Shown: positions 1 through 64,000 of the stretch, piece by piece | How the letters are laid out: every line of letters starts with the position of its first letter | Position numbering within the stretch: position 1 is the stretch's first letter | NCBI GenBank assembly: GCA_937897615.1 | Contig: CALCNO010000046.1 | Span: 9,463 to 73,462 of the forward strand | From: an uncultured Anaerolineaceae bacterium | Lineage (GTDB): Bacteria > Chloroflexota > Anaerolineae > Anaerolineales > Anaerolineaceae | Direction: 5' to 3' | DNA: 64,000 nt | Program-made: the position numbers and the translations under genes | The notes under the pieces: model-generated | What the model was told of the DNA's origin: nothing | Seen by the model: the letters and a program-made list of their open reading frames with translations, nothing else | The model's database searches: none

Positions 1-78
1 AACGCTCACGCCCACTCCTCATTGATTCAGATAGTCAACTATCTGGCTGAGGGAATACCCCCGGCACTTACCAGGCAA

Positions 79-116
79 TAACAAAAACGCGGACTGAAAA
101 GTCCGCGTTTTTTATT
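79..116. terminator. Bidirectional rho-independent terminator hairpin at the 3' end of queG
   Basis: Perfect 8-bp stem ACGCGGAC (87-94) / GTCCGCGT (101-108) with a 6-nt loop. An A-run lies on the left and a T-run on the right, so it reads as hairpin plus U-tract on both strands. Confidence 0.7.
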
Positions 117-1149
117 TTTGTTCGAGTAGCGATTTGGCCAATTCTCTTAGTCGGGGGTCCGCCTGATGGTTCAGAAAATTGCGAAGGGCTGGTTGGCTGA
201 TCGAACCCTCAACACTGGCCAGGTTGATCAAGACATTGCGCACCCAACCGGAATACCTTGTGCGCAAAATGGCAGATTCGTGGAACTTTCTGGCAAACGC
301 TTCCACATCCATTTCCAGGAAAGCCATCAGCTCAGCAGTGGTATAGGTTCCGCTCGTTTCGTCTTTTGCGGCATTGTGGTTCCACGGGCATACCGCCTGG
401 CAAATATCGCAGCCAAACAACCAGGGGGGCGTGCGTGCAGCAATCTCCTGCGGAATTTGCTCTTTGTTCTCGATGGTGTGGTAACTGATGCAGCGTCTTG
501 CATCGACAGTGCGATCCGGGGAGATGCACTGCGTTGGGCAGGCTGAAATGCAGCGTTGACAGGAACCGCATCTGTCTTCATGGTAGGGGGTATCCGGTAC
601 CAGTGCCAGATTGAGGAACACCTCCGCCAGCAAAAAAGCGGACCCGGCTATGGGACTGATCAGGCAGGAATTCTTACCGATCCACCCCAACCCGGCCCGT
701 GCAGCCAGTTCGCGTTCCAAAACGGGGGCGCTATCGGTAAAGATACGATGCTCAACTTTTGTTCCACACAGGGTTTCAATGCGTTCCACCAGCAGGGCCA
801 GTTTTTCCGGCAGTATAAGATGGTAATCTCTCGAACCGAGATAACCTGCCGTCAGGAATGTGCCTTTTTGCTCAAGTGCAGTGGGAGCATGCAGCGGGTA
901 CAAGTATGCCAGGCACAGAATGGAACTGGCGCCGGGCATCAGCAGGCGCGGGTCCTGGCGCATGTTGCGGTGAAAATCCGTCGACAGGTATTTCATCCCG
1001 GCATGCTTGCCGGAGGCCAGCCAGTTCTCGTATTTTGGAAACCCTTCCAATGGGGCTGAGGTGGTGATCCCGCATAAACAAAAGCCAAGGCGGTAAGCCT
1101 CGGCTTTGATTTGTGCTTCCAAACCTGTAACTGCTTCTGGAAGAGCCAT
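112..1149 (-). CDS. queG: Epoxyqueuosine reductase (QueG)
   Basis: 345-aa ORF with two ferredoxin-type 4Fe-4S Cys clusters (CGSCQRCISACP and CDICQAVCPWN). Overall layout is typical of QueG, including an N-terminal cobalamin-binding-like region and a helical C-terminal tail. Confidence 0.85.
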   Translation of the reverse strand: MALPEAVTGLEAQIKAEAYRLGFCLCGITTSAPLEGFPKYENWLASGKHAGMKYLSTDFHRNMRQDPRLLMPGASSILCLAYLYPLHAPTALEQKGTFLTAGYLGSRDYHLILPEKLALLVERIETLCGTKVEHRIFTDSAPVLERELAARAGLGWIGKNSCLISPIAGSAFLLAEVFLNLALVPDTPYHEDRCGSCQRCISACPTQCISPDRTVDARRCISYHTIENKEQIPQEIAARTPPWLFGCDICQAVCPWNHNAAKDETSGTYTTAELMAFLEMDVEAFARKFHESAILRTRYSGWVRNVLINLASVEGSISQPALRNFLNHQADPRLRELAKSLLEQK

Positions 1150-1157
1150 GAACCATC

Positions 1158-1865
1158 CTATGGGGTGGTGCTGGCGGTTGGCGTGGGGGTGCTGGTTGCG
1201 CTCGTTGGGGTGATGGTGCCAGTAACGGCAGTGGTAGGAGTTAAAGTGCCGGTGCCAACATTGACATACATGTAGAAAGGGTCACCAAAAATATAGCCAG
1301 TGGCAGTGTACATTTTCCAGTAGCTCGTGTAGAGGCCGTTGCTGGCGGGTGCGGTAAAGGTAACGCTTATGTCAACCGTATCGCCGGGTGCGACACTCTT
1401 GGTGAGTTTAACTGAGAGGGCGCCGCTGGCATCCTGCATGCCATCCAGGTAGATCAATTTGTAATCGGTTGTCCAGGTGGTGGAGCCGGTATTCTGGATG
1501 CGCCAGGTTTTAACAAACGTCGATGAAGGGGCAACCTGTGAGTAATCCGGGATGGTAATATCTTCTATCCATTTGGAATTATCCCCGACGGTGGTGGCAA
1601 AAAAAGGATTTCTGGTTGGGGTGGCAGGCGCAGGGGTGGTAGCTGCCAGGGTAAGCGTTGGCGTACCTGTCTCGGTTGGCGTGAGCGTCGCCGTGGCAGA
1701 GGGCGTGAGCAGCGCCATCTCGGTGATTTGTGCCTGGACGGTGGCTGCCAGTTCGGTAATCCTGGCAACTGGATCCACAGTAGGGGTGCCTTTAGCGCAG
1801 GCAGTGAGCGCGGCAAGGGTGAGGATGATCGCCAGAACCCTTATGCCGTATTTTTTTACGAACAT
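1158..1865 (-). CDS. Secreted lipoprotein with T/P-rich linkers and an NBR1-like Ig (N_BRCA1_IG-type) domain
   Basis: Start trimmed to MFVKKYGIRVL, which has GGAGG 5 nt upstream. Lipobox LTAC. Long Thr/Pro linker. The core FVKTWRIQNTGSTTW...LYTSYWKM resembles the NBR1 FW/Ig-like domain. Thr/Pro-rich C-terminal tail. Confidence 0.6.
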   Translation of the reverse strand: MFVKKYGIRVLAIILTLAALTACAKGTPTVDPVARITELAATVQAQITEMALLTPSATATLTPTETGTPTLTLAATTPAPATPTRNPFFATTVGDNSKWIEDITIPDYSQVAPSSTFVKTWRIQNTGSTTWTTDYKLIYLDGMQDASGALSVKLTKSVAPGDTVDISVTFTAPASNGLYTSYWKMYTATGYIFGDPFYMYVNVGTGTLTPTTAVTGTITPTSATSTPTPTASTTP

Positions 1866-1951
1866 GAAAACCTCCATAATCAACAAAGCTTCCCCTATTT
1901 TCAAACCGTAAGGGGGGATTGTCAAGTAAAAAATGTGGAGAAATTAATGAT

Positions 1952-3016
1952 TTATGGGTAGGGAACTAAGAAGGAAGCAGAAGTAAGATCCTCTGGAGCA
2001 CCCTGGCTGAAGCCGCTCGTACCGTGGAATACGATGTAGTTCACTGCTCCCGGTGCAATGTAAATATTTTGCTTGTAGAGAACCCCGTTATAGTAAGTTG
2101 AGAGTTCGTAGTCACCTGCTGGCAGATTGCCAACCGCAAAATTCTCCTGGTAATAATCATCCACCTGTTTGGTTTTGGGAGCATAGGTGATGAGCGTTTG
2201 TGTTTTGCCGCTATCCAGGGATTTAAGCCACAGGTTTTTGGTGGTGAGGAGCATGCCATAGCTGGTCTCAACGCGCCCGGCCAGAACGCCGTATCCAACC
2301 AGGGGGGCGATCCATAGTTCCGGGTTTTGCACTTTATCTCCATCCTGGTTCTCAATGCGGATTTCAAAGTGCAGGTGCGGGCCGGAGGTGTTTCCCGTCA
2401 TGCCGATCACGCCCACCTGGGTGCCGGTTTCAACCCAATCCCCTTTATTGACAGTAACCTTATCGAGGTGGGCGTAAACACTGTAGATGGTATAGCCTTG
2501 AAAGGTAAAGTCGTGGCGGATCATTACAGCCATTCCGTAAGGATCGTTGGTGCTGTTGGCTCCGTTGAGCAGCCCGTAGCCGGCAAAAATCACCTTGCCG
2601 GCCGCTGCCGCCAGCACCGGGTCGCCTCTCGAGCCGATGATGTCGATCCCGGTATGCACCACGTCTTCTTCCGGATAGTAATAGCCGTAGCGGTAATCGG
2701 CATTGAGATGGTGGTTATTGGCAATAGCAAGCGGGTGGGTAAAGTAAAAATGGTCATGGCTGGTGAGCGCAAGGGGAACGTCATAAACGGTACTTCCCCA
2801 GGCCGGGTCTGCCCAGGCAGGCTCCTGGCTAAAATCCGGTAATGTAGAGGTCGTGGCTTCTTCAGAAGGTGTCGGTGTAGCTTCGCTTGTCTCGGCTTTG
2901 GCAGTGGTACTGCCCAGGCAGAGCATTCCAGTCAGCAGGAAAATCACAGCGAGAGAGACAGCGAAGAACTGCTGAAAATGTCTTTTGGGGATATGTCGTA
3001 ACAGGCGATGCTTCAT
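1952..3016 (-). CDS. Membrane-anchored M23 (LytM-type) metallopeptidase with a C-terminal beta-sandwich (carboxypeptidase-regulatory-like) domain
   Basis: Start trimmed to MKHRLL (ATG at 3016, 4-nt ATGA overlap with the stop of the upstream gene). N-terminal TM helix. M23 motifs HTGIDI and GPHLHFEIR. Confidence 0.8.
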   Translation of the reverse strand: MKHRLLRHIPKRHFQQFFAVSLAVIFLLTGMLCLGSTTAKAETSEATPTPSEEATTSTLPDFSQEPAWADPAWGSTVYDVPLALTSHDHFYFTHPLAIANNHHLNADYRYGYYYPEEDVVHTGIDIIGSRGDPVLAAAAGKVIFAGYGLLNGANSTNDPYGMAVMIRHDFTFQGYTIYSVYAHLDKVTVNKGDWVETGTQVGVIGMTGNTSGPHLHFEIRIENQDGDKVQNPELWIAPLVGYGVLAGRVETSYGMLLTTKNLWLKSLDSGKTQTLITYAPKTKQVDDYYQENFAVGNLPAGDYELSTYYNGVLYKQNIYIAPGAVNYIVFHGTSGFSQGAPEDLTSASFLVPYP

Positions 3017-4755
3017 TTTCCGGCTTCCAAAAGCTGGATCACATCTGGCGGATAGAGTTCCAGCATTGCCTGTTCCCAGGACTTCCCCTGCGTGAAAGCA
3101 AAGGTATTGAAAAGGATGCCCGGGTAATAGGTACGCCAGTTGCTTTGCGCGGGCAGCCGTTGCCAACCGTACTGGAGTGCAATATCCGTAAAGTCTAGCC
3201 AGTACCCGCCTGGCGCAGCGGCGGTTTTGCCGCCGGCTTCAAAGGCGGCCAGGTCACCGGAGGCACGCGCGGGAAAATCCCACGTAGGTGTATGCACGGT
3301 CTCGCCGCAGGAGCCATCCTGCTTGAGGCATTTCACCCACACCCGCCAGTATGTTTGGCCTTCAAAATCTTCACGGCTGACGGCCATCCAGCCGGCATCC
3401 AGGGGCGCCAGATTGAGCGCAATCGCTCTGCCGCTGTAAAGCCAGTTTTGCGGGATGCCCGGGTCTGCTGCCGTGGTGACCGGTAAAGCTGCGCTTTTTA
3501 AGATTCCCAAGAAATCCCAACCCAGCCTCGCGCCCACCGCCTGGCGCAGCGCCGCAAAACACTCGTCGCTCGTATCAGAGAGGTAAGCATTACTGACCTT
3601 GACGGACCCCAGTGCTACCAGCGAAAACCTGCCGGTACCGTTTGGATCTAATGTTTGCACGGGCTGGCAATACGCTCCGCGCGGGCTGGTTGTAGATGCA
3701 GCCAGCAGCGCGGAGATGTTTTCAAAAGAGTTCCCTGCCGCCCATTGAAAATGAGTAGCTTTAGCCGGCAGGGCGATCAAAGGATATGCCAGTTGGCCGT
3801 TTTGGGCCCTGTACCCCGTGAGGTAGTATTGGTTGGGGTCATCGAACCTGGCGAGGATTGTGTTGCCATCAACGGACCAGAAGGGCAATTTGCCGGTACC
3901 GATGGCTGTTGCCCCGCCTGCAAGGTTGGATAATTGTGCAGATTCGATGGTACTTAAATCGCCTTGCAATTTCTCCCAGGCTAAAGCCTGTCCATCCGGC
4001 GACCAGGTCGGCGCAAGGTAATCGGCGTTATCCCCGCCGGCGATCAATTCAAAGCGGTTGTCAGACCGATCCAGGTCGGCAAGCCAGATCTCGTAGGAGT
4101 CATTGCGGTCACTGGAGAAAACCACCTGTCTCCCCAAAGGTGACCAGGCCGGGGAGATATTGTTCCCCATGTTTTCTGTCAATTGGAACGGCGCCGAAGC
4201 GCTATCGGTGGTGGATTGGATAAAGATGTTGCTTTCGTTACTCGATTCAACCGAATAGGTGATCCACTGGTTATCGGGCGACCAGTTGAGGCCATTTTCA
4301 AATTCAGGAGTGTTGGTGATTTGCCGGAGTGTGTTCGCTGCTAACTGCCACAGGTAAATGTCCCACTGGCCCGAGCGATTGGAAGCGAATACCATCGAGT
4401 TGCCGTCGGGGCTGATGGCGGGGTCGATATCATCCCAGTTGCCGCTGGTGAGGCGCGAAACCGGTAAGTAGTTGGGCTGGTAAGCATAAAGATGGCGGTA
4501 TGCGCCATCGCCCATGGTAAATACGATCACCCCCACCGGAAGGTTGTTTGCCACCTGCGCGGGTGTTGGGAGCAATGTGGGGGTAGGTTGAAGGGTCTGC
4601 GTGGGGGTGCTGGTGGGAAGGATACTTGACTGGGTTGGCGCTGGTGTGTTGGTTGGCATAGGCGTGGCAGTTGGCTTGCTGCAGGCGCTTAACATCAGGC
4701 TGATTGTGAATGCGGCCAGAAGAAGAGTTCTTGAGTTGCGCTTCCAGATTGCCAT
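3013..4755 (-). CDS. Lipoprotein with a TolB-like PD40/WD40-like beta-propeller and an unassigned ~220-aa C-terminal domain
   Basis: Start trimmed to MAIWKRNSRTLLL (GGGAG upstream). Lipobox LSAC. T/P-rich linker. Repeated PD40-like units (SPDGNSMVFASNRSGQWDIYL, SPDNQWITY, SPLGRQVVFSSDRNDSYEIWL, SPDGQALAW). Confidence 0.7.
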   Translation of the reverse strand: MAIWKRNSRTLLLAAFTISLMLSACSKPTATPMPTNTPAPTQSSILPTSTPTQTLQPTPTLLPTPAQVANNLPVGVIVFTMGDGAYRHLYAYQPNYLPVSRLTSGNWDDIDPAISPDGNSMVFASNRSGQWDIYLWQLAANTLRQITNTPEFENGLNWSPDNQWITYSVESSNESNIFIQSTTDSASAPFQLTENMGNNISPAWSPLGRQVVFSSDRNDSYEIWLADLDRSDNRFELIAGGDNADYLAPTWSPDGQALAWEKLQGDLSTIESAQLSNLAGGATAIGTGKLPFWSVDGNTILARFDDPNQYYLTGYRAQNGQLAYPLIALPAKATHFQWAAGNSFENISALLAASTTSPRGAYCQPVQTLDPNGTGRFSLVALGSVKVSNAYLSDTSDECFAALRQAVGARLGWDFLGILKSAALPVTTAADPGIPQNWLYSGRAIALNLAPLDAGWMAVSREDFEGQTYWRVWVKCLKQDGSCGETVHTPTWDFPARASGDLAAFEAGGKTAAAPGGYWLDFTDIALQYGWQRLPAQSNWRTYYPGILFNTFAFTQGKSWEQAMLELYPPDVIQLLEAGK

Positions 4756-4778
4756 TACTGCTCCCGGGCAGGCGGGCG

Positions 4779-5639
4779 TTACTCCGGATAGAGCAGGATC
4801 GCGGGGTCGATCGCCTGAAAAATACCTGATAGTGCCCAGATGCAATAATTGTACCGTTCTTCGTCTGTGTTCGAAGAATGGTAGGCGCCGATTGAACCGA
4901 ATTGGGCATGGGAGGGGCCGATGCGAACTTCCAGGTGCAGATGGTCTTCAGCGGCGTGCCCGGTCTTCCCGGCGTAGCCGAGCAACTGGCCGCAGGCTAC
5001 TGTGTCACCGGTTTTAACCAGGGGCAGGCTGGCAAGGTGGGCATAGAGTGTATATATGGATTTGGCGGTTGGGTCGTAACTTACCTGTGCGCCAGCAACC
5101 GGGCAGCGCTCGTCCGTCGAGTAAGCACTTGGCGGCAGTGGTGTGGGGGTGGTAATGGTAGGTGAAAAATCAGCGCTAATCTGTGTGAAAGGGGTTTCGA
5201 TGAGCACCATGTACCCGTAGGGAAAGCGGTCGTTCTCTATCAGGATTACTGTACCCGGCAGGATAGCCTGCACCGGAAAATTGGCAAAGGTGGTGTATTT
5301 CTCACCCGTGAGATTGTTTTCAAACTGGTAAAAAGAGAAATCAATGGCGGGGTGTCCGCTTTCAACGTAATTATCCGGGGTGATGAAGGCATACGAGGTG
5401 ATCAACCTCAGTTGTGAGCGCTCAATTCCCTGCAAGGGGCTGCACACCTGCAATGCCATTTCGACTGTTGCTGTCGGGAGGGTGGTAGCAGTTGCGCTTG
5501 GGCTGGGCAGCGGGGTAGAAGTTGCCGTTGGTGTACTTGTAGTCGTTTCCGTAGCGGTGCTGGCTGCGCCGGTGGTGTTTCCGCAGCCGGTCAGGCACAG
5601 GCACATCAGCCCGGCGAGGATCGTATATCCGGTTTTCAT
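4779..5639 (-). CDS. M23 family metallopeptidase lipoprotein
   Basis: Start trimmed to MKTGYTILAGL. Lipobox LTGC. T/S/P linker. M23 motifs HPAIDF and DHLHLEVR. Confidence 0.75.
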   Translation of the reverse strand: MKTGYTILAGLMCLCLTGCGNTTGAASTATETTTSTPTATSTPLPSPSATATTLPTATVEMALQVCSPLQGIERSQLRLITSYAFITPDNYVESGHPAIDFSFYQFENNLTGEKYTTFANFPVQAILPGTVILIENDRFPYGYMVLIETPFTQISADFSPTITTPTPLPPSAYSTDERCPVAGAQVSYDPTAKSIYTLYAHLASLPLVKTGDTVACGQLLGYAGKTGHAAEDHLHLEVRIGPSHAQFGSIGAYHSSNTDEERYNYCIWALSGIFQAIDPAILLYPE

Positions 5640-5647
5640 ACTTGTGC

Positions 5648-5983
5648 TCAGGAACTGGCCTCGATGGTACATTCTTTGTGGTCGATGGGCTGGTCGTCTT
5701 CGAAAAAGGTTTCGCAGTGCAGTGTGATGGGCAAGGGCGGGTTGACGCTGCGGAGGTGCAGCGTGAAATCCACCTGCAGCTCAGAACAGTTGATAATGAA
5801 CGAGCGCGCAATGTGGGCACCGTTGGCGTCTTCCAGCCAAAAGGCCAGGTTGGGGTGGTCATTGCCTTCATTCAGGCGGATAGTGACCCTGGCTTTGTTT
5901 TCGGGTTTGAGCACTCCTTCCAGGCCGGCGATGGTGTTATTGCCGTTGTGGGGTTCTTGTGCGGTTGGGTTTGAATTTTCCAT
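5648..5983 (-). CDS. Hypothetical small protein (111 aa, no signal peptide, no recognisable motif)
   Basis: ORF fits exactly between the DUF1015 gene (9-nt gap) and the M23 gene (8-nt gap) on the same strand. No homology that I can recognise. Confidence 0.45.
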   Translation of the reverse strand: MENSNPTAQEPHNGNNTIAGLEGVLKPENKARVTIRLNEGNDHPNLAFWLEDANGAHIARSFIINCSELQVDFTLHLRSVNPPLPITLHCETFFEDDQPIDHKECTIEASS

Positions 5984-5992
5984 AGCCTCTCG

Positions 5993-7312
5993 TTAGCGCA
6001 CGATCTTGCGCGCCTCAAGGTAAAAACGCTTTTCGTGTGCTTCTCCCATCGAGAAGGTTTTGCGGGGCAGGGCGCCATCCAGAATGACCGTTTTGAACAG
6101 CTGGTCTTTTCCCATCGGCGGCAGGTAAAAACCTGCGTTGCCAGGCTGGGCACCCAGTTCGCACACCACATCATCTCCATGCACGTAATCAATGCTTTCT
6201 GCTTGCCCGGCTTTGAGCCAGGGGTCCAAAAAGCCCTGCAGGGTACCCACCGGCAGAGTACTGGTGGGGGAGGTGATACTGAGAACTTTGCACCCTTGCG
6301 CAGAGACATAGCCAATCTTTTGCGCGTCCTGAGTTTGCTCCTTTACAGTACGCATCATTTCCTGCTGGTCCATGGCGACTGCGACTGTGAGCCTGCTGCC
6401 AAAGGCCTCTCTCATGGCCTGCAGTGGATCGGCTTTGACGCCAAAGAGTACGCGGTGAATGGGGGCAAACTCAAGCCCGTGGTCGTGGATATTTTCCAAC
6501 TCGATCAGTGCATAGCGGGCAGGATGATCCATGCCGACTTCCGGTTTCAGCTTTTCCCAGATCGATTTGGCGGTTGCCAGTGAGTGGTTACCATCGCCAA
6601 CCGCGTACAACAGGACGCCGTAATCTTTTGAGACACCGTACTTTGCGTGGAAAGTTTCCTGTTGCGCCAGTTTTTCCAGTGCAGATACTACGCCGGACTC
6701 CAAACCGGGCTGGGTTACTTTGCGCCCGCTCAGGTGGCCGCTGGAAAGCATCAGGTCAAAATCGTAAGCGAGCGGCAGGGTATTGGCGGCTTTTTCCACC
6801 GGCCCGATCACTGTATCCTGCGGGTCGTCAATGAGCACAAGAATGTGCGGCAATTCTAGGCTGGCTTTCTCGCGGATTTTGATGCGCGGCGGCAGGCGGT
6901 CAAGGATGGTCCCCTCGGTGGCGCGGATAAGGCTTTGCGAACCTTTGGAGAAATCGTATTGCTCAAGGTCAAGTGCCACCATCAGGCCGCGGCGCGTTTT
7001 CCCGTCGACGCTGCGTTCCACGTAGATCATCCCATCGTAAGGAACGAGAATGCCTTTTTCGATGTACTCCTTCATGCGCACCTGTGTTGAGTACAGGCGC
7101 TCGGCTTCCTCCGCTTTGCCCAGGTAGATTTCCGGCAATGTGATATTGAACGTGGAGGGGGCATCGCCCACAATCTCTGCTACCTTTTTCCAGTAATCGG
7201 GCTGTGAGGTAAACTGGTCACAGGCAATGACGGCCCATTTTTGCAGGTCAACTGAAGGGGCTGGGAGCAAGAGGGTGGGGATTTGCAAGCCGATGGCGGG
7301 AAAATTCTTCAT
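5993..7312 (-). CDS. DUF1015 family protein
   Basis: Start trimmed to MKNFPAIGLQIP. The N-terminal WAVIACDQFTSQP and the overall ~440-aa layout match the conserved DUF1015 family. Confidence 0.7.
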   Translation of the reverse strand: MKNFPAIGLQIPTLLLPAPSVDLQKWAVIACDQFTSQPDYWKKVAEIVGDAPSTFNITLPEIYLGKAEEAERLYSTQVRMKEYIEKGILVPYDGMIYVERSVDGKTRRGLMVALDLEQYDFSKGSQSLIRATEGTILDRLPPRIKIREKASLELPHILVLIDDPQDTVIGPVEKAANTLPLAYDFDLMLSSGHLSGRKVTQPGLESGVVSALEKLAQQETFHAKYGVSKDYGVLLYAVGDGNHSLATAKSIWEKLKPEVGMDHPARYALIELENIHDHGLEFAPIHRVLFGVKADPLQAMREAFGSRLTVAVAMDQQEMMRTVKEQTQDAQKIGYVSAQGCKVLSITSPTSTLPVGTLQGFLDPWLKAGQAESIDYVHGDDVVCELGAQPGNAGFYLPPMGKDQLFKTVILDGALPRKTFSMGEAHEKRFYLEARKIVR

Positions 7313-7341
7313 GTGCACCTCGTAAGAGTGATCTATTGATG

Positions 7342-7350
7342 ATTTTACCA
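7342..7350 (-). promoter_or_regulatory. Candidate extended -10 promoter (TGGTAAAAT) for the DUF1015-to-queG operon
   Basis: The reverse complement of 7342-7350 reads TGGTAAAAT. It lies between the degV terminator and the DUF1015 start (7312). No good -35 is present. Confidence 0.35.
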
Positions 7351-7364
7351 GACTCCACAAAAGC

Positions 7365-7396
7365 AAAAAAAGGACGGCCGCTCGAGGGTCGTCCTT
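7365..7396 (-). terminator. Rho-independent terminator downstream of degV
   Basis: On the minus strand, stem AGGACG/CGTCCT (7371-7376 / 7390-7395) encloses a GC-rich loop and is followed by a U-tract (plus-strand A-run 7365-7370). Confidence 0.6.
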
Positions 7397-7416
7397 TTCG
7401 CTTGGAGAGATTTTGC

Positions 7417-8277
7417 CTACATTCCGCTCATGAACGCTAGGCCCAGCGCTCCGGGTCCGGTGTGCGTGCCCAGAACAGGGCTCACCGAGGTGATTACGGC
7501 GTCTGTGACCACAGTGGTTGAAAAGCGCTTGGCAGCGCGCTCCAGCAATTCCTGGGCTTTTTTCTCTTCGTTGGCGTGAATAGCTGAAAGGCGGATGGGG
7601 CCATTTTCCTTGTCCAGGCGTGCTTCCACCAGATCAAGCAGGCGGTCCACGGTTTTGCTGAAGGTACGTACTCTTTCAACGGCTTCAATGCGGCCCTCGC
7701 GTAACTCAAGCAACGGTTTTAGATTGAGCATAGTCCCCAAAAAGGCTGCTGCCCCACCGATACGTCCGCCGCGGTGCAGGAACTCAAGTGTATTGACCGC
7801 AAAGTAAACCCCGGTGTGCTTGGTAGCTTCACTAGCCACAGCCTTGCATTCTGCTAGGCTGGCGCCAATGCTTGCCATGCGCGCTGCACTGAGCACCTGG
7901 AACCCCATTGCCATGCTTGTGCTGAAGGAATCAACCAGTTCGATGTGGGCGCCCGGAAAAGCGCGCTTTGCCTGCACTGCTGAATCCAGCGTGCCGGATA
8001 ATTTGCTGGAGATGTGAATGCTGAGGATATCGTATCCTTTTTCAAGTAGAGCAGCATAGGCAGATTTGAATTCTTCCGGCGTCGTCTGCGAGGTGGTGGG
8101 CATCACTTTATCGACGGCAAGGCGCTCGTAAAAGGCCTTGGGTTGGATGTCGATACCATCGCGATAGATCTGGTGATCCCAAATGACCTGCAGCGGCAAT
8201 ACCTCAATCGGTAGTGGGCTCATCAATTGCGCGGGGATGTTGGCAGTGCTGTCTGTAACAACCATAACTTTGTTCAT
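7417..8277 (-). CDS. DegV family fatty-acid-binding protein
   Basis: Start trimmed to MNKVMVVTDSTANIP (GGAGA upstream). Characteristic DegV N-terminus (VVTDS), and length and profile fit the family. Confidence 0.85.
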   Translation of the reverse strand: MNKVMVVTDSTANIPAQLMSPLPIEVLPLQVIWDHQIYRDGIDIQPKAFYERLAVDKVMPTTSQTTPEEFKSAYAALLEKGYDILSIHISSKLSGTLDSAVQAKRAFPGAHIELVDSFSTSMAMGFQVLSAARMASIGASLAECKAVASEATKHTGVYFAVNTLEFLHRGGRIGGAAAFLGTMLNLKPLLELREGRIEAVERVRTFSKTVDRLLDLVEARLDKENGPIRLSAIHANEEKKAQELLERAAKRFSTTVVTDAVITSVSPVLGTHTGPGALGLAFMSGM

Positions 8278-8350
8278 TTTCGTCTCCATAGAGAATACCA
8301 ATATGGCAAATTAACACCGGTGCGATAAAATGGTTTCTGTACCAATTGAC

Positions 8351-8379
8351 TTGACCGAATACGGCACTGGCTATAAAAT
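8351..8379 (+). promoter_or_regulatory. Candidate sigma-70-type promoter for ffh (TTGACC-17-TAAAAT)
   Basis: TTGACC at 8351-8356 and TAAAAT at 8374-8379 with a 17-nt spacer, ~65 nt upstream of the ffh ATG. Confidence 0.4.
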
Positions 8380-8443
8380 CATGCCTGACCTGATGCAGAT
8401 GGGTATTCTACATAATTAATAGCTGACCTTTTGAAAGTGTTTC

Positions 8444-9766
8444 ATGTTTGAAAATCTGACCAGCCGATTGAACGATGTGTTTCAGCAATTGCGCCGGCGC
8501 GGCAAGTTAACCGCAGCCGACGTGGATGCCATGCTGCGCGAGGTACGCCTGGCGTTGCTTGAAGCCGACGTCAATTACGGCGTGGTCAAGGACTTTATTC
8601 AGCGGGTACGCGAAAGAGCAGTGGGTGCTGAGGTTTCAAAGGCGCTTAACCCGGCGCAGCAAGTAATCAAGATTGTTAATGATGAATTGATCGCCACGCT
8701 TGGCGAACCGGCCAAGCTGAATCTCTCAGGGGTTAAACCCTATGCGATCATGCTGGTGGGTTTGCAGGGTTCCGGCAAAACCACCGCAGCCGCCAAACTG
8801 GCGCGCAAGCTGCGCTCTGAAGGCGAACGGGTGCTCCTGGTGGCCTGCGACCCTTATCGTCCGGCAGCGATCAAGCAGCTCCAGACACTTGGCGAGCGCA
8901 TTGGCGTGGAAGTGATGACCGAAGACGGTGTCAAGCCGCCGCAACTGGCTGCGCGTGCTTTTGATAAAGCACAAAAGGGCGGCTATACCGTGGTGATCCT
9001 GGATACCGCCGGGCGTTCGCAGCTTGACCAGCCATTGATGGATGAATTGTTGGCGATCACCAAAAAGGTCAAGCTGGTGGATATTTTGTTGGTGGTAGAT
9101 GCCATGACCGGCCAGGAAGCGCTGCACATTGCCGAGGGCTTCCGTGATACCGTCAAAATCACCGGCCTCATCTTTACTAAAATGGATGGTGATGCCCGGG
9201 GCGGTGCGGCTATTTCGGTGCGCAGCGTCACCGGTGTGCCGATCAAATATCTGGGTGTGGGCGAGGGCGTGGATGCCCTGGAAGCCTACGACCCGCAGCG
9301 ATTGTCTTCCCGAATTTTGGGAATGGGTGATATGATTGGGTTTATTGAGAAGGCAGAAGCCGCTTTCGATCAAAAGATCGAAAAGGAAGAAGCCGAGCGG
9401 ATGCTCAAGGGAAAGTTCACCCTGGAGGATTTCGCCAATCAACTGAAACAGATCCGCAAGATGGGCCCGTTCTCACAGATTCTGGATATGCTGCCGGGCG
9501 GAATGGGCAAAATGGCAGAAAAGGTCTCCCCTGAAGAGACGGAAACCCGCCTAAAGCTGACGGAAGCCATCCTCAATTCGATGACGCGGCAGGAACGCCG
9601 CGACCCCGATATCCTCAATGCCTCGCGGCGCCGCAGGATTGCCCGGGGAGCCGGTACGGAGGTACAGGAAGTCAATCGCATCCTCAAGCAGTTCAGGGAT
9701 GCACAAAAGTTGATGAAGACACTTCAGAAAACAGGCGGGCGAGGAATTCCCCGTATGTTCAAGTGA
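8444..9766 (+). CDS. ffh: Signal recognition particle protein Ffh
   Basis: N domain, SRP54 GTPase with P-loop GLQGSGKTT, DTAGR and TKMDGD motifs, and a Met-rich M domain. Confidence 0.97.
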   Translation: MFENLTSRLNDVFQQLRRRGKLTAADVDAMLREVRLALLEADVNYGVVKDFIQRVRERAVGAEVSKALNPAQQVIKIVNDELIATLGEPAKLNLSGVKPYAIMLVGLQGSGKTTAAAKLARKLRSEGERVLLVACDPYRPAAIKQLQTLGERIGVEVMTEDGVKPPQLAARAFDKAQKGGYTVVILDTAGRSQLDQPLMDELLAITKKVKLVDILLVVDAMTGQEALHIAEGFRDTVKITGLIFTKMDGDARGGAAISVRSVTGVPIKYLGVGEGVDALEAYDPQRLSSRILGMGDMIGFIEKAEAAFDQKIEKEEAERMLKGKFTLEDFANQLKQIRKMGPFSQILDMLPGGMGKMAEKVSPEETETRLKLTEAILNSMTRQERRDPDILNASRRRRIARGAGTEVQEVNRILKQFRDAQKLMKTLQKTGGRGIPRMFK

Positions 9767-9872
9767 TCAAAATGAAAACGGCGGTTTGCGCACCCTTCAG
9801 CGCCCCTCGCCAAGGTGGATTTTTGAGTCACGCAAATTTGATCATTTTTAGTTGAAAACAGGAGAAATACAA

Positions 9873-10211
9873 ATGGTAAGAATTCGTTTGCGCAGAACAG
9901 GTTTACGGCACCAGCCCACCTACCGTGTGGTGGTGGCAGATAAAGAAAGCCCGCGTGACGGCAAATTCCTTGAGATCATTGGGTCTTATGTTCCTACCAC
10001 CGAACCATTCACTCTTGAGGTGAAGGAAGACCGCGCCTATGAGTGGATGCAGAAGGGTGCTGTCCCCAGTGAATCGGTGGTCAAGCTCTTCAAGTCTGTT
10101 GGGCTGATGGAGCGCTTTGAGCGCTTCAAAAAAGGTGAGGCGGTTGAAACCCTGCTGGCCGAAGCCGAAAAGGCGATGCAGCAGCGTTCCTCCCTGGCCA
10201 AAGCCAAGTAG
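9873..10211 (+). CDS. rpsP: 30S ribosomal protein S16
   Basis: Start at MVRIRLRR (canonical S16 N-terminus) with GGAGA upstream. Conserved position after ffh. Confidence 0.93.
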   Translation: MVRIRLRRTGLRHQPTYRVVVADKESPRDGKFLEIIGSYVPTTEPFTLEVKEDRAYEWMQKGAVPSESVVKLFKSVGLMERFERFKKGEAVETLLAEAEKAMQQRSSLAKAK

Positions 10212-10274
10212 TCAATGAATCATTTCAAAAGTTCTGCTTACAACCCTCCACGCACAACAGTGGAAGGAGGCTCT

Positions 10275-10511
10275 GTGAAAGAATTGATTGAATACGTTGC
10301 GTTAAGCCTTGTGGACGACCCATCACAGGTTTCCGTTTCGCAGTATCGTTCCGGTGGCAAAGAGAACCTGGAACTGCACGTTGCCCGTGAGGATATGGGC
10401 AGGGTGATCGGCAAGGGTGGGCGGGTGGCCAATGCCATGCGTGTGCTTCTGCGCGTAGCCGCAGCCCGCGAGGGAAAGCAAGCCTCGCTGGATGTTGCTG
10501 AACCAAAATGA
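10275..10511 (+). CDS. KH-domain RNA-binding protein (YlqC/UPF0109 family)
   Basis: GTG start at 10275 preceded by GAAGGAGG gives a ~78-aa protein, VKELIEYV...GRVIGKGGRVANAMR (GxxG KH motif). The track ATG at 10215 is an alternative. Conserved rpsP-KH-rimM order. Confidence 0.8.
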   Translation: MKELIEYVALSLVDDPSQVSVSQYRSGGKENLELHVAREDMGRVIGKGGRVANAMRVLLRVAAAREGKQASLDVAEPK

Positions 10512-11068
10512 GCCCGGCACCAACAACCCGAAAACGTGAACAACCTACTTCAGGCTCGCCCAGGTCGGGCGAGCCTGTGTACTTAACTTTAGGCAAATTG
10601 CGCCGCACGCATGGCCTCAAAGGAGATCTCTTGCTGGAAGTGTTTACCGATAACCCGCAGATGATCAAGCCAGGACTTCAGGTTTATGTCGGGCACTCTC
10701 ACCAGTCTTTGAAGGTGGCGGCGGCTCGAGAAAATGGTAACACCATGCTCATTTGCTTTGAGGGGGTTGAAGACTGCGATCAGGCGGCAGCCTTCCGCAA
10801 CCAGTTTGTGATGATCAAAACAAGTGATGCCGACCCGCTTGAGGATGGGCGGTTTTATCACCATGAAGTGGTCGGTATGCAGGTGTTCGACGAGAACGGG
10901 GGATTGGTCGGCATGCTCGCCGAAATCATTACCACCGGTGCCAATGATGTGTACGTGGTACAACCGGAAAATGGGGATGAGATTCTGATCCCGGCCGTGA
11001 AGGAATTCATTAAGGATATTGACCGAGGAAGCAAACGAATGACTGTCCGGCTTCCTCAATGGGAATGA
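10508..11068 (+). CDS. rimM: 16S rRNA processing protein RimM
   Basis: GKLRRTHGLKGDLLLEVFTD N-terminal RimM motif and a PRC-barrel C-terminus. ATGA overlap with the KH gene. Confidence 0.88.
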   Translation: MSPAPTTRKREQPTSGSPRSGEPVYLTLGKLRRTHGLKGDLLLEVFTDNPQMIKPGLQVYVGHSHQSLKVAAARENGNTMLICFEGVEDCDQAAAFRNQFVMIKTSDADPLEDGRFYHHEVVGMQVFDENGGLVGMLAEIITTGANDVYVVQPENGDEILIPAVKEFIKDIDRGSKRMTVRLPQWE

Positions 11069-11075
11069 ACCACAA

Positions 11076-12194
11076 GTGGATTCAAAAGCCTATTGGGTGG
11101 GGTTCAATACTGTCAGGGGCATCGGTGCGGTACGCATGCGCCGGCTGCTGGATTTTTTTGGCTCGGCAGAAACGGCCTGGAATGCACCGACCGAGGGTTT
11201 GATTGCCGCCGGACTTCCCGGTAAAGTGGTGGAAAACTTTCTCACTGCACGTAAAAGCATTGATCTGGACCGCCTGATGGATACTTTGCACCAGAAAGAT
11301 GTGCGCGTCTTCACCATTGAGGATAGCGACTACCCCCGGCGTTTGCGCGAGATTGACCAACCGCCGCCGGTACTTTATGTGAAAGGCTCGATCAATGTGG
11401 AAGATGACTGGGCCGTGGCAGTTGTGGGCACCCGGCGCGTTACCGCTTACGGGCGGCAGGTGGCAACCGAGCTGGCGGCTTTTCTGGCGCACAACGGTAT
11501 TACCGTGATCAGCGGCCTGGCGCGCGGTGTGGACGCCATAGCACACCAGGGAGCCCTCAAAGCGGGAGGCCGTACTCTGGCGGTGTTGGGCAGTGGGGTG
11601 GACGTAATTTATCCACCGGAACATACCAAATTAGCGATGGAGATTTGTGCACAGGGAGCGCTGGTGAGCGATTATGCCCTCGGCACAAAACCGGATGGGG
11701 TAAATTTTCCGCCGCGCAACCGCATCATCTCCGGCCTGTCTCTGGCTACGATTGTGGTGGAAGCCGGCGAGACGAGCGGTGCCTTGATCACCGCCGAGTT
11801 TGCCGTTGAGCAAGGCAAGGAAGTCTTTGCTGTCCCTGGCAGCATACTGGCGCCGCAGAGCGAGGGCACCAATAAGCTGATCGAACAGGGTGCGCGGCCA
11901 TTGCTGCGGATGAGTGAGATCCTTGACGTTCTCAAGCTGGAGAAAATTCCTGAGAAGCAGAGCAGCCGCAGAGAATTCCCTGTGGATGCAGTAGAGGCAA
12001 AGTTGCTTGCGGCGCTATCCCAGGAACCGGTGCATATTGACGAAGTGTGCCGTCTGACAAAAATGCCAATTAATGAAGTATCTGCATTGCTAACGATGTT
12101 AGAATTAAAAGGAATGGTCTCCCAGGTAGGCGGCATGAGTTATGTCGCCATACGCGATGAGAAAGGAAAATACCTGACGCATGCAAGCAATTGA
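11076..12194 (+). CDS. dprA: DNA-processing protein DprA (Smf)
   Basis: Rossmann-like DprA core (VVGTRRVTAYG, ISGLARGVDAIAHQGAL, PPRNRIISGL) plus a C-terminal winged-helix-like domain. Confidence 0.9.
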   Translation: MDSKAYWVGFNTVRGIGAVRMRRLLDFFGSAETAWNAPTEGLIAAGLPGKVVENFLTARKSIDLDRLMDTLHQKDVRVFTIEDSDYPRRLREIDQPPPVLYVKGSINVEDDWAVAVVGTRRVTAYGRQVATELAAFLAHNGITVISGLARGVDAIAHQGALKAGGRTLAVLGSGVDVIYPPEHTKLAMEICAQGALVSDYALGTKPDGVNFPPRNRIISGLSLATIVVEAGETSGALITAEFAVEQGKEVFAVPGSILAPQSEGTNKLIEQGARPLLRMSEILDVLKLEKIPEKQSSRREFPVDAVEAKLLAALSQEPVHIDEVCRLTKMPINEVSALLTMLELKGMVSQVGGMSYVAIRDEKGKYLTHASN

Positions 12195-13278
12195 TCATGC
12201 CTATGCAGTCATCATGGCCGGCGGCGGTGGCACCAGATTGTGGCCGCTCTCCCGCAAGGAAACCCCCAAACAGTTACTGGGCATTTTTGGCGGCAAGACC
12301 CTTTTCGAGATTGCCATTGAGCGGCTGGATGGTTTATTCCCATCGGAAAACATCCTTATTGTCACGGTTGCCGAGCAAGCCCAAAAACTGATGCAGCTGG
12401 CACCGCAGATACCCGCTGAGAATTATCTGCTGGAGCCGATGCCGCGCGGTACGGCTGCCGTGGTGGCTTTGGGTGCGGCTGCCATTGCCAAAAAGGACCC
12501 TCAGGGGATCATGGTAGTATTGACCGCCGATCACTTTATCCAGAATGTGGCCAAATTCCACTTGCTTTTGGCCTCCGCATGCATGTGCGCTGAAAGCGGG
12601 CAGCTGGTGACGCTGGGGATAGCCCCCACTTTTGCCGCAACAGGGTATGGCTACATCGAGACCGGTGAACTGGCGGGGTCATTCCTGTCGAAAAATGCTT
12701 TCAGGGTTGCGCGCTTTGAGGAAAAGCCAGGTGAAGAACGAGCGCAGACCTTTGTCGAAAGCGGCAGATACTTTTGGAATTCCGGTATGTTCATCTGGCA
12801 GGCCTCTGTGATCCTTGAGGAGATCAAACGTTATTTACCTGCTTTATCCAACACCATCGAGCGGCTTACTTCGCTGATTGGCCGCGACCATGCGTCTTCC
12901 GAATTTCGCACTGCCTGGGAAGCCATCCATCCCGAAACGATCGATTACGGTATCATGGAAAAATCGCATAAAGTGGTGGTCTTTCCGGTGAGCGAGCTTG
13001 GCTGGAATGATGTAGGGAGTTGGGATTCCCTGTTTGAGGTGATGCCGGCGGATAAGGACGGAAACATTCTGCTTGGCGGTAAAATTGTGGCGTTGAATAG
13101 CGGGAATTCCCTTGTTTATTCCGGGGACGAGCATAAGCTGGTTGTCCCTCTGGGTGTTCAAAACATGATCATTGTCAATACCCCCGATGCGCTGTTGATG
13201 TGTCCGCGCGGGGAGAGCGAGCAAGTTAAAAAACTGGTGGAATACCTGAAAACAAACCACTATACTCTTTTTTTGTAG
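12181..13278 (+). CDS. Mannose-1-phosphate guanylyltransferase-like sugar nucleotidyltransferase
   Basis: N-terminal VIMAGGGGTRLWPLSR nucleotidyltransferase signature. ~365 aa without a PMI cupin domain. Confidence 0.8.
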   Translation: MQAIDHAYAVIMAGGGGTRLWPLSRKETPKQLLGIFGGKTLFEIAIERLDGLFPSENILIVTVAEQAQKLMQLAPQIPAENYLLEPMPRGTAAVVALGAAAIAKKDPQGIMVVLTADHFIQNVAKFHLLLASACMCAESGQLVTLGIAPTFAATGYGYIETGELAGSFLSKNAFRVARFEEKPGEERAQTFVESGRYFWNSGMFIWQASVILEEIKRYLPALSNTIERLTSLIGRDHASSEFRTAWEAIHPETIDYGIMEKSHKVVVFPVSELGWNDVGSWDSLFEVMPADKDGNILLGGKIVALNSGNSLVYSGDEHKLVVPLGVQNMIIVNTPDALLMCPRGESEQVKKLVEYLKTNHYTLFL

Positions 13279-13288
13279 GAGCAGTGCC

Positions 13289-15586
13289 ATGGAAGCCTAT
13301 TGCGTAAAATGTAAAGCGAAACGTGAGATTCTTGATCCGGTGGCGGAGTTTAATGCTAAGGGTACTCCGGTCACACGGGGTAAGTGCGCCGTGTGCGGTA
13401 CCAGCCTCTATCGCATGGGGGGCACCCCGGCCCATCAGGGGATGGAAAGACCCGCCCCAAAGGTCAAGCAGCGCAGCGGCAAGCTGGTGATCGTTGAGTC
13501 TCCGGCCAAGGCAAAGACGGTGGGGCGTTTTTTGGGAAAGGGCTATACCGTGAAAGCCTCCGTGGGGCATGTGCGCGATCTGCTGCGCTCTGAACTCTCG
13601 GTGGATGTGGAAAACAACTTTACCCCCAAGTATCGCGTGCCGAACGAAAAACGCCTGGTGGTAAAGGAATTGAAGGCGCTGGCCAAAGATGCCGAACAGA
13701 TTTACCTGGCTACCGACCCCGACCGCGAAGGGGAGGCCATTGCCTGGCACCTGATGGAAGCGGCGCAGATCGAGCCCAAACTCTCTCAGCGCGTGGTGTT
13801 CCATGAGATCACTGAAGGGGCAATCAACGAGGCATTTGCCAGTCCACGCGAGATCAATATGGATTTGGTGGATGCGCAGCAGGCACGGCGCGTATTGGAC
13901 CGCCTGGTGGGTTATTCCATCAGCCCGGTGCTGTGGGAAAAGGTGCGCAGCCGCCTTTCTGCCGGGCGTGTGCAATCGGTGGCCTTACGGTTGATCGTGG
14001 AACGCGAGCGTGAAATCGAAGCGTTCAATCCGGTGGAGTATTGGTCAATTGAGGCTGAGCTTTCGCCGGAAACCAAAAAGACCACTTACCTTACCAAACT
14101 GGCCAAAATTGATGAAAAAGACCCTGAGCTATCAAATCAGGAAGTCACCGAGGGCTACCTGCACGACCTGGAAGGCGCGGGGTTTACCATCACGAAGATC
14201 AAGCGCAGCGAACGGCGCCGCAAACCTTCTGCGCCTTTCATTACCAGCACGCTGCAGCAAGAAGCCTCACGGCGGCTGGGGTATACCGCACGCCGTGCTA
14301 TGATGATTGCGCAACAGTTGTACGAAGGTATTGACCTGGGAGAGGGCACGGTTGGTTTAATTACCTACATGCGCACCGACTCAACCAACGTGGCTGAAGT
14401 GGCCGTCAACGAGACACGCGAATTCATTAAGATGACCTATGGCGAGAGTTTTCTGCCCGCTACTGCACCGACCTATAAAACGCGCGCGGTTTCGGCGCAG
14501 GAAGCCCACGAGGCCGTCCGCCCCACTTCCGTGCTGCGCCAACCGGAAAAGATCAAGGAATTCCTTTCGCCTGAGCAATTCAAACTCTATCAACTTATCT
14601 GGCAGCGTTTTGTGGCTTCGCAGATGGAATCGGCGGTGTACGATACCCTTTCTGTGGAAGTGACTGCCGATGGCAAGGCACATCAATATCTCTTCCGCGC
14701 TTCTGGCTCCACCATCAAATTCCCCGGCTTTCTCATTGTTTATGAAGAGGCAGCCGATGAAGACCAGAAGTCAGATGAACCCGAAAACATTAAGATTCCG
14801 GCGGGGCTGGAAGAAGGCCAGAAACAGCGCCTGATGCGCCTGATCCCCGAGCAGCACTTTACCCAACCGCCCCCGCGCTATACCGAGGCTACCCTGGTGC
14901 AGGTGCTTGAAGAATACGGCATCGGCCGTCCTTCAACTTATGCACCAATTCTTTCCACCATTCAACAGCGCGGCTACGTCACCCGCGAAGCCAAACGCCT
15001 TTTCCCCACCGAAACTGGCATTCTGGTAAACGACCTGGTGGTCAACCACTTCCCGGATATTGTGGATCTCCAATTTACCGCCAATATGGAATCCGAACTG
15101 GACCAGGTGGCAGACGGCAAGGTGGACTGGACGAAGGTGATTGGTGAGTTTTACACCAAGTTTGAACCGACGGTGAAAAAGGCCCAGGCAGAGATGCCGG
15201 TTTCCAAGACCGAACCTGAAAAGATTGGCAGGCTGTGCCCGGATTGCGGTCACGATCTGGTGATCCGCTGGGGGCGTTACGGAAAATTTATCAGCTGCTC
15301 CAATTTCCCTACCTGCCGCCACACAGAGGCGCTGTTGGAGAAAATTGGCGTCACCTGTCCCAAGGATGGCGGCGATGTGGTATTGCGCAAGACCCGCAAA
15401 GGCAGAATCTTCTACGCATGTTCCAATTATCCCAACTGCGACTTTACTAGTTGGAAGCGCCCGGTTGCCAAACCTTGCCCCAACTGCGGCGGCATGCTGG
15501 TGATTGCCAACAAAAAGGAAGTACAGTGCACCAAGTGCGAGGAGACCTTCCTGGTGGAGCAAATTGGTGATGTAATCACCGAGTAG
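13289..15586 (+). CDS. topA: DNA topoisomerase I with an extra N-terminal Cys4 zinc ribbon
   Basis: Toprim start KLVIVESPAKAKTVGRFLG begins only at residue ~65. Catalytic core present (ITYMRTDS), with three C-terminal zinc fingers. The N-terminal 45 aa carry CVKC...CAVC. Confidence 0.95.
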   Translation: MEAYCVKCKAKREILDPVAEFNAKGTPVTRGKCAVCGTSLYRMGGTPAHQGMERPAPKVKQRSGKLVIVESPAKAKTVGRFLGKGYTVKASVGHVRDLLRSELSVDVENNFTPKYRVPNEKRLVVKELKALAKDAEQIYLATDPDREGEAIAWHLMEAAQIEPKLSQRVVFHEITEGAINEAFASPREINMDLVDAQQARRVLDRLVGYSISPVLWEKVRSRLSAGRVQSVALRLIVEREREIEAFNPVEYWSIEAELSPETKKTTYLTKLAKIDEKDPELSNQEVTEGYLHDLEGAGFTITKIKRSERRRKPSAPFITSTLQQEASRRLGYTARRAMMIAQQLYEGIDLGEGTVGLITYMRTDSTNVAEVAVNETREFIKMTYGESFLPATAPTYKTRAVSAQEAHEAVRPTSVLRQPEKIKEFLSPEQFKLYQLIWQRFVASQMESAVYDTLSVEVTADGKAHQYLFRASGSTIKFPGFLIVYEEAADEDQKSDEPENIKIPAGLEEGQKQRLMRLIPEQHFTQPPPRYTEATLVQVLEEYGIGRPSTYAPILSTIQQRGYVTREAKRLFPTETGILVNDLVVNHFPDIVDLQFTANMESELDQVADGKVDWTKVIGEFYTKFEPTVKKAQAEMPVSKTEPEKIGRLCPDCGHDLVIRWGRYGKFISCSNFPTCRHTEALLEKIGVTCPKDGGDVVLRKTRKGRIFYACSNYPNCDFTSWKRPVAKPCPNCGGMLVIANKKEVQCTKCEETFLVEQIGDVITE

Positions 15587-15680
15587 GCACAGATATTGCA
15601 ACATTTTCGCTAGGTTGCCATTGTGGTGATCGACCTCATGAATCGGCCGGTCTAATTTTCCTTGGCAACAGGAGCGAAAA

Positions 15681-16796
15681 ATGGACAAGATCAAATCGCT
15701 TTTGCAACGTCCTTTGACGGCCGGGATTGTTGGCCTGGTCATTGGGTTGATCATCGGTTTGCCCATTCTTGGTTGGTGGATGTGGCCGGTCAAATGGAAA
15801 GACGCAGATGCCAGCTATCTTCGTGAGGACTTGAAAAAACAATACCTGTGCATGGTGGTTGATTCCTACAAGGTCAACCAGAGCGCAGAACTTGCCCGCG
15901 CCCGCATCGACTCGCTGGGTTTGAACATCAATACTTCTCCGTACATGTTTGATACCCTGCAGAGCGGCGGGTGCTCTTATTCCTCCGGCTCGCCGGAGGT
16001 GGTTGCACTCAAATCCGCACTGCTTTCGGGCTCCACCACCGGCAGCACCACTACTGGTGAGGGTGCTACTACTTCTGTGCCACTGCCGACCACTGCTGCC
16101 ACTACCAGCAAACCCAAGAATTCCTCTGGCCAAACTTTGTTGCTTTCTTTGCTTTGCGCGCTATTCCTCCTTATCGGTGGTGCGCTGGTTTACATCTTCC
16201 TCATCCGCAACCGCAAAAAAGGCGCAGCCGCGGCTGAAGAAGGCGCAGTTGAAGAAGAGTATTTTGAAGAAGAACAACAGCCGGTAAAGGCAGCCAGTTA
16301 TGTGCCCCCCGCGCCTGTTAAAGCTGCTCCTGCTCCTACCAGGACTGTTCCAACAAAAGCGGCTGCATCAAGCCCTGCTGCCCACTTTATGACCACTTAC
16401 GTTGTTGGGGATGACCTCTATGACGATTCCTTCAGTATTGATGATCCCTCTGGCGCATTCCTGGGTGAGTGCGGGGTAGGTATCTCCGACACGATTGGTG
16501 TGGGCGACCCCAAGAAGGTAACGGCCTTTGAAGTGTGGTTGTTCGACAAGAACGATATTCAGACTGTAACAAAGGTGCTGATGAGTTCTCATGCCATGAA
16601 CGATCCGATGATCCGCCAGCGTTTGGCCTCCAAAGGCGATCCGGTGCTGGTGGAACCTGGCCAGCAACTCCTGCTGGAAACCGCTACCTTGCAGTTGGAA
16701 GCCCGCGTCATCGAACTGGTTTACGGGCAGGGAGCCTTGCCATCCGGCAGTTTCTTTGAGCGGCTAACGCTTGAGATTGCTGTTTGGCCTAAGTAA
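15681..16796 (+). CDS. Hypothetical two-pass membrane protein with an unassigned cytoplasmic C-terminal domain
   Basis: AGGAG upstream of the ATG. TM1 at ~res 13-33, S/T-rich spacer, TM2 at ~res 152-175, acidic/Pro-Ala-rich linker, then a ~140-aa C-terminal domain with no motif I recognise. Confidence 0.55.
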   Translation: MDKIKSLLQRPLTAGIVGLVIGLIIGLPILGWWMWPVKWKDADASYLREDLKKQYLCMVVDSYKVNQSAELARARIDSLGLNINTSPYMFDTLQSGGCSYSSGSPEVVALKSALLSGSTTGSTTTGEGATTSVPLPTTAATTSKPKNSSGQTLLLSLLCALFLLIGGALVYIFLIRNRKKGAAAAEEGAVEEEYFEEEQQPVKAASYVPPAPVKAAPAPTRTVPTKAAASSPAAHFMTTYVVGDDLYDDSFSIDDPSGAFLGECGVGISDTIGVGDPKKVTAFEVWLFDKNDIQTVTKVLMSSHAMNDPMIRQRLASKGDPVLVEPGQQLLLETATLQLEARVIELVYGQGALPSGSFFERLTLEIAVWPK

Positions 16797-16803
16797 ATGA
16801 ATC

Positions 16804-16840
16804 AAAATAAAGCCCCCGGTTACCGGGGGCTTTTTGTTTT
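16804..16840. terminator. Bidirectional terminator between the hypothetical membrane protein gene and greA
   Basis: GC-rich stem GCCCCCGG (16812-16819) / CCGGGGGC (16823-16830), flanked by an A-run and a T-run. Confidence 0.8.
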
Positions 16841-17309
16841 ATGCAATCTTTTTGATGGTGAATTTTTTGCTGCCCACAGGAGTAGCTACATCCACGGTTT
16901 CCCCACTGGTGTGTCCGATGAGTGCCTGGCCGATGGGAGAGTTGAAGGACATGCGGCCGTGCATTGGGTCAGCCTCTTGCGAGCCAACGATGGTATAGGT
17001 CATTTCCGGGCCGCTGCCCTCCTGGATGGTGACCGTTGAACCGATCTCCACTTTCCCGCTTGCGGGTTTGTTCTCTTCAATGATCACCACGTTGCGCAGC
17101 AACTGGGTGATATAAGCAATGCGGCCTTCTACGAAACCCTGCTCCTCTTTGGCGGCATGGTAATCGGCATTCTCAGAAAGGTCGCCCATCTGAATGGCGG
17201 AACGCAGGCGCTTTGCCAGTTCCTCACGGACAGTGCCGGTAAGGTGTTCCAGTTCGGCGCGAAGTTTCTTTTCGCCCTCTTCAGTTAAGTAAGTGGCTTG
17301 TTGTTCCAT
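16839..17309 (-). CDS. greA: Transcription elongation factor GreA
   Basis: 156 aa. The coiled-coil N-terminus carries the DLSENADYHAAKEEQ acidic tip. C-terminal globular domain. Confidence 0.95.
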   Translation of the reverse strand: MEQQATYLTEEGEKKLRAELEHLTGTVREELAKRLRSAIQMGDLSENADYHAAKEEQGFVEGRIAYITQLLRNVVIIEENKPASGKVEIGSTVTIQEGSGPEMTYTIVGSQEADPMHGRMSFNSPIGQALIGHTSGETVDVATPVGSKKFTIKKIA

Positions 17310-17330
17310 TTTTACTCCAAAATTCTTGTT

Positions 17331-18482
17331 TTATGGCAGTGACGAGGGGTCAAAGAGCCGCAGGTGCTCTTCAACCGCAAAGCGGTCTGTCATCCCAGCC
17401 AGGTAATCACAAATTGTACGCTCTTTTCCTTTTACGTCAATTTGTTCCTGGAATTGGTTGGGCAGCATGGCAGGTTCACGGATATATGCGTTGAATAATT
17501 CGCTGAGCACTTTTTCGGCTTTTTGCTGCATGCGTACCACGCGGTAATGGCGGTACATGTTGTTGAAAAGGAAATCTTTAAGTTCGCGGTTGTGCTTTTT
17601 CATCTCGTCGGCGAAGCCAACCACGTTGTACGGAAGCGACTGCAACTCGTGCAGGGTCTTGACGCCGCTTTTTTCAAGGCGCATGGCCGAATCGGCGATC
17701 ATGCTGTTCACTTCAAGCCCGACCAGTTCACGGATGATCTCGTGGCGCGAGAGGTCGTCCAGAGTGCAGGATTGCTTGCCAAAACTTTTCACTACCGTGT
17801 TCCATAATTCGATGCCTTCCAGCATCTCGGTGGTGATGGTGCCAGAACGCAATCCGTCATCCAGGTCGTGGGAGGTATAGGCGAGTTCATCGGCTACGTT
17901 GGTGATCTGGGCTTCCAGGTGGCCGCGCAGGCTGGGGTCAAAATCGAGGGCATCGGTCTTATCGTATTCCGTTTCATGCTTAACGATACCTTCCAGAACT
18001 TCCCAGGAAAGGTTGAGCCCGGGGAAATCCGGGTAGCGTTTTTCGATTTCGGTGACGATGCGGTAGGAGTGGTGGTTGTGGTTGAACCCGCCATGATCCT
18101 TCATCAGTTTGTTAAGGGTGGCCTCGCCGGAATGCCCGAAAGGCGGGTGTCCCATATCGTGTGCCATGCAAATGGATTCCACCAGGTCTTCGTTGGCGCC
18201 GAGGGCGCGTGCCAGGCTGCGCCCGATCTGCGTCACTTCGAGTGTGTGCGTCAGGCGTGTGCGGTAGTAATCGCCTTCGTAGTTGATAAAGACCTGGGTC
18301 TTGTATTCCAGGCGGCGAAAGGCTGTGGTGTGAAGAATGCGGTCCCGATCGCGCTGGAAGCAGGTGCGAAAGGCCGGCTCCGCTTCTGGGTAACGCCGTC
18401 CTTTTGAGTTTTTGGCGTGCACGGCATACGGTGCAAGGATTGTCTCTTCAAATCTTTCCTGGTCTTCGCGGTTGAAGGTCAT
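17331..18482 (-). CDS. dGTP triphosphohydrolase-like HD-domain protein
   Basis: HD motif HDMGHPPFGH and dGTPase family profile. ATG at 18482, preceded by GAAAGGGAA, is preferred over the GTG at 18497 that would overlap the upstream gene. Confidence 0.85.
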   Translation of the reverse strand: MTFNREDQERFEETILAPYAVHAKNSKGRRYPEAEPAFRTCFQRDRDRILHTTAFRRLEYKTQVFINYEGDYYRTRLTHTLEVTQIGRSLARALGANEDLVESICMAHDMGHPPFGHSGEATLNKLMKDHGGFNHNHHSYRIVTEIEKRYPDFPGLNLSWEVLEGIVKHETEYDKTDALDFDPSLRGHLEAQITNVADELAYTSHDLDDGLRSGTITTEMLEGIELWNTVVKSFGKQSCTLDDLSRHEIIRELVGLEVNSMIADSAMRLEKSGVKTLHELQSLPYNVVGFADEMKKHNRELKDFLFNNMYRHYRVVRMQQKAEKVLSELFNAYIREPAMLPNQFQEQIDVKGKERTICDYLAGMTDRFAVEEHLRLFDPSSLP

Positions 18483-18483
18483 C

Positions 18484-19284
18484 TTATTCCCTTTCACCCA
18501 TTGTGATGCAGGTTCCCAATTGCCTGCCCATCAATGATGCGTAAATGTTACCAGATTCTGCACCGGAAAAGATACTAACGCTCAATGAGGGATACTTCCC
18601 GGCCAATTCCAGCATGGCGGTCACCTTGGAGCCCATGCCGCCAGTAACATCCGGGCTGGTCGAGGCCATTTGCCATGTGCGCATGCTTGTCGTGGGGGTG
18701 ATCTTTGGCAGGATAAAATCCCGTGCTTTGTAGTCATTCCAGACACCGTTTTCAATCCCAGCAAGCAGGATGCGCTCCGGGGGCAGCTTTGCGGTAAGTG
18801 CGCTGAACAATTCTTCGGTGGAGAGGATGGTGCCGCCGATCTTGCGGTCAAAGATCACGTCACCGTGAATCAGCGGCGCCAGATGCTGCCTGACCGCAAG
18901 TTCGATAGGTTTCGTATTCCATACGACGATGCGATGGTCGTTGGTGATAACACTGCCAGAGGGGGAAAAGCTAATCACGGGAACGCCTGCTTTTGCGAGG
19001 CTGTCTGCAATGAGGTTGTTAAGCGCGCGCGCTTTTTGCCAAACGCGGGCAAACCCCAGCCATTCTTCCGTACTGCTCACGCCCTCGCGGGTGTGGAACT
19101 GCTGTGCGGCATGATGGCCAAAGGAACCCGACCCGTGCCCGATCACAAGCTCCAGCCGGGGAGAATCCTTTAATGCTGCAGCGATTTCATCACAAATGGC
19201 AGAGATTCTTGCCAGGTTAGGGGTATCCGTCTTTTCCTTGTTGGTGATCAAGGAACCGCCGAGTTTCAGGAATACCAGGCTCAT
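18484..19284 (-). CDS. Isopentenyl phosphate kinase (amino-acid-kinase fold)
   Basis: N-terminus FLKLGGSLITNK and the GHGSGSFGH motif are typical of IPK. 4-nt overlap with mevalonate kinase. Confidence 0.75.
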   Translation of the reverse strand: MSLVFLKLGGSLITNKEKTDTPNLARISAICDEIAAALKDSPRLELVIGHGSGSFGHHAAQQFHTREGVSSTEEWLGFARVWQKARALNNLIADSLAKAGVPVISFSPSGSVITNDHRIVVWNTKPIELAVRQHLAPLIHGDVIFDRKIGGTILSTEELFSALTAKLPPERILLAGIENGVWNDYKARDFILPKITPTTSMRTWQMASTSPDVTGGMGSKVTAMLELAGKYPSLSVSIFSGAESGNIYASLMGRQLGTCITMGERE

Positions 19285-20243
19285 TGAGGTTCTCCTTCAC
19301 TCATGTTGAATCGGGCTGGGATCACTTTTGCCGCGCCGGCCTTGAGGAGCGCCTGGCTCACCTGGTCGCATGCTTCAACGGGAGCCAGAACTAGAACATT
19401 GCCCCCCAGTCCTCCGCCGGTCATTTTTGCCCCGTAAGCCCCGGCCTGGTTGGCAGCCCTGGCAAGCTCATCCAGGATGGGCAGCGAAACCCCCATTTGC
19501 CTGAGCAGTTGGTGGTTTTCATTCATCAGGTTGCCAGCACTGCTTAACTCGCCAGTCTGAAGCAATCCTTGCATCGAGTTGGTAATTTGCCCGATGCGCG
19601 AAAACATGGCCTCGTATTCCGTTGTGGCAGTCATCCAGTGCTCGCGTACCAGGCCAACGGCTTTGCCGGTGGACCCTTTAAGCCCTGAGTTGGCGATGAG
19701 GAACAACATGGGATGGCTGAACTGGAGCCAGCGCATGGGAAATCCCTTTTGAAAGAGCAATGGCCTGGCGTAAGTGATCACGGAGTTATCGATGCCGGAA
19801 GGAGTGCGATGGTGATTCTTTTCGACCTCAAAGGCGATGTCGTTAATGGCTTCATCCTTGAGTGGGTGGCCCAGAAAAGTGGAAAGCGCCCTGGCAAAAG
19901 CAACCGTCACTGAAGCGCTTGACCCAAGCCCGCCGCCAACCGGGATGCTGGAATGGATCTGAATCTCGCAGGATGGGATGTGGTCGGCTGACACAGCAGA
20001 GAGCACAAGAGCAGCCGTTTTACGCAGGCTGGATTCCGGGTGCAGATCGCTCATTGCGCATTTTAGCCAGATTGCCGGGTCTTTGATGAGCACAAAGCCG
20101 CTGGCGATATTTGGACGGGCTATGATGACGCACCGGGTCGAGACATCACGGACGGGCAGAGCAATGGCTGGTTGCCCGTAGACGACGGCGTGCTCACCGC
20201 ACAAGATCACTTTTCCGGGTGCAGAACTTGAGATGGCAGGCAT
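19281..20243 (-). CDS. mvk: Mevalonate kinase (GHMP kinase)
   Basis: Start trimmed to MPAISSSAPGKVILCGEHAVVYG. GHMP motif PVGGGLGSSAS. Confidence 0.8.
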   Translation of the reverse strand: MPAISSSAPGKVILCGEHAVVYGQPAIALPVRDVSTRCVIIARPNIASGFVLIKDPAIWLKCAMSDLHPESSLRKTAALVLSAVSADHIPSCEIQIHSSIPVGGGLGSSASVTVAFARALSTFLGHPLKDEAINDIAFEVEKNHHRTPSGIDNSVITYARPLLFQKGFPMRWLQFSHPMLFLIANSGLKGSTGKAVGLVREHWMTATTEYEAMFSRIGQITNSMQGLLQTGELSSAGNLMNENHQLLRQMGVSLPILDELARAANQAGAYGAKMTGGGLGGNVLVLAPVEACDQVSQALLKAGAAKVIPARFNMSEGEPQ

Positions 20244-20247
20244 TCTT

Positions 20248-21123
20248 TTACTTGGATAAGTAGAACACGAGCAGCACTGCAATTCCCCATAAAACCACGG
20301 TGATCTGCAAGGGGCGGTCACTGATTAAGAGGTCTTCCGGTTCCCCGCCTTTTTTGCCGATTTGCATCAATGAGAGGTAACGAAAAATGCCATAAAGCAC
20401 AAAGGGAATGGTCAGCATCATGGTGTGGTTTTCCGGCAGGTTGGGTGCTGAAAAAGTGTACAGCGAATAGGCCATGATGGTAGTCGCCGATACTACTGTG
20501 ATCAACTGGTCGATCAGGTCAAGGGAGTAGCCTGCCAGCACCTTGCGGTGCGAAGTGGTGTTCTCCGGCACCAGCACCAGCAGTTCGGTGCGGCGTTTGC
20601 CGAGGCCGATGTAGAGAGACAGCAGGGTCATCACCACATACAGCCAGGGAGAGAAACGTGCCACCTCAATTACGGAAACACCAACCGCCACGCGCAGAAC
20701 AAAGCATGCCGCAATGACCAGTAAGTCAATCAACGGGATGTGCTTGAGCCATTTCGAGTATGCTAGGTTCAGCAGGAAGTATGCCAGAAAGAATAGGAAA
20801 GTATGCAGGTTCAGCAGGTAAGCGCCGGCATGGGCGAGGATGGCAAGAAGAATAGCGGTAGCTACGGCTAACTTTATGGAAAGCTTCCCTGACGCAATCG
20901 GGCGGTTCTTTTTGACCGGGTGCAGTTTATCAGCTTCCCGATCCATAATGTCGTTAATGAGGTACACGCTGCTCGCCAGAAGGCAGAACAGAGCAAAGGC
21001 AATCGCCGTGCGTGCCAGCGACGGAATTTCAAACAGTTTGCGGTCAAAAACCAGCGCCGCAAAAATAAACATGTTTTTTAGCCACTGTTTGGGGCGCATT
21101 GCCTTAAAAAGGTATTTAATCAT
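20248..21123 (-). CDS. UbiA-family prenyltransferase resembling decaprenyl-phosphate 5-phosphoribosyltransferase (DPPR synthase)
   Basis: Polytopic. NDIMDREADKLHPVKKNRPIASG first Asp-rich motif, and a C-terminal GGEPEDLLISDRPLQ segment like the Rv3806c subfamily (as I recall that sequence). Confidence 0.7.
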   Translation of the reverse strand: MIKYLFKAMRPKQWLKNMFIFAALVFDRKLFEIPSLARTAIAFALFCLLASSVYLINDIMDREADKLHPVKKNRPIASGKLSIKLAVATAILLAILAHAGAYLLNLHTFLFFLAYFLLNLAYSKWLKHIPLIDLLVIAACFVLRVAVGVSVIEVARFSPWLYVVMTLLSLYIGLGKRRTELLVLVPENTTSHRKVLAGYSLDLIDQLITVVSATTIMAYSLYTFSAPNLPENHTMMLTIPFVLYGIFRYLSLMQIGKKGGEPEDLLISDRPLQITVVLWGIAVLLVFYLSK

Positions 21124-21129
21124 AAGATA

Positions 21130-21138
21130 AATATATCA
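21130..21138 (-). promoter_or_regulatory. Candidate extended -10 (TGATATATT) 6 nt upstream of the UbiA-family ATG (leaderless candidate)
   Basis: The reverse complement of 21130-21138 reads TGATATATT. Only TATCTT separates it from the ATG at 21123, and there is no Shine-Dalgarno. Confidence 0.35.
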
Positions 21139-21155
21139 TAGGAATCTTTCGCGGG

Positions 21156-21161
21156 TAAAAT
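21156..21161 (+). promoter_or_regulatory. Candidate -10 (TAAAAT) 6 nt upstream of the tlyA ATG (leaderless candidate)
   Basis: TAAAAT at 21156-21161, then TCGGTT, then the ATG at 21168. No Shine-Dalgarno. Confidence 0.35.
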
Positions 21162-21167
21162 TCGGTT

Positions 21168-21962
21168 ATGGCGAAAACGCGCTTGGATGTTTATCTGGCG
21201 GAACAAGGGCTTGCTGAAAGCCGCTCTGCGGCGCAGCGTATGGTCATGGCCGGCAGCGTGCGCATCAATGGCCAGGTGGCGCTCAAGCCCGCCGATGCGG
21301 TGAGCGCAACGGACCTGGTGACGGTGGATGCGCCGCCGCGCTTTGTTTCTCGCGGAGGAGAGAAGCTGCTGGGGGCATTGCAGGCATTTGGCCGCGAGCA
21401 CCTGCAAGGAATCACCTGCGTGGATGTTGGTGCCAGCACCGGCGGATTTACCGACTGTCTGTTGCAGCATGGCGCTGCCAGGGTGTATGCTGTGGACGTA
21501 GGATATGGCATCTTGCACTGGAAGCTGCGCCAGGATGCCAGAGTGGTGGTGATGGAAAAGACCAATGCGCGCTTTGTACCGGGCTTCCCGGAGCCGATTC
21601 AACTGGTGACCATTGACGCTTCTTTTATTTCACTGCGCACACTGCTGCCTGTGGTCAAGGCCTGGTTTAATGGCGGGAAGGGGGAAGTGATCGCTTTGAT
21701 CAAGCCGCAATTTGAGGCTGGCCGGCAGGATGCCGCGCGGGGTGAGGGGGTGATTCGCGACCCGGAAATTCACAAACGTATCCTGATGGAAATGCTGGCT
21801 TTTGCCACAACAAACGGCTTTGCGGTGCATGGGCTGGCCCGCTCTCCACTGCTGGGGCCAAAAGGCAATACGGAGTTTTTGATTGACTTGCTGGTTGGGA
21901 GCGGCGAGGGGATGGCGGAACGGGATTGGCTGGCAGACCTTTTCCCTCAGGCAGCGGCGTAG
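21168..21962 (+). CDS. tlyA: TlyA family rRNA 2'-O-methyltransferase (hemolysin A-like)
   Basis: N-terminal S4 domain (RLDVYLAEQGLAESRSAAQRMV) followed by an FtsJ-like methyltransferase (DVGASTGGFTD). Confidence 0.9.
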   Translation: MAKTRLDVYLAEQGLAESRSAAQRMVMAGSVRINGQVALKPADAVSATDLVTVDAPPRFVSRGGEKLLGALQAFGREHLQGITCVDVGASTGGFTDCLLQHGAARVYAVDVGYGILHWKLRQDARVVVMEKTNARFVPGFPEPIQLVTIDASFISLRTLLPVVKAWFNGGKGEVIALIKPQFEAGRQDAARGEGVIRDPEIHKRILMEMLAFATTNGFAVHGLARSPLLGPKGNTEFLIDLLVGSGEGMAERDWLADLFPQAAA

Positions 21963-21981
21963 TGCAATACCTTAATAGTTT

Positions 21982-22009
21982 TTGAGTTCAAAAGGTTTCA
22001 AGGTATACT
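21982..22009 (+). promoter_or_regulatory. Candidate promoter for lepA (TTGAGT-16-TATACT), only 11 nt before the ATG
   Basis: TTGAGT at 21982-21987 and TATACT at 22004-22009. The remaining 11 nt (AAACTCCGATT) contain no Shine-Dalgarno. Confidence 0.35.
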
Positions 22010-22020
22010 AAACTCCGATT

Positions 22021-23820
22021 ATGAGCATCGACCGGATTCGTAATTTTTGTATTATTGCCCATGTGGATCATGGAAAATCCACGCTTGCCGATCGCATGCT
22101 GCAGATCACCGGCACTGTCTCAGACCGCGAAATGGTAGAACAGGTACTGGACTCGATGGACCTGGAACGCGAAAAGGGCGTTACCATCAAAGCTTCGGCA
22201 GTGCGCATGAAGTACAACTACAAGGACACAGAGTACGAACTCAACCTGATCGATACGCCCGGGCACGTGGACTTTAATTACGAGGTGAGCCGTGCTCTTG
22301 AGGCCTGTGAGGGAGCATTGCTGGTGGTGGATGCCACCCAGGGAATCGAAGCGCAGACGCTGGCGAACCTGTACCTTGCGTTGGAATCCAACCTGGCTAT
22401 CCTGCCGGTGATCAATAAAATCGATCTGGCCTCTGCACGCCCGGATGAGGTGGCCGAGGAAATTGAGGCGCTGGTGGGTACGCCGGCGGAATCCATCCTG
22501 CGCGTTTCTGCCAAAGATGGTGTTAACGTAGAGAGCGTACTCAAGGAGATCGTTGAGAAGATTCCACCCCCCGCAAGAGATCTGCAGGCGCCCCTGCGGG
22601 CGTTGGTTTTTGATTCGCATTACGATTCTTACAAGGGTGTGGTGGCTTACATCCGTGTCATGGAAGGGTTTCTCCAGACCACCAACGTTGTCCGCATGAT
22701 GGCCACCGGCGCCGATGTAAAGCCCGTCGAAATCGGTGTGTTTGCTCCAGGGATGACGCCCATTGGCGAACTTGCTGCCGGAGACGTGGGCTATGTAGCC
22801 ACCGGTTTGAAGACGGTCAAGGAATGCCGCGTGGGTGATACGCTCACCCTGGCGGCCAACCCGGCAGAAAAACCGCTGCCCGGCTACCGCCACCCCAAGC
22901 CGATGGTATTTGCTGGCATCTTCCCTGTGGAGGGCGAAGATTACGGCGAACTTAAGGATTCCATCGAAAAACTGCAACTGAACGACGCTTCGCTGGTATA
23001 CGAGCCGGAAACCTCACAGGCGTTGAACTTTGGTTTTCGCTGCGGCTTTCTCGGCTTGTTCCACATGGAGATCATCCAGGAGCGCCTCGAACGTGAGTAC
23101 AACCTGGACATTGTGGTCACGGCCCCCAGTGTGGAATACGAGGTGCAATTAGCAACAGGAGAAACGGTGCTGGTGTCCTCACCGGCAAAGCTGCCGGATG
23201 AAGCATTGATTGCCGAGGTGCGCGAACCGTGGATGCGCCTGGAGGTGATCACCCCTACCGAGTTCTACGGAACGATCATGGAGTTGGTGACCAAACGCCG
23301 CGGCACCTTCATCTCGCAGGACTACCCGGCGCCCAAGCGTGTGCAGCTGAACTATGACATTCCGCTCTCTGAGTTGATTGTGGATTTCTTTGATGATCTG
23401 AAATCGCGTACGCGCGGGTATGCCTCCATGGATTACCACTTTTTGGAATATCGGCCCGGCAGCCTGGTGAAGCTTGAAGTGCTGGTAGATGAAGAGCCGG
23501 TGGATGCGCTGGCGGCAATTGTGCATAAAGAAGATGCCTATCACAAGGGGCAGTATCTGGTCACCAGGCTAAAGTCGCTGATTCCACGGCAGATGTTTGA
23601 TGTTGCCATCCAGGCCTCGGCCAGCGGGCGGGTGATTTCCCGTGCCAATGTGAAAGCACTGCGCAAGGATGTGCTGGCTAAGTGCTACGGCGGTGACATT
23701 ACCCGTAAGAAAAAGCTGCTGGAAAAACAAAAACGAGGCAAGCGCCGCATGAAAATGGTGGGCGATGTGGAAATCCCACAGGAAGCCTTTATGGCAGTGC
23801 TGCGCCTGGAAGAGGATTGA
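22021..23820 (+). CDS. lepA: Elongation factor 4 (LepA)
   Basis: [19 protein letters not shown]1 motif, [12 protein letters not shown], and the characteristic LepA C-terminal domain. Confidence 0.97.
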
Positions 23821-24833
23821 TGAAGAAAAAGGGAATCCCAAACTGGCTCAAGATCGTCCCGGGAGTTTTATTTAGCATACTGGCGGTGCTTGCGGTATTG
23901 AAGTTCGTAAATCCGGATGACTTGAAAAACGCGTTTTCCACGGTGAGTATCAAATTCATCCTGATGATTGCGGCCATGAATTTGATTAGCCTGCTGCTGC
24001 GCGGCAAGGCATGGCAAACCATCCTGGACAAGAAAATTAGCTTTTGGGATGCTTTCTTTGGGGTGAGTGAGGGGTATTTCCTTAATAACATCCTGCCGTT
24101 CAGGGCAGGGGAATTTGGGCGCTCCTTTTTTGTGGGGCGCAAGTCTGGCCTGGGAACCTTCTATACGCTTTCCAGCATTGTCATTGAGCGCGCCTTTGAT
24201 ATTGCCTTTGCTGCACTGCTGATCGTGGCCACGCTGCCCAACTTGACCGGCATGGAATGGGCCAAACCGATTGCGGTTGTAGCGCTTGTGCTGGTGTTCA
24301 TTGGCATGGTGTGTCTTTTTTTGCTTACCCGCTACAAGGAAAAGGTGCTGGGCTGGATCAGCCAGCACGAGGGCAAATCGCGTTTCTTTTCCATTGTGAT
24401 TCCTGTGGTTAAAAACCTGATCGAGGGGTTTTCCACGATCAAGCGTCCGGCGCAGTTCTTTCTTTCCCTGCTCTGGATTGCGCTTTGCTGGGGTGTTTGG
24501 TCTGCATTGTATTACCTGACAGTAATCCAGATATTGCCTGGGGAACCACTCTGGACGGGTGCGTTTATCGCCAGCGTGTTGGCACTTGGCATTGCCGTCC
24601 CCTCTGCGCCGGCAGCTCTGGGTGTATTTGAGGCCGCTATTACCGGCGCGGTGGTTCTGCTGGGGGGCACCACCGGCAGCGCATTTGGCTATGCCATGAT
24701 CGTCCACCTTATTCACTTTGTGGTAGCTGGCATATTGGGCATGTGGGGGTTGTCCCGGGATCAGGTCAGCTTTTCAACTTTGGTCAATGACGTGATGAAG
24801 AGAAGGGAATCTTCTCCAGAACCAAGGAGTTGA
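23820..24833 (+). CDS. Flippase-like polytopic membrane protein (LPG_synthase_TM / UPF0104 family)
   Basis: ATG overlaps the lepA TGA (TGATG). ~8 TM helices. Motif ILPFRAGEFGR is typical of the lysylphosphatidylglycerol-synthase TM region family. Confidence 0.65.
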   Translation: MKKKGIPNWLKIVPGVLFSILAVLAVLKFVNPDDLKNAFSTVSIKFILMIAAMNLISLLLRGKAWQTILDKKISFWDAFFGVSEGYFLNNILPFRAGEFGRSFFVGRKSGLGTFYTLSSIVIERAFDIAFAALLIVATLPNLTGMEWAKPIAVVALVLVFIGMVCLFLLTRYKEKVLGWISQHEGKSRFFSIVIPVVKNLIEGFSTIKRPAQFFLSLLWIALCWGVWSALYYLTVIQILPGEPLWTGAFIASVLALGIAVPSAPAALGVFEAAITGAVVLLGGTTGSAFGYAMIVHLIHFVVAGILGMWGLSRDQVSFSTLVNDVMKRRESSPEPRS

Positions 24834-24836
24834 GAT

Positions 24837-25865
24837 ATGAAAAACTTTACATTGATTACAGGTGGAGCGGGGTTCATTGGCTCCAATTATGCTGCTCGCT
24901 GTTTGCAGCGAGGCGAGGCGGTCAGGATTTTTGATAACCTTTCCCGCGCTGGCGCGCCGTTGAACCTGCGCTGGCTTGAAGATACCTTTGGCAAGGGGTC
25001 GTTTGAATTGATCCAGGGGGATGTGCGCGACGCCGAAGCCGTCACGAAAGTGGTCAGGGGCGCCAGCCGCATTTTGCACCTGGCTGCCCAGGTGGCGGTA
25101 ACTACTTCTGTCACCGACCCGGTGACCGATTTTGCCATCAACGCACAGGGCACCTTTAATGTGGTCGAGGCAGCCCGCAAATCCGGGACAAACCCTAAGC
25201 TGATCTTTGCTTCTACCAACAAGGTGTATGGCGGGATGGAAAATGTGCCCGTCGTGGAAAAAACCAGCCGCTACGAATACAAAGACCTGCCTTTTGGCGC
25301 AACCGAAGACCAACCGCTGGATTTTCACTCGCCCTATGGCTGTTCCAAGGGGAGCGGCGACCAGTACGTGCGCGACTATCACCGTATTTATGGACTAGCA
25401 ACACTGGTGTATCGCCAGTCCTGCATCTACGGAAGGCGCCAGTTTGGGGTTGAAGACCAGGGGTGGGTAGCTTGGTTCATCATTGCCGCGATTTTAGGGA
25501 AGCCCATTACCATCTACGGCAACGGAAAGCAGGTGCGTGACATCCTGTTTGTGGACGACCTGGTGGATGCCTATGATGCGGGTTTTGCCCGTTTGCCGGA
25601 AGTTGGTGGCCAAATCTTTAATATCGGTGGCGGCCACCAGAATACCATTTCGATCTGGTGTGAATTCCAGCCGATGTTGGAAGAATTGCTGGGGCGCAAG
25701 ATTGTTACCGCCAGTTCCGATTGGCGCCCGGGCGATCAGCCTGTGTTCATCTCCGACATTCGCAAGGCGCAAAAACGATTGGGGTGGTCTCCCAAAATCT
25801 CTGCGCAAAAGGGGATCGAGATGCTGTTCAACTGGGTCAAAGACAACCAGGCGTTATTCAAATAA
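24837..25865 (+). CDS. NAD-dependent sugar epimerase (extended SDR, CDP-paratose/tyvelose 2-epimerase-like)
   Basis: TGGAGFIGSN Rossmann motif, YGCSK catalytic YxxxK, length 342 aa. Confidence 0.8.
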   Translation: MKNFTLITGGAGFIGSNYAARCLQRGEAVRIFDNLSRAGAPLNLRWLEDTFGKGSFELIQGDVRDAEAVTKVVRGASRILHLAAQVAVTTSVTDPVTDFAINAQGTFNVVEAARKSGTNPKLIFASTNKVYGGMENVPVVEKTSRYEYKDLPFGATEDQPLDFHSPYGCSKGSGDQYVRDYHRIYGLATLVYRQSCIYGRRQFGVEDQGWVAWFIIAAILGKPITIYGNGKQVRDILFVDDLVDAYDAGFARLPEVGGQIFNIGGGHQNTISIWCEFQPMLEELLGRKIVTASSDWRPGDQPVFISDIRKAQKRLGWSPKISAQKGIEMLFNWVKDNQALFK

Positions 25866-25871
25866 CCCTTT

Positions 25872-27029
25872 ATGAAAATTCTGATCGTTCTGACTTATTA
25901 CCGGCCTCATATCAGCGGACTTACGATCTATGCTGAGCGTTTGGCAAAAGCTTTCGCCAAACGCGGGCACGAGGTGACCATACTCACTTCGCAGTTTGAG
26001 CCGGCGCTTGCCCGCGATGAAGTGGTGGACGGGGTCAGGATCATACGCGCTCCGGTGTTGTTCCGTTTGAGCAAAGGCGTCATCATGCCCACCTTTGGCT
26101 GGCTGGCTTCAAAACTGGTGAGCCAGGCCGACGTGATCCAGTTGCACCTGCCGCAATTCGATGCAGCCGGGATTTCGCTGCGGGGCAGGTTGTTGCGAAA
26201 ACCAACAGTCATCACTTACCATTGCGATCTCATACTGCCCCCCGGGTTGTTTAACCGCGTGGCCAATTTGGCCGTACTTTTTATGAACTGGCTGACAGCC
26301 ATTTTTACCCACCGCATTGTTACCTACACCCAGGATTACGCCGAGCATTCGGATTACCTCAAGAACAAAATGAAAAAGGTGAAGATCATCCCGCCTCCGG
26401 TGGTGCTGCCAGCTGTAAAACCAGAAGCGGTGCGCGCGTTTGCGCAGACCCACAATGCTCCCAACCGCCGCCCCGTCATTGGTATGGCCGCACGTTTTGC
26501 CACAGAAAAAGGGGTGGAGGTGCTTTTGGAGGCTTTGCCGCGCGTGCTGGAACGCTTCCCCAATGCGCTGGTGCAGTTTGTGGGGCCTTACCAGAACATC
26601 ATTGGCGAGGAGGAGTACTTCTCGCGCCTTTTGCCGCGCATTGCACAATACCAGCAAAGCGGGCATTGGCAGTTTTTAGGTTCACTCAACCCGGAACAAA
26701 TGGCTGCCTTTTTCCCCAACCTGGATGTGCTGGTGCTGCCCAGCCTTAACTCAACCGAGGCGTTCGGGTTAGTGCAGATCGAAGCGATGATGAATGGTGT
26801 TCCCTGCATAGCCTCTTCACTGCCAGGTGTGCGCCAGCCGGTTTTACGGCACGGCATGGGGCGCATCTTTCCCATAGGCGATTCGGCGGCATTGGCCGAT
26901 GCACTGATTGAAGTGCTGGCCAATAAGAAAAATTACACAACCAACCTGGTGCCATTTTCTATCTATGACCCCAACATGGTGGCACAGGATTACGAAGAAT
27001 TGTTTGCGGAACTTAAACAGAACATCTAA
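25872..27029 (+). CDS. Glycosyltransferase family 4 (GT-B, retaining type)
   Basis: N-terminal MKILIVLTYYRPHISGLTIY and the C-terminal EAFGLVQIEAMMNGVP (E-x7-E) motif. Confidence 0.85.
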   Translation: MKILIVLTYYRPHISGLTIYAERLAKAFAKRGHEVTILTSQFEPALARDEVVDGVRIIRAPVLFRLSKGVIMPTFGWLASKLVSQADVIQLHLPQFDAAGISLRGRLLRKPTVITYHCDLILPPGLFNRVANLAVLFMNWLTAIFTHRIVTYTQDYAEHSDYLKNKMKKVKIIPPPVVLPAVKPEAVRAFAQTHNAPNRRPVIGMAARFATEKGVEVLLEALPRVLERFPNALVQFVGPYQNIIGEEEYFSRLLPRIAQYQQSGHWQFLGSLNPEQMAAFFPNLDVLVLPSLNSTEAFGLVQIEAMMNGVPCIASSLPGVRQPVLRHGMGRIFPIGDSAALADALIEVLANKKNYTTNLVPFSIYDPNMVAQDYEELFAELKQNI

Positions 27030-27047
27030 CCTTGCGGAGTTGCTGCT

Positions 27048-30000
27048 GTGGCAATACTACCTGGTTCAAAAAAGGCGACGCGAAACCTGAGAGACCTGAA
27101 AATGCCGTGGGTCTGGGATATCCTGCTGATCGGCGTTTTGGCGATTGGCGCGTTCTTCCGTTTTACCGGCATCTCCTGGGACGATAACCACCACTTGCAT
27201 CCTGATGAGCGTTTTCTCACCATGGTGGAGTCAAGCATCTCTTCTGTGAAGAGCGCAGGCGAGTATTTTGATACTGCCAATTCCTCGCTGAATCCAAATA
27301 ACCGCGGCTATTCCTTCTACGTGTATGGCACGCTGCCCATTTTCATCGTTCGCTATGTGGGCGAATGGCTGGGGCAAACGGGATATGACCAGATCAACAT
27401 TGTTGGCAGAGTGCTTTCCGGCATTTTTGACCTGGGCACCATTTTGATGGTCTATTTGATCGGGCGCAGGCTGTATCGCAGTGCCCGGGTGGGGCTACTG
27501 GCGGCGCTGTTTGCCACCCTTTCGGTTTTACCGATTCAACTTTCACACTATTTTGCGGTGGATACATTTGCTAACTTCTTCGTTTATGCTGCGCTTTTTG
27601 CGGCCGTTTGCATCAGCACCGCTAAGCCCAAAATAGACGAAGCAATCTCTGCTGATCCTTCTGCGGCTGCGAAGAAATCCTGGTGGTTGCAAAACTGGCG
27701 CGAGTTTATTCCGTATGCCTTCTTTGGTTTGCTCTACGGAATGGCGCTTGCTTCCAAGGTGAGCGTTTATGCCCTGGCATTAGCCCTGCCTTTGGCTGCG
27801 CTTGTGTACTACCTTAACCTGCCGGAAGAAGACCGTGCGCAGGCCGTTCCATACCTGATCCGCAATCTGGTGCTGGCAGGCATTATCGCTTTCATTACGT
27901 TCCGCGTTTTCCAGCCGTATTCCTTCAAAGGCCCCGGCTTTTTTGGCCTGGGGATCAACCAGGGTTGGCTCAACAGCCTGAAGGAACTCAAAAATATCAG
28001 CAGCGGCAATGTGGACGTGCCGTATGCGTTGCAGTGGGCGCGCCGCCCGATCACCTTTGCCATCACCAACATGGTCAAATGGGGGCTGGGGCTGCCGCTG
28101 GGGCTGGCAGCCTGGGGCGGCTTCCTGTGGATGGCGTGGCGTTCCGTCAAAGGGGATTGGAAACGCCATTTGGTTGTCCTGTTTTGGGTTGCTTTTGTCT
28201 TCATCACCCAATCGCTCAATCCGGTGAGGGCAATGCGTTATCAACTCCCGGTATATCCGGCGCTGGCGTTGATTGCCTCCTGGATGATTTTCAAGCTCTG
28301 GGAGACCCAGCCGCGCAAAGTACGCAAGATCACCAATTTGAACATTAATTGGAATCGCATTTTCTCGGTACTCATCGCTGTGGTCACGATTGCCGGTAGC
28401 GCTTTGTGGGCTTTTGCATTTAGCCGTATTTATACCCGGCCGGTCACGCGGGTTGCCGCCAGTGAATGGATCTATGGGCACATTCCCGGCGCCATTAACT
28501 TGCAAGTGGATCCGGATTCCGGGATTCAATACATGCAGCCCGTGGCCTATCAGAACTCGGCGTATATCTCTGCTGATTCACCATACATTTACGGTATTAC
28601 CCCGTCTCAGGATGAAACTGTTACCAGCTTCACCATAGAACATGTGCTGGCTTCTCAGGCCTATGCAACGCCGGTATCTTTCGAGGTCTTCATCCGTGAA
28701 GCGCAGGGAAACGGCATGCTCTACAAAGGTGTCGGATTCTCTCAATCCCTGTTTGATACTTCTGCTGACGCCCAGGGCGGCAAGGTGGAAATCACCTTTG
28801 TGGACGGTGTGCGTTTGCAGAAGGGCCATTATTACGAAATTGTGCTCGATGCTGCCGAACCCGGGGTACTGCTCAAAATTTCTGGCGGCGCCTGGCTTGA
28901 ACTACGCTCTGGCTCTACAACGGCCATTCAGTATTTACCTGAGCCGGTTTTTCGGCTGACTGAGAATAACCCCTTCCAGACCACTTTTTCGGCGCAGAAC
29001 AATGGCAGCGTCTCTTTGATTCAATTGGGCCATATTGTGGATATTCTGGGGCTGCCAGATGCCAAGACGGTGACAGTTTCGATCATTGACCCCGCCAACC
29101 CCGACCAGCCGATTGGTTATGGGGAGCTCAAGGATCCCTTCCTGCCGGTTGATGACCCGCGCGGCGATTCGCGCTGGATCGAGCTTGAAAAGCCTGCCGT
29201 GCTTGAAAAAGGAAAGAGTTACACCCTTCTGCTGACGATGGAAGGCGCTAAAGGCGCACTGGGGCTTTTCAATGATGTTCTGGTGATGGAATCCACATGG
29301 GATGATGCCATCCCGCTGGGACTTTCCGGTTATGGCCCGTTTGGGTATGAGACGGGGATCTATGGAAACAACCGTAATCTGGAGCTTTACTGGAACGATA
29401 ATGAGGACAAGCTGCAAAGGTTTTACTCCACGCTGGATCAATCGGATGTGATTGTGATCACCTCCAACCGCCAGTGGGGAACTACCGTGCGCGTGCCAGA
29501 ACGCTACCCACTGACCATACAATACTACCGCTCGCTGATGGGATGCCCGGAAGGCGAAGACACCATTAAGTGTTACGCAGATGCTCAGCCGGGTATGTAT
29601 CAGGGCCAGCTTGGTTTTGAGTTAACGGCGGTATTTGAAAGTGACCCAAACATCGGAAGTTTTAAGATCAATGACCAGTTGGCCGAAGAAGCCTTTACCG
29701 TATACGACCATCCCAAGGTGTTGATCTTCCAAAAGACGGATAATTACCATCCCGCAACGATACGGGAAATTCTCGGCAGTGTGGACCTCAGCCAGGTGGT
29801 TCAACTCACCCCTGCCCAGGCAAGCAAGTATGAAGGCAATCTTTATCTGAGCGACAGCGCCCGGCAAACCCAAACGGATGGGGGCACCTGGTCGGAGTTG
29901 TTCCCGGCAGATTCGCCTCTCAATCAGCACCCCTGGTTGGCGATGGCTGCCTGGTATCTTTTGATTGCGCTGTTGGGCTGGCTGGTGTACCCAATTCTGC

Positions 30001-32369
30001 GGGTTGTGCTCAAAGGGTTGCCGGACAAAGGTTACCCGTTTGCCCGCATCACCGGCCTGCTATTGCTGGCTTACACAACCTGGCTCATCAGCTCTGTTGG
30101 CGGCACATTCTCACGCCTTACCATACTGCTTTGTCTTTTGGCATTGGTGCTGCTCAGTGCGTTCCTGGCGTTTAAAGATCGCCGGAACTTCAAAGCCGAG
30201 ATCGCAGCAAGGTGGAAATACTTCCTGAAAGTGGAAGCGGTGATGCTTCTGCTTTTTGCTGTCATGCTTTACATCCGCTGGAATAACCCGGATTTATGGC
30301 ATCCGTGGCGCGGCGGCGAAAAGCCCATGGACCTTTCCTACTTTACGGCAGTGTTGAAGAGCACTGTCTTCCCGCCGTATGATCCCTGGTATGCAGGCGG
30401 ATACATCAATTATTACTACTTTGGCTTTGTGATCGCCGCAGTTCCAACAAAACTGCTGGGGATTGTTCCGTATGTTGTGTACAACCTGATCATCCCCACC
30501 TTCTTTGCCTTGACCGGCCTGGGGGCGTTCAGCCTCGGTTGGAATCTGCTCCATCGCCGCTCAAAAGACGATGAGCCTTCAGTGGATGAATCCAGGGCAT
30601 CCGAAAGGCGGAGTTTTACCGCCGGCCTTATCAGCACATTCCTGGTGCTGATCGTGGGCAACCTGGGAACGGTGCGTATGATCAGCCAGGCGTTCCAAAA
30701 ACTGGTGGCTCCCGGCGGGGTGCTCGATGGCGCGACTCTGGCGCAACACTTTGAGTGGTTCTTCAAGGGGCTGGCGGCTTTTGCCAAAGGCGGCGTGGAA
30801 TTGCCAATTGGCTGGGGCGAGTGGTACTGGACGCCTTCGCGCGCTCTTCCCGGGGATACGATCACCGAATTCCCGTTTTTCACCTTCACCTATGCCGACC
30901 TGCACGCGCACATGCTGGCGTTGCCGATCACGCTGCTGGTATTGGCACTGGCCCTGTCCTTTATTTTTCAGCACTGGCGATATGAGGGAGCGACCAACAA
31001 GGGGCACATCTTGCAGGTTGGCCTCACGCTCGCTTTTACTGGCTTGATCCTGGGCGCTCTCAAAACCACGAATACGTGGGACTGGCCTACCTATCTGGCG
31101 CTTGTCAGTGTGGCGGTCATTTTCTCGGTATTCAAGTACGGGGATGTGCCGGGCTGGTTCTTCCCGCGCAGAAAAGCCTGGCTGCGCAAGGGTTTGATGA
31201 GCATTGGGATCATCGGGGTCATTGCCGCGTTTTCTGCGTTATTCTTCCTGCCTTTCTCGGCGAATTATGCCCAGGCGTATGGCACGCTTGAAAAGTGGAC
31301 CGGGGATCACTCACCACTGGGTTCCTACCTTGTCCATTGGGGCTTACCCTTCTTCCTCATCGTCAGTTGGTTCGTCTGGGAAACGCGCCAGTGGATGGCC
31401 AGCACACCGGCTTCTGCCCTTGAGAAAAGCAAACCCTATCTGATTTATCTGGAAATCCTTGCCATCCTTTTCTTTGTCATCCTGGCCTTGCTCACCATGC
31501 TTGGCATCAAGATCGGCTGGCTGGTGGGGCTTCTGGCGGTCTGGGACCTGCTGCTTCTGCTGCGGCCGGGGATCAGCGATGAGAAACGCATTGTGCACTT
31601 TATGATCGGCACGGGGCTTGTTCTCACGCTCTTCGTCGAGTTATTTGTCCTTGTGGGCGATGTGGGCAGGATGAACACCGTTTTCAAATTCTATTACCAG
31701 GCGTGGACACTGTTCAACATCAGTGCAACTGCTGCGCTGGTATGGCTTATCCCGGCTGTAAAGAATACCTGGAAGGAACGCAATGCGGCGATCTGGCAGG
31801 TTGTGCTGGCGTTTCTGTTGATCGCGGTATATTTGTACCCCGTCACCGCCGCTACTGATAAGATGCGCGACCGCATGTCCGAATCTACCCCCAAAACTCT
31901 CGATGGCCTTGAGTTTATGAAGACCTCCACTTATTGGGATATGGATCGGCAGATGGACCTCAGCCAGGATTATGCTGCTATCAAGTGGATGCAGGAGAAT
32001 GTGCAAGGCTCGCCGGTGATCGTGGAAACGAACACTGTGGAATATCGCTGGGGCAATCGTTTTACCATCTATACTGGACTGCCGGGCGTTTTGGGCTGGA
32101 ACTGGCATCAGCGGCAGCAGCGCGGCGCGCTTGATTACAATGGCATCGCCAGCCGCCTGGAGGAAATACCGGCATTCTACCTCACTGAGGATGTAAATGA
32201 TGCGGTGGCCTTCTTGAAGAAGTACAATGTTGAGTACATCATCCTCGGGCAGCTTGAACAGGCGTATTATCCAGGAAACGGGCTGCTGAAGTTTGCGCAA
32301 TATGATGGCATTTACTGGAAAGAGGTGTATCACGAGCAGGATACCGTGATTTACCAGGTTATTCATTAG
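27048..32369 (+). CDS. Giant (1773 aa) polytopic membrane protein with three parts. It has an N-terminal PMT/ArnT-like GT-C module, a ~500-aa extracytoplasmic beta-rich region, and a Chlor_Arch_YYY (DUF2298) module with a C-terminal soluble domain.
   Basis: GTG start (alternative ATG at 27102). The first loop HLHPDERF has a GT-C-like acidic motif. There are many TM helices in two blocks (27.1-28.4 kb and 29.9-31.9 kb). YINYYYFGF motif, with YYY encoded at 30411-30419. Strong paralogy to the next gene. Confidence 0.75.
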   Translation: MAILPGSKKATRNLRDLKMPWVWDILLIGVLAIGAFFRFTGISWDDNHHLHPDERFLTMVESSISSVKSAGEYFDTANSSLNPNNRGYSFYVYGTLPIFIVRYVGEWLGQTGYDQINIVGRVLSGIFDLGTILMVYLIGRRLYRSARVGLLAALFATLSVLPIQLSHYFAVDTFANFFVYAALFAAVCISTAKPKIDEAISADPSAAAKKSWWLQNWREFIPYAFFGLLYGMALASKVSVYALALALPLAALVYYLNLPEEDRAQAVPYLIRNLVLAGIIAFITFRVFQPYSFKGPGFFGLGINQGWLNSLKELKNISSGNVDVPYALQWARRPITFAITNMVKWGLGLPLGLAAWGGFLWMAWRSVKGDWKRHLVVLFWVAFVFITQSLNPVRAMRYQLPVYPALALIASWMIFKLWETQPRKVRKITNLNINWNRIFSVLIAVVTIAGSALWAFAFSRIYTRPVTRVAASEWIYGHIPGAINLQVDPDSGIQYMQPVAYQNSAYISADSPYIYGITPSQDETVTSFTIEHVLASQAYATPVSFEVFIREAQGNGMLYKGVGFSQSLFDTSADAQGGKVEITFVDGVRLQKGHYYEIVLDAAEPGVLLKISGGAWLELRSGSTTAIQYLPEPVFRLTENNPFQTTFSAQNNGSVSLIQLGHIVDILGLPDAKTVTVSIIDPANPDQPIGYGELKDPFLPVDDPRGDSRWIELEKPAVLEKGKSYTLLLTMEGAKGALGLFNDVLVMESTWDDAIPLGLSGYGPFGYETGIYGNNRNLELYWNDNEDKLQRFYSTLDQSDVIVITSNRQWGTTVRVPERYPLTIQYYRSLMGCPEGEDTIKCYADAQPGMYQGQLGFELTAVFESDPNIGSFKINDQLAEEAFTVYDHPKVLIFQKTDNYHPATIREILGSVDLSQVVQLTPAQASKYEGNLYLSDSARQTQTDGGTWSELFPADSPLNQHPWLAMAAWYLLIALLGWLVYPILRVVLKGLPDKGYPFARITGLLLLAYTTWLISSVGGTFSRLTILLCLLALVLLSAFLAFKDRRNFKAEIAARWKYFLKVEAVMLLLFAVMLYIRWNNPDLWHPWRGGEKPMDLSYFTAVLKSTVFPPYDPWYAGGYINYYYFGFVIAAVPTKLLGIVPYVVYNLIIPTFFALTGLGAFSLGWNLLHRRSKDDEPSVDESRASERRSFTAGLISTFLVLIVGNLGTVRMISQAFQKLVAPGGVLDGATLAQHFEWFFKGLAAFAKGGVELPIGWGEWYWTPSRALPGDTITEFPFFTFTYADLHAHMLALPITLLVLALALSFIFQHWRYEGATNKGHILQVGLTLAFTGLILGALKTTNTWDWPTYLALVSVAVIFSVFKYGDVPGWFFPRRKAWLRKGLMSIGIIGVIAAFSALFFLPFSANYAQAYGTLEKWTGDHSPLGSYLVHWGLPFFLIVSWFVWETRQWMASTPASALEKSKPYLIYLEILAILFFVILALLTMLGIKIGWLVGLLAVWDLLLLLRPGISDEKRIVHFMIGTGLVLTLFVELFVLVGDVGRMNTVFKFYYQAWTLFNISATAALVWLIPAVKNTWKERNAAIWQVVLAFLLIAVYLYPVTAATDKMRDRMSESTPKTLDGLEFMKTSTYWDMDRQMDLSQDYAAIKWMQENVQGSPVIVETNTVEYRWGNRFTIYTGLPGVLGWNWHQRQQRGALDYNGIASRLEEIPAFYLTEDVNDAVAFLKKYNVEYIILGQLEQAYYPGNGLLKFAQYDGIYWKEVYHEQDTVIYQVIH

Positions 32370-32386
32370 GTTGGGATGGGATACCG

Positions 32387-34963
32387 TTGAGCGATTTCCT
32401 AGCGTTTCTTAGCTGGTATTTGGTGATACTTTTGGTCGGCCTGCTTTCGCTGCCGATTGCCTTTCGCCTTTTTTCACGCCTGGGAAGCAGGGGCTATGCG
32501 CTGATCCGTCCGATCAGCCTGCTGGTGTGGGGATACGTTTTCTGGCTGTTATGTTCACTGGGAATCTTGCAGAATGACCTGGGGGGTGTGCTGCTGGCTT
32601 TGGCTGCGCTGCTGCTGTTTTCTGTGTTGCTTTTGCGCAAAGGCAAGTGGGCAGAGTTAAAGCAGTGGTTAAAGGACAACTGGCGCTTCATACTTGTTGC
32701 TGAAGTTGTCTTCCTGGTCTTGTTCGCCGGCTGGGCAGTGGTGCGCGCGGCCAACCCTGATGCGGCTTACACCGAAAAACCCATGGAGTTGGCCTTTATT
32801 AATTCCATCCTCAAATCAGAGGCTTTCCCCCCGCAGGATCCCTGGCTTTCGGGTTATTCGATCTCTTACTACTATTTTGGCTACGTGCTGGTTTCGATGC
32901 TGATACGGGTAACGGGCGTGGCGTCTTCAGTGGCATTCAACCTGAGTTCCGCATTGTGGTTTGGTATCACCGGAATGGCGGCGTATGGGTTGGTGCATGA
33001 TCTCCTGTGGGCCTGGAAAGGCAGAACTGCTGCTGGCCAAGCTGGCAGCAAAAAGACTGCTGGTTTTGCCCGCCTGGGTGCTCTGCTGGGACCTTTCTTC
33101 CTTCTGCTCATCGGTAACCTGGAAGGGTTTCTGGAATTATTGTATGCGCGCCACGCTTTTTGGAAGGTTGGCGCGGACGGCACCCTGGCCTCCCGATTCT
33201 GGAATTGGCTGGGTATTTTGGAATTGAACACTCCGCCGACGCAGCCGCTCTCCTGGCTGCCAAACCGCACCGCCGGGTGGCTGTGGTGGCGCGGCTCACG
33301 CGTGATCCAGGATTTGAGCCTTTCCGGCGGGAACATTGAAGTTATTGATGAATTCCCATTCTTTACATACCTGATCTCAGACCTTCACCCGCACCTGCTG
33401 GCAATGCCGTTTTGCCTGCTGGCAATTGCACTGGCACTGAATGCCTTTCTCTCACGGGATGAGCAGAGCTTCCCGTTGCCGATTTCTACCTCCTGGCTCA
33501 AGAACTGGCAGGCGTGGCTGACGATCCTTGCACTAGGCAGCCTGGCGTTTTTTAACACCTGGGATTTTCCCATCTACGTAGGCCTGTATGCCCTGGTGGT
33601 GATTTACAAGCGTATCCTGGAGAAAGGCTGGGCCTGGAGGAGAGCCTGGGAGTTCCTTCTGTGCGGGTTGTATCTGGGTATTGGCGGCATTGTCCTGTTC
33701 CTGCCTTTCTACCTGGGGTTCCAGTCACAGGCCGGTGGATTGTTGCCCAGCCTGGAATACATTACCCGGGGCGTCAATTTTTGGGTGATGTTTGCCTGCT
33801 TCCTGAGCCTGATCCTGATCTGGCTGGCCTGGCAGATCAAACGTCGCGAACTTGCCTTCGACTGGAAGAAGAGCCTGAAGATTGTTCTTTTTGGGGTATT
33901 GGGTTTATTCCTGCTTTCACTGGCATGGGGGTGGGTTGTTCTTGGGTTAGGCGGGCTGGGAGCGGCCCTGCTGCAAAACCAAAGCTCCTTGCTGGCATCT
34001 CTGGGAGCGAAGGCCTCGATGGGAGGACAATTATTTGCTTCAGTGCATGATAATTTTCCAACCTCAATGATCTTGCAGGAGGCGATTTTCAGGCGGGTGA
34101 CCTCGCCGGGAACCTGGGTCACATTAACGCTAATCCTCATCGGCACGGTTGGCTTCATTGCCGGCATTTCTCGCACCACTAAGGCAGAGGAGCAGCCACA
34201 GCGCAGCGCTGATGCAGCATGGCAGCCGCCTAACATTAAGATATTCATCCTGTTGTTGATCCTTTTGGGAACAGGATTAACCCTGCTCCCTGAGTTCTTC
34301 TACCTGCGCGACCAGTTTGGCTGGCGCATGAACACGATCTTCAAGTTCTATTTTCAGGCCTGGGCGCTTTGGTCGCTGGCAGCGGCCTTCATCAGCGTGG
34401 AATTGTTGAGCACGCTCAAACGCTGGCGCTACGCTGCCTTTTCACTTTTCTGGACGGCGTTGGTGGTAGTGAGCCTGGCTTACCCGGTGCTGATGGTATT
34501 GAACAAGACCAATAACTTTACACCGGCTGAGTGGACACTGGACGGCGATGCCTATATTGCCCGCTATACGCCTGACGAATATGCTGCGATGCAATGGCTG
34601 AAAGACCAGAATCTTGGCATTGTCGCCGAGGCGGTTGGCGGTAGTTACTCTGATTACGCGCGCGTGTCCACCAGAACCGGCTTTCCTACCGTGCTTGGCT
34701 GGCCAGGCCACGAGAGCCAGTGGCGTGGCGGCGCCACGGAAATGGGCAGCCGGGAACAGGATATCCGGCGCCTTTATGAAACAGACATGCCCGAGGAAAT
34801 GTTTGCAATTCTGAACAAATACGACATTTGCTATGTTTACCTGGGGAACCTGGAGCGCGTACAATATGTTGTCAATCAGGGGAAGTTCGATGCCTGGTTG
34901 AGTGTTCTGTATTCAAACAATAGCGTTATTATCTATCAAGTTCCCGCAAATAATGGAGAGTAG
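32387..34963 (+). CDS. Chlor_Arch_YYY (DUF2298) polytopic membrane protein, 858 aa
   Basis: TTG start after GGGATGGGA. Motifs shared with the C-terminal half of the giant upstream protein: EKPMEL, FPPQDPW, ISYYYFGY (YYY at 32867-32875), EFPFFTY..DLHPH, FNTWDFP, MNTIFKFYFQAW, and the C-terminal TLDG...VLGWPGHESQWRG domain. Confidence 0.8.
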   Translation: MSDFLAFLSWYLVILLVGLLSLPIAFRLFSRLGSRGYALIRPISLLVWGYVFWLLCSLGILQNDLGGVLLALAALLLFSVLLLRKGKWAELKQWLKDNWRFILVAEVVFLVLFAGWAVVRAANPDAAYTEKPMELAFINSILKSEAFPPQDPWLSGYSISYYYFGYVLVSMLIRVTGVASSVAFNLSSALWFGITGMAAYGLVHDLLWAWKGRTAAGQAGSKKTAGFARLGALLGPFFLLLIGNLEGFLELLYARHAFWKVGADGTLASRFWNWLGILELNTPPTQPLSWLPNRTAGWLWWRGSRVIQDLSLSGGNIEVIDEFPFFTYLISDLHPHLLAMPFCLLAIALALNAFLSRDEQSFPLPISTSWLKNWQAWLTILALGSLAFFNTWDFPIYVGLYALVVIYKRILEKGWAWRRAWEFLLCGLYLGIGGIVLFLPFYLGFQSQAGGLLPSLEYITRGVNFWVMFACFLSLILIWLAWQIKRRELAFDWKKSLKIVLFGVLGLFLLSLAWGWVVLGLGGLGAALLQNQSSLLASLGAKASMGGQLFASVHDNFPTSMILQEAIFRRVTSPGTWVTLTLILIGTVGFIAGISRTTKAEEQPQRSADAAWQPPNIKIFILLLILLGTGLTLLPEFFYLRDQFGWRMNTIFKFYFQAWALWSLAAAFISVELLSTLKRWRYAAFSLFWTALVVVSLAYPVLMVLNKTNNFTPAEWTLDGDAYIARYTPDEYAAMQWLKDQNLGIVAEAVGGSYSDYARVSTRTGFPTVLGWPGHESQWRGGATEMGSREQDIRRLYETDMPEEMFAILNKYDICYVYLGNLERVQYVVNQGKFDAWLSVLYSNNSVIIYQVPANNGE

Positions 34964-34966
34964 ACT

Positions 34967-36643
34967 TTGGCTGCAGAAGAGATGAAGAAACCGCGTGTGG
35001 CAGTAGAGACTGCTCTTTATTTTGCCCTGCTCCTTTTTGCGGTACTGTTGCGCTTTATCGGCCTGGGCGCCGTGGGGCTTTCTGACCGGGAAGCTGCGAG
35101 TGCGTTGCAGGCTCTCAGCCTTTCGAGCGGCAGCGAAAGCCTGATCGGCTCACAGCCGGGCTACATTGGCCTTACGACAGGATTATTTGCTTTGTTTGGC
35201 GGCACGGGTTTCTGGGCGCGTTTTTGGCCGGCGGCCTTCGGTTCATTGCTCGTGCTTGTTCCGGCACTCTACCGCAAGTACCTGGGCAGGATGCCGGCTT
35301 TGCTGCTGGCTGCGTTGTTGGTCTTCGACCCCCTGATGGTCAGCCTTTCCAGAACGGCAGCAAGTTCAATGATGGGCATTACCTGTCTGTTGGCCGGCCT
35401 GGGGTTCCTGCTCTTGCGCAGGCCGGTGCTTGCCAGCTTATGCTGGGGAGTGTTCCTCAGTGCTGGCAGCGAGATCTGGCCGGGCATGGCGGCGATTTTG
35501 CTCTCTTGGTTTGCTTTCCGCTATCTCTTTGCCGGGGAGTCCCAAACACAACTGGATTGGAAAAAGCTGTTGTTTCCCGGATTGGTGCTTTTTGCATTGA
35601 TTACCACGCAATTTCTGTTGTATCCCAATGGCGTCAGCGGTTTTGGTTCCAGCCTGGTGGACTATTTGCAGAGTTGGGCTTCAAAGAGCGGCATTGATTT
35701 AGGCCACTTTCTGCTGGAGATAGTGCTGCTTCAACTTCCTTTGATGGTTTTTGGCCTCATCGCGGTGGCCAGCGGGATTTTCAAAAAACACAAATCGTAC
35801 TGGTTCCTTGCCACCTGGTGGGGATTAGCTTTTATCCTGGTGCTGGTTAACCCTGCGCGCAATCCTTCCTTGATGGGGTGGGCGACCATCCCGGCACTGT
35901 GCCTGACAGCGCTGCTGCTATCCAATTACTTTGAACACATTCACTTTGACAATCGTTGGATCGGGTACGGGCAGATTGTGTTTAGTTTTTTGATGTTCAC
36001 CATTGCTCTTTTGTATCTTATGAATGTGCTTAACTTCCCGGATACCGACCCGGTGCTCTTCAGGAACAAAGTGCTGGCGGTTTTCCTGCCGTTGATCTTG
36101 CTGGCTGCGGTAACGGGTTTGTTTAGCTGGGGCTGGAATTCCACTGCCGCCAAACATGGCTTGCTGCTCACACTCTGTACCCTGGGCGTTCTTATGATGC
36201 TGAGTAACGGCTGGAAGGCCACTGGCTGGACCTCCCCGGCGGAGATGCAGTTGTGGCGTGGAGAGCAGACTGTGATTGGGGACAAGGTGCTGATGCAGGA
36301 GGTTGCCAACCTGGGGCGCTGGACGCATGGCCGTGCGGATGTCCTCAAGGTTGAAATTGCCGGGCTGGATTCTCCCGCGCTTGACTGGGCATTAAGGAAT
36401 ATCAATGGCTTTGAGCACTCAGAGCAGGTGAATTCCAGGACTACTGTTGAGGCCTTTATTACAACCCCCGACGCGCTTATAACTACCGAGGCTTCTTACC
36501 GCGGGCAGGAAATACTCTGGTCAACAATCCCGGATGTGCAGGCCTTTAGCGCTTCGGATTGGGCAAAATGGATGGTGTATCGGAAAGCTCCTGTGCGTTC
36601 TGAGAAAATCGTGTTGTGGGTACGCAACGATCTGTTCAAGTGA
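34967..36643 (+). CDS. Polytopic membrane protein, PMT/ArnT-like GT-C candidate (resembles the TIGR03663-type partner of YYY proteins)
   Basis: TTG start 6 nt after AATGGAGAG. ~12 predicted TM helices. The first loop has LSDREAA, and there is a ~130-aa C-terminal soluble domain. The family assignment is by resemblance and context only. Confidence 0.55.
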   Translation: MAAEEMKKPRVAVETALYFALLLFAVLLRFIGLGAVGLSDREAASALQALSLSSGSESLIGSQPGYIGLTTGLFALFGGTGFWARFWPAAFGSLLVLVPALYRKYLGRMPALLLAALLVFDPLMVSLSRTAASSMMGITCLLAGLGFLLLRRPVLASLCWGVFLSAGSEIWPGMAAILLSWFAFRYLFAGESQTQLDWKKLLFPGLVLFALITTQFLLYPNGVSGFGSSLVDYLQSWASKSGIDLGHFLLEIVLLQLPLMVFGLIAVASGIFKKHKSYWFLATWWGLAFILVLVNPARNPSLMGWATIPALCLTALLLSNYFEHIHFDNRWIGYGQIVFSFLMFTIALLYLMNVLNFPDTDPVLFRNKVLAVFLPLILLAAVTGLFSWGWNSTAAKHGLLLTLCTLGVLMMLSNGWKATGWTSPAEMQLWRGEQTVIGDKVLMQEVANLGRWTHGRADVLKVEIAGLDSPALDWALRNINGFEHSEQVNSRTTVEAFITTPDALITTEASYRGQEILWSTIPDVQAFSASDWAKWMVYRKAPVRSEKIVLWVRNDLFK

Positions 36644-36668
36644 GATCACATCTTTCGAAGGGAAAACA

Positions 36669-37346
36669 ATGACGCCAAAAAACCTCATCGCAATCGATGG
36701 CCCGGCAGCTTCCGGAAAATCAACCTTGGCCGAGATCATCGCCCAAAAGCTGGGCTATTTTTACTTTGACACAGGTGTGATGTACCGCGCTGCTACTTTG
36801 GAAGCTCTGGAAAGATTTGGCAGTGTAGACGATGAAGAGAAGGTGTCGCAGCTGGCGGCCAGCATTCGCATAGACGTGCAGGCGCCGACTGTTCTGGATG
36901 ACCGGCGCATGGATGTGCTCGTGGACGGGCGCGACGTGACCTGGGAAATTCGTACCCCGCTGGTGGATAAAAATGTTTCCAAAGTATCTGCATATAAAGA
37001 GGTTCGCAGTGCGCTAACGGAGCAGCAGCGCCGTATTGGCTCGCGTGGCAATATGGTGATGGTGGGGCGCGATATCGGTACCGTGGTGTTCCCGGATGCT
37101 GCCAAAAAGATCTACCTGGACGCCAGCCCGGAGGAGCGCGCTACACGCCGCTACAAAGAGAACCTGTGCCGTGGAAGCAGCTCCACTTATGAAGATATTT
37201 TGGCCTCGATTCGCAACCGCGATAAGATCGATTCCTCGCGCTCGGTGGCACCGCTGAAGATTGCCGAGGACGCCTGCATCATCAATTCCGATGGAAAAAC
37301 AGTCGACCAGGTTGTTGCCGAGGCAATGGATTACCTGACCCATTAA
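36669..37346 (+). CDS. cmk: Cytidylate kinase
   Basis: Start trimmed to MTPKNLIAIDGPAASGKST (P-loop). This removes the 110-nt overlap with the upstream gene implied by the track ORF. Confidence 0.92.
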   Translation: MTPKNLIAIDGPAASGKSTLAEIIAQKLGYFYFDTGVMYRAATLEALERFGSVDDEEKVSQLAASIRIDVQAPTVLDDRRMDVLVDGRDVTWEIRTPLVDKNVSKVSAYKEVRSALTEQQRRIGSRGNMVMVGRDIGTVVFPDAAKKIYLDASPEERATRRYKENLCRGSSSTYEDILASIRNRDKIDSSRSVAPLKIAEDACIINSDGKTVDQVVAEAMDYLTH

Positions 37347-37413
37347 ACTCCAAAATGTTGCATAATATAGATGGACGAATTTGCCATCTTTGATCTCCCT
37401 GCTGGAGGGTGGT

Positions 37414-38751
37414 ATGTGTGACACAATCGTAGCATTGGGCAACTCAACTGCAGATGGTTCAGTGCTTTTTGCCAAAAACTCAGACCGTGATCCCAACGAA
37501 GCGCACGAGGTGATCCTTGTCCCGCGGCAAACACACCCGGCAGGATCAAAAGTTAAGTGCACGTACATTGAAATTCCTCAGGTGGCTGAAACCTATCAGG
37601 TGTTGTTGTGCAAACCCTTCTGGATCTGGGGGGCAGAGATGGGCTCCAACGAATACGGAGTGACCATTGGCAACGAAGCGGTTTTTGCACGCATCCCTTA
37701 TGGGAAAGAACCAGGCCTGATCGGCATGGATTTTCTCCGCCTGGCGTTGGAGCGATCAAAGACGGCTGACGAGGCTTTGGAGGTAATGACCGCATTGCTG
37801 GAAGAGTACGGCCAGAGCGGCAATTGCGGCTTTTCTCACCCGCTTTACTATCACAACAGTTATTTGATCTGTGACCAGAAGAGCGCCTGGGTGTTGGAAA
37901 CTGCCGCCAAGGAGTGGGCTGCCGAAAAGGTGAAAACGGTGCGATCCATTTCCAATGGCCTCACCATCGGTAAACATTGGGATAAGGCCTCTAAAGGCCT
38001 GGTTTCTTATGCAGTTGAAAAGGGCTGGTGCAAAAACGAAGCCGAGTTTGATTTTGCCGCCTGTTATGCAGAGCCGCTTTACACCCGTTTCAGCGATTCA
38101 CATAACCGCCAGGTGTGTACCACCGGCGCGCTGCTGGGCGCTGCCGGCAAGCTCACAGCGGAGAAAATGATCGCGCTTCTGCGCACCCATTCGGTTGCGC
38201 GCTCTGCCGAGTGGCGCCCGGATCGGCGGCTGGACGGTGCCGACGTTTGCATGCACAGCGGCTGGGGCCCTATCCGCTTTAGCCAGACGACCGGTTCGCT
38301 GGTTTCTCATATTGCCTCAGAATCAATCACGCATTGGGTTACCGGAACGGCTGCACCCTGTACATCGATCTTTAAGCCCGTCTGGCTGGATTGCCCGCTG
38401 CCCGACACCGGAAATGCACCCACCGGCGTATACGATCCTTCCACATTGTTCTGGAAGCACGAGTTGGTGCATCGCGGTATCCTGTGTGATTACCCGGCGC
38501 GCATCGGCCTGGTAGAAAATGACCGGGATACGCTGGAACGCGTTTTCCTTGTTGAGTCTGAGCGTGTGGCAAAGAGGGGTGCCAAAGAACGCGCTGCCTT
38601 TTCCAAAGACTGCTTTGAAAAAGCGGATGCACTGGAGACCAAATGGGGCCGGGAAATTGAAGGCCAGAAAATCACCAAAAAGAACGCCTGGCTTTATGCC
38701 AGTGCCTGGAACAAGAATAACCGGGCTGCAAAAATGCCGGGCAAAGGATAA
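37414..38751 (+). CDS. Peptidase C69 family dipeptidase (Ntn-hydrolase, Cys nucleophile)
   Basis: Start trimmed to MCDTIVALGNSTADGSVLFAKNSDR, the hallmark Met-Cys N-terminus of C69 peptidases. Confidence 0.8.
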   Translation: MCDTIVALGNSTADGSVLFAKNSDRDPNEAHEVILVPRQTHPAGSKVKCTYIEIPQVAETYQVLLCKPFWIWGAEMGSNEYGVTIGNEAVFARIPYGKEPGLIGMDFLRLALERSKTADEALEVMTALLEEYGQSGNCGFSHPLYYHNSYLICDQKSAWVLETAAKEWAAEKVKTVRSISNGLTIGKHWDKASKGLVSYAVEKGWCKNEAEFDFAACYAEPLYTRFSDSHNRQVCTTGALLGAAGKLTAEKMIALLRTHSVARSAEWRPDRRLDGADVCMHSGWGPIRFSQTTGSLVSHIASESITHWVTGTAAPCTSIFKPVWLDCPLPDTGNAPTGVYDPSTLFWKHELVHRGILCDYPARIGLVENDRDTLERVFLVESERVAKRGAKERAAFSKDCFEKADALETKWGREIEGQKITKKNAWLYASAWNKNNRAAKMPGKG

Positions 38752-38766
38752 CAACGCACAGGGATT

Positions 38767-41700
38767 ATGGTCGGCGCAACCCTTTTTGAGAATCTGCCAT
38801 ACGTGAACCTCCCCTCCGGCTTGTTGGGGTGGGTAGGTTGGTTTTCGCTGCTGGCTTTGATCCTGTGGGTGGTGCGCAAGAATTTCGTGCTGGAAACCCG
38901 CGAAGGATACTGGTGGACATTTGGTATTCTGGGGTTTGCCGCGCTGATAAGCGCCGTGGTGTTTATCTGGTATTTGCCCGGATTGCGCACCCTTCCTCTT
39001 CCGAGCCTGCCCCAGGAAGTCTCTTACCCGATTGTCCAGGTGCTTGGTGCTATCCCCTGGGTGCTTGCCGCGGGATTGTTGGGTGCCTGGCCGACTGTAC
39101 TGTTTGCCTTCCTTGCGGGAGCTTTTACGGCACTTTGGGGAACGCACAATGCCTTTACCCCGCTCGAGTTCTCGCTGGCGGCTTTATTGCTGGTTTTGTT
39201 GCTGCGGCAGAATTACCGGGCAAAGCTGTTCGGCTGGCTGCGCACCACTTTGGGGGCGGCAGTGGGAGCAGCAGTTCTGTGCACGCCGTTATTTCTGCTG
39301 ACAACTTTTTTCTCGACCAATGGTAATCTGGCGGCCCGCCTGGATTTTGCTTTCACGCAATCCTGGGTGACGATGTTAACCGTTGCGGCACAGTTGCTCA
39401 TCGCCGGCTTTGTGTGTGAGGTTTTCCAGGTTACAAAGGCCAAAAATTGGATCAAGTTCAAAATCTTTGTGCCTTCACCCTTTGAGACCGGGTTGCAGGA
39501 CAAAGTGCTGTATATTTCCCTGCCGTTGGTGCTGGCACTGCTGTTGACTCTTGCGGTTACCGATTGGGTGGTTGCCGGAAAAGCTGCCCGCGAAATGATG
39601 CAGTCGCGGCTTGAAAGCACGGCAAAAGTAGCCGTAGAGAACATCCCCGCAGTGATTGATACCGGGCAGGGCCTGGTTTTGGATATCGTTTCCAGCGGTA
39701 TCCCTTTGGACCGCAGAGACGTGGCGCAAGAGTTCCTTAAGGCCAAGTTGCGTACAGTGCCCTTCTTCTCGCAGTTATTCCTGTTTGATCTGACGGGCGT
39801 TCCCATTACAGGTTATCCGGTAACGGATGTGTCCACGATCAAGCTAAGTGCGGAAGAGACTTCCGCTATTCAACTTGCGCTCAATGGTGTGCAAATTCAG
39901 AATTACCTGGTCGCTCCCGAGGCAGGCGAGACTTCCGCGTATGTGGTGTACGTTGCGGCGATTCCGGATGAGTATGGGCTGCCAAAAGGGGTCATCATTG
40001 CGCGTTCTAATCTGGCTATCAGCCTGTTTTCGCAGCCTGCCATTCAATCTCTGCAGGAGGTGGTGCAGGAGGGAGGCAGCGGCGCTATTCTGGATGCGCA
40101 GAATCGCATTCTTTACAGCACTAATCCTGAATTGGTGTTTACCGAATACAAGAGTACCGTCCCAGCAACATCCTCTTTCTTTACAGAAACGGGAGCAGAC
40201 GGGGTGCAGCTGGTTTCGTATGCGGCCATTACCGACAAGCAGGATTGGAAGGTGATCCTTTCTTTGCCGGTTGGCTATGCCCAGCAACTGGCGCTTGAGA
40301 CCGCAATCCCACTGCTGGCAATCTCGCTGCTGATCTCACTGGCGGCATATTTCATGGTCCGCTTCATGGTCGGCGGGTTAACCGCTTCGCTCTCCGCCCT
40401 GGCAGTGAAAGCGGATGAGATTTCAAAGGGCGCTCTGGATAATCAGATCGAAATTCATGGTGTTGACGAGGTGGGGCGCCTCAGTTCCGCTTTTGAACAA
40501 ATGCGTGTGAATATGAAGAAGCGCCTGCAAGAACTGGACACGTTGCTGGACGTAAGCCAGGGGATTGCGAGCAATTTCGGCCTCGATCAGATTTCGCAGC
40601 ACATTCTCAATGCCTGCCTGGCGCATGATGCCGATTCGGCGCGCCTGGTGCTGCTTGGCGAGAATTTCTCCGGTGTCAATCAGAAGTATCTCAGTTATTC
40701 GGCTGGCAGGTCTGGCGATTCTTACAAAGACATGGACAAAACTCTGCTAGAGGTGCTCCAGGAAGAGCCGGTTCTGGTAATTCCTTCCAAGCCGCGCATT
40801 AAGCGAATGTTCAGTGACAAGAACGCCGTTACGCCATCCTCGCTGGCCGGGTGGTCGTTGCTGGATGGCGAAAAGCAGATGGGCATGCTTTGGGTTGGCT
40901 ACGACCAGCCGCATCGCTTCCAGGACGATGAGGTCAGGTTTCTCAACACAATTGCCGGGCAGGCGGTGGTGGCGGTTGCCAATGCCGGCCTGTACATGAA
41001 GGCGGAGGTTGGCAAGAGGCGCCTGGAATCCATCCTTGCCGCAACCCCTGAAGCGGTGTTGGTGGTGGATGACGAGGATTCGGTGCTGGTGGCGAACCTG
41101 GCTGCCCAGCAAGCTGAGGGAATTCTGGTGGCTGGCGAGGATTCCGAAAAACAGGAGTGGCATATCAATTCCCCTGTGCTTCTTGAATTCATCAATTCTC
41201 TGGGCGAAGGGGCTGAGGCCACCAAAGAGTTAATGCTCGAAAACGGCAAGGTCTATGAGGCTTCCATATCGGAAATCGAAACGGGAGATTCGAACGTTGG
41301 TAAGGTGTGCGTACTGCGCGATGTGACCGCTTTCCGCGAACTTGAAAAGCTGAAAACTGACTTTATTACTACCGTCAGCCATGATCTGCGCGCGCCAATG
41401 GGCATCTTGCGCGGCTACTCTACCATGATCCAGATGGTGGGTGAACTTAACCCGCAGCAAAAAGAATATGCAGGCAGGATTGCGGACGGGCTCGAAGGGC
41501 TCGATCAGATGGTAGAAAAACTGCTGGATATTGGCCGTATCGAATCTGGTGAAAGGCTGCAAACCGAGTCTGTGGCGCCGATTGACCTGGTGGATCATGT
41601 GGTGCGCTTGCTACAGCCGCAGGCTGCCCAGCGCAAGGTGCAGGTGATGCGGGAATTGACCCTCTCGCAAGATGTGGACATTGAAGCCGACAAGACCCTT

Positions 41701-42039
41701 TTGCAGCAGGCACTTTATAACCTTATCGACAACGCCATTAAATTCTCGCCGGTCAATGGGCAAGTCTTTTTGCGCTTGCAGAGTTTGGAAGATAAAGTGA
41801 TCTTTGAGATTCAGGATCAGGGGCCGGGCATTGCCCCATTGGATATCCCCAAACTTTTTGAACGCGGAACACTTGTAAGCCGGAATCAAGAAGGGTATGT
41901 CAAGGGGGGAGGACTTGGGCTGGCTATTGTAAAATCAATAGCAGAAAAACATGGGGGGAATGTATCTGTAAAAAGCGTATTGGGCCGTGGGAGCACTTTC
42001 TTCCTTGAGATCCCACTGCGACAGGATAAAAAAGAGTAA
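38767..42039 (+). CDS. Multi-domain sensor histidine kinase (polytopic N-terminus, HAMP, GAF, PAS-like, HisKA, HATPase_c)
   Basis: ~8 N-terminal TM helices. HAMP-like segment after a later TM. H-box TVSHDLRAPM. N/G boxes LIDNAIKFSP and GGGLGLAIVKSIAEKHGG. Confidence 0.88.
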   Translation: MVGATLFENLPYVNLPSGLLGWVGWFSLLALILWVVRKNFVLETREGYWWTFGILGFAALISAVVFIWYLPGLRTLPLPSLPQEVSYPIVQVLGAIPWVLAAGLLGAWPTVLFAFLAGAFTALWGTHNAFTPLEFSLAALLLVLLLRQNYRAKLFGWLRTTLGAAVGAAVLCTPLFLLTTFFSTNGNLAARLDFAFTQSWVTMLTVAAQLLIAGFVCEVFQVTKAKNWIKFKIFVPSPFETGLQDKVLYISLPLVLALLLTLAVTDWVVAGKAAREMMQSRLESTAKVAVENIPAVIDTGQGLVLDIVSSGIPLDRRDVAQEFLKAKLRTVPFFSQLFLFDLTGVPITGYPVTDVSTIKLSAEETSAIQLALNGVQIQNYLVAPEAGETSAYVVYVAAIPDEYGLPKGVIIARSNLAISLFSQPAIQSLQEVVQEGGSGAILDAQNRILYSTNPELVFTEYKSTVPATSSFFTETGADGVQLVSYAAITDKQDWKVILSLPVGYAQQLALETAIPLLAISLLISLAAYFMVRFMVGGLTASLSALAVKADEISKGALDNQIEIHGVDEVGRLSSAFEQMRVNMKKRLQELDTLLDVSQGIASNFGLDQISQHILNACLAHDADSARLVLLGENFSGVNQKYLSYSAGRSGDSYKDMDKTLLEVLQEEPVLVIPSKPRIKRMFSDKNAVTPSSLAGWSLLDGEKQMGMLWVGYDQPHRFQDDEVRFLNTIAGQAVVAVANAGLYMKAEVGKRRLESILAATPEAVLVVDDEDSVLVANLAAQQAEGILVAGEDSEKQEWHINSPVLLEFINSLGEGAEATKELMLENGKVYEASISEIETGDSNVGKVCVLRDVTAFRELEKLKTDFITTVSHDLRAPMGILRGYSTMIQMVGELNPQQKEYAGRIADGLEGLDQMVEKLLDIGRIESGERLQTESVAPIDLVDHVVRLLQPQAAQRKVQVMRELTLSQDVDIEADKTLLQQALYNLIDNAIKFSPVNGQVFLRLQSLEDKVIFEIQDQGPGIAPLDIPKLFERGTLVSRNQEGYVKGGGLGLAIVKSIAEKHGGNVSVKSVLGRGSTFFLEIPLRQDKKE

Positions 42040-42053
42040 ATTCGTCAATATGC

Positions 42054-42080
42054 TTGATTTTGTAAAAAAAGTGGTATAAT
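42054..42080 (+). promoter_or_regulatory. Candidate promoter for rpoC with an extended -10 (TGGTATAAT)
   Basis: TTGATT at 42054-42059 and TGGTATAAT at 42072-42080 (15-nt spacer to the hexamer, so mainly an extended -10 type). AT-rich context ~110 nt upstream of the rpoC GTG. Confidence 0.5.
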
Positions 42081-42191
42081 TTGCGGTTGCATGATTTTTA
42101 AGGATTTTTCTCCCTCTCTCTGACCCGCGCTTTTACCACCTGCGCGCTTATTTGTTTAATCGCATAAGGTTCCCATTCAGGAGGCAGTTTA

Positions 42192-45100
42192 GTGGAAACA
42201 AAAAGTTTAGTAGCTCTCCGAATTAATCTAGCATCACCGGAAACAATTCGAAGTTGGTCCTACGGCGAGGTATTAAAGCCTGAAACGATCAACTATCGCC
42301 GGCTTCGCCCGGAAAAGGATGGCCTTTTCTGCGAGGCGATCTTTGGGCCTTCTCGTGATTATCAGTGCTACTGTGGCAAATACAAGAATCCGCGTTATAA
42401 GGGCATTATCTGCGATAAATGCGGTGTTGAAGTAACCCGCTCGCTGGTGCGCCGCGAACGCATGGGCCACATTGACCTTGCCACACCGGTGGCGCATATC
42501 TGGTACACCCGCCGCACGCCTTCTTATCTTGGCCTGCTATTGGACATTACCCGCCGCAACCTGGACCGTGTGCTGTATTTTGCGCAGTACATTGTCACGT
42601 ATGTGGATGAGGATTCTCGCCAGAAGGCTTTGCGCCGTCTCGAGGATGAGATCAACAACTCGGAGCGCGAACAGGCGTCGGAGATTAACGCCCGTATTTT
42701 GGATGTGAAAAGTGGCCGCGACAAGAAGATTGCCGAGCTGCAGCAGCGCAAACTGGATATTGAATCCAAAGCCGATGAGCAGATTGCTTCCAAGCTGGCT
42801 CCGGTGGTGGAAGAAGGCCAATCTCTCGAGCGTATGCTCACTGAGAAGAATGGGCAGGTGCTGAAAAAGAAAGTGCTGTTTGAGAAAGCCTCCCTGTTGA
42901 TTGCAGATGCCGGCGAGACGGTTACTTCCAAGCATATTTCCAGTGTGCAAAAGGCCGTCAAGGAATCACTTGAAGAGATCGAAAACAGCTTCAAGAGTGA
43001 CCTCAAGCGCGATCTTGAACAGATCAAGATGAGCATTGAGCAGATCAAAGCCGAAGCTGATGAAACGATGGAAGGCCTGCGCAACGAACTTGAGGATCAA
43101 TCCACTGAATCTCAAGACCAGAACGCCCGCCTGCGCGATGAGCTGCAGGAACTGCACCCCTTTACCTTCCTGACCGAATCTCGCTACCGCGAACTGAAAT
43201 CGCGCTGGGGGCAGGTATTCCGTGCAGACATGGGCGCGGAAGCCTTCTATGATATTCTGCGCCGCCTCGACCTGGACAAACTGGCAGAGGATTTGTGGAC
43301 GGAGGTGAAGACCTCCAAGAGCAAGCAGAAGCGCAAAAAAGCGACCACGCGCCTCAAAGTAGTGGAATCATTCCGCCGCTCTGGCAACCGCCCCGAGTGG
43401 ATGATCCTGACCGTTTTGCCGGTAATCCCGCCCGACCTGCGCCCGATGGTGCCGTTGGATGGCGGCCGTTTTGCCACCTCCGATATGAACGATCTCTATC
43501 GCCGCGTGATCAACCGCAACAACCGCCTCAAGAGACTGCTTGAGCTGGGTGCGCCGGACGTGATCGTACGTAACGAGAAACGTATGCTGCAGGAAGCCGT
43601 GGACTCGCTGATTGATAACTCGCAGAGGGGCAAGGCGCTTTCTCGCCGTGGCCGCCGCGAACTCAAGTCCCTCAGCGATATGCTCAAGGGCAAGAAGGGA
43701 CGCTTCCGCCGCAACCTGCTGGGCAAGCGCGTGGATTATTCAGGCCGTTCAGTAATTGTGGTTGGCCCGCAGCTCAAGCTGTATCAGTGCGGCCTACCCA
43801 AGACAATGGCTCTGGAATTGTTCCGCCCGTTTGTAATTAGCCGCTTGAACAAGCGTGCCTACACCACCAATGTGAAAGGTGCCCGCCGCTTGATCGAGCG
43901 CAATAAGCCGGAAGTCTATGAGGTACTCGAGGAAGTCATTAAGGAACGCCCGGTGCTGCTTAACCGTGCGCCGACCCTGCACCGCCTGGGCATCCAGGCT
44001 TTTGAACCGATCCTCATCGAGGGAAGCGCGATCCAGCTTCACCCGCTGGTGACCACGGCCTTCAACGCGGACTTTGATGGCGACCAGATGGCTGTTCACG
44101 TGCCCCTGTCTGAGAAGGCGGTCAAGGAAGCGCGCAGTTTGATGCTCTCTTCCAAGAACCTGCTCAAACCGGCCGATGGCGAGCCTATCATCAGCCCCTC
44201 CAAAGATATGGTGCTGGGTGTTTACTACCTGACGATGGACGACAACCGACCGCACCGCGGCGATGGACGCAACTTTGCCGATATGGATGAGGTTGAATTG
44301 GCCTATCAGCTTGGCCAGGTGGAATTACACACCGATGTGAACATCCGTGTAAAAACCTGGTTTACCGAAAAGCACGATCGCCTACCGGAAGCCAAAGATG
44401 CTTTCATCAAGACTACTGTTGGGCGCGTACTCTTCAACCGTATCCTGCCTGCAGAAGTGCAATTCGACAACCGTGTGCTGGACAAAACTGGCGTCAAGAA
44501 CCTGATTGCGGATGTCTACGATATCTGCGGTGAGGCCGTGACGACCGAGGTAGCCGACCACATCAAGGACATTGGCTTCCAGTACGCCATGAAATCAGGC
44601 ACCACTATCGCCGTGGCAGATATTTCTGTCCCCGAGGAAAAGAGCAAAATCCTCGACGAGGCATACAAGGAAGTTGACAAACTTAACTACTACGTTCAGT
44701 ACGGTTTCTCAACCGAGTTGGAACGCAATGAAAAGGTCATCAACCTCTGGCAGGAAACCACCAAGAAGGTTGGCGAGGCAGTAAAGGATCACATGGACCC
44801 CAACGGCAACCTGGCAGTGATGGCCAGCTCCGGCGCCACTAAAGGCGGTTTTGGCCCAATTGCCCAGCTCGCCGGTATGCGCGGTTTGATGGCTGATCCC
44901 GCCGGCCGCATCATCCGCCTGCCAATTACCTCAAACTTCCGTGAAGGGCTGACCGCGCTGGAGTATTTCATCTCCACACACGGTGCGCGTAAAGGTTTGG
45001 CCGATACCGCGCTGCGCACGGCAGACGCTGGCTACCTCACCCGCCGCCTGGTGGATATTGCTCAAGACATCATTATTAATGAAGAAGATTGCGGAACCGA

Positions 45101-46457
45101 AGACGGCATCTGGATTCGCAAGGAAGATGATGTTGCCGGGCAAAAGATGAGCGAGCGCCTGTTTGGCCGCACAGTTCAAGGGCGTGTGATCGATCCTGCA
45201 ACCGGCGAGATTCTGGTGGAACGCGGAGAACTGCTGGACCATGAGTCAATCCGCAAGGTGATGAACGCCAAAGTGGACAAGGTGTTCGTGCGTTCTCCAA
45301 TGACCTGCTCATTGATCCACGGTATTTGTGCAAAATGCTACGGTATGGACCTTGGGCGTGGGAAGCTGGTGGAGTTGGGTTCGGCCGTCGGTGTTGTGGC
45401 TGCCCAGTCCATTGGCGAGCCAGGCACCCAGCTGACGCTGCGTACCTTCCACATGGGCGGTGTTGCCGTCAGCGGCGATATCACCACCGGTTTGCCCAGG
45501 GTGGAAGAGCTCTTTGAAGCCCGCCGTGAACCGAAAGGTGAAGCTGTGATCACCGGCATTGAGGGCTACGCGACCATCTTCCAGGGTGAGCGCGCTGGTG
45601 AGCAGCGCATCATCCGCGTGGAACATGTCGAAATGGTTTCCGATGACTATGAGATTCCTGAGGAATGGTCCATCAAGGTGAAGGCCAAGGATACAGCGGC
45701 CGTGGGTGATGTACTGGCCGAACTTGGCGATGCCCGGATGAATGCCCAGCACGCCGGCATCATTCGCGTGGATGGTCGCAAGGTGAGCGTGGCGTATGAG
45801 CAAAAGGAAACTGAGGATTACGAAATCCCCAGCACTTCACGCATCATCATTCAGGACGGCCAAAAGGTGGAAGCCGGCCAGGCCCTCACCGAGGGTTCAT
45901 TGAATCCGCATACCATCCTCAAGATCAAAGGCCGCGAGGCTGCCCAGGTGTACATCATGACCGAAGTGCAAAAGGTGTACCGCGCGCAGGGCCAGAACAT
46001 CAATGATAAGCACTTTGAGGTGATCATCCGCAAGATGGTCGGCAAAGTGCAGGTACTACGCCCGGGTGACTCCAGCTACCTGCCGATGGACATGGTGGAT
46101 CGCCTGGAACTCAAGCGGGAGAATGAGCGCCTGGTTGCCGAAGGCAAGCAGCCTGCACGCTTTGTAGAAATCCTGCTGGGTGTGACCAAAGCCTCCTTGA
46201 GCACAGATTCCTTCCTCTCGGCTTCCTCTTTCCAGCATACCATCAAGGTGCTGGCCGGAGCAGCCATCGCCTCCACTGAGGATCCTTTGTATGGCTTGAA
46301 GGAAAACGTCATCATCGGCAAGCTCATCCCGGCCGGTACTGGTTTTGTACACGGGCGCTTTACCCCCGTTACGGAAACCGTGGAAGGAACGGAAGCTGCC
46401 GAAGCGGTAAGTGAAGAGAACCCTGCAACTCCTGAAGAACCACAGGCTGCAGAATAA
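42192..46457 (+). CDS. rpoC: DNA-directed RNA polymerase subunit beta' (RpoC) with a large coiled-coil lineage-specific insertion
   Basis: GTG start after AGGAGG. Zn-finger [23 protein letters not shown], catalytic NADFDGD, and the bridge helix and trigger loop regions are all recognisable. Confidence 0.97.
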
Positions 46458-46472
46458 AACAAATCTGCTTGG

Positions 46473-46507
46473 AACAAGACCCTGATTGCCAGGGTCTTGT
46501 TTTTTTA
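46473..46507 (+). terminator. Rho-independent terminator after rpoC
   Basis: 12-bp stem AACAAGACCCTG / CAGGGTCTTGTT with a 5-nt loop, followed by a T7 run. Confidence 0.85.
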
Positions 46508-46559
46508 ACATTGTCCGTGGTGTACACTTATTGTAAGAACTGCCTTTACGGAGAAGAAA

Positions 46560-49029
<2,470 letters not shown>

Positions 49030-49037
<8 letters not shown>

Positions 49038-50136
49038 TCGTGTAATGCGAGTAATGGTACACGATCTTCCCATCCTGTAACCCGATGGTATCACTTCCGT
49101 CGGTGACCTTACCGCGCCAGGAATCTGCTGTCCAGGTAAAGTGACGGGTATTGTCAGAAGTTGTAACGCTGGTGATCTTAAAAACGCCGTCATTGAGCAT
49201 ATTGGTTAACAGCGCACCGTAATTTGTGCGAATTGCCGAATTTCCCTGTATGGTCTTTTCGGCGGTAACAAGGACGGCGTTTGTTGCGTAGATGTCTAAA
49301 AACATATCGTAGGAACGATTATTTAGTGCGTAGATATACTTGTCCAAGATGTCAGTGGGAACTGGCACGCTGATATCTCCCGGCCAACTGTAGTTGACGA
49401 TGGTGCTCCACAGGCTGGGAAGGGGGCCGCGGCAGTCATCCCATGAATAATAGTTGCAGCCGGACAGCCCCAGACTCTTGGCAGTGTCGGAGAACACTTT
49501 TAGATCATCGGCAGTTGGTGTCCAACCGGATTCGGAAAAAGCCGCGCCGGTAGGGATGAGCGGGCGATAAGGCGTCATAGCCTTAAACTCATTGTAGGAT
49601 TTGGTCAGGTCGTAGGCCGGGTTGTGCGCCTGCATCCAGTATACCTGCGGCATGTTGTAATCGCATTTTTCAAGGAATGCAACGTATGGGAAAGTTTTAT
49701 GGTATGAGGGCCAACGGTATGTGCTGAGCGCAATGGGGGTATTGGGAAGGCCTGAACGTACGGCGGACATGAAGGATCTGGCAACTGCCTCGCGGCCTGT
49801 TTGCTGATACTCGATCTCGGCATCCACCACATATCCGTCCAGGTTGTACTTTTTCACCTGCGAGATGGCAATGGAGGCTTCGCCGCTGGGGTTATAGCCA
49901 TAAACGTAATGCCAGCCCCAGACTTGTAGCCCCTTGGCGCGGATAGCATCCACCACGGCAGGGATCAGGTCTTTGCCGGTGGTTTTGTCCACATTATAGG
50001 CGCTGTTAGCATCAGCGATTTTAATGAGTACGTGTGAAAAACCCGCGCTTGCTGCTACAGATGCAATGGAATTGGCATTCCCGCCTTCACAATTTGGAAT
50101 CTTCCAAATCCATATTCCTTTTCCTTTTACCGACAT
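49030..50136 (-). CDS. Putative TIM-barrel glycoside-hydrolase-like protein fused to a C-terminal SnoaL/NTF2-like domain
   Basis: GIWIWK...HVLIKIAD...GWHYVYG...GYVVDAE pattern of alternating beta-strand/acidic residues, like GH-like TIM barrels. The last ~110 aa look NTF2-like. No signal peptide. The assignment is tentative. Confidence 0.45.
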
Positions 50137-50163
50137 GCTCTCCTCCTAAATCACTTCTGTGAC

Positions 50164-50742
50164 TTAGGAGGTTGCAATTAGCGTGCCTACAAGCCCCAAT
50201 TGCGGTGCGATCTCACGCATGGCCAGGATCACGTTTTGACAATGTTCCCAGAGTGGAACTCCAAACTCTTCAGCTCCCTTTGCGATACTCGCACGGTCAG
50301 CACCTGCGGCAAACGCTTTGTCCTTCCATTTTTTCTTGACCGAACTGGCTTCAAGGTCATATAGCGATTTGGAAGGCCGCACCAGAGCCACTGCTGTGAT
50401 TAAGCCTGTGATCTCGTCGCAGGCATATAAACCTTTTTGCAACAGTGTGGTGCGTGGATAGTCGGGGTGTTCTCCGTGCGAGAGAATTGCCCGGATGATC
50501 TCTTCAGGTACATCATGCGCCTGCAGGATGGGTGCACCTGCGATGGGGTGCTGCTGGCTGGTGGGGTGGATTTCCCAATCAAAATCATGGAGCAGCCCGG
50601 TCAATTGCCAGAGCTCAACCGGCTGCTCAAGTTTCTTGGCGTAAAATGCCATAGCGGCTTCCACTGCCAGCATGTGATTAACGAGATGCTCATTTTTGAC
50701 ATACTGCCTGACCAGCGCAAGTGCTTTTTCTCGATCAATCAT
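50164..50742 (-). CDS. HD/HDIG-domain metal-dependent phosphohydrolase
   Basis: HMLAVEA...LLHDFDWE HD motif, 192 aa. Confidence 0.75.
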   Translation of the reverse strand: MIDREKALALVRQYVKNEHLVNHMLAVEAAMAFYAKKLEQPVELWQLTGLLHDFDWEIHPTSQQHPIAGAPILQAHDVPEEIIRAILSHGEHPDYPRTTLLQKGLYACDEITGLITAVALVRPSKSLYDLEASSVKKKWKDKAFAAGADRASIAKGAEEFGVPLWEHCQNVILAMREIAPQLGLVGTLIATS

Positions 50743-50773
50743 ATCGGCTCCGTTGGCTCACATTTTATGTGTG

Positions 50774-51427
50774 CTATTCAAATTGGATTGGTTCAGGGTC
50801 ACCCATCACCGGCAAGGGGTGGCTGATCCACACCTGCCAGAGTGCTACCAGTGTCGCCGGCAGTTCCCGCACCGTCCAATAAGTAAGGCTGTAGGGGTGA
50901 TAAGTGCGCAGGTCGGCAGCCACACCAATAGCTTTGAGGCCAATCCCGTTGCAGGTAAAGAGCGCGCGCGGCAGATGGTAATTCTGCGTTACAAGAATTG
51001 CCTCATCCACGCCAAAGATGTGTTTGGCGCGGTAGCAGGTATCATAGGTGCGGCGGCCGGCGTAATCCAGTACGATGGCTTCCTCTGGCACACCCAGCTC
51101 AATTGCATAAGCCTGCATTGCCGCCGGCTCGTTATAATCCGCAAAGCGGTTATCGCCGCTCATCAACAGCTTCTTTACCTTGCCAGCAAAATACAGTTGC
51201 GCAGCGGTGGATACACGGTCCTTTAGAACAGGTGAGGGGGTGCCATCCCTGAGTAGGCCTGCGCCAAACACAATGGCAATTTTGTTTTCGGTAACTTTTG
51301 CCACAGTTTCGATTTTGTTGATCGAGGCCACCGCAGTGATCAAGCGAGGCAGGCCAAAAACAGTGAGGCCAGTAAGCAGCAAAATGAAGATTAACTTAAG
51401 ACACATGAGTAATAGTTTTCGCAACAT
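50774..51427 (-). CDS. SanA/YdcF-like DUF218 membrane-anchored protein
   Basis: N-terminal TM helix followed by a DUF218 core (AIVFGAGL...LLMSGDN...TYDTCYRA). Confidence 0.75.
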   Translation of the reverse strand: MLRKLLLMCLKLIFILLLTGLTVFGLPRLITAVASINKIETVAKVTENKIAIVFGAGLLRDGTPSPVLKDRVSTAAQLYFAGKVKKLLMSGDNRFADYNEPAAMQAYAIELGVPEEAIVLDYAGRRTYDTCYRAKHIFGVDEAILVTQNYHLPRALFTCNGIGLKAIGVAADLRTYHPYSLTYWTVRELPATLVALWQVWISHPLPVMGDPEPIQFE

Positions 51428-51479
51428 GAAAAGAATTGTACCAGCAAGGGCTGCAGCTTGGGCCTTTGCAGGTCAAGGC

Positions 51480-52301
51480 TTATAAGCGCAGGTTCCAATT
51501 ATTGCTGGCGTACTTGGTTTGCTGCAGTTCTTTCGCGTTCTCTAATTCCATTGGGCTTGGTGTTGAAGGGTGAAATTCTATGTTCAACGCCTGAGAAAAA
51601 CCACGCACAAAAGCCTGTTGTGCCTGCACAAGAGGAATGTTTTTGCCGGTGAGCGACATTATTGTGCCGGCATGGGCCAACAAGGATTCAACAGCTTCTT
51701 TATACTTTTCCTCATTTTCATAACTCAAAACGGAGGTAATCCTTGTGAGGTCGCCATAAAGCGGTAAGGAACCGTGCTGTAGCACCCCATTGTTTTTACG
51801 GGCCTGAGCAGACCCGATCAGTTTTTTCCCGTTCACAGTGATCTCGTAATTGGAAGGAACTTCAAAGCAAACAGGGCCAGAACGATTGCTCGTCACCGCC
51901 GGTGCGTACATACTATCGGCGCTGGCATCGATTTGCAATACAGCAAGGGCAGCCAGCAACGCTGTGGATACCCGATGGTAACTTTCTAAAAGTGAGCCTC
52001 CCATTATGGAGTCTTCTGCCGGTGCAGTGATGGAGTAAGTAAGTTCATCTGTATGCAGAATGGCCCGTCCCCCGGTCGGACGCCGGACCAGATCCCACCC
52101 TGCACGTTGTAGAGAGTCACGGTTCACGTCGCTACTTGGTTGCGCGTAGCCTAGCGAGAGCGCAGCAGGCGCCCAGGAATATAGCCGGAGGGCGGGGAGT
52201 TCTACACGGCTTGCAGCAGAAAGCAAAAGCGCTTCGTCCAGTGCCATGTTCCAAGCGCCAGAAGCCGGTTCAGAGAGAATCAATCGCCAATGAGTTACCA
52301 T
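51480..52301 (-). CDS. Lipoate-protein ligase / octanoyltransferase family protein (BPL/LPL catalytic domain)
   Basis: Start trimmed to MVTHWRL (GGAAGGGAA upstream). Motifs RRPTGGRAILH and KKLIGSAQARK. Confidence 0.8.
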   Translation of the reverse strand: MVTHWRLILSEPASGAWNMALDEALLLSAASRVELPALRLYSWAPAALSLGYAQPSSDVNRDSLQRAGWDLVRRPTGGRAILHTDELTYSITAPAEDSIMGGSLLESYHRVSTALLAALAVLQIDASADSMYAPAVTSNRSGPVCFEVPSNYEITVNGKKLIGSAQARKNNGVLQHGSLPLYGDLTRITSVLSYENEEKYKEAVESLLAHAGTIMSLTGKNIPLVQAQQAFVRGFSQALNIEFHPSTPSPMELENAKELQQTKYASNNWNLRL

Positions 52302-52377
52302 TATAGTTTCCCTTCCACCGGTCAATTATAAACAACTCTTTGTTCTTATTTTGATAAATTTGGGAAAATTTGACTTC

Positions 52378-52403
52378 TTGACATTTGCTTTGGGTGGTAA
52401 TAT
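52378..52403 (+). promoter_or_regulatory. Candidate promoter of the sugar ABC/GH13 operon (TTGACA ... TGGTAATAT)
   Basis: Perfect TTGACA at 52378-52383. Extended -10-like TGGTAATAT at 52395-52403, with alternative hexamer TATCAT at 52401-52406 (17-nt spacer). AT-rich 247-nt intergenic region. Confidence 0.45.
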
Positions 52404-52572
52404 CATTGGAGCAATTATGAGTAAAATTGTCCATTTATTTCACGTGGAAAAACTCCGCAATGAAATGTCAGTGATTTTTTTACTTACCAGGAGGGAGGTG
52501 TTCGCGAAGACAAAACGACAAAATTCCAGGGTGTTAAAACAACTATTTTGATTCAAGAAGAGGAGATTAGAA

Positions 52573-53823
52573 ATGGCAAAGAAATTGCTGCCCGTAATTA
52601 GTGTTTTGATGATCGTTGCGTTTGCACTCGTTGCATGCGCCAAACCGACCGCTGCGCCGACCGCTGTTGCAACCGAAGCCCCCGCCGAAGTCGTTGTAAC
52701 TGAAGCGCCGACCGAAGCTCCCCTTATGGGGAATGTGGTGATCTGGCATTCCAAACAGGATGCTGAGAACGAAGCGCTCAATCAGATCATTGAGCTCTTC
52801 AAAGCTGCAAACCCGGACGTGACTGTGGAGTCGCTGTTTGTTCCTGACAATGACCTGCGTAACAAGTTCGAGACCGCCGCTGCCACTGGTACCGGCCCGA
52901 CCGTGCTCTTCGCGCATGCTGACTGGGGCGCCCCGTCCTACGATGCGGCCCTGATCCAGGACATTAGCACTATGGTTACCCCTGGCCTGTTGGATACCCT
53001 GAACCCTGCTGCTGTTGCTTCCGTGATGTATAAGGACGCCGTCTTGGGCTTCCCCATCAACGTCAAGGGTGTTCTCATGTTCCGCAACTCTGCAATTGTT
53101 GCCGAAGCTGCCACCGACTGGGATGACCTGATCGCAAAGGCAACCGCCGCGACCGCTGGCGATGTCTACGGTTTGGATTTCGAGTCCGGCCTGTTCTTTG
53201 CTGCCGGCCACCTCACCGCCCTGGGCGGTAACCTGCTTGATGCCACCACTGGCGCTCCCCTGTTCAATGACGCCAAGGGTGTTGAGTGGTTGACCCGCAT
53301 CAAGTCAGTCAAAGACGCTGGCCTGCCAGTTGAGAACAACAATGATAATGATGTGAACCTCTTCAAGGCTGGAAAAGCCGGCATCATCATCGATGGCCTT
53401 TGGAATGCTTCCGCTCTGGCTGATGCCATTGGTGCGGAAAACCTGGTGATCGATGCATGGCCCGCTGGTATGTCCGGTTATGTTCAGAGTGACCACATGT
53501 ACCTCTCCACTGCTGCCACTGGCGATGATGCCAAAGCCTCCGAGGCCTTCATGGAATTCTTCGTTGGTGCCGAAGCTCAGAAGATTTGGGCTGATGTTAG
53601 CGGTGGTATTCCTGCCAATACGATGGTTGAGATTACCGATCCCATTGCCAAGGCTGCTATGGAAGCTTTCAAGGGGGGTGTTGCCTTCCCTGTGATCCCC
53701 CAGATGAGCCAGTACTGGGATCCCGCGAACAATGCCATTTTGGCCGTCCTCGACAAGGGTAGCGATCCTGCTGCTGCTCTGCAGGATGCCTACGATACCA
53801 TCACCAAGGCTCTTGCTCAGTAA
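52573..53823 (+). CDS. ABC transporter sugar-binding lipoprotein (maltose/maltodextrin-binding-like, family 1 SBP)
   Basis: Lipobox LVAC, A/P/T linker, and an SBP_bac_1-like profile. Followed by two MalF/MalG-type permeases and a GH13 enzyme. Confidence 0.85.
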   Translation: MAKKLLPVISVLMIVAFALVACAKPTAAPTAVATEAPAEVVVTEAPTEAPLMGNVVIWHSKQDAENEALNQIIELFKAANPDVTVESLFVPDNDLRNKFETAAATGTGPTVLFAHADWGAPSYDAALIQDISTMVTPGLLDTLNPAAVASVMYKDAVLGFPINVKGVLMFRNSAIVAEAATDWDDLIAKATAATAGDVYGLDFESGLFFAAGHLTALGGNLLDATTGAPLFNDAKGVEWLTRIKSVKDAGLPVENNNDNDVNLFKAGKAGIIIDGLWNASALADAIGAENLVIDAWPAGMSGYVQSDHMYLSTAATGDDAKASEAFMEFFVGAEAQKIWADVSGGIPANTMVEITDPIAKAAMEAFKGGVAFPVIPQMSQYWDPANNAILAVLDKGSDPAAALQDAYDTITKALAQ

Positions 53824-53848
53824 TCGCTAGCTTCATGTAAAACGATAC

Positions 53849-53889
53849 AAAAGCAGGTGGAGAATCTTAAGATTTTCCACCTGCTTCTT
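53849..53889 (+). terminator. Strong intra-operon hairpin after the binding-protein gene (partial terminator / mRNA stabiliser)
   Basis: 14-bp stem GCAGGTGGAGAATC / GATTTTCCACCTGC (one G-U) with a 4-nt loop, followed by TTCTT only. Confidence 0.55.
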
Positions 53890-53935
53890 AATATATAATG
53901 GTTTGGTAACCAAGTTTCCATTACAAGGAGACATC

Positions 53936-54973
53936 ATGGACGTAGCGATTTCAAAGAGGGTTAGAAAACGCGAAGGCAACCTGGGAAAGGAAATTAAACG
54001 GTCAAAAACTGCTTGGGCCTATATTGCCCCGGCGGGTTTGTTAATGATGTTTATTACCTTTCTACCTCAGGTTTACCAGATCTGGATGGCATTTACTGAT
54101 TACGGGATTAAAAATCTGAGGTTCAATCCACTTAATCCTGAAACAGCCAAATTTGCCCCTTCCTGGGTGTGGTTTGAGAATTTTTTCGATATTTTGACCA
54201 ACAACATTGCCATTCAGAATTATGATTTCTGGCGTCTGCTTTTATTCAATGTAACCTGGACGGTAGCCAACTTGGTGTTCCATGTGTCCCTGGGCGTCAT
54301 CATCGCAATGGTCTTGAATAGCAAGAAGTTGATTGGCCGAAAGATCTACCGCGCCCTGTACGTACTTCCGTGGGCTATACCTGGCTATATTGCGGCACTC
54401 ACCTGGCGCAACATGTTTGATAACCGCTTTGGCGCAGTCAACCAGTTGTTGGGGATTTTCAATTCCTGGTTTGGAACTTCCTTCCCCACCAATACAGACT
54501 GGTTAACAAATGCAGTTCCGCCCATAGGTGGTTTATTGAGCTTTTTACCATTGGCGTTTTACTGCCTCTTACTGGTGAATGTTTGGCTGGGTTGGCCATT
54601 TATGATGGTCGTAGCCACTGGTGCCCTGCAATCCATTCCCAACGACCTGTATGAAGCGGCTGATATAGACGGTGCCAGCGGTTGGCAGAAATTCTGGGGC
54701 GTGACCGTTCCCATGATTCGGCCTGCAATGGTTCCGGCGATCATGTTGGGCACGATTTGGACTTTTAACAACTTTAATGTGATCTATTTCATCACTCAAG
54801 GTGGCCCATTTGGGATGACGCAGATCCTTGTTACCCAGGCATTCTCTTTGGTGTATACACAGCGATTGTATGGAACAGCGGCGGCCTTTAGTATCGTGGT
54901 GTTCTTTGTCCTCCTTATTTTCACCTTGATAAATAACCGCTTAACAAAGGCAACGGAGGCGTTCAATGCATAG
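53936..54973 (+). CDS. Sugar ABC transporter permease (MalF-like)
   Basis: Start trimmed to MDVAISKR (AAGGAG upstream). Six TM helices and EAA-loop-like YEAADIDGASGWQKFWGVTVP. Confidence 0.88.
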   Translation: MDVAISKRVRKREGNLGKEIKRSKTAWAYIAPAGLLMMFITFLPQVYQIWMAFTDYGIKNLRFNPLNPETAKFAPSWVWFENFFDILTNNIAIQNYDFWRLLLFNVTWTVANLVFHVSLGVIIAMVLNSKKLIGRKIYRALYVLPWAIPGYIAALTWRNMFDNRFGAVNQLLGIFNSWFGTSFPTNTDWLTNAVPPIGGLLSFLPLAFYCLLLVNVWLGWPFMMVVATGALQSIPNDLYEAADIDGASGWQKFWGVTVPMIRPAMVPAIMLGTIWTFNNFNVIYFITQGGPFGMTQILVTQAFSLVYTQRLYGTAAAFSIVVFFVLLIFTLINNRLTKATEAFNA

Positions 54974-55865
54974 GAAGCGTCAGGAATTTTGGAACCAGTT
55001 TTGGAAACAGTTATTTCTACTGGTTGTGCTTGCCTCTGTGCTTTTCCCGATTCTGTGGATTTTTGCATTGGCATTGGACCCGCGCAATATTGACAAGCCC
55101 CTGACCCTCACGCTGATCCCACCTGGAGCTTCGCTGGATTCTTTCAAACGCGTGCTATTGCAGCCTTTTAGCATGTTGTGTACCGATTCCAATGATGTTT
55201 CTACCTGTATGACCTTTGGCAAGTTGTTGGGGAACAGCTTGTTGGTGGCGCTGGGCACAAGTGTGGTCTCGGTAGTGTTAGGTTCATCAGCAGCGTACGC
55301 ATTTTCACGCTTTAGGTTCCTTGGACGCCAGATTGGGATGTTGGGGTTCATCATCTTAATGATGCTGCCCTCAACAGCAACCCTGGCTCCGCTATTTGTC
55401 TTGCTCTCTCTGCTCAAGGTAGGCGGTGAACCCCTGAGGGCAACTTTGGGTGGCCTGATGATCGCCTATGGGTCTTCAACACTCCCGTTCACCATATGGA
55501 ATCTAAAAGGGTATTTCGACACCATTCCAAAGGAGTTGGAAGAAGCGGCGCTGATCGATGGGTGCAGCCCAACGAGAGCCTTTTTCAAAGTGATGCTGCC
55601 GTTGTCTATGCCTGCACTGGCAATTACCGTCCTCTTCAGTTTTATGACCGGCTGGACAGAGTTTGTACTCGCTTGGACATTCCTGGAGAATCCATCGCGG
55701 TTTACTTTGGCCATGGCATTGCGTTCCATGCAGGGGCAGTACTCAACCCCCTGGTCAGACTTCGCGGCAATGTCGATTCTCATGTCAATCCCGATATTGC
55801 TCATTTTCTACTTGTTGCAGAAATATATTGTTTCTGGCCTGACCGTTGGGGGCGTAAAGGGCTAG
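54966..55865 (+). CDS. Sugar ABC transporter permease (MalG-like)
   Basis: 8-nt overlap with the previous permease. EAA loop EEAALIDGCSPTRAFFKVMLP. Confidence 0.88.
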   Translation: MHRKRQEFWNQFWKQLFLLVVLASVLFPILWIFALALDPRNIDKPLTLTLIPPGASLDSFKRVLLQPFSMLCTDSNDVSTCMTFGKLLGNSLLVALGTSVVSVVLGSSAAYAFSRFRFLGRQIGMLGFIILMMLPSTATLAPLFVLLSLLKVGGEPLRATLGGLMIAYGSSTLPFTIWNLKGYFDTIPKELEEAALIDGCSPTRAFFKVMLPLSMPALAITVLFSFMTGWTEFVLAWTFLENPSRFTLAMALRSMQGQYSTPWSDFAAMSILMSIPILLIFYLLQKYIVSGLTVGGVKG

Positions 55866-55917
55866 TGTCAAAGAGAGTGGGGAGGCTGATAATCCAGCCT
55901 CCTCATTATGAGGTTCT

Positions 55918-57633
55918 ATGAAACAACCAAAGGTTTTGATCCTCTCGTTGGTTCTTTTTGCATTGCTTCTGGCTGGTGCCAGTTGGGTCTTTCGTGTTGC
56001 AGCAAATAATGCTGCCACAGAAGTGAAGAACGTGGCAAAACAGGTTCCTTTTGCCTCTGCAAGGCGCTTTGTGCAGGACCTGGAGTATTCGTTTGAGGAC
56101 GCCCAGTGGTGGAAATCGGCAGTGTTCTATGAGATATTCGTCCGCAGTTTCTACGATTCAAATGGGGATGGTATTGGCGATCTCAATGGGGTCACTGAAA
56201 AACTTGACTACCTAAATGATGGTAATCCTGCAACCACCGATGACCTTGGGGTTACTGCACTTTGGCTAATGCCCATCTTTCCTTCTCCAAGTTATCACGG
56301 TTACGATGTGACCGATTATTACGATGTAAACCCCGACTACGGTACTTTGGATGACTTGAAGACATTATTGTCTGAAGCGCATAAACGCGGAATACGTGTG
56401 ATCCTGGATCTGGTGATCAACCATACCAGCAGTGAACATCCCTGGTTTAGCGCTGCTCAAGAACCGCAAAACCCGTTTCAGGATTGGTATATCTGGGCAG
56501 ATAGCGACCCTGGTTACTTAGGCCCCTGGAATGAGCAAGTTTGGCACCTGGCGGCAAACGGAGAATATTACTACGGGGTTTTCTGGAGTGGCATGCCGGA
56601 TTTGAACTTACAGAATCCAGAAGTGACCACTGAAGTTGAAAAGATTGCGCAGTTTTGGCTGACCGATGTGGGGGTGGATGGATTTCGCCTGGATGCAGCG
56701 CGTCACTTGATCGAGGATGGCAAAAAGCAAGCAAACACTCCTGCAACGGTGCAATGGCTTGCTGATTTTGCAGCATTCGATAAACACCTTTCCCCATCTG
56801 CGATGATCGTTGGTGAGGTGTGGGATTCTTCTTATGTGACCACTGGGTATATAAAGTCCAACAGCCTGGACCTGGTTTTTGATTTTGACCTCTCGAGCGC
56901 GATCATAAATACGGTTGCCAGCCGCAATGCGCAAGGGTTGGCCTCCAATGTACAAAATGAGGTAAGCCTGTACCAGGGAGGCGGCATGGCCAACTTCCTT
57001 ACCAACCACGACATGAACCGCATCATGTTACAACTGGGGAAGAACCCTGACCTGATGAAGCATGCCGCAACGGTACTTTTAACACTGCCGGGAACCCCAT
57101 TCATTTATTATGGTGAAGAGATTGGCATGCTGGGGATGAAGCCGGATGAGCAAATTCGCACGCCAATGCAGTGGACTAGCGGCGAATATGCCGGATTCAG
57201 CTCAGTAATGCCGTGGGAACCTTTGGATTATAGCTACAAGGTTTCGAATGTGACTGCTGAAAGTGCGGATGAAGATTCGCTGTTATCCTTTTACCGTGAC
57301 CTGATTCGGATTCGTAACAGTCACCCTGCGTTGCAGCAAGGCCAGTACTATCTGTTGTCATCGTCCGATCGTGATATTTACGCTGCCCTTGCGATCAGTG
57401 ATCAGGATATTGTTCTCGTTTTGATGAGTTTTTCCAAGAAACCGGTATCAGGCGTGGATCTTGTATTTGATGGCGATCTCCCCGCTGGTAATTACTTTTT
57501 GGTTGAGATGATGGGGGATCAAAACCTCGGGGGCCAGATCGTTGTGCCCGAAGAGGCTGGAAAACCAAATTTCACAATTTCTGGTACGATTGAGGCTGAC
57601 GGGAACTACGTTTTCGACCTTGTAAAACAATAA
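55918..57633 (+). CDS. Secreted GH13 alpha-amylase family enzyme
   Basis: Signal peptide. GH13 conserved regions DLVINHTS, GFRLDAARH, GEVWD and LTNHDMNR. Confidence 0.9.
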   Translation: MKQPKVLILSLVLFALLLAGASWVFRVAANNAATEVKNVAKQVPFASARRFVQDLEYSFEDAQWWKSAVFYEIFVRSFYDSNGDGIGDLNGVTEKLDYLNDGNPATTDDLGVTALWLMPIFPSPSYHGYDVTDYYDVNPDYGTLDDLKTLLSEAHKRGIRVILDLVINHTSSEHPWFSAAQEPQNPFQDWYIWADSDPGYLGPWNEQVWHLAANGEYYYGVFWSGMPDLNLQNPEVTTEVEKIAQFWLTDVGVDGFRLDAARHLIEDGKKQANTPATVQWLADFAAFDKHLSPSAMIVGEVWDSSYVTTGYIKSNSLDLVFDFDLSSAIINTVASRNAQGLASNVQNEVSLYQGGGMANFLTNHDMNRIMLQLGKNPDLMKHAATVLLTLPGTPFIYYGEEIGMLGMKPDEQIRTPMQWTSGEYAGFSSVMPWEPLDYSYKVSNVTAESADEDSLLSFYRDLIRIRNSHPALQQGQYYLLSSSDRDIYAALAISDQDIVLVLMSFSKKPVSGVDLVFDGDLPAGNYFLVEMMGDQNLGGQIVVPEEAGKPNFTISGTIEADGNYVFDLVKQ

Positions 57634-57688
57634 TCGCTTTTGCATAATCCGCAAGAAGGAGATACCGTTTAATCTGGTTGACTTTTCT

Positions 57689-59413
57689 ATGAAAAATGGT
57701 TTCTATGAACAGCAGGTGAAAGTAGAATCCTCACGTCCAACAATTGAACTGATTTTTTCGGATGGGCGCGTTTTCACAGGTGAACGCGGCGCTTCTCTTG
57801 AAAAGCTTTTGCAGCAATTGCCCGAGTGGGATAACCCGCCGATTATGGGGGCGGTTGTGAACGGGGAATTGCGCGAGCTTACCTATCCCGTTGAAATGGA
57901 CTCGCGTATCCGCCTGGTAACGATGGGGGATGATGATGGCGCACGAATCTACCGCCGCTCCATCACCTTTTTGCTTGAGGCAGCTTTTGAGGAACTTTTT
58001 CCCAACCTTGTGATGACGTTGGATCATTCCGTTTCCGCTGGGGGGTACTTCTGCCAGTTGGCGGATGAAAGCGTGCTCACCCGTAATGAATTGGAAAAGC
58101 TCAAGGCACGCATGCAGGAGTTGATCGATGCCAACCTTCCGTTTGAGCGCACCAGTGTGCCTCTGCAGGAAGCGATCCAGTACTTTGCAGCCAAAAAACT
58201 TGATGACAAAGTGAAGTTGCTCAAATATCGCCAGAAAGAGTACCTGATCCTTTACCGGCTTGGCGATCACCAGGATTATCATCACGGCTATATGGTTCCC
58301 ACAACCGGGTACCTTAAATGGTTCGACCTGGAGTTGGTGGGGGAGGGGTTTGTTCTGCGTTTCCCGCGGCGCAACTCTCCGAAAACGATCGACCCAATGC
58401 CGAGTTATCCCAAGCTGCTGAGCACTTTCCGCCAGTATGGGAATTGGCTGAAACGTCTTGGCATTGAATCCGTTGGCGCTTTGAACGATACCATTCAGGC
58501 GGGGAACATTCGTGAGATCATCCTGGTCTCAGAGGCACTGCACGAGCTGCAGATTATCGATATTGCCCAGCACATCGCCGAGAAGGCCGATGAGGCGCGC
58601 ATCATTCTGATTGCCGGTCCTTCCTCCTCGGGCAAGACCACATTCTCCAAACGCCTTTCAGTGCAATTGCTGGCAAACGGGTTTTCGCCCTATCCCATCG
58701 AAATGGATAATTATTTTATCAACCGCGAACTCACCCCCAAGGACGCGAGTGGGCAATATGATTTTGAATCTCTGGGTGCTATGGATACGCAAAGGCTTTC
58801 TGCTGATTTAAAGCGCCTCATTGCCGGCGAAGCGGTGCAATTGCCCCACTACAACTTCCGCGAGGGGCGCAGCGAGCCGGGTGAAATGGTGAAACTGGAA
58901 AAGGATCAGATTCTGATCCTGGAAGGGATTCACGGTCTGAACCCTCAACTGCTGCCGAACATTGATCCGGCATCCACTTTCAAAATCTATGCTTCATGCC
59001 TCACGCAACTGAATCTTGATCGCTACAACCGTATTTCGACAACTGATACGCGCCTCATCCGTCGTATTGTGCGCGACTCTCGCGAACGCGGCTATACAGC
59101 ACAGCAAACCATTGGCCGTTGGGAGTCCGTCCAGCGCGGCGAGAAGGAATACATCTTCCCGTATCAGGAAAACGGCAATAAACTGTTCAATTCGGCTTTG
59201 GTCTATGAGCTTTCAGCACTGCGTCTGCTGGCAGAGCCTTTGCTGCGCCAGGTGCCCTATGGCACACCGGAATACGTTGAGGCAAAACGCCTGCTGGCGT
59301 TTTTGGAATGGTTCCTGCCCATTGATACCAGTCTGGTCCCGGATAACTCGATCTTGCTGGAATTTGTCGGTGGGTCGATATTGAAAGACTTTAAGCTTTG
59401 GGAAGCCAAATAA
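57689..59413 (+). CDS. TGS / tRNA-SAD-like N-terminal region fused to a uridine kinase/phosphoribulokinase-family P-loop kinase
   Basis: N-terminal TGS-like beta-grasp, then a ThrRS/AlaRS second-additional-domain-like region, then P-loop IAGPSSSGKTTF with a Udk-like C-terminal half. Confidence 0.7.
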   Translation: MKNGFYEQQVKVESSRPTIELIFSDGRVFTGERGASLEKLLQQLPEWDNPPIMGAVVNGELRELTYPVEMDSRIRLVTMGDDDGARIYRRSITFLLEAAFEELFPNLVMTLDHSVSAGGYFCQLADESVLTRNELEKLKARMQELIDANLPFERTSVPLQEAIQYFAAKKLDDKVKLLKYRQKEYLILYRLGDHQDYHHGYMVPTTGYLKWFDLELVGEGFVLRFPRRNSPKTIDPMPSYPKLLSTFRQYGNWLKRLGIESVGALNDTIQAGNIREIILVSEALHELQIIDIAQHIAEKADEARIILIAGPSSSGKTTFSKRLSVQLLANGFSPYPIEMDNYFINRELTPKDASGQYDFESLGAMDTQRLSADLKRLIAGEAVQLPHYNFREGRSEPGEMVKLEKDQILILEGIHGLNPQLLPNIDPASTFKIYASCLTQLNLDRYNRISTTDTRLIRRIVRDSRERGYTAQQTIGRWESVQRGEKEYIFPYQENGNKLFNSALVYELSALRLLAEPLLRQVPYGTPEYVEAKRLLAFLEWFLPIDTSLVPDNSILLEFVGGSILKDFKLWEAK

Positions 59414-59447
59414 AAAAAGGGCTGCCGAGAAGGCAGCCCTTTTTTTA
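59412..59447. terminator. Bidirectional terminator between convergent genes
   Basis: 9-bp stem AGGGCTGCC / GGCAGCCCT with a 5-nt loop, flanked by A7 and T7 runs. Confidence 0.85.
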
Positions 59448-59451
59448 ATAC

Positions 59452-60672
59452 TTACGAGCGTAATTTATTCTTGAAGGCTCTTCCTAGCCTAGAGATTCCT
59501 TCATTAATAAGCTCTGGATTGCAGAAGGAAAAGTTTAGCCGCATGGTGTTCTTTCCGGCCCCGTCAGGATGGAAGAATTCGCCGGGCACATAAGCGACCT
59601 TCTCATTGATCGCCTCGCTGAGCATTTCGGTGGCGTCGAATTGTTTGGGGAGGGTGACCCACAGGAACAGTCCGCCTTGCGGCCGGGTCCAGGTGACCCC
59701 TTCTGGCATGTGCTCTTCAAGTGATTCCAGCATGGCATCACGCCGTTCGCGGTAAACCTTTTGGATCAGGGTGACATGCCGATCAATGAACCCGTGCTGG
59801 CCCACCTCGTGCGTAACGATCTGGTTAAAGGTGGAGGTGTGCAGATCGGTACCTTGCTTGGCAAGCGAAAGTTTACGGATGACCTCTTTGGGCGCAATCA
59901 CCCAGGCCAGACGGATGCCCGGCGCCAGGATTTTGGAGAAAGTGGACAGGTAGATGACGTTGCCGCTGTAGCTATCGGTGTTCAAGCGTGTGCGCGAGTC
60001 GATCAATTCAACAGCGGGGAGATGCTCGCCCTCATAGCGCAGTTGCCCGTAAGGATCGTCCTCGATGATGGGGACACCGTAGCGATCTGCCAACTCGACC
60101 AGTTTCTGGCGGCGCTCCACGGGCAACGTAGTTCCGGTGGGGTTTTGGAAATTTGGAAGCACATAAATGAACTTGGGGCCAATGCGCAGCGCTTCTTCGA
60201 GCCTGTCGGTCTGCATACCGTTTTCGTCTGCGGGGACGGAAATATACTCCGCGCCATAGGCGTTCCAGGCTTGCAGCGCTCCCAGATAGGTTGGCGATTC
60301 TACCAGGATGCGATCACCGCGATTGATGAAAATCTTTCCGAGCAGGTCCAGCGCCTGCTGCGAACCAGAGGTGATGAGGATGTTATCAATGTCTACGTTG
60401 ATCCCAATGGCGCTGGTGTGCCGTGCGATCATCTCGCGCAACGGCACATAGCCATCTGTTCCGCCATACTGCAAAGCATCAGCACCCTTATGCTCTAACA
60501 CAGCGATACACGCCCGTTTGAATTCATCCACCGGGAAAACATCGGCAGCCGGAAACCCGCCGCCAAACGAAATCATATTCGGTTGCTCCGTGATCTTTAG
60601 CAGTTCACGGATTGCCGATGCCTTCATCTTCTGCGTGCGCTGAGCATATCGGTAATCCCATGGTGTTTGCAT
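59452..60672 (-). CDS. PLP-dependent aminotransferase, class I/II (2-aminoadipate/aromatic transaminase-like)
   Basis: N-terminal MKASAIRELLK motif, the LSTFSKILAPGIRLAW region containing the PLP-lysine, ~406 aa. Confidence 0.82.
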   Translation of the reverse strand: MQTPWDYRYAQRTQKMKASAIRELLKITEQPNMISFGGGFPAADVFPVDEFKRACIAVLEHKGADALQYGGTDGYVPLREMIARHTSAIGINVDIDNILITSGSQQALDLLGKIFINRGDRILVESPTYLGALQAWNAYGAEYISVPADENGMQTDRLEEALRIGPKFIYVLPNFQNPTGTTLPVERRQKLVELADRYGVPIIEDDPYGQLRYEGEHLPAVELIDSRTRLNTDSYSGNVIYLSTFSKILAPGIRLAWVIAPKEVIRKLSLAKQGTDLHTSTFNQIVTHEVGQHGFIDRHVTLIQKVYRERRDAMLESLEEHMPEGVTWTRPQGGLFLWVTLPKQFDATEMLSEAINEKVAYVPGEFFHPDGAGKNTMRLNFSFCNPELINEGISRLGRAFKNKLRS

Positions 60673-60706
60673 TTTTCAGTTTGTCTCCTTAGAAAGTATT
60701 GAGGTT

Positions 60707-63700
60707 CTAAAGCTTTGGGAATCGACTGATAACTGTTGCAGGGGTTGGCAGGGTTACCCTGTCTCCGGCTTGTAGTTCAGCAGGAGCCTTGGATGCCTGG
60801 CTGGGTGCCCCCTGGAAAATGAAGATGGGAGTGTTCTCTTCGGCACTGCGCAGGTCAACGTATGCCTGCCCGGTGAGGTAGCCTTCTTTGTCGATGGCGC
60901 AACTGGTGACCACGCCCAAGACCTTGCCTTTCGCGTCTAACACCGGGTCGCCGTTATGCGACATGCGCACGCCTTTTTCAATGAAGCGGAAGCGCACCAC
61001 AACACCCTTGCGTTTGGCTTCTCGTTCGATGAAGGCTTTGCGCCCAATGAACCAGGGTTTGTAGGTCTTTACGTAGGAACCAAACCCGGCTTCGGCAACG
61101 CCAAAATTCATCTCGCCGCCCATCTCGTGGCCATAAAGCGGCAGGCCGGCCTCAGTGCGCAGGGAATCGCGGGCGCCAAGGCCGCAGGCTTTCATACCCA
61201 GGGGTTCACCAACTTTGCGCAGGGCTTCCCACAATTGTGCTGCTTTCTGTGGATGCACAAAGAGTTCAAAGGCCATCTTCTCGCCGGTATAGCCGGTGCG
61301 GGAAACCACCAGGTCAAAGCCGCCCACAGTGGCTTCACATAATTCAGTACGCTTGAGAGCTTTGATCTTTTTGCCAGTGGCGGCGTCACAGCCGAGTGCC
61401 AGCAGGATGTCTCTTGATTTCGGTCCCTGCAGGGCAATATCCACGCGCATATCGGCACCCTCTTTGGGGTCGCGCAGGTTGCGCAGGGTCACAGTGCTTC
61501 CGTAGGTAGTTACCCACGGGCGTTCATTGTCGATGGCAACCTTATGCTCGCGGACGGCATTGAGCCAAGCCCAATCCTTGTCGTCATTTGAGGCGTTAAC
61601 CACCACCAGGTATTTTTCTTCGGCGCGGCGGTAAACCAGCGTATCGTCAATGACGTTGGAGTTGGGGTCCAAGAAGTGTGTGTAGCAGGATTCGCCAATT
61701 TCCAGGCCGCCGATGTCATTGCCGCAGACTGTATCCAGGAATTGTGCGGCGTGTGGGCCTTCGGCCTGGAAGACGCCCATGTGAGCTACATCGAACAATC
61801 CGGCAGCTTCACGGCAAGCCTGATGTTCTTCCACCACTGAGGTGTACCAGACGGGCATTTCCCATCCTGCGAAGGGGATGATCTTGGCGCCCATCGCCTT
61901 GTGAATCTCATAAAGCGGGGTGCGCTTGAGCGCGCTCTCCTGAGGTTCTTTCCATTCAAATGCTGCCAGGGCTTTCTCGGGAGAATCTGTTTGCCCGATG
62001 AAATAGGGTTTTGTTTTGCTTTCAACACTGCTCTTGGCTTCTTTTACCAGGTTGGCGTTTTCAGAAATGAGGATGGGGCCGGGAATGCGGCGCGGCAAAT
62101 CCTGGTCAAAGGAGATATACCCATCGGAGAGGTCGCGCAGGAAGGTTGCCACCAGCCCAAATTCCTTGCTGGCAAAGGTGAAACTGAATTTATTTTTTGC
62201 TTCCTTGCACAAAGTGCCAGCGATCTTTTGCGCGCCGATGGTCAGGGATGCCGACTGGCTTTCTCCAGTTTTTAGCAGGTCGCTTGCAGAGGAGAAGCAA
62301 TATTGCACAAAGTGCTCTACGTGCTCGCCGGCGATCTCGAGGGCCGTGGTAGCTGCGGTACTTTGTGCTTTGTCATCGAGATAATAAAAGTGTGGATAGC
62401 CGTGGCGTGTGAATTCAAGGTCGGCGCCGGCTTTTTCCGCCAGATTGCGAATGCGTAGTTTTACGTCTTCAAGAACTTTAAAGTCCACTTTGGCACGCAC
62501 CACCGGGCCTTTGCGCGATTCCACTGAATAGGGAACGGTTGCCAGCAGGAGGTCGGCAATGGCATCGCCAACAGTCTCCATGTCCTTTTCAACCAGGCCG
62601 CGCTGGGTCATCCACGGGGTGCCGTAGCGGATGCCGGAAGCGAAAAGGGCGGTTTTGTCACCGGGGATGGTGTTGCGGTTGAGCACGATCCCGGCCACAT
62701 CGAGAATGCGCGCAGCCATATCGCCGGACAGTGGCGTGCCATCCGGCCCTACAATGGTTTTGCAGTCCACATTGCCGAGGTGAGAGTTGGTGCCGCCAAA
62801 GGAGATGCGCAGCCCACGTGCTTTGAGGCGGTTGGTGAGCGCAAGATTGTTCTTCAGGATTTGCTGCTGCAATTTCTGGAAAGCCTCGCTCCTGGCGATC
62901 TTGAAGGTGGTGGCCAGTGCGGCAAAGACATGCACGTGCGGGCCGCCCTGTTCGCCGGGGAACACAGCCTTGTCGATCTTTTTGGCCAGGGCCGAATCTG
63001 CCGTGAGGATACAGGCGCCGCGCGGGCCGCAGAGTGTTTTGTGCGTGGTAAAGGTGATCACGTGCGCATACCCCACCGGGGAGGGTACTGCCTTCCCCGC
63101 GATCAAACCGGCGATGTGCGAGACATCCGCCAGCAGGTACGCGCCAACGGAATCGGCGATGGCTCTGAAGCGTGCCCAATCCGGGATCCACGGATAGGAG
63201 GAGTACCCGCAGATGATCACTTTGGGAGAATTCTCTTTTGCAATGGCCTCGATCTTGTCGTAATCCAATTGCTCAGTCTGGGGGTCAACGCTATAATGAA
63301 CGACTTTGTATAACTTACCGGAGCGGTTAACCGAGGAACCGTGGGTGAGGTGTCCGCCGTGCAGCAGGTTCATTCCCAGGATGGTATCGCCGGGTTCGAT
63401 CAACGCATGGTATACCGCGTTGTTGGCCGGTGCGCCTGAAAGCGCCTGAACATTGACGTAAAGCTGGTCCGCGGTGACCTTGTCGGTAGCAAAAACCTCC
63501 GCGCAGCGGCGGCGCGCCAGTGCTTCAACGACATCGGCGTATTCCACGCCCTTGTAATAGCGCGGATCGGCATAGCGCCGGTAATAAGAGAGGCGGGCAG
63601 GATAATCCAGTATCTCGCCCTCTTTCATCCAACGCGTCTCTTCGTCAGGGTATCCTTCGGCGTACAGGTTCTGGAATACAGATGAAAGTGACTCGCGCAC

Positions 63701-63832
63701 AGCCACTGGAGCGGTGCTTTCTGAGGGGATGAGGATCAGTTTGCGAAACTGCCTTTCGGTTTCGAAACTGGTCAGTTGTTGCACATCAGGGTCGATGTCG
63801 CTCAGGTTTCCGCGGAACAAGAAGTCAGTCAT
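60707..63832 (-). CDS. Fusion protein: serine hydroxymethyltransferase (N-terminal) + unassigned middle region + glycine-cleavage T-protein/aminomethyltransferase (C-terminal)
   Basis: Start trimmed to MTDFLFRG (GGAGA upstream). SHMT motifs LIPSES, HLTHGS and TFTTHKTLCGPRGA. The GcvT part begins near KRTPLYEIHKAMGAKIIPFAGWEMPVWY and continues to the stop. It is a single uninterrupted frame. Confidence 0.85.
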   Translation of the reverse strand: MTDFLFRGNLSDIDPDVQQLTSFETERQFRKLILIPSESTAPVAVRESLSSVFQNLYAEGYPDEETRWMKEGEILDYPARLSYYRRYADPRYYKGVEYADVVEALARRRCAEVFATDKVTADQLYVNVQALSGAPANNAVYHALIEPGDTILGMNLLHGGHLTHGSSVNRSGKLYKVVHYSVDPQTEQLDYDKIEAIAKENSPKVIICGYSSYPWIPDWARFRAIADSVGAYLLADVSHIAGLIAGKAVPSPVGYAHVITFTTHKTLCGPRGACILTADSALAKKIDKAVFPGEQGGPHVHVFAALATTFKIARSEAFQKLQQQILKNNLALTNRLKARGLRISFGGTNSHLGNVDCKTIVGPDGTPLSGDMAARILDVAGIVLNRNTIPGDKTALFASGIRYGTPWMTQRGLVEKDMETVGDAIADLLLATVPYSVESRKGPVVRAKVDFKVLEDVKLRIRNLAEKAGADLEFTRHGYPHFYYLDDKAQSTAATTALEIAGEHVEHFVQYCFSSASDLLKTGESQSASLTIGAQKIAGTLCKEAKNKFSFTFASKEFGLVATFLRDLSDGYISFDQDLPRRIPGPILISENANLVKEAKSSVESKTKPYFIGQTDSPEKALAAFEWKEPQESALKRTPLYEIHKAMGAKIIPFAGWEMPVWYTSVVEEHQACREAAGLFDVAHMGVFQAEGPHAAQFLDTVCGNDIGGLEIGESCYTHFLDPNSNVIDDTLVYRRAEEKYLVVVNASNDDKDWAWLNAVREHKVAIDNERPWVTTYGSTVTLRNLRDPKEGADMRVDIALQGPKSRDILLALGCDAATGKKIKALKRTELCEATVGGFDLVVSRTGYTGEKMAFELFVHPQKAAQLWEALRKVGEPLGMKACGLGARDSLRTEAGLPLYGHEMGGEMNFGVAEAGFGSYVKTYKPWFIGRKAFIEREAKRKGVVVRFRFIEKGVRMSHNGDPVLDAKGKVLGVVTSCAIDKEGYLTGQAYVDLRSAEENTPIFIFQGAPSQASKAPAELQAGDRVTLPTPATVISRFPKL

Positions 63833-63857
63833 CGTTTTTCTCCAGGTTAAATTTAAA

Positions 63858-63904
63858 TAAAAAACCACCTTTGGAGCGCTGGTCAGCGTATCCTGGAGTG
63901 GTTT
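63858..63904 (-). terminator. Terminator-like hairpin plus U-tract inside the 5' leader of the SHMT-GcvT gene (possible attenuator or riboswitch expression platform)
   Basis: The minus strand reads AACCACT-CCA-GGA-TA-CGCT-GACC-AGCG-C-TCC-AAA-GGTGGTT followed by TTTTTATTT. The U-tract ends ~25 nt before the ATG, leaving room only for the Shine-Dalgarno. Confidence 0.45.
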
Positions 63905-64000
63905 AATCGAGAGGGTTCAGTCATTCGTTACTCAGTTATCAGATTCTCACTGATCAACAGGACGATCAGGATCAGACTTGAAACCTTCCTTACGCGCTTA

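Follow-up and report, generated by a model that had tools for sequence, protein, structure and literature searches.

The analysed window, a 64,000-nt stretch of contig CALCNO010000046.1 from an uncultured Anaerolineaceae bacterium, contains at positions 23820-36643 a block of six genes located on the same (+) strand and here designated g1 to g6. The ORFs lie at 23820-24833 (or from 23817 if a TTG is taken as the start), 24837-25865, 25872-27029, 27048-32369, 32387-34963 and 34967-36643, and the gaps between them are 3, 6, 18, 17 and 3 nt in succession, in exact agreement with the sequence-only reading of the ORF listing. The gene identities given in that reading, namely a flippase-like protein, an epimerase, a GT4 glycosyltransferase and three proteins with the lengths of 1773 aa (g4), 858 aa (g5) and 558 aa (g6), were confirmed.

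The TTG-initiated ORF has the ATG at 23820 as its second codon; this ATG is preceded by GGAAGAGGA and shares 1 nt with the TGA stop codon of lepA, so the start proposed earlier for g1 is retained as the better one. With this overlap the dense same-strand packing extends beyond the six genes. On the other side, cmk most likely starts with the ATG at 36670, 26 nt past the g6 stop codon, and is followed, at spacings of 15-58 nt, by the genes for TlyA, a C69 peptidase and a histidine kinase. Sites resembling promoters or terminators showed no excess over shuffled sequence.

Genes for a flippase-like protein, an epimerase and a GT4 glycosyltransferase

g1 (23820-24833, +) codes for a stand-alone membrane protein of the PF03706 family, also referred to as LPG_synthase_TM, UPF0104 or 'PplT' (E 3.2e-39, 135.6 bits). 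It scored 42.0 bits against TIGR00374, slightly below the cut-off of 43.2, and matched no sequence of a solved structure. It may serve to translocate a glycosylated lipid.

g2 (24837-25865, +) encodes an extended SDR of the CDP-tyvelose 2-epimerase family with Epimerase/GDP_Man_Dehyd domain matches. Its best solved relative is TaTyvE (9rl0; E 4.5e-99, 335 bits), followed by 1orr with 310 bits, while the next best hit reaches only 129 bits. TaTyvE converts CDP-Glc to CDP-Man (PMC13098431), and g2 is, judging from this similarity, a candidate NDP-hexose C-2 epimerase of the Glc/Man type.

g3 (25872-27029, +) encodes a cytoplasmic GT4 glycosyltransferase of a retaining-type family with the GT-B fold (Glycos_transf_1, E 1.2e-30; Glyco_transf_4, E 1.6e-18). 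No NCBIfam equivalog was reached, and the closest solved relative is the phosphatidylinositol mannosyltransferase PimA (6e-18), which makes g3 a candidate primer or glycolipid synthase. The pairing of g3 with g1 resembles gpgSDF, where a GT4 enzyme occurs together with a predicted UPF0104 flippase (PMC12713373); the archaeal AglD, a GT2 fused to UPF0104 (PMC5898192), is another precedent for the association of a glycosyltransferase with UPF0104.

GT-C-type membrane proteins

The g4 product consists of three parts. Module 1 (aa 1-470, 27048-28457, +) is a PMT/PMT_2-like membrane module whose own match to Pfam PMT is sub-threshold (E 0.0016), although 15 of its 28 full-length homologues match PMT_2 (best 3.5e-11) and five match PMT, so that its relationship to PMT/PMT_2 is one of transitive sequence homology. 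Right behind TM1 it carries the motif H51-P-D53-E54-R55, which is invariant in 41 aligned g4 N-termini. The middle domain (aa about 462-960, 28458-29930, +) is a large acidic soluble domain of no known family, represented by a hydrophilic stretch of 499 aa (63 D+E against 32 K+R) flanked by TM blocks, and is probably extracytoplasmic. Its last 240 aa are strongly conserved. Two cysteines (C833 and C842) are invariant, and the domain carries the motifs SSNRQWG and EEAFTVYDHPKV; no Pfam match to this domain at E<=1 rose above noise. Directly after it comes module 2 (aa 962-1773, 29931-32369, +), a Chlor_Arch_YYY/DUF2298 module (aa 962-1771 against TIGR03662, 535.5 bits with a cut-off of 300; PF10060, 5e-117) and a paralogue of g5 with 32% identity, in which every invariant column of the YYY alignment (A1) is present.

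The YYY/DUF2298 protein encoded by g5 (32387-34963, +) is a stand-alone one and matches DUF2298/TIGR03662 over its full length with 494 bits; it has about 16 TM helices and ends in a globular domain of 150 aa. Thus the two YYY modules expected at the locus are both there. Invariant residues include E130-K-P-M, D151-P-W, Y161-Y-Y-F, E322-F-P-F-F and D332/H334/H336 and, in the later part, R647-M-N-T, W772, H775, Q778 and R780; E130/K131/P132/M133 and D151/P152/W153 are invariant across 49 YYY sequences, the g4 paralogue included. According to the K/R-rich loops the N-terminus and the conserved loops face outside, and the topology is self-consistent, the YYY module of g4 coming right after the acidic middle domain with its conserved Cys pair. 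No experiment on any YYY protein was found in the literature.

The AlphaFold2 model of g5 (pLDDT 85.1, pTM 0.90) has the GT-C fold. Searched against PDB with Foldseek, its best matches, each with a probability of 1.0, were AftA (8if8, E 7.7e-5), STT3B (6s7t) and yeast STT3 (8age), the E-value for STT3 being 8e-5; every match outside GT-C had a probability of 0.2 or less. The TM-scores against solved GT-C enzymes are modest, 0.31-0.39 when normalised to the query and 0.37-0.51 when normalised to the target. The C-terminal domain was matched to the C-terminal globular domain of AglB-S2 (3vu0) at probability 1.0 and TM 0.52.

These matches raise the question of protein glycosylation, in which the PMT-like module of g4 would use a polyprenyl-phosphate sugar to O-glycosylate proteins that are secreted or belong to the S-layer or sheath, the YYY modules would act as protein-directed oligosaccharyl- or glycosyltransferases, and g3 together with g1 would build and flip the lipid-linked glycan donor. 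STT3B and yeast STT3 are matched almost as well as AftA, the AglB-S2-like domain and the PMT family membership of the g4 N-terminus with its PMT-type 'DE' loop motif point the same way, and the family nearest to g6 in sequence, Agl23, takes part in an N/O-glycosylation pathway of archaea. However, GT-C family likeness at TM 0.4-0.5 is blind to the type of acceptor, and the YYY C-terminal domain is devoid of a WWDYG-type motif, the corresponding segment reading E-A-x-G-G-S-Y...G-W-x-x-H-x-x-Q-x-R-G. Nor does the locus contain a conserved candidate gene for an acceptor protein. Four or five different GT-C modules in succession, as found here, are more usual among builders of polysaccharides or lipoglycans such as Emb, Aft and Mpt than in protein glycosylation. 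Protein glycosylation is regarded as an unlikely function.

g6 (34967-36643, +) codes for a GT-C protein of the ArnT fold whose C-terminal domain is rich in beta structure. Its GT-C assignment comes from structure prediction: the AlphaFold2 model (pLDDT 87.4, pTM 0.85) was matched by Foldseek to ArnT (5f15, E 5.1e-8, TM 0.56/0.58), followed by ALG9, STT3, AglB and Pmt4. The GT-C core fold suggested earlier is therefore present in the models of both g5 and g6. The presence of two PMT/ArnT-like modules is supported by the PMT_2 matches of the g4 homologues and by the structural match of g6 to ArnT, and is weaker at the sequence level than the earlier reading suggested. The sole sequence-family match of g6 is TIGR03663 (E 1.4e-10), where its score of 40.8 bits falls short of the cut-off (126), and Pfam gave no match either for g6 or for 41 of its homologues. 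g6 is a distant, sub-threshold relative of Agl23; the large family to which it belongs counts 5,715 representatives at E<=1e-3 and is not covered by any Pfam model. In profile searches none of the YYY, g6 and g4 profiles was linked to any solved GT-C, and YYY was not linked to g6.

TIGR03663 had been taken for a family of unknown function, which is superseded by its present NCBIfam name, 'flippase activity-associated protein Agl23'. Purified Agl23 of Haloarcula hispanica translocated Man5GlcNAc2-PP-lipid in proteoliposomes and rescued the yeast rft1-delta mutant (PMC11182771). By analogy, some of the GT-C-fold proteins, chiefly g6, might be translocases or scramblases of lipid-linked sugars or non-catalytic partners, with fewer catalytic steps than modules as a result, and in genomes devoid of g1 another protein must indeed flip the lipid intermediate. 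Against this, g6 falls outside the Agl23 family by the NCBI criterion, and its top structural match is a transferase. It also has the invariant R29 in TM1, and its first loop helix (H40-53) begins with D40 and E42, each conserved in at least 90% of sequences; this nearly invariant D-x-E sits where GT-C enzymes canonically have their catalytic residues. Such a non-transferase role, of g6 or of other GT-C-fold proteins, is considered quite improbable.

Conservation of the locus in Anaerolineae

The best 80 GTDB loci, essentially all from Anaerolineae or Chloroflexota, were compared. The hosts, Anaerolineae, are filamentous, monoderm Chloroflexota. About 95% of the 80 Anaerolineae loci share the order GT4, PMT-YYY fusion, YYY and ArnT-like protein: g5 is followed by g6 in 64 of 66 loci, the YYY half of g4 precedes g5 in 61 of 63, and the g4 fusion is complete in 55 of 57. 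g3, located at most 10 kb upstream in 49/52 loci, belongs to the core as well. Conservation of the gene set thus holds for g3-g4-g5-g6 and not for g1 and g2, which are dispensable: g1 is accessory because some relatives are devoid of it (locus L082), and g2, likewise accessory, is absent from loci L018, L019, L050 and L052. In 41 of 49 loci an insert of 2.1-5 kb separates g3 from g4; in the loci examined, L015 (from the cultured Ornatilinea apprima P3M-1), L082 and L083, this segment has a methyltransferase gene and one for a further PMT_2 protein of about 720 aa. An additional methyltransferase and a fifth GT-C module are present in most relatives.

The housekeeping neighbours are also syntenic (IPK-MVK-UbiA, tlyA-lepA, cmk-C69), and lepA and cmk are spaced as tightly as the six genes themselves, so conservation says less about a functional unit than it would seem. 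The proximity of UbiA, and even that between g1-g3 and g4-g6, may be due to a gene order that has become frozen, and not to function. It could then be supposed that g1-g3 make and flip a glycolipid, as in gpgSDF- or hexSDF-like head-group modification, and that g4-g6 are unrelated to them, the arrangement being frozen throughout the class. Besides the equally syntenic and tightly spaced tlyA, lepA, cmk, C69 peptidase, histidine kinase and IPK/MVK genes, the gain and loss of g1 and g2 independently of g4-g6, the 2-5 kb of other genes between g3 and g4 and the fact that GT4 with UPF0104 alone is a complete known module are in line with such a division. Nevertheless, the inserted genes, where examined, are also glycosylation-related, which makes the functional theme continuous from g2 to g6, g3 has been kept near the GT-C genes in all but three of 52 loci, and DUF2298, PMT2 and a Rossmann protein are grouped in an independent Chloroflexi genome with a different neighbourhood (PMC8756737 appendix). 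Two separate systems are judged quite improbable as well.

A putative pathway for surface glycan assembly

The block is suggested, with a probability of roughly 0.55, to be the core of a pathway that is fed by polyprenyl-phosphate sugars and assembles a glycan or lipoglycan outside the cytoplasm, and the locus most likely builds or decorates a cell-surface glycan. Of the earlier proposal of a surface glycan or glycoprotein, the GT-C fold and the conservation of the core support the general outline, while the substrates, direction of flipping, catalytic competence, donor, acceptor and nature of the product given below are what we infer.

At the cytoplasmic face, g2 as a TyvE-type C-2 epimerase would supply NDP-hexose, and the PimA-like g3 would load the sugar onto a membrane lipid to give a glycolipid primer, such a phospholipid-borne primer being one of several acceptors that may be used. 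The primer would be moved to the outer leaflet by g1, a PF03706 protein of the MprF-flippase type, or by another translocase where g1 is absent. Outside, four GT-C modules (PMT-like and YYY modules of g4, YYY protein g5 and ArnT-like g6) would extend or branch the glycan, each with a polyprenyl-phosphate-linked sugar as donor. An acidic residue opening its first extracytoplasmic loop would provide each module with a catalytic base; in module 1 of g4 this could be D53/E54, in the YYY modules E130 (along with D151) and in g6 D40/E42. The conserved acidic motifs occupy the positions of GT-C catalytic residues, and these assignments are positional guesses. In this form, the pathway resembles the mycobacterial PIM/LM/LAM and arabinan pathways. 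In M. tuberculosis the genes for DPPRS, AftA and three tandem Emb GT-C proteins are clustered.

Within the 64-kb window there is no gene for a polyprenyl-phosphate-hexose synthase (GT2), DprE1/E2 or a PAP2 phosphatase. A candidate associated gene (20248-21123, - strand), divergent from g1 and 2.7 kb upstream of it, adjoins the mevalonate kinase and isopentenyl-phosphate kinase genes and codes for a DPPRS-like UbiA-family polyprenyl-phosphate phosphoribosyltransferase (NF008977 'decaprenyl-phosphate phosphoribosyltransferase', 250.5 bits with a cut-off of 234; M. tuberculosis DPPRS 8j8j, E 1.2e-41 over the full length). Pathways that combine a UbiA-type synthase, a flippase and GT-C proteins, optionally with an SDR epimerase, are well established (PMC11127046), and the neighbouring UbiA protein might supply a polyprenyl-phosphate pentofuranose as one donor, should this gene be part of the six-gene system. 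Its position is identical in loci L081, L082 and L083.

Gene block and chromosomal setting

The locus is classified here as a GT-C-based extracytoplasmic glycosylation system in which several modules from uncharacterised GT-C families occur in an unusual, fused arrangement, and with a probability of about 55% it represents an assembly line for an envelope glycan or lipoglycan. It includes six consecutive genes on the plus strand: g1 (23817/23820-24833, 337/338 aa), g2 (24837-25865, 342 aa), g3 (25872-27029, 385 aa), g4 (27048-32369, 1773 aa), g5 (32387-34963, 858 aa) and g6 (34967-36643, 558 aa). The gaps between these ORFs are 3, 6, 18, 17 and 3 nt, and the ORF listing agrees with what a sequence-only reading of this DNA had given for strand, product sizes and spacing. 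For g1, ATG 23820 is the start codon to be preferred; it is preceded by GGAAGAGGA and has one base in common with the TGA stop of lepA (an overlap of 1 nt between the two genes).

The block sits in the core chromosome. The upstream gene order is ffh, rimM, dprA, a ManC-like nucleotidyltransferase gene, topA, greA and the genes coding for dGTPase, isopentenyl-phosphate kinase, mevalonate kinase and a UbiA-family protein, the last four being on the minus strand, and the plus strand continues after the UbiA gene with tlyA, lepA, g1-g6, cmk, a C69-like peptidase gene, a histidine kinase gene, rpoC and gyrA. The most likely start of cmk is ATG 36670, 26 nt past g6, and the genes downstream of cmk are spaced by 15-58 nt. 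Since the tight spacing runs past g1-g6, and a scan for consensus promoters and terminators gave counts at or near the shuffled expectation with no excess, spacing does not delimit an operon here. The GC content of the window is about 0.53-0.55, and neither tRNA genes nor Rfam families at the gathering threshold were detected across its 64 kb.

Topoisomerase I (13289-15586, plus strand) carries an N-terminal DUF5679 (aa 4-43) besides the Toprim, core and zinc-ribbon domains, and the 371-aa ORF between topA and greA (15681-16796, plus strand) has no Pfam match at E ≤ 0.001. On the minus strand, a 1053-aa ORF (60707-63868) contains a serine hydroxymethyltransferase (aa 95-437) and a GcvT aminomethyltransferase folate-binding domain (aa 652-921), which makes it an unusual one-carbon enzyme fusion unless a frameshift or mis-assembly joins two genes.

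GT-C modules of g4, g5 and g6

The YYY family (Chlor_Arch_YYY, DUF2298) is represented in the locus by two copies, namely the stand-alone 858-aa protein g5 and the C-terminal half of g4, where the module is fused behind a PMT-like N-terminus and a middle domain. With TIGR03662 (cut-off 300.25 bits) g4 scores 535.5 bits at aa 962-1771 and g5 494.2 bits over its whole length, and with PF10060 (cut-off 27.8 bits) the values are 392 and 365 bits, respectively; by these curated thresholds both are assigned to the family. The YYYxG motif is invariant (Y161-Y162-Y163-F-G in g5, Y1122-Y-Y-Y-F-G in g4). The family comprises more than 5,119 clusters at 90% identity among the scored candidates, and its range presumably includes Archaea, as the TIGRFAM description reports. 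A literature search for DUF2298, PF10060, TIGR03662, COG5427 and 'YYY domain' turned up no work on function, the matches for the last term concerning the unrelated Y_Y_Y regulator domain.

Sequence and profile searches against all PDB sequences with g4, g5, g6 and the alignments A1 (YYY sequences), A2 and A3, which were built from database homologues, returned noise only, so the GT-C assignment had to rest on structure prediction. The predicted model of g5 (pLDDT 85.1, pTM 0.90) was matched by Foldseek in the PDB, each time with a probability of 1.0, to AftA (8if8, E 7.7e-5, TM 0.51 on the target), human STT3B (6s7t, E 8e-5) and yeast STT3 (8age, E 1.6e-3), all of them GT-C enzymes, and the non-GT-C matches, unrelated transporters and pyrophosphatases, all had probabilities ≤0.2. 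The model thereby assigns the GT-C fold to the YYY family, as the sequence-only reading had anticipated.

Judging from the DSSP helices of the model, the sequence and the positive-inside rule, the N-terminus of g5 would lie outside and be followed by three transmembrane (TM) helices and a fourth one at aa 99-122, after which a loop of 40-60 residues would be external. This first loop contains the invariant T-E130-K-P-M starting a short helix (131-143), the likewise invariant D151-P-W and the Y161-Y-Y-F-G that gives the family its name. The second long loop (aa 242-334, also predicted to be external) bears E322-F-P-F-F and D332-x-H334-x-H336, both of them invariant, R647-M-N-T-x-F-K-F-Y is located in a short loop further on, and in the C-terminal domain E748, Y754, W772, H775, Q778 and R780 are conserved. 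All of these columns are invariant in the g4 paralogue too (g4 and g5 being 32% identical), so both YYY copies look functional. From their positions, we propose that E130, possibly together with D151, acts as catalytic base and that the D/H/H cluster forms a site for metal or phosphate.

Among the known systems, g5 resembles STT3/AglB/PglB (GT66) in its GT-C fold, in the likeness of the whole chain to STT3B and yeast STT3 and in its last 150 residues, which are similar to the C-terminal globular domain of the short Archaeoglobus AglB (AglB-S2, 3vu0; probability 1.0, TM 0.52). Together with the PMT-like module of g4, these features point towards a machinery for protein glycosylation, which we regard as a rather unlikely function of the locus. 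Unlike STT3, g5 has no Pfam STT3 match (the identity is 8-12%), possesses three extra N-terminal TM helices before the conserved loop, and past the last TM helix of the YYY module reads E748-A-x-G-G-S-Y754...G-W772-x-x-H775-x-x-Q778-x-R780-G, with no WWDYG. With the C-terminal domain devoid of WWDYG, the YYY proteins are not assigned to the STT3 family, and on sequence they do not group with Emb or Aft either. A WWDYG-like reading of the segment 'GGSYSDYAR' was discarded, as the g4 paralogue does not keep D756 and Y757.

The N-terminus of g4 matches Pfam PMT at E=0.0016 with 18.5 bits, below the cut-off of 22.7, whereas its full-length fusion homologues match PMT_2 in 15 of 28 cases (best 3.5e-11) and PMT in 5 of 28; it is thus best described as a divergent relative and not as a scored member, putatively GT-C-related only by transitive PMT/PMT_2 homology. 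Directly behind its first TM helix lies H51-P-D53-E54-R55, invariant in 41 aligned N-termini, which we take to correspond in position and type to the 'DE' motif seen in PMT and ArnT-like enzymes. The PMT-like half of g4 is represented by 2,809 clusters. Between the two GT-C modules there is a 499-aa acidic domain (aa 462-960; 28458-29930, plus strand; D+E 63, K+R 32) for which no family match was found. The conservation of its C-terminal 240 aa is very high, with an invariant Cys pair, SSNRQWG, EEAFTVYDHPKV and EEAFTVYDHPKVLIF, and the domain may serve in acceptor binding or as a catalytic accessory. As this acidic domain is expected outside the cell and directly precedes the YYY module, the topology derived from g5 fits g4 as well.

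The predicted model of g6 (pLDDT 87.4, pTM 0.85) has ArnT (5f15) as the best Foldseek match (E 5.1e-8, TM 0.56/0.58), followed by ALG9, yeast and human STT3, AglB and Pmt4 (E up to 3e-3), and the structural comparison that the sequence-only reading had called for thus predicts g6 to be GT-C at the fold level. Likeness to ArnT/PMT_2 (GT83, GT39) is therefore twofold, in the g6 model and in the PMT_2 and PMT matches of the g4 N-terminal homologues. Unlike those enzymes, g6 has its own beta-rich C-terminal domain (aa about 430-558 in the model) and shows no Pfam match, PMT_2 included, which also applies to the 41 relatives scanned, and the g4 N-terminus stays sub-threshold. The g5 and g6 models and the g4 homologue matches bear out the earlier count, with two modules of the PMT/ArnT type and two of the YYY type, and the domain labels stand as far as the families of g1-g5 are concerned, the PMT/ArnT-like modules being weaker by sequence than had been suggested. 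The g6 family numbers 5,715 representatives at 50% identity, 1,667 of them at E ≤ 1e-30, and constitutes a large ArnT-fold family with no domain model. In hhalign, the YYY profile aligned to the g6 profile with a probability of 1.8%, i.e. the two kinds of module are not detectably related at the sequence level.

The g6 layout consists of TM1, a loop-helix-helix segment and TM2, with D-x-E at the first loop helix, and D40/E42 are at least 90% conserved. The first-loop acidic residues of all the modules (D53/E54 in g4, E130/D151 in YYY, D40/E42 in g6) are candidate catalytic sites. The only sequence family which g6 touches is that of Agl23 from Haloarcula hispanica (TIGR03663), presumably the partner family of YYY according to the TIGRFAM description. 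The earlier statement that its function is unknown is outdated, Agl23 being now described as flippase-associated, and g6 or other modules could accordingly be conceived as Agl23-like translocases and not transferases. This is quite improbable: unlike Agl23, g6 keeps transferase-like motifs and scores far under the cut-off (40.8 bits, E 1.4e-10, at aa 17-292 only, versus 126.25), by which it is not a family member.

Cytoplasmic-side genes, possible donor supply and proposed mechanism

The first three genes fit the glycan assembly line, which is the preferred reading, as its cytoplasmic side. The g1 product scores 135.6 bits with PF03706 (LPG_synthase_TM, cut-off 33.4) and 42.0 bits with TIGR00374, just below the cut-off of 43.2, and finds no solved MprF among PDB sequences; it is assigned to the MprF-flippase domain family PF03706/UPF0104 and predicted to be a translocase. 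Proteins of this family have been proposed as general lipid translocators in a preprint, archaeal AglD has the UPF0104/PF03706 domain fused to a GT2 enzyme (PMC5898192), and the gpgSDF operon of P. aeruginosa combines a phosphatidylglycerol-glycosylating GT4 with a predicted UPF0104 flippase (PMC12713373). As in gpgSDF/hexSDF (GT4, deacetylase and UPF0104 flippase), the GT4 g3 is paired here with a stand-alone UPF0104/PF03706 protein, but there is no deacetylase, g1 is located before g3 and not after it, and the module lies inside a GT-C cluster.

The best solved relatives of g2 are 9rl0 (335 bits) and 1orr (310 bits), with a UDP-glucose 4-epimerase next at 129 bits, so the label 'CDP-sugar-epimerase-like' was correct, and by similarity g2, an extended SDR epimerase/dehydratase in the domain searches, is a clear member of the CDP-tyvelose 2-epimerase (TyvE) family. 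The entry 9RL0 is a Thermodesulfatator enzyme interconverting CDP-glucose and CDP-mannose (PMC13098431, PMC7851689). The g3 protein is a GT4 with Glycos_transf_1 and Glyco_transf_4 and without an equivalog match; its nearest solved relative is PimA, an enzyme glycosylating a membrane phospholipid, and the match to the GlcNAc-PG synthase model NF053787 is weak (1.8e-10, 40 bits versus the cut-off of 480).

The neighbouring UbiA gene (20248-21123, minus strand) scores 250.5 bits with the equivalog model NF008977 for decaprenyl-phosphate phosphoribosyltransferase (DPPRS; cut-off 234) and aligns over its full length (aa 5-281 versus 17-293, E 1.2e-41) with 8j8j, the solved enzyme from M. tuberculosis, with the NDxxDxxxD motif in register; by the curated threshold it is a DPPRS equivalog with this activity predicted. 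The more distantly related loci L081, L082 and L083 have the gene in the corresponding position. A DPPRS-like gene is unexpected in a Chloroflexota genome, and it lies between mevalonate-pathway genes and the glycosylation block: directly beside it, at 18484-20321 on the minus strand, mevalonate kinase (TIGR00549, 246 bits) adjoins an archaeal-type isopentenyl-phosphate kinase (NF040647, 161 bits), which together are alternative mevalonate pathway genes in a bacterial host. About 10 kb upstream of the block there is a ManC-like mannose-1-phosphate guanylyltransferase (12181-13278, plus strand) consisting of NTP_transferase and the ManC beta-helix, a possible source of GDP-mannose for envelope glycans.

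DPPRS-type enzymes make polyprenyl-phosphate-ribose, the precursor of arabinofuranose and ribofuranose donors for GT-C enzymes, and the combination of a synthase, a flippase, a GT-C enzyme and an optional SDR epimerase is an established and widespread design (Kelly et al. 2024, PMC11127046). In outline the parts list here is the same as in these pentofuranose systems, with their polyprenyl-P-ribose synthase, flippase and GT136 GT-C protein with or without an SDR epimerase. It differs in that the UbiA synthase is divergently transcribed, with tlyA and lepA between it and the block, a PF03706 protein and not MATE is the candidate flippase, the SDR is of the nucleotide-sugar TyvE type, and there are four GT-C modules from other families. 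No DprE1/E2, PAP2 phosphatase or GT2 polyprenyl-phosphate-sugar synthase was detected in the 64 kb window, and because of the missing DprE1/E2 and phosphatase and the regional synteny discussed below, UbiA as the donor supplier for g1-g6 may be taken as a lead only.

According to the proposed mechanism, g2 would supply an NDP-hexose, g3 would prime a membrane lipid with sugar, g1, where present, would translocate the primer, and the four GT-C modules, using polyprenyl-phosphate sugars, would extend or branch the glycan on the outer side of the membrane, one donor possibly being a pentofuranose from the UbiA enzyme. We propose that the logic of this assembly line is that of the mycobacterial PIM/LM/LAM and arabinan pathways, whose machinery consists of PimA, DPPRS Rv3806c, AftA-D, EmbA/B/C, PimE and MptA/B. 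As in mycobacteria, the cytoplasmic GT4 is nearest to PimA among solved relatives, several large GT-C proteins are encoded in tandem with a DPPRS homologue nearby, and AftA is the best structural match of g5. The host, which we take to be monoderm from its Chloroflexota assignment, would share this trait with the mycobacterial side of the comparison. Unlike in mycobacteria, the locus proteins have no detectable sequence similarity to the Emb, Aft and Mpt families, a single protein of 1773 aa unites two GT-C modules, and the window contains no DprE1/E2, Rv3807c-type phosphatase or GtrA/SMR flippase, the PF03706 flippase-like protein and the TyvE-type epimerase being present instead.

Conservation across Anaerolineae

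A scan of one genome per GTDB species gave at least 569 loci, the best 80 of which were mapped; these are essentially all from Anaerolineae or Chloroflexota, and Ornatilinea apprima, which is in culture, is among them, as is a MAG classified as Brevefilum fermentans. Among the best 80, g6 follows g5 in 64 of 66 loci, the YYY half of g4 precedes g5 in 61/63, both halves of g4 are present in 55/57, g3 is located ≤10 kb upstream in 49/52, and cmk follows in 60/63, so the conservation of the gene set that the sequence-only reading expected is borne out in the mapped loci. The composition of the unit has to be revised: g3-g6 are conserved, g1 is absent in L082 and g2 in L018, L019, L050 and L052. 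Direct abutment of g3 and g4, as in the window, was found in only 8 of 49 loci, the other 41 having an insert of 2.1-5 kb. In the three loci inspected for its content (L015 2380-5481; L082 7102-9983; L083 6300-9903), the insert codes for a SAM methyltransferase and for an additional GT-C protein of the PMT_2 family, about 720 aa long; it is absent from the window and from 7 of the 49 loci. The 720-aa protein shows no similarity to the g4 middle domain or to g6. Given the losses of g1 and g2, the core consists of the GT4, (the methyltransferase and PMT_2 protein), the PMT~YYY fusion, YYY and g6. Taken as a whole, the earlier interpretation is supported in part: it holds with regard to fold and conservation, the unit composition and the statement on TIGR03663 have to be corrected, and all of its chemistry is putative.

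The same loci also keep lepA, cmk and the C69 peptidase and, further upstream, tlyA, UbiA and the mevalonate and isopentenyl-phosphate kinases, i.e. the gene order around the locus is frozen across the class, which makes adjacency weaker as evidence of function. Frozen synteny could even hold together two unrelated modules, a reading that we consider highly doubtful. An independent hint for the association of DUF2298 with PMT2 comes from a published neighbourhood table of another Chloroflexi genome, where DUF2298, two PMT2 proteins and a Rossmann protein adjoin each other (PMC8756737).

In sludge, sediments and the subsurface, few filamentous bacteria are as abundant as the Anaerolineae, whose envelope chemistry is barely known. 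In nearly all of the Anaerolineae genomes examined this locus occupies the same chromosomal position, and it brings together four or five GT-C modules; two of the families among them, DUF2298/YYY and that of g6, are without experimental data. If the YYY proteins are shown to be transferases, CAZy would gain a new family, a very large number of Chloroflexota 'DUF' proteins would gain a function, as would archaeal ones if the archaeal range holds, and a handle on the surface polymer of Anaerolineae would be obtained. A bolder version, in which YYY is a new GT-C-fold glycosyltransferase family that, with its PMT-like and ArnT-like partners and DPPRS-derived pentofuranose, polymerises an essential class-wide wall polysaccharide of Anaerolineae, is distinctly unlikely; if true, the wall polymer would have evolved independently, in a monoderm phylum, as a counterpart of mycobacterial arabinan/arabinogalactan. 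Cultured carriers, e.g. Ornatilinea apprima, make the question directly testable, and the locus offers a solid and testable way into the envelope biology of Chloroflexota and likely to a new glycosyltransferase family, with no conceptual surprise.

Some variation is seen in individual loci. In L082, the PMT~YYY fusion is separated from the YYY gene by a small inserted DUF952 gene (14937-15275), and an acyltransferase gene (PF01553) is located after cmk (20311-20973). Outside the main locus, Brevefilum genomes contain one more DUF2298 paralogue of the stand-alone kind (L064 9509-11923; L067 10004-12427), and in L064 a gene of the LytR-CpsA-Psr family (5851-6939) lies 2.5 kb upstream of this extra paralogue. 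Members of that family attach wall polymers to peptidoglycan, and this neighbour is a weak hint of a wall-polymer role.

Follow-up and report, generated by a model that had tools for sequence, protein, structure and literature searches.

The window analysed here, a stretch of 64,000 nucleotides from an uncultured Anaerolineaceae bacterium, carries at 27048..32369 on the forward strand a single open reading frame encoding 1773 amino acids, as the first-pass annotation of this DNA had reported. It opens with a GTG start codon, preceded at 8 nt by a GGAG ribosome-binding site, and an identical protein is already on record. The product is predicted to cross the membrane about 27 times and to contain two modules of the GT-C type. 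Hydropathy and AlphaFold2 (AF2) secondary structure bore out the two polytopic blocks described earlier, the first running to about residue 463 and the second from 962 to 1604, and the motifs given as landmarks were all found in place (HLHPDERF at 49-56, EKPMDL at 1091-1096, FPPYDPW at 1108-1114 and YINYYYFGF at 1119-1127). The soluble tail is likewise present, at 1605-1773, and measures 169 residues rather than the roughly 155 first estimated. A sequence search of the whole fused protein against the PDB gave no match.

A frame of this length could also consist of two genes joined by an assembly or sequencing artefact. The only observation in favour of such a join is that a few related loci have the frame split (L006, L023, L027, L067 and L088); the genes adjoining these broken copies are fragmented as well, which points to assembly errors there. 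The fused frame is uninterrupted in 71 of 82 related loci from independent assemblies, its full-length homologues fall into more than 110 clusters that are 46-75% identical, and the sequence of the junction between the modules (aa 900-961) is conserved. An artefact, whose probability is practically nil, is thus ruled out, and the joined gene is confirmed as genuine, far beyond chance. Two aberrant forms, a fused protein of ~1200 aa (P0299) and one of 595 aa (P0396), were discarded as assembly errors rather than architectures, their neighbouring genes being fragmented. The fusion is widely conserved across the Anaerolineae sampled: a genome scan using the HLHPDERF motif as pattern, which gives a lower bound, retrieved relatives in at least 593 species genomes. 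Matches to the N-terminal half number 4148 representatives at the 50% identity level (E ≤ 1e-3), and 79 complete fused proteins were counted among the best 150 of them. Cultured carriers are Ornatilinea apprima, Levilinea saccharolytica and Thermanaerothrix solaris.

The N-terminal module (aa 1-478; 27048..28481, forward strand) is predicted to form 11 transmembrane helices, with its N-terminus inside and its C-terminus outside. The two halves of the fused protein were modelled separately with AF2, and the model of the N-terminal half (pLDDT 85.6) was compared with the PDB using Foldseek. Among the 35 matches at E ≤ 1e-3, 33 are GT-C enzymes (AglB, which has the lowest E-value of 3e-8, STT3, Pmt4, PglB, ArnT, Emb and ALG12), and the remaining two, SIDT1 chains, align to the beta region; TM-scores are modest, 0.3-0.5, because the queries span several domains. 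On the strength of these models, the N-module has a GT-C fold of the PMT/ArnT/OST-like kind. Its sequence points, weakly, towards PMT and ArnT, with NCBIfam matches to Pmt (E=3.9e-7) and ArnT (E=2.4e-4) and marginal profile matches in the PDB to Pmt2 (E=0.0034) and ArnT. Fold and sequence together support the PMT-like character first proposed for this module. NCBI names its relatives GT39 or ArnT family, and some homologues do pass Pfam PMT (PF02366) or PMT_2 (PF13231).

The resemblance to PMT/ArnT enzymes (GT39/GT83; Pfam PMT and PMT_2) consists of the GT-C fold, two adjacent acidic residues (DE) placed in the first loop on the outside, and sequence matches that are weak but specific. The window protein departs from them in scoring 17.8 bits against PF02366, under the gathering threshold of 22.7, and its N-module reaches 29 bits against the NCBIfam GT39 Pmt model NF058602, whose cutoff of 800 is not passed. 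Eukaryotic PMTs carry a luminal MIR domain in their large TM7-TM8 loop; the matching loop of the N-module has 48 residues (289-336), and Pfam scans detected no MIR family in the window protein. A different C-terminal alpha/beta domain and the second GT-C module fused on complete the differences.

The HLHPDERF motif (aa 49-56; 27192..27215, forward strand) occupies the first outside loop of the topology model, as had been claimed, and the candidate catalytic pair D53-E54 is placed 14 residues past TM1. Across 48 fused homologues there is no variation at H49, H51, P52, D53, E54, R55 or F56, and L50, H51, P52, D53 and E54 are invariant in a more diverse set of relatives (A3).

Between the two membrane blocks, the hydrophilic stretch at 464-961 had been described as a single beta-rich region of about 500 residues. 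Hydrophilic it is, and beta-rich at 483-748; residues 786-951 are alpha/beta, and the single domain resolves into two parts, one optional and one constant. The beta-rich insert (aa 483-748; 28494..29291, forward strand), composed of beta strands throughout in the AF2 model and predicted to be an accessory outside domain, is missing from 23 of the 79 complete fused representatives. The part that follows, a predicted outside alpha/beta domain with its linker (aa 749-960; 29292..29927, forward strand), occurs in every complete fused representative and mostly in stand-alone relatives of the N-module too, its first ~150 positions being found in those of 549-646 aa. It is marked by conserved ExxWDD, SNRQWG and FTVYDHPKV motifs and by a Cys833/Cys842 pair. 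The beta segment is an optional insert and the alpha/beta domain is part of the N-module, as its own C-terminal domain. Pfam and NCBIfam scans of aa 461-980 matched no family, carbohydrate-binding families included, and the region, first likened to the carbohydrate-binding modules of AftD/Emb-type enzymes, therefore cannot be called a CBM.

The second membrane module (aa 961-1607; 29928..31868, forward strand), with ~16 predicted helices and starting outside, is a YYY/DUF2298 module. The fused protein scores 392 bits (5e-117) against Pfam PF10060 (DUF2298; cutoff 27.8) and 535.5 bits against TIGR03662 (Chlor_Arch_YYY; cutoff 300.25), and the latter model reaches residue 1771, so that it covers the C-terminal outside domain (aa 1608-1773; 31869..32366, forward strand). 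The YYYxG motif is present as NYYYFG at residues 1121-1126. Literature matches for "YYY domain" concern the Y_Y_Y domain, which is unrelated. The AF2 model of this half (pLDDT 86.8, pTM 0.91) has AftA (8if8) as its top Foldseek match, with E=2.3e-5 and a target-normalised TM-score of 0.51, followed more weakly by AftB and PglB. Judged from the model, the YYY module also has a GT-C fold, with AftA as its closest solved relative; support is thinner than for the N-module because only two Foldseek matches reached E ≤ 1e-3. Structure prediction thus returned GT-C for both membrane blocks. The C-terminal domain resembles the C-terminal globular domain of AglB-S2 (3vu0; Foldseek probability 1.0, TM-score 0.55).

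The topology model counts 27 helices and sets every conserved motif, together with the conserved Cys pair, outside. Lysine and arginine account for 40 of 166 residues in inside short loops vs 11 of 110 in outside ones. Invariant acidic and basic residues line the predicted outside loops of both modules, and those invariant in the YYY module are invariant in its stand-alone paralogue as well. Motifs of the YYY module that would face outwards comprise EKPMD, FPPYDPW, YYY, TEFPFF, ADLHAH, NTWDWP and GRMNTVFKFY. EKPMD follows the fourth helix of the module, in its first long outside loop and not in its first loop. The expectation that the acidic motifs HLHPDERF and EKPMD lie on the outer face agrees with the model, in which HPDE or EKPMD are, by their position in the topology, candidate counterparts of known catalytic residues.

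An internal duplication was considered as the origin of the two membrane parts and rejected, since the N-module and the membrane part of the YYY module share no similarity (hhalign probability <1%; no BLASTP match); comparing the alpha/beta domain with the C-terminal domain of the YYY module gave the same result by both methods. The arrangement recalls the non-covalent dimers Pmt1-Pmt2 and EmbA-EmbB, which also bring two GT-C subunits together, related ones in their case, and figure among the matches (PDB 6p25, 7bvc); unlike them, the modules of the window protein are covalently joined and come from different families.

The fused gene stands within a tight operon on the forward strand, shared by the Anaerolineae sampled. 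Upstream lie a flippase-like membrane protein of the MprF-type LPG_synthase_TM family (23817..24833; PF03706 at 3e-39, and 42.0 bits against TIGR00374, just under the cutoff of 43.2), found in 64 of 67 loci, an SDR-type sugar epimerase/dehydratase (24837..25865; Pfam Epimerase and GDP_Man_Dehyd) that is optional, being present in 48 of 67, and a GT4 cytoplasmic glycosyltransferase (25872..27029; Pfam Glycos_transf_1 and Glyco_transf_4) that ends 18 nt before the fused gene and occurs in all 67. Downstream, after 17 nt, comes a stand-alone YYY/DUF2298 protein of 858 aa (32387..34963), found in 65 of 68 loci, and then a polytopic protein of 558 aa (34967..36643), found in 68 of 68. The first-pass annotation had taken these two as separate copies of the same two module types. 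For the 858-aa protein this held: it is a clear paralogue, with 494 bits against TIGR03662 and 32% identity to the fused YYY module. The 558-aa protein appears from sequence to be only remotely related to the N-module (hhalign with a deep profile: probability 45%, E=2e-4, 310 colinear columns). It has no counterpart of the 749-960 domain; it has a [DE]xEA motif in loop 1, in which E41 is conserved in 63 of 67 sequences, and matches TIGR03663 (Agl23) at E=1.4e-10 with 40.8 bits, short of the cutoff of 126.25.

TIGR03662 and TIGR03663 are families that co-occur, according to the TIGRFAMs comments. The C-terminal module of the fused protein is a bona fide TIGR03662 member, and the operon also has such a pair in the stand-alone YYY protein and the Agl23-like protein of 558 aa. 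The N-module of the fusion falls outside TIGR03663 and looks catalytic, whereas Agl23 has been read as a flippase. Either the N-module or the 558-aa protein might be imagined as a translocator of lipid-linked sugars, with the fusion coupling flipping to transfer by the YYY module. TIGR03663, named by NCBI "flippase activity-associated protein Agl23", is matched by the 558-aa protein and by a partial relative of the N-module (P0256, E=4.9e-9), and Haloarcula Agl23, once purified, carried Man5GlcNAc2-PP-dolichol across the membranes of liposomes, and it also rescued yeast rft1-delta (PMC11182771). These matches fall far under the family cutoff, the window's own N-module gave no TIGR03663 hit with the threshold relaxed to E ≤ 10, and the operon already has a separate flippase-like protein. 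The N-module also keeps an invariant DE and many invariant outside residues, as a catalytic GT-C enzyme would. We therefore regard a translocator as very improbable.

In Patescibacteria-type loci, the two module types occur as separate genes within one cluster. Four of these loci (L083-L086) hold stand-alone relatives of the N-module (549-646 aa) with a stand-alone DUF2298 protein and an orthologous GT4 (300-323 bits), and L087 is a like cluster of split modules with a GT4-type gene; L083-L085 also contain a LytR_cpsA_psr gene. Conversely, P0248 and P0250 are fusions carrying an additional YYY unit. A candidate split form, the 723-aa P0256, was dropped as it is labelled "partial" at source. 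When accessory proteins of the split clusters, among them a PRK07233-type FAD oxidoreductase, the LCP protein and the flippase-like protein of L085, were used as tblastn queries, the window gave no match; the last of these is of the type encoded in the Anaerolineae operon. This clustering of the split genes in other phyla, which answers the Rosetta-stone comparison proposed earlier, supports functional coupling of the two GT-C families. From the fusion we infer that the two membrane modules would also pair physically.

A further gene bears on the sugar donor. On the reverse strand, 6 kb upstream of the fused gene and in an operon with mevalonate-pathway genes, lies a UbiA-family protein (20248..21123) assigned as a decaprenyl-phosphate phosphoribosyltransferase by the NCBIfam equivalogs NF008977 (250.5 bits, cutoff 234) and NF008978 (231.8 bits, cutoff 207), and thereby a candidate donor maker. 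Of 67 Anaerolineae loci, 46 have it upstream at a distance of no more than 10 kb, which is weak evidence because the region is syntenic across the loci sampled. The same type lies inside two of the five split clusters, L086, where a HAD-like DxDGV protein stands beside it, and L087, which has a PAP2 phosphatase; it is not in L083-L085. Within the window, tblastn with the HAD-like protein gave no match, and Pfam scans of the window's larger ORFs found no PAP2 family; a phosphoribose phosphatase was not identified there. The position of the gene near the operon and inside L086 and L087 points, tentatively, to a polyprenyl-phosphate-pentofuranose donor, and its link to the operon may be functional.

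Comparable in composition are the three-component systems for extracytoplasmic pentofuranose glycosylation (Kelly et al. 2024, PMC11127046; GT136), in which a synthase with a phosphatase, a flippase and a GT-C enzyme are accompanied by an optional SDR epimerase. Possible counterparts are the UbiA-type putative polyprenyl phosphoribose synthase, a flippase candidate, an optional GalE-like SDR, GT-C enzymes with outside domains and, in the split clusters only, a phosphatase (HAD-like or PAP2). The differences are that the flippase candidate is of MprF type (LPG_synthase_TM) and not MATE, that the gene of the putative Anaerolineae synthase lies outside the operon, and that the GT-C enzymes appear to belong to DUF2298 and a GT39-like group, not to GT136. 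The conserved GT4 and the four GT-C-like modules suggest assembly of a whole polymer, not addition of a single side chain as in those systems.

Oligosaccharyltransferases (STT3/AglB/PglB; GT66) have a WWDYG motif in their C-terminal domain and 13 transmembrane helices. An alternative is that the acceptors of the system would be not a polysaccharide or lipoglycan but proteins, such as pilin, S-layer or other surface proteins; its modules would then act like an OST or a protein O-glycosyltransferase and might attach pentofuranose, in the way that TfpW modifies Pseudomonas pilin. In fold the N-module comes closest to AglB/STT3/PglB and Pmt4, it matches Pmt in NCBIfam at E=3.9e-7, the C-terminal domain of the YYY module is similar to AglB's, and in relatives lacking the beta insert the conserved ExxWDD comes soon after the last N-module helix, presumably about where oligosaccharyltransferases carry WWDYG. 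Genes for pilN/pilO adjoin the split clusters L083, L084 and L087, and Pseudomonas offers a precedent, with a phosphoribosyltransferase-derived donor used for pilin arabinosylation (PMC11127046). Set against this, WWDYG is absent from the protein, which has the conserved ExxWDD instead (STWDD, 749-753), Pfam and NCBIfam scans found no STT3 family match in it, the MIR domain is missing, and the N-module has 11 helices in the model, not 13. The LytR_cpsA_psr genes, the conserved GT4 and the number of GT-C-like modules per operon would suit glycopolymer assembly better, and Pfam scans found no pilus genes near the Anaerolineae operon. Protein glycosylation is in our view an unlikely reading, if a less remote one than the translocator.

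We favour, with a probability of about 0.7, a very large inner-membrane enzyme of ~27 helices that unites two different GT-C-fold glycosyltransferase modules and works with its operon to build an envelope glycan. The first module (aa 1-478), with HxHPDE in its first outside loop, would be followed by the optional beta insert and the alpha/beta domain; the second (aa 961-1773), of the DUF2298/YYY family, would start outside, expose EKPMD and its other motifs there and end in an OST-like globular domain. Both would work at the outer face of the membrane, each taking a sugar from a polyprenyl-phosphate-linked donor and passing it to a growing cell-envelope glycan or glycoconjugate, and the fusion would keep two consecutive or cooperating steps together, comparably to Pmt1-Pmt2 and EmbA-EmbB. 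In the order of the operon (flippase-like protein, optional SDR epimerase, GT4, fused enzyme, stand-alone YYY protein, Agl23-like protein), the GT4 would produce a lipid-linked primer on the cytoplasmic side, a lipid-linked intermediate would be carried outwards by the flippase-like protein, and its extension or decoration would fall to the operon's four GT-C-like modules. The SDR could alternatively be a nucleotide-sugar enzyme feeding the GT4. The most specific step, and also the least certain, is the donor: the nearby UbiA-type enzyme may supply a pentofuranose, either ribofuranose or an epimer, linked to polyprenyl phosphate. Gene neighbours suggest a cell-surface glycan as the product, perhaps with pentofuranose sugars by analogy with mycobacterial arabinan.

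The mycobacterial analogy has several strands. Of the solved structures, the YYY module fits that of the arabinofuranosyltransferase AftA best, Emb aligned to the N-terminal half over more than 900 columns in Foldseek, and the window protein shares with Emb and AftD a GT-C membrane core bearing large outside domains; a decaprenyl-phosphate phosphoribosyltransferase near the operon recalls the arabinan pathway. The window protein differs from AftA, AftB, Emb and AftD in belonging to none of their sequence families, with no Arabinose_trans match, and in having two catalytic-looking modules in one chain. A bolder reading, which we advance tentatively and hold to be possible rather than probable, is that DUF2298/YYY would constitute a new transferase family that adds pentofuranosyl groups (arabino-, ribo- or xylofuranosyl) on the extracytoplasmic side. 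It would act with the GT39-like module, GT4, flippase and UbiA-type phosphoribosyltransferase in an unrecognised pathway for an arabinan-like cell-wall glycopolymer, shared by Chloroflexota (fused) and Patescibacteria (split), an evolutionary counterpart of mycobacterial arabinan synthesis in which the covalent fusion would reveal an obligatory heterodimer of two different GT-C families. Our literature searches found no functional study of DUF2298, TIGR03662/TIGR03663, COG5427 or the N-module subfamily, nor one on GT-C enzymes in Chloroflexi or on the phosphoribosyltransferase in Chloroflexi/CPR.

Among the essential, drug-targeted envelope glycans that GT-C enzymes make are arabinan, protein glycans and modifications of lipid A. 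DUF2298, a large family formerly known by name alone, here receives a fold assignment and a pathway context. The fused gene is also a natural case of two different GT-C families joined covalently, and with its split, clustered counterparts in another phylum it is direct evidence at genome level for cooperation between these families. Filamentous Anaerolineae abound in digesters and sediments; for them, and likewise for Patescibacteria, the work leads to the prediction that these bacteria may bear a pentofuranose-containing surface polymer made outside the membrane.

The gene at 27048..32369 (+) is an unbroken open reading frame of 1773 aa, whose GTG start has GGAG 8 nt upstream; an alternative start, ATG, lies at codon 19, and a 1755-aa version of the protein, 18 residues shorter, is on record from JGI. 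That the product is a single polypeptide, as claimed by the first-pass annotation, was borne out by an identical protein already on record, by more than 110 clusters of same-length proteins at 46–75% identity and by an uninterrupted ORF in 71 of 82 loci, which together rule out an assembly artefact. The broken copies are confined to contigs where neighbouring genes are fragmented too. A scan of species-representative genomes found the LHPDERF pattern in at least 593 relatives; the top 80 of these all belong to Anaerolineae, with Ornatilinea apprima, Levilinea saccharolytica and Thermanaerothrix solaris as cultured carriers.

Every motif previously named in the protein is present in the translation, namely HLHPDERF (aa 49–56), EKPMDL (1091–1096), FPPYDPW (1108–1114) and YINYYYFGF (1119–1127), with the correction that EKPMD lies after helix four of the C-terminal YYY module, not after helix one. 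Hydropathy and AlphaFold2 secondary structure delimit a first polytopic block ending at about residue 463, a hydrophilic region of 500 residues (β strands 483–748, α/β 786–951), a second polytopic block (962–1604) and a soluble tail of 169 residues.

For the C-terminal module, Pfam reports DUF2298 alone (residues 1006–1556, 5e-117) and NCBIfam reports TIGR03662 ‘Chlor_Arch_YYY’ (962–1771, 535 bits versus a cutoff of 300). Matches of the N-terminal block alone are weak but specific: Pfam PMT (E=0.0026, under the gathering threshold), NCBIfam protein O-mannosyltransferase (E=3.9e-7) and ArnT (E=2.4e-4), and yeast Pmt2 in a profile search of the PDB (E=0.0034). Several of its homologues do reach the Pfam PMT or PMT_2 thresholds, and relatives carry the NCBI names ‘glycosyltransferase family 39’ or ‘ArnT family’. 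Each half was modelled separately with AlphaFold2 from an alignment of ~48 homologues. With the model of residues 1–960 (pLDDT 85.6), Foldseek retrieved 35 PDB matches at E≤1e-3, of which 33 are GT-C enzymes, AglB being the best (3e-8), followed by STT3, Pmt4, PglB, ArnT, EmbA/B and ALG12; the remaining two, SIDT1 chains, match the β region. The model of residues 940–1773 (pLDDT 86.8, pTM 0.91) had the arabinofuranosyltransferase AftA as top match (E=2.3e-5, target-normalised TM-score 0.51), with weaker matches to AftB and PglB, and the soluble tail matched the C-terminal globular domain of AglB-S2 (probability 1.0, TM-score 0.55). Both membrane blocks are thus predicted to adopt GT-C folds. 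No homology was detectable between the two blocks, or between their soluble domains (hhalign probability <1%), so we rejected internal duplication in favour of the fusion of two different families.

A topology model combining AlphaFold2 helices, hydropathy and the positive-inside rule predicts 11 + 16 = 27 transmembrane helices, the N-terminus inside and the middle region and tail outside, with 40 K+R per 166 residues in short inside loops versus 11 per 110 in outside ones. All conserved motifs and the conserved Cys pair would face outside, the opposite of the cytoplasmic orientation that the first-pass annotation considered fatal to its proposal. Invariant in the fused family are H49, H51, P52, D53, E54, R55 and F56, further residues of predicted outside loops (Q164, S166, H167, D172, R286, Q289, P290, Q329, W330, R333, M396, R397, Y398) and, in the α/β domain, E748, W751, D752, D753, R808, Q809, C833, C842, Y886 and D887; most are kept in a more diverse homologue set. 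The YYY invariants (EKPM, FPPxDPW, YYYxG, EFP, DxHxH, NxWDxP, RMNxxFKF) recur in the stand-alone paralogue next door. The first helix of the YYY module is predicted to enter from outside, which would explain its attachment after an outside domain, and the stand-alone protein, whose N-terminus has just 3 residues and is acidic and whose first loop is positively charged, probably starts likewise.

The surrounding operon, with intergenic gaps of −4 to 18 nt, encodes LepA, a flippase-like LPG_synthase_TM protein, an SDR epimerase/dehydratase, a GT4, the fused protein, a stand-alone YYY protein (858 aa), a 558-aa polytopic protein and Cmk. This order is kept across the sampled Anaerolineae loci: GT4 is found in 67/67, the flippase-like gene in 64/67, the epimerase in 48/67, the stand-alone YYY in 65/68 and the 558-aa protein in 68/68. 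Within this otherwise fixed operon the SDR position is variable; some Anaerolineae loci (L002, 5651–9970; L088, 4837–9001) carry in place of the SDR gene, just upstream of the fused gene, a methyltransferase and an extra PMT_2 GT-C gene of 713–731 aa. Three Thermanaerothrix loci (L035, L042, L046) keep the fused and 558-aa genes and lack the YYY gene between them, making the second YYY dispensable in that genus. The listed cmk ORF (36534–37346) shares 110 nt with the end of the 558-aa gene, and its Pfam match begins at residue 52, placing the true start probably near 36660–36690.

The view that the downstream genes encode both module types separately held for the YYY paralogue only. The 558-aa protein is a remote relative of the N-terminal module rather than the same module type: it aligns colinearly with it (67-sequence profile, 45% probability, E=2e-4), has retained a [DE]xEA motif in its first loop and matches TIGR03663 (Agl23) at E=1.4e-10, far under the cutoff. 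A rival, less likely reading, by analogy with Agl23 (PMC11182771), is that one of the GT-C-like parts would act as a flippase. Our preferred reading is that one chain carries two outside-facing GT-C active sites. Using polyprenyl-phosphate sugars as donors, these would catalyse transfers that follow one another or work in concert, on an envelope glycan that GT4 would prime and the flippase-like protein would carry to the outside; the stand-alone YYY and Agl23-like proteins would belong to this pathway as well.

An exhaustive HMMER search with residues 1–960 gave 4148 representatives at 50% identity (E≤1e-3), the best 150 of which were classified with our own domain HMMs. Among these, 79 are complete fusions, all with the α/β domain and 23 without the β insert; most shorter proteins end mid-domain and are fragments. 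Two (P0248, 2434 aa; P0250, 2445 aa) have the architecture N-module, α/β domain, YYY, YYY, and P0255 likewise carries a second YYY unit. Querying with a β-less relative, 92 of 119 matches were stand-alone N-module + α/β proteins (549–646 aa), several from Patescibacteria. A separate DUF2298 gene (685–806 aa) accompanied the N-module gene in all five split loci examined (L083–L087), so in Chloroflexota the two modules form one protein, while elsewhere they are encoded by separate genes of one cluster. This pattern supports the functional coupling of the modules suggested earlier; their physical pairing we infer.

Extra PMT_2 paralogues recur in the split clusters, and the GT4 of L083–L086 is clearly orthologous to that of the window (300–323 bits), a GT4-type gene being present in L087. 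Other members are LytR_cpsA_psr (L083–L085), a small, DxDGV-containing HAD-like protein (L083, L084, L086), an LPG_synthase_TM protein (L085) and an HpnE/phytoene-desaturase-like, PRK07233-type FAD oxidoreductase (L083–L086; NF005560, 375–433 bits where scanned). The latter, which adjoins UbiA in L086 and has no homologue within the window, could by analogy with DprE1 oxidise a lipid-linked sugar. The clusters L083, L084 and L087, from Patescibacteria-type genomes, lie directly downstream of pilN/pilO with murJ near, making pilin glycosylation possible. A system glycosylating proteins would also fit the OST-like and PMT-like folds and the ExxWDD motif, but the WWDYG motif is absent, LCP genes occur in three split clusters and each operon holds many GT modules.

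For transfer to an envelope glycan, a donor is suggested by a UbiA-family gene at 20248..21123 (−), whose product scores above the cutoffs of two NCBIfam equivalog models of decaprenyl-phosphate phosphoribosyltransferase (250.5 bits versus 234; 231.8 versus 207). The gene overlaps that for mevalonate kinase, and genes for isopentenyl phosphate kinase and an HD hydrolase come next; these four overlapping or abutting genes (17331–21123, −) look like one operon that ties the supply of isoprenoids to a synthase of polyprenyl-phosphoribose, and the HD phosphohydrolase may be the phosphoribose phosphatase that is otherwise missing. In L086 the genes for UbiA, the HAD-like protein and GT4 form an uninterrupted run, and the phosphoribosyltransferase model is the top match (175 bits, under its cutoff). 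In L087 UbiA (207.6 bits, just meeting the cutoff of 207) immediately precedes the GT-C genes, and DUF2298 has a PAP2 phosphatase gene as its neighbour; the other three split clusters have no UbiA within 8 kb. The synteny of UbiA among Anaerolineae loci is not independent evidence. Kelly et al. 2024 (PMC11127046) showed that extracytoplasmic pentofuranose addition uses parts of just these kinds: a synthase and phosphatase, a flippase, a GT-C enzyme bearing an outside domain and, optionally, a GalE-like SDR changing the pentose; in the mycobacterial counterpart, they note, the phosphatase is a separate one, Rv3807c. Together with AftA as the best YYY structural match, this circumstantial evidence leads to a specific and testable proposal, that the donor is a polyprenyl-phosphate pentofuranose.

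Elsewhere in the window (38767–46457), a Cache/HAMP/GAF histidine kinase rather than rpoB precedes rpoC (42192..46457, 1421 aa), as in locus L001; the match to Rpb1 domain 1 stretches over ~500 residues against a model of 312 positions, suggesting a large insertion. The region 52573–57633, of lower GC (0.48 versus ~0.54 elsewhere), encodes a sugar ABC transporter (solute-binding protein and two permeases) and an α-amylase-family enzyme.

The YYY family itself and its co-occurrence with PMT-like proteins, noted in TIGRFAMs comments, are already database knowledge; our literature searches turned up no study of what the family does or how it folds. This work newly provides the predicted assignment of DUF2298 to GT-C, a breakdown of the fusion into its domains, the finding that the modules are fused in one phylum and split in others, and a possible link to a phosphoribosyltransferase.

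Follow-up and report, generated by a model that had tools for sequence, protein, structure and literature searches.

A three-module serine hydroxymethyltransferase-GcvT fusion common in Anaerolineae-type bacteria

Most cells draw their one-carbon units mainly from two sources, serine hydroxymethyltransferase (SHMT) and the glycine cleavage system. The two are known to work together, for example in photorespiration and the reductive glycine pathway, where they are separate proteins. In the window analysed here (the whole stretch of 64,000 nucleotides from an Anaerolineaceae genome), a first-pass annotation described a single uninterrupted frame of 1041 amino acids in which SHMT is joined to the T-protein of glycine cleavage (GcvT, aminomethyltransferase). 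This locus raises the question of whether the fusion is a genuine gene, whether both of its halves are enzymes, and what lies between them. The features are listed in Table 1.

Table 1. Positions of the fusion gene, its modules and selected neighbours in the window
Feature	Position	Strand	Remarks
Whole fusion gene	60707..63832	(-)	1041 codons plus stop at 60707-60709; SHMT, GcvT remnant and GcvT
GGAG ribosome-binding site	63840..63843	(-)	8 nt upstream of ATG 63832; sequence read directly
SHMT module, residues 1-470	62423..63832	(-)	Fold-type I PLP enzyme; PF00464, NF000586, 1DFO, Foldseek
Lineage-specific insert of 27-28 aa, residues 63-90	63563..63646	(-)	Between YAEGYP and RYYKG of SHMT
PLP-binding lysine K265 codon (T-H-K motif)	63038..63040	(-)	Aligns to E. 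coli K229; invariant in 67 species
SHMT C-terminal extension, residues 432-470	62423..62539	(-)	Predicted beta-hairpin and helix (AF2: E432-439, E442-450, H451-468)
Pseudo-GcvT remnant, residues 495-591	62060..62350	(-)	Equivalent to B. subtilis GcvT residues 54-140
Variable spacer, residues 592-632	61937..62059	(-)	Precedes T module; predicted to lack regular structure
Complete GcvT (aminomethyltransferase) module, residues 633-1041	60710..61936	(-)	PF01571, TIGR00528, 1YX2, 1WOO
Catalytic Asp D730 codon	61643..61645	(-)	T. maritima D96, E. coli D97 (1WOO alignment); invariant in 67 species
Class-I aminotransferase	59452..60672	(-)	34 nt downstream of fusion gene; broad type without specific assignment
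LplA/B-type lipoate ligase	51480..52325	(-)	8.4 kb from fusion gene

One open frame (60707..63868, reverse strand) spans the fusion gene, and translation from the ATG at 63832 yields the 1041 residues first described, with both halves complete. This ATG is preferred over an in-frame GTG at 63868 because of the GGAG just upstream of it; the N-termini of homologues also align from the methionine encoded there. An assembly error or frameshift joining two adjacent genes might be suspected, the source genome being a draft of 227 contigs (99.3% complete, 5.4% estimated contamination), but such an artefact has a negligible probability. An independent assembly, 98% identical, also encodes 1041 amino acids and differs by 18 substitutions but by no indel. 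The collinear frame recurs in complete chromosomes and in 72 of the 401 Chloroflexota genomes sampled, and a conserved, folded domain is encoded at the junction. These comparisons argue firmly for a genuine fusion.

The fusion is common in the Anaerolineae-type bacterial group. Among the 120 closest homologues listed, 119 are 1037-1065 amino acids long and the remaining one has 1018; about 70 clusters (50% identity) contain fusions of 1027-1339 amino acids. In a pattern search of species genomes, 597 of 600 matches encode a relative, and one relative is found in the complete genome of Aggregatilineales bacterium SYSU G02658 (CP146238.1), which is titled without a MAG label. Pattern matches also occur in MAGs labelled Ca. 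Bipolaricaulota.

A search for a riboswitch or attenuator in the region upstream of the fusion gene returned no Rfam match at E <= 1. The intergenic stretch of about 240 nt there folds no better than shuffled sequences (z = -0.59), and no terminator-like site was seen. One promoter-like site lies just past the window end.

The N-terminal module scores far above the cut-offs for SHMT: 411.2 bits against 27 for Pfam PF00464 (residues 83-425 and an N-terminal stretch) and 427.5 bits against 335 for NCBIfam NF000586, with an E value of 4.6e-96 for E. coli SHMT (1DFO). When the AF2 model was compared with the PDB using Foldseek, the top 50 matches were all SHMT (TMt 0.70-0.85). This whole-model search returned SHMT matches only. 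The module carries the PLP motif TFTTHKTLCGPRGA noted at first pass, with K265, and the span then proposed (about 63832-62430) agrees with the one found here. Eleven residues (Y57, E59, Y93, H161, D236, H239, T263, H264, K265, R271 and R402) align to active-site residues of 1DFO; eight of these are invariant among 67 species, and the other three (Y57, E59 and T263) are each found in 66. The insert of 27-28 amino acids is common to all fusion-type and split forms, and it is modelled, like the N-terminal region, at low confidence. Mean identity among relatives is 64% in the SHMT core (residues 1-431), compared with 28-31% in the linker that follows. The N-terminal module is predicted to be an active PLP-dependent SHMT.

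The C-terminal module is matched by Pfam PF01571 (GCV_T; 252 bits, residues 640-909) and by the NCBIfam GcvT equivalog TIGR00528 (259.6 bits, cut-off 235.85), in an alignment that reaches position 332 of 362; NF001567 gives 289.5 bits, slightly below its cut-off of 300. Comparison with the GcvT structures 1YX2 and 1WOO gives E values of 1.5e-62 and 3.1e-54. N746 corresponds to T. maritima N112 in the 1WOO alignment, and no variation occurs among 67 species at D729, D730, N746, R888 or E894. Residues 633-1000 average 61% identity among relatives, again against 28-31% in the linker, and this pattern indicates purifying selection on both the SHMT and the GcvT halves. The aminomethyltransferase had been placed at about 61940-60707, where it is indeed found. 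Catalytic residues have been lost from neither half: those checked are kept in both across the 67 species.

It could nevertheless be argued that only one half is catalytically relevant, the T module being for example an appendage that binds folate or regulates SHMT, or serving H-protein-independent capture of formaldehyde or an iminium onto tetrahydrofolate (THF), as in sarcosine oxidase and dimethylglycine dehydrogenase. GcvT-fold domains act independently of H-protein in SoxA, DMGDH, DmdA, LigM and TMAO demethylase, families that also match here at lower scores. The T module also carries a lineage-specific insert of about 20 amino acids (about 768-790) and a C-terminal tail of about 40, and its C-terminal barrel goes undetected by PF08669 (14 bits, E 0.049); relatives score 17.8-24.6 bits, all slightly below the cut-off of 25.9, and the predicted model has beta strands at residues 943-1038 in this part. 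However, the module lies above the TIGR00528 equivalog cut-off and far below those of all demethylase families (DmdA, LigM/DesA, TMAO demethylase and SoxA; score/cut-off 154/1100, 112/1164, 72/410, 43/580 and 39/800). The invariance of its catalytic residues argues in the same direction, as does the retention of the H, PA, PB and L proteins in a genome that has no other T-protein. A protein with a single relevant half is therefore very improbable, and the C-terminal module is best read as a presumably active glycine-cleavage T-protein. In E. coli, the free N-terminus of the T-protein contributes to H-protein binding; since that of the T module is tethered, its interaction with H-protein may differ.

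The rest of the genome is consistent with this assignment. The fusion gene is its only SHMT locus and its only GCV_T locus, and among nine genomes sampled from the same family, eight have no match at E <= 1e-20 besides the fusion. In the present genome, both activities would thus have to come from the fusion protein. No H, P or L gene had been seen next to the fusion gene, and all of them lie on other contigs: gcvH, gcvPA and gcvPB form a group on contig C201, preceded by a glycine riboswitch (54.9 bits), and the L-protein (dihydrolipoyl dehydrogenase) is encoded elsewhere (561 bits, cut-off 408.8). FolD and Fhs are also encoded, and the lipoate ligase of the window (Table 1) counts among the partners present. 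The closest neighbours in the window are as first described, with an aminotransferase gene 34 nt downstream and a lipoate ligase gene some 8 kb away. The aminotransferase gene is probably co-transcribed with the fusion gene. A functional tie between the two was rejected, because their synteny is limited to close kin (3 of the 14 compared loci of relatives carrying the fusion) and the enzyme is of a broad class-I type.

The linker of about 160 amino acids between the two enzymes had been left without a domain. A Pfam search with the window protein's own linker gave no match, and its identity emerged only through profiles of many linkers and through longer relatives. Aligned with the GcvT module of the same protein by hhalign, the linker gives an E value of 3.3e-4; a profile of 55 linkers matches GcvT of PDB 1YX2 at 1.6e-15, with all of its top 16 matches having the GcvT fold. 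A separate model of the linker, which was required for its recognition by structure, likewise has GcvT-fold proteins as its top 49 Foldseek matches (rmsd about 2 A over about 100 columns). In longer relatives, the linkers pass the PF01571 cut-off themselves (82.9, 65.5, 30.4 and 29 bits). In the window protein, only about 95 residues of the fold are retained; the remainder, including TGYTGE and the three-domain cloverleaf, is absent, and Ala-Gly stands in place of the catalytic Asp-Asp pair. The motif W-L-R-x-L-S-D-G-Y ... P-G-P is nearly invariant even though the catalytic residues are gone. The spacer that follows the remnant shows 28% mean identity over 66 species and has no secondary structure in the model. 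Sequence profile, fold and the graded series of longer relatives together identify the linker as the decayed remains of a second GcvT copy, catalytically dead and probably now serving as a folded spacer. The two-module view of the first-pass annotation holds as to the presence of both enzymes; the architecture has three modules, and the third is new beyond that annotation.

In a tree of SHMT sequences, the fusion lineage is split from the canonical SHMTs of Chloroflexota by a 100/100 branch, and long forms are basal. This topology suggests one origin of the fusion lineage. The ancestor was likely an SHMT-GcvT-GcvT protein of about 1200 amino acids, whose middle copy would have been mostly lost in the Anaerolineae line. 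The middle T-protein copy shows a graded decay from a complete domain to a 95-residue stub, sometimes followed by fission, and this series would be a clear example of a duplicated catalytic domain turning into a structural spacer.

We consider it likely that the protein is a genuine bifunctional folate enzyme, composed of SHMT, a dead GcvT spacer and a T-protein, with both activities predicted from sequence. Its most likely role is a housekeeping one, the coupling of glycine cleavage to serine/glycine interconversion. The separately encoded P-protein would load lipoyl-H-protein, from which the T module would take the aminomethyl group, releasing 5,10-methylene-THF and ammonia. This methylene-THF is also what the covalently attached SHMT module would consume or produce. 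The net reaction would be 2 glycine <-> serine + CO2 + NH3. The protein may dimerize via the SHMT core, and the benefit of the fusion would be to keep both activities at a constant 1:1 stoichiometry and to bring their folate sites close together. A route from glycine through serine to pyruvate is not established, because no Fe-S L-serine dehydratase was found in the genome.

Channelling of methylene-THF within the fusion is a plausible hypothesis and is possible; fusions that channel are known among folate enzymes, for example DHFR-TS and formiminotransferase-cyclodeaminase. Channelling matters only for the reaction 2 Gly <-> Ser. For serine-to-C1 catabolism or the reductive glycine route it would be irrelevant, as both modules then stand on the same side of methylene-THF. 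In its strict form, the idea is that the folate moving between the T and SHMT sites, methylene-THF in a probably polyglutamylated state, never equilibrates with the bulk pool, and that the remnant helps to build the path or to dock H-protein. The covalent link has been retained across phylum-level divergence, the motif of the remnant has been conserved despite catalytic loss, and in stand-alone SHMT-plus-remnant proteins the remnant has outlasted the T module. However, the spacers between modules vary and are predicted to be disordered, and the existence of split forms implies that some lineages can do without the covalent link. True channelling is accordingly judged improbable. A low chance is given to a natural "glycine-to-serine synthase" metabolon, in which an SHMT dimer would carry two T modules and methylene-THF would be handed over directly in either direction, the dead fragment with its W-L-R-x-L-S-D-G-Y motif building an H-protein docking site or a sheltered path. 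If true, such a metabolon would channel folate in a way not described before and would be directly useful for engineered reductive-glycine pathways.

Whatever the mode of transfer, a large bacterial group has joined SHMT and GcvT as sole copies, which offers a natural test of the direct hand-over of a shared labile folate, and the fusion is a ready-made part for synthetic C1-assimilation pathways. Automatic annotation labels its homologues either "SHMT" or "GcvT". As a result, one of the two functions can be mistaken for absent when Anaerolineae pathways are reconstructed.

A full-text literature search found no paper on an SHMT-GcvT fusion, in agreement with the earlier remark that none was known to be characterised. 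Stand-alone GlyA (EC 2.1.2.1; E. coli 1DFO, A. halophytica 6YMF) has the same fold as the SHMT of the fusion (TMt 0.84) and about 40% identity to it, and equivalents of its active-site residues Y55, E57, Y65, H126, D200, H203, T226, H228, K229, R235 and R363 are all present. Unlike GlyA, the fusion has an insert of 27-28 amino acids after YAEGYP and a hairpin-helix extension of about 40, followed by about 570 GcvT-derived residues. GcvT (EC 2.1.2.10; B. subtilis 1YX2, T. maritima 1WOO, E. coli 1VLO/3A8I) is matched over its full length by the T module, which shares the catalytic Asp, the Asn of VVNA, TGYTGE and GLGARD-R-EAGLPLYG, and has H, P and L partners in the genome. Free GcvT of about 365 amino acids differs in lacking the tether at the N-terminus, the insert of about 20 amino acids and the tail of about 40, and PF08669 fails to recognise the diverged barrel of the T module.

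Multifunctional folate enzymes (FolD, eukaryotic C1-THF synthase, DHFR-TS and formiminotransferase-cyclodeaminase) likewise carry out consecutive folate reactions on one polypeptide, and some of them channel the folate intermediate; their pairings are different and no homology is implied. Sarcosine oxidase alpha, dimethylglycine dehydrogenase/oxidase and TMAO demethylase also have a GcvT-like THF module C-terminal to a catalytic domain, and the profile of the remnant matches their GcvT-fold domains as well. Those modules are fused to flavoenzymes and act independently of H-protein, whereas the C-terminal module of the fusion scores as a true GcvT equivalog.

In the ORF listing, a single open frame occupies 60707..63868 on the minus strand of the window; read from the ATG at 63832, it translates into 1041 residues. 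This start is favoured over an upstream GTG because GGAG lies 8 nt before it and because aligned homologues begin at the same Met. The single uninterrupted frame joining serine hydroxymethyltransferase (SHMT) to the glycine-cleavage T-protein (GcvT), proposed in the first-pass annotation, is real, and its claim that both enzymes share this ORF is borne out by Pfam matches to SHMT (411 bits, residues 83-425, plus an N-terminal stretch) and GCV_T (252 bits, residues 640-909). Both halves also exceed NCBIfam cut-offs (NF000586, 427.5 against 335; equivalog TIGR00528, 259.6 against 235.85).

Assembly error does not explain the fusion, as shown by independent assemblies: 119 of 120 close homologues listed are 1037-1065 aa long (the other is 1018 aa), and a 98%-identical homologue, carried on a 1.1-Mb contig of separate origin, aligns collinearly and differs by 18 substitutions, without any indel.

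Judged from their residues, both enzymes look intact. Alignment with E. coli SHMT (1DFO) places Y57, E59, Y93, H161, D236, H239, T263, H264, K265, R271 and R402 at known catalytic, PLP-binding and folate-binding positions, and alignment with the T. maritima and B. subtilis T-proteins identifies D730 as the catalytic Asp, N746 as the conserved Asn, and a GLGARDSLRTEAGLPLYG motif. Over 67 species, these residues are invariant or present in 66/67; on average, the SHMT core (residues 1-431) shares 64% identity with the window protein and GcvT (residues 633-1000) 61%, against just 28-31% for the region between. The SHMT part carries a lineage-specific insert of 27-28 aa after YAEGYP, common to all fusion-type sequences examined, and a predicted C-terminal hairpin-helix extension.

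The intervening linker is what remains of a further, catalytically dead T-protein copy. In profile-profile comparison, it matches the protein's own GcvT module in register (497-580 against 687-772, E 3.3e-4), against E 0.19 for SHMT as a control. A profile of 55 linkers searched against all PDB sequences finds B. subtilis GcvT (E 1.6e-15; linker 17-103, GcvT 54-140), followed by sarcosine oxidase alpha and other GcvTs, the top 16 all being GcvT-fold. When the linker was modelled with AF2 (pLDDT 87), the 49 best PDB matches to the model were all GcvT-fold proteins, with an rmsd of ~2 A over ~100 columns. Linkers of longer relatives form a graded series of scores (82.9, 65.5, 30.4 and 29 bits), above the Pfam GCV_T cut-off of 25.6 bits, and that of a split form, which lacks the fused GcvT, scores 15.7. 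Just ~95 residues of this middle copy are left in the window protein, and its Asp-Asp pair has become Ala-Gly; the middle copy of longer forms often keeps the pair and has lost TGYTGE. The remnant has gained a near-invariant W-L-R-x-L-S-D-G-Y ... P-G-P motif, which suggests a retained structural role. Six long fusions (L018, residues ~537-810; L019, L080, P0128, P0130 and P0157) have middle modules with the Asp-Asp pair and without TGYTGE, and some of these modules might still be active.

In a tree of SHMT modules, a 100/100 branch parts all fused and split forms from 14 canonical Chloroflexota SHMTs, by which the root is merely implied; L115, L014 and P0204 were left out by a motif filter. 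Long SHMT-GcvT'-GcvT forms (GcvT' being the middle copy) diverge first beside this branch, and SHMT-plus-remnant-only proteins nest twice within the fused group. One split locus (L015) encodes a 612-aa SHMT-plus-remnant ORF ending in TGA and, 47 nt later in another frame, a 431-aa GcvT; another (L016) encodes a 648-aa SHMT-plus-remnant with no GcvT adjoining. As the remnant persists in split proteins, secondary fission is the best explanation for them. An SHMT-GcvT-GcvT protein likely came first, its middle copy then decaying to give the 1041-aa Anaerolineae form.

Scanning genomes, one for each species, gave at least 600 matching stretches; of the 600 listed, 597 code for a relative. The top 80, which bear Anaerolineae labels in nearly every case (Anaerolineales, Aggregatilineales, Ardenticatenaceae, Promineofilum, Phototrophicaceae, Flexilinea), include several complete chromosomes, one titled without a MAG label (Aggregatilineales bacterium SYSU G02658, CP146238.1); among the matches listed, two at 43% identity come from MAGs labelled Ca. 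Bipolaricaulota. Of 401 Chloroflexota genomes sampled, 72 bear a fusion: 51, the window's own among them, match in a single frame over residues 1 to ~1040, and 21 have a longer single-frame form (1106-1426 aa). Searching 1.8 billion cluster representatives gave ~70 clusters (50% identity) of 1027-1339-aa fusions. Two genomes, G015 (contigs C263 and C604; contamination 8%) and G338 (C5 and C56), each contain two fusions, one short (~1040 aa) and one long (1224-1283 aa), which may be paralogues or bin contamination. MAGs labelled Nitrosomonadaceae, Desulfarculaceae and Spirochaetales also include fusion-bearing contigs (L050, L091, L101), whose proteins are 44-56% identical to that of Anaerolineae; these contigs may be mis-binned or mislabelled rather than transfers.

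Coordinates of the fusion gene, neighbouring features and split loci
Feature	Location	Strand	Remark
SHMT-GcvT fusion	window 60707-63832	-	1041 aa
Class-I aminotransferase	window 59452-60672	-	34 nt downstream of fusion
574-aa ORF	window 57689-59413	+	TGS/ThrRS-like N-terminal part, uridine-kinase-like P-loop domain
Lipoate ligase	window 51480-52325		LplA/B-type
Region upstream of fusion	window 63833-64000 and beyond; L002 1729-1965		~235 nt, intergenic
Glycine riboswitch aptamer	L004 1275-1368 (~G000:C201:292160-292253)	+	RF00504; 115 nt upstream of gcvH
Split locus L015	L015 578-3660 (on G346:C25)	-	
Split locus L016	L016 2878-4821 (on G283:C1)	-	

The window's genome (2.56 Mb, 99.3% complete) has this gene as its sole SHMT and sole GCV_T locus, and 8 of 9 sampled same-family genomes have no match at E <= 1e-20 other than the fusion. 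No H, P or L gene lies near it, as first noted; the search for gcvH and gcvP found gcvH-gcvPA-gcvPB together on another contig, without gcvT, behind a single glycine riboswitch aptamer (54.9 bits, E 1.5e-9). Unlike that operon, the T-protein gene within the fusion lacks the riboswitch. Upstream of the fusion, Rfam search and folding gave no match, no significant fold and no known RNA element; a T-run lies ~25 nt before the start codon, and TTGACC-17-TAAAAT, which resembles a promoter, just beyond the end of the window. The genome also encodes lipoamide dehydrogenase, FolD and formate-THF ligase; a genome search found no Fe-S serine dehydratase.

The aminotransferase and lipoate ligase of the first-pass annotation both stand. 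The former most resembles broad-specificity enzymes of archaea and Thermus (PH0207, a KAT-II homologue; Thermococcus multiple-substrate aminotransferase; LysN; T. litoralis alanine:glyoxylate aminotransferase); a role in turning glyoxylate into glycine is conceivable, if unsupported. Its synteny with the fusion is confined to close kin (L007, L009, L010), and the 574-aa ORF joins them in L007 and L010.

On the simplest reading, the fusion would be the housekeeping SHMT and, when glycine induces H and P, would also serve as T-protein of a complete cleavage system. A single polypeptide would then both produce and consume methylene-THF (2 Gly <-> Ser + CO2 + NH3), and this intermediate might be channelled, or the fusion might merely fix stoichiometry and proximity. 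Full-text literature searches found no paper on an SHMT-GcvT fusion, and these proteins appear in public annotation as either 'serine hydroxymethyltransferase' or 'GcvT'. Among known kinds of protein, the fusion takes its place with the multifunctional folate enzymes.
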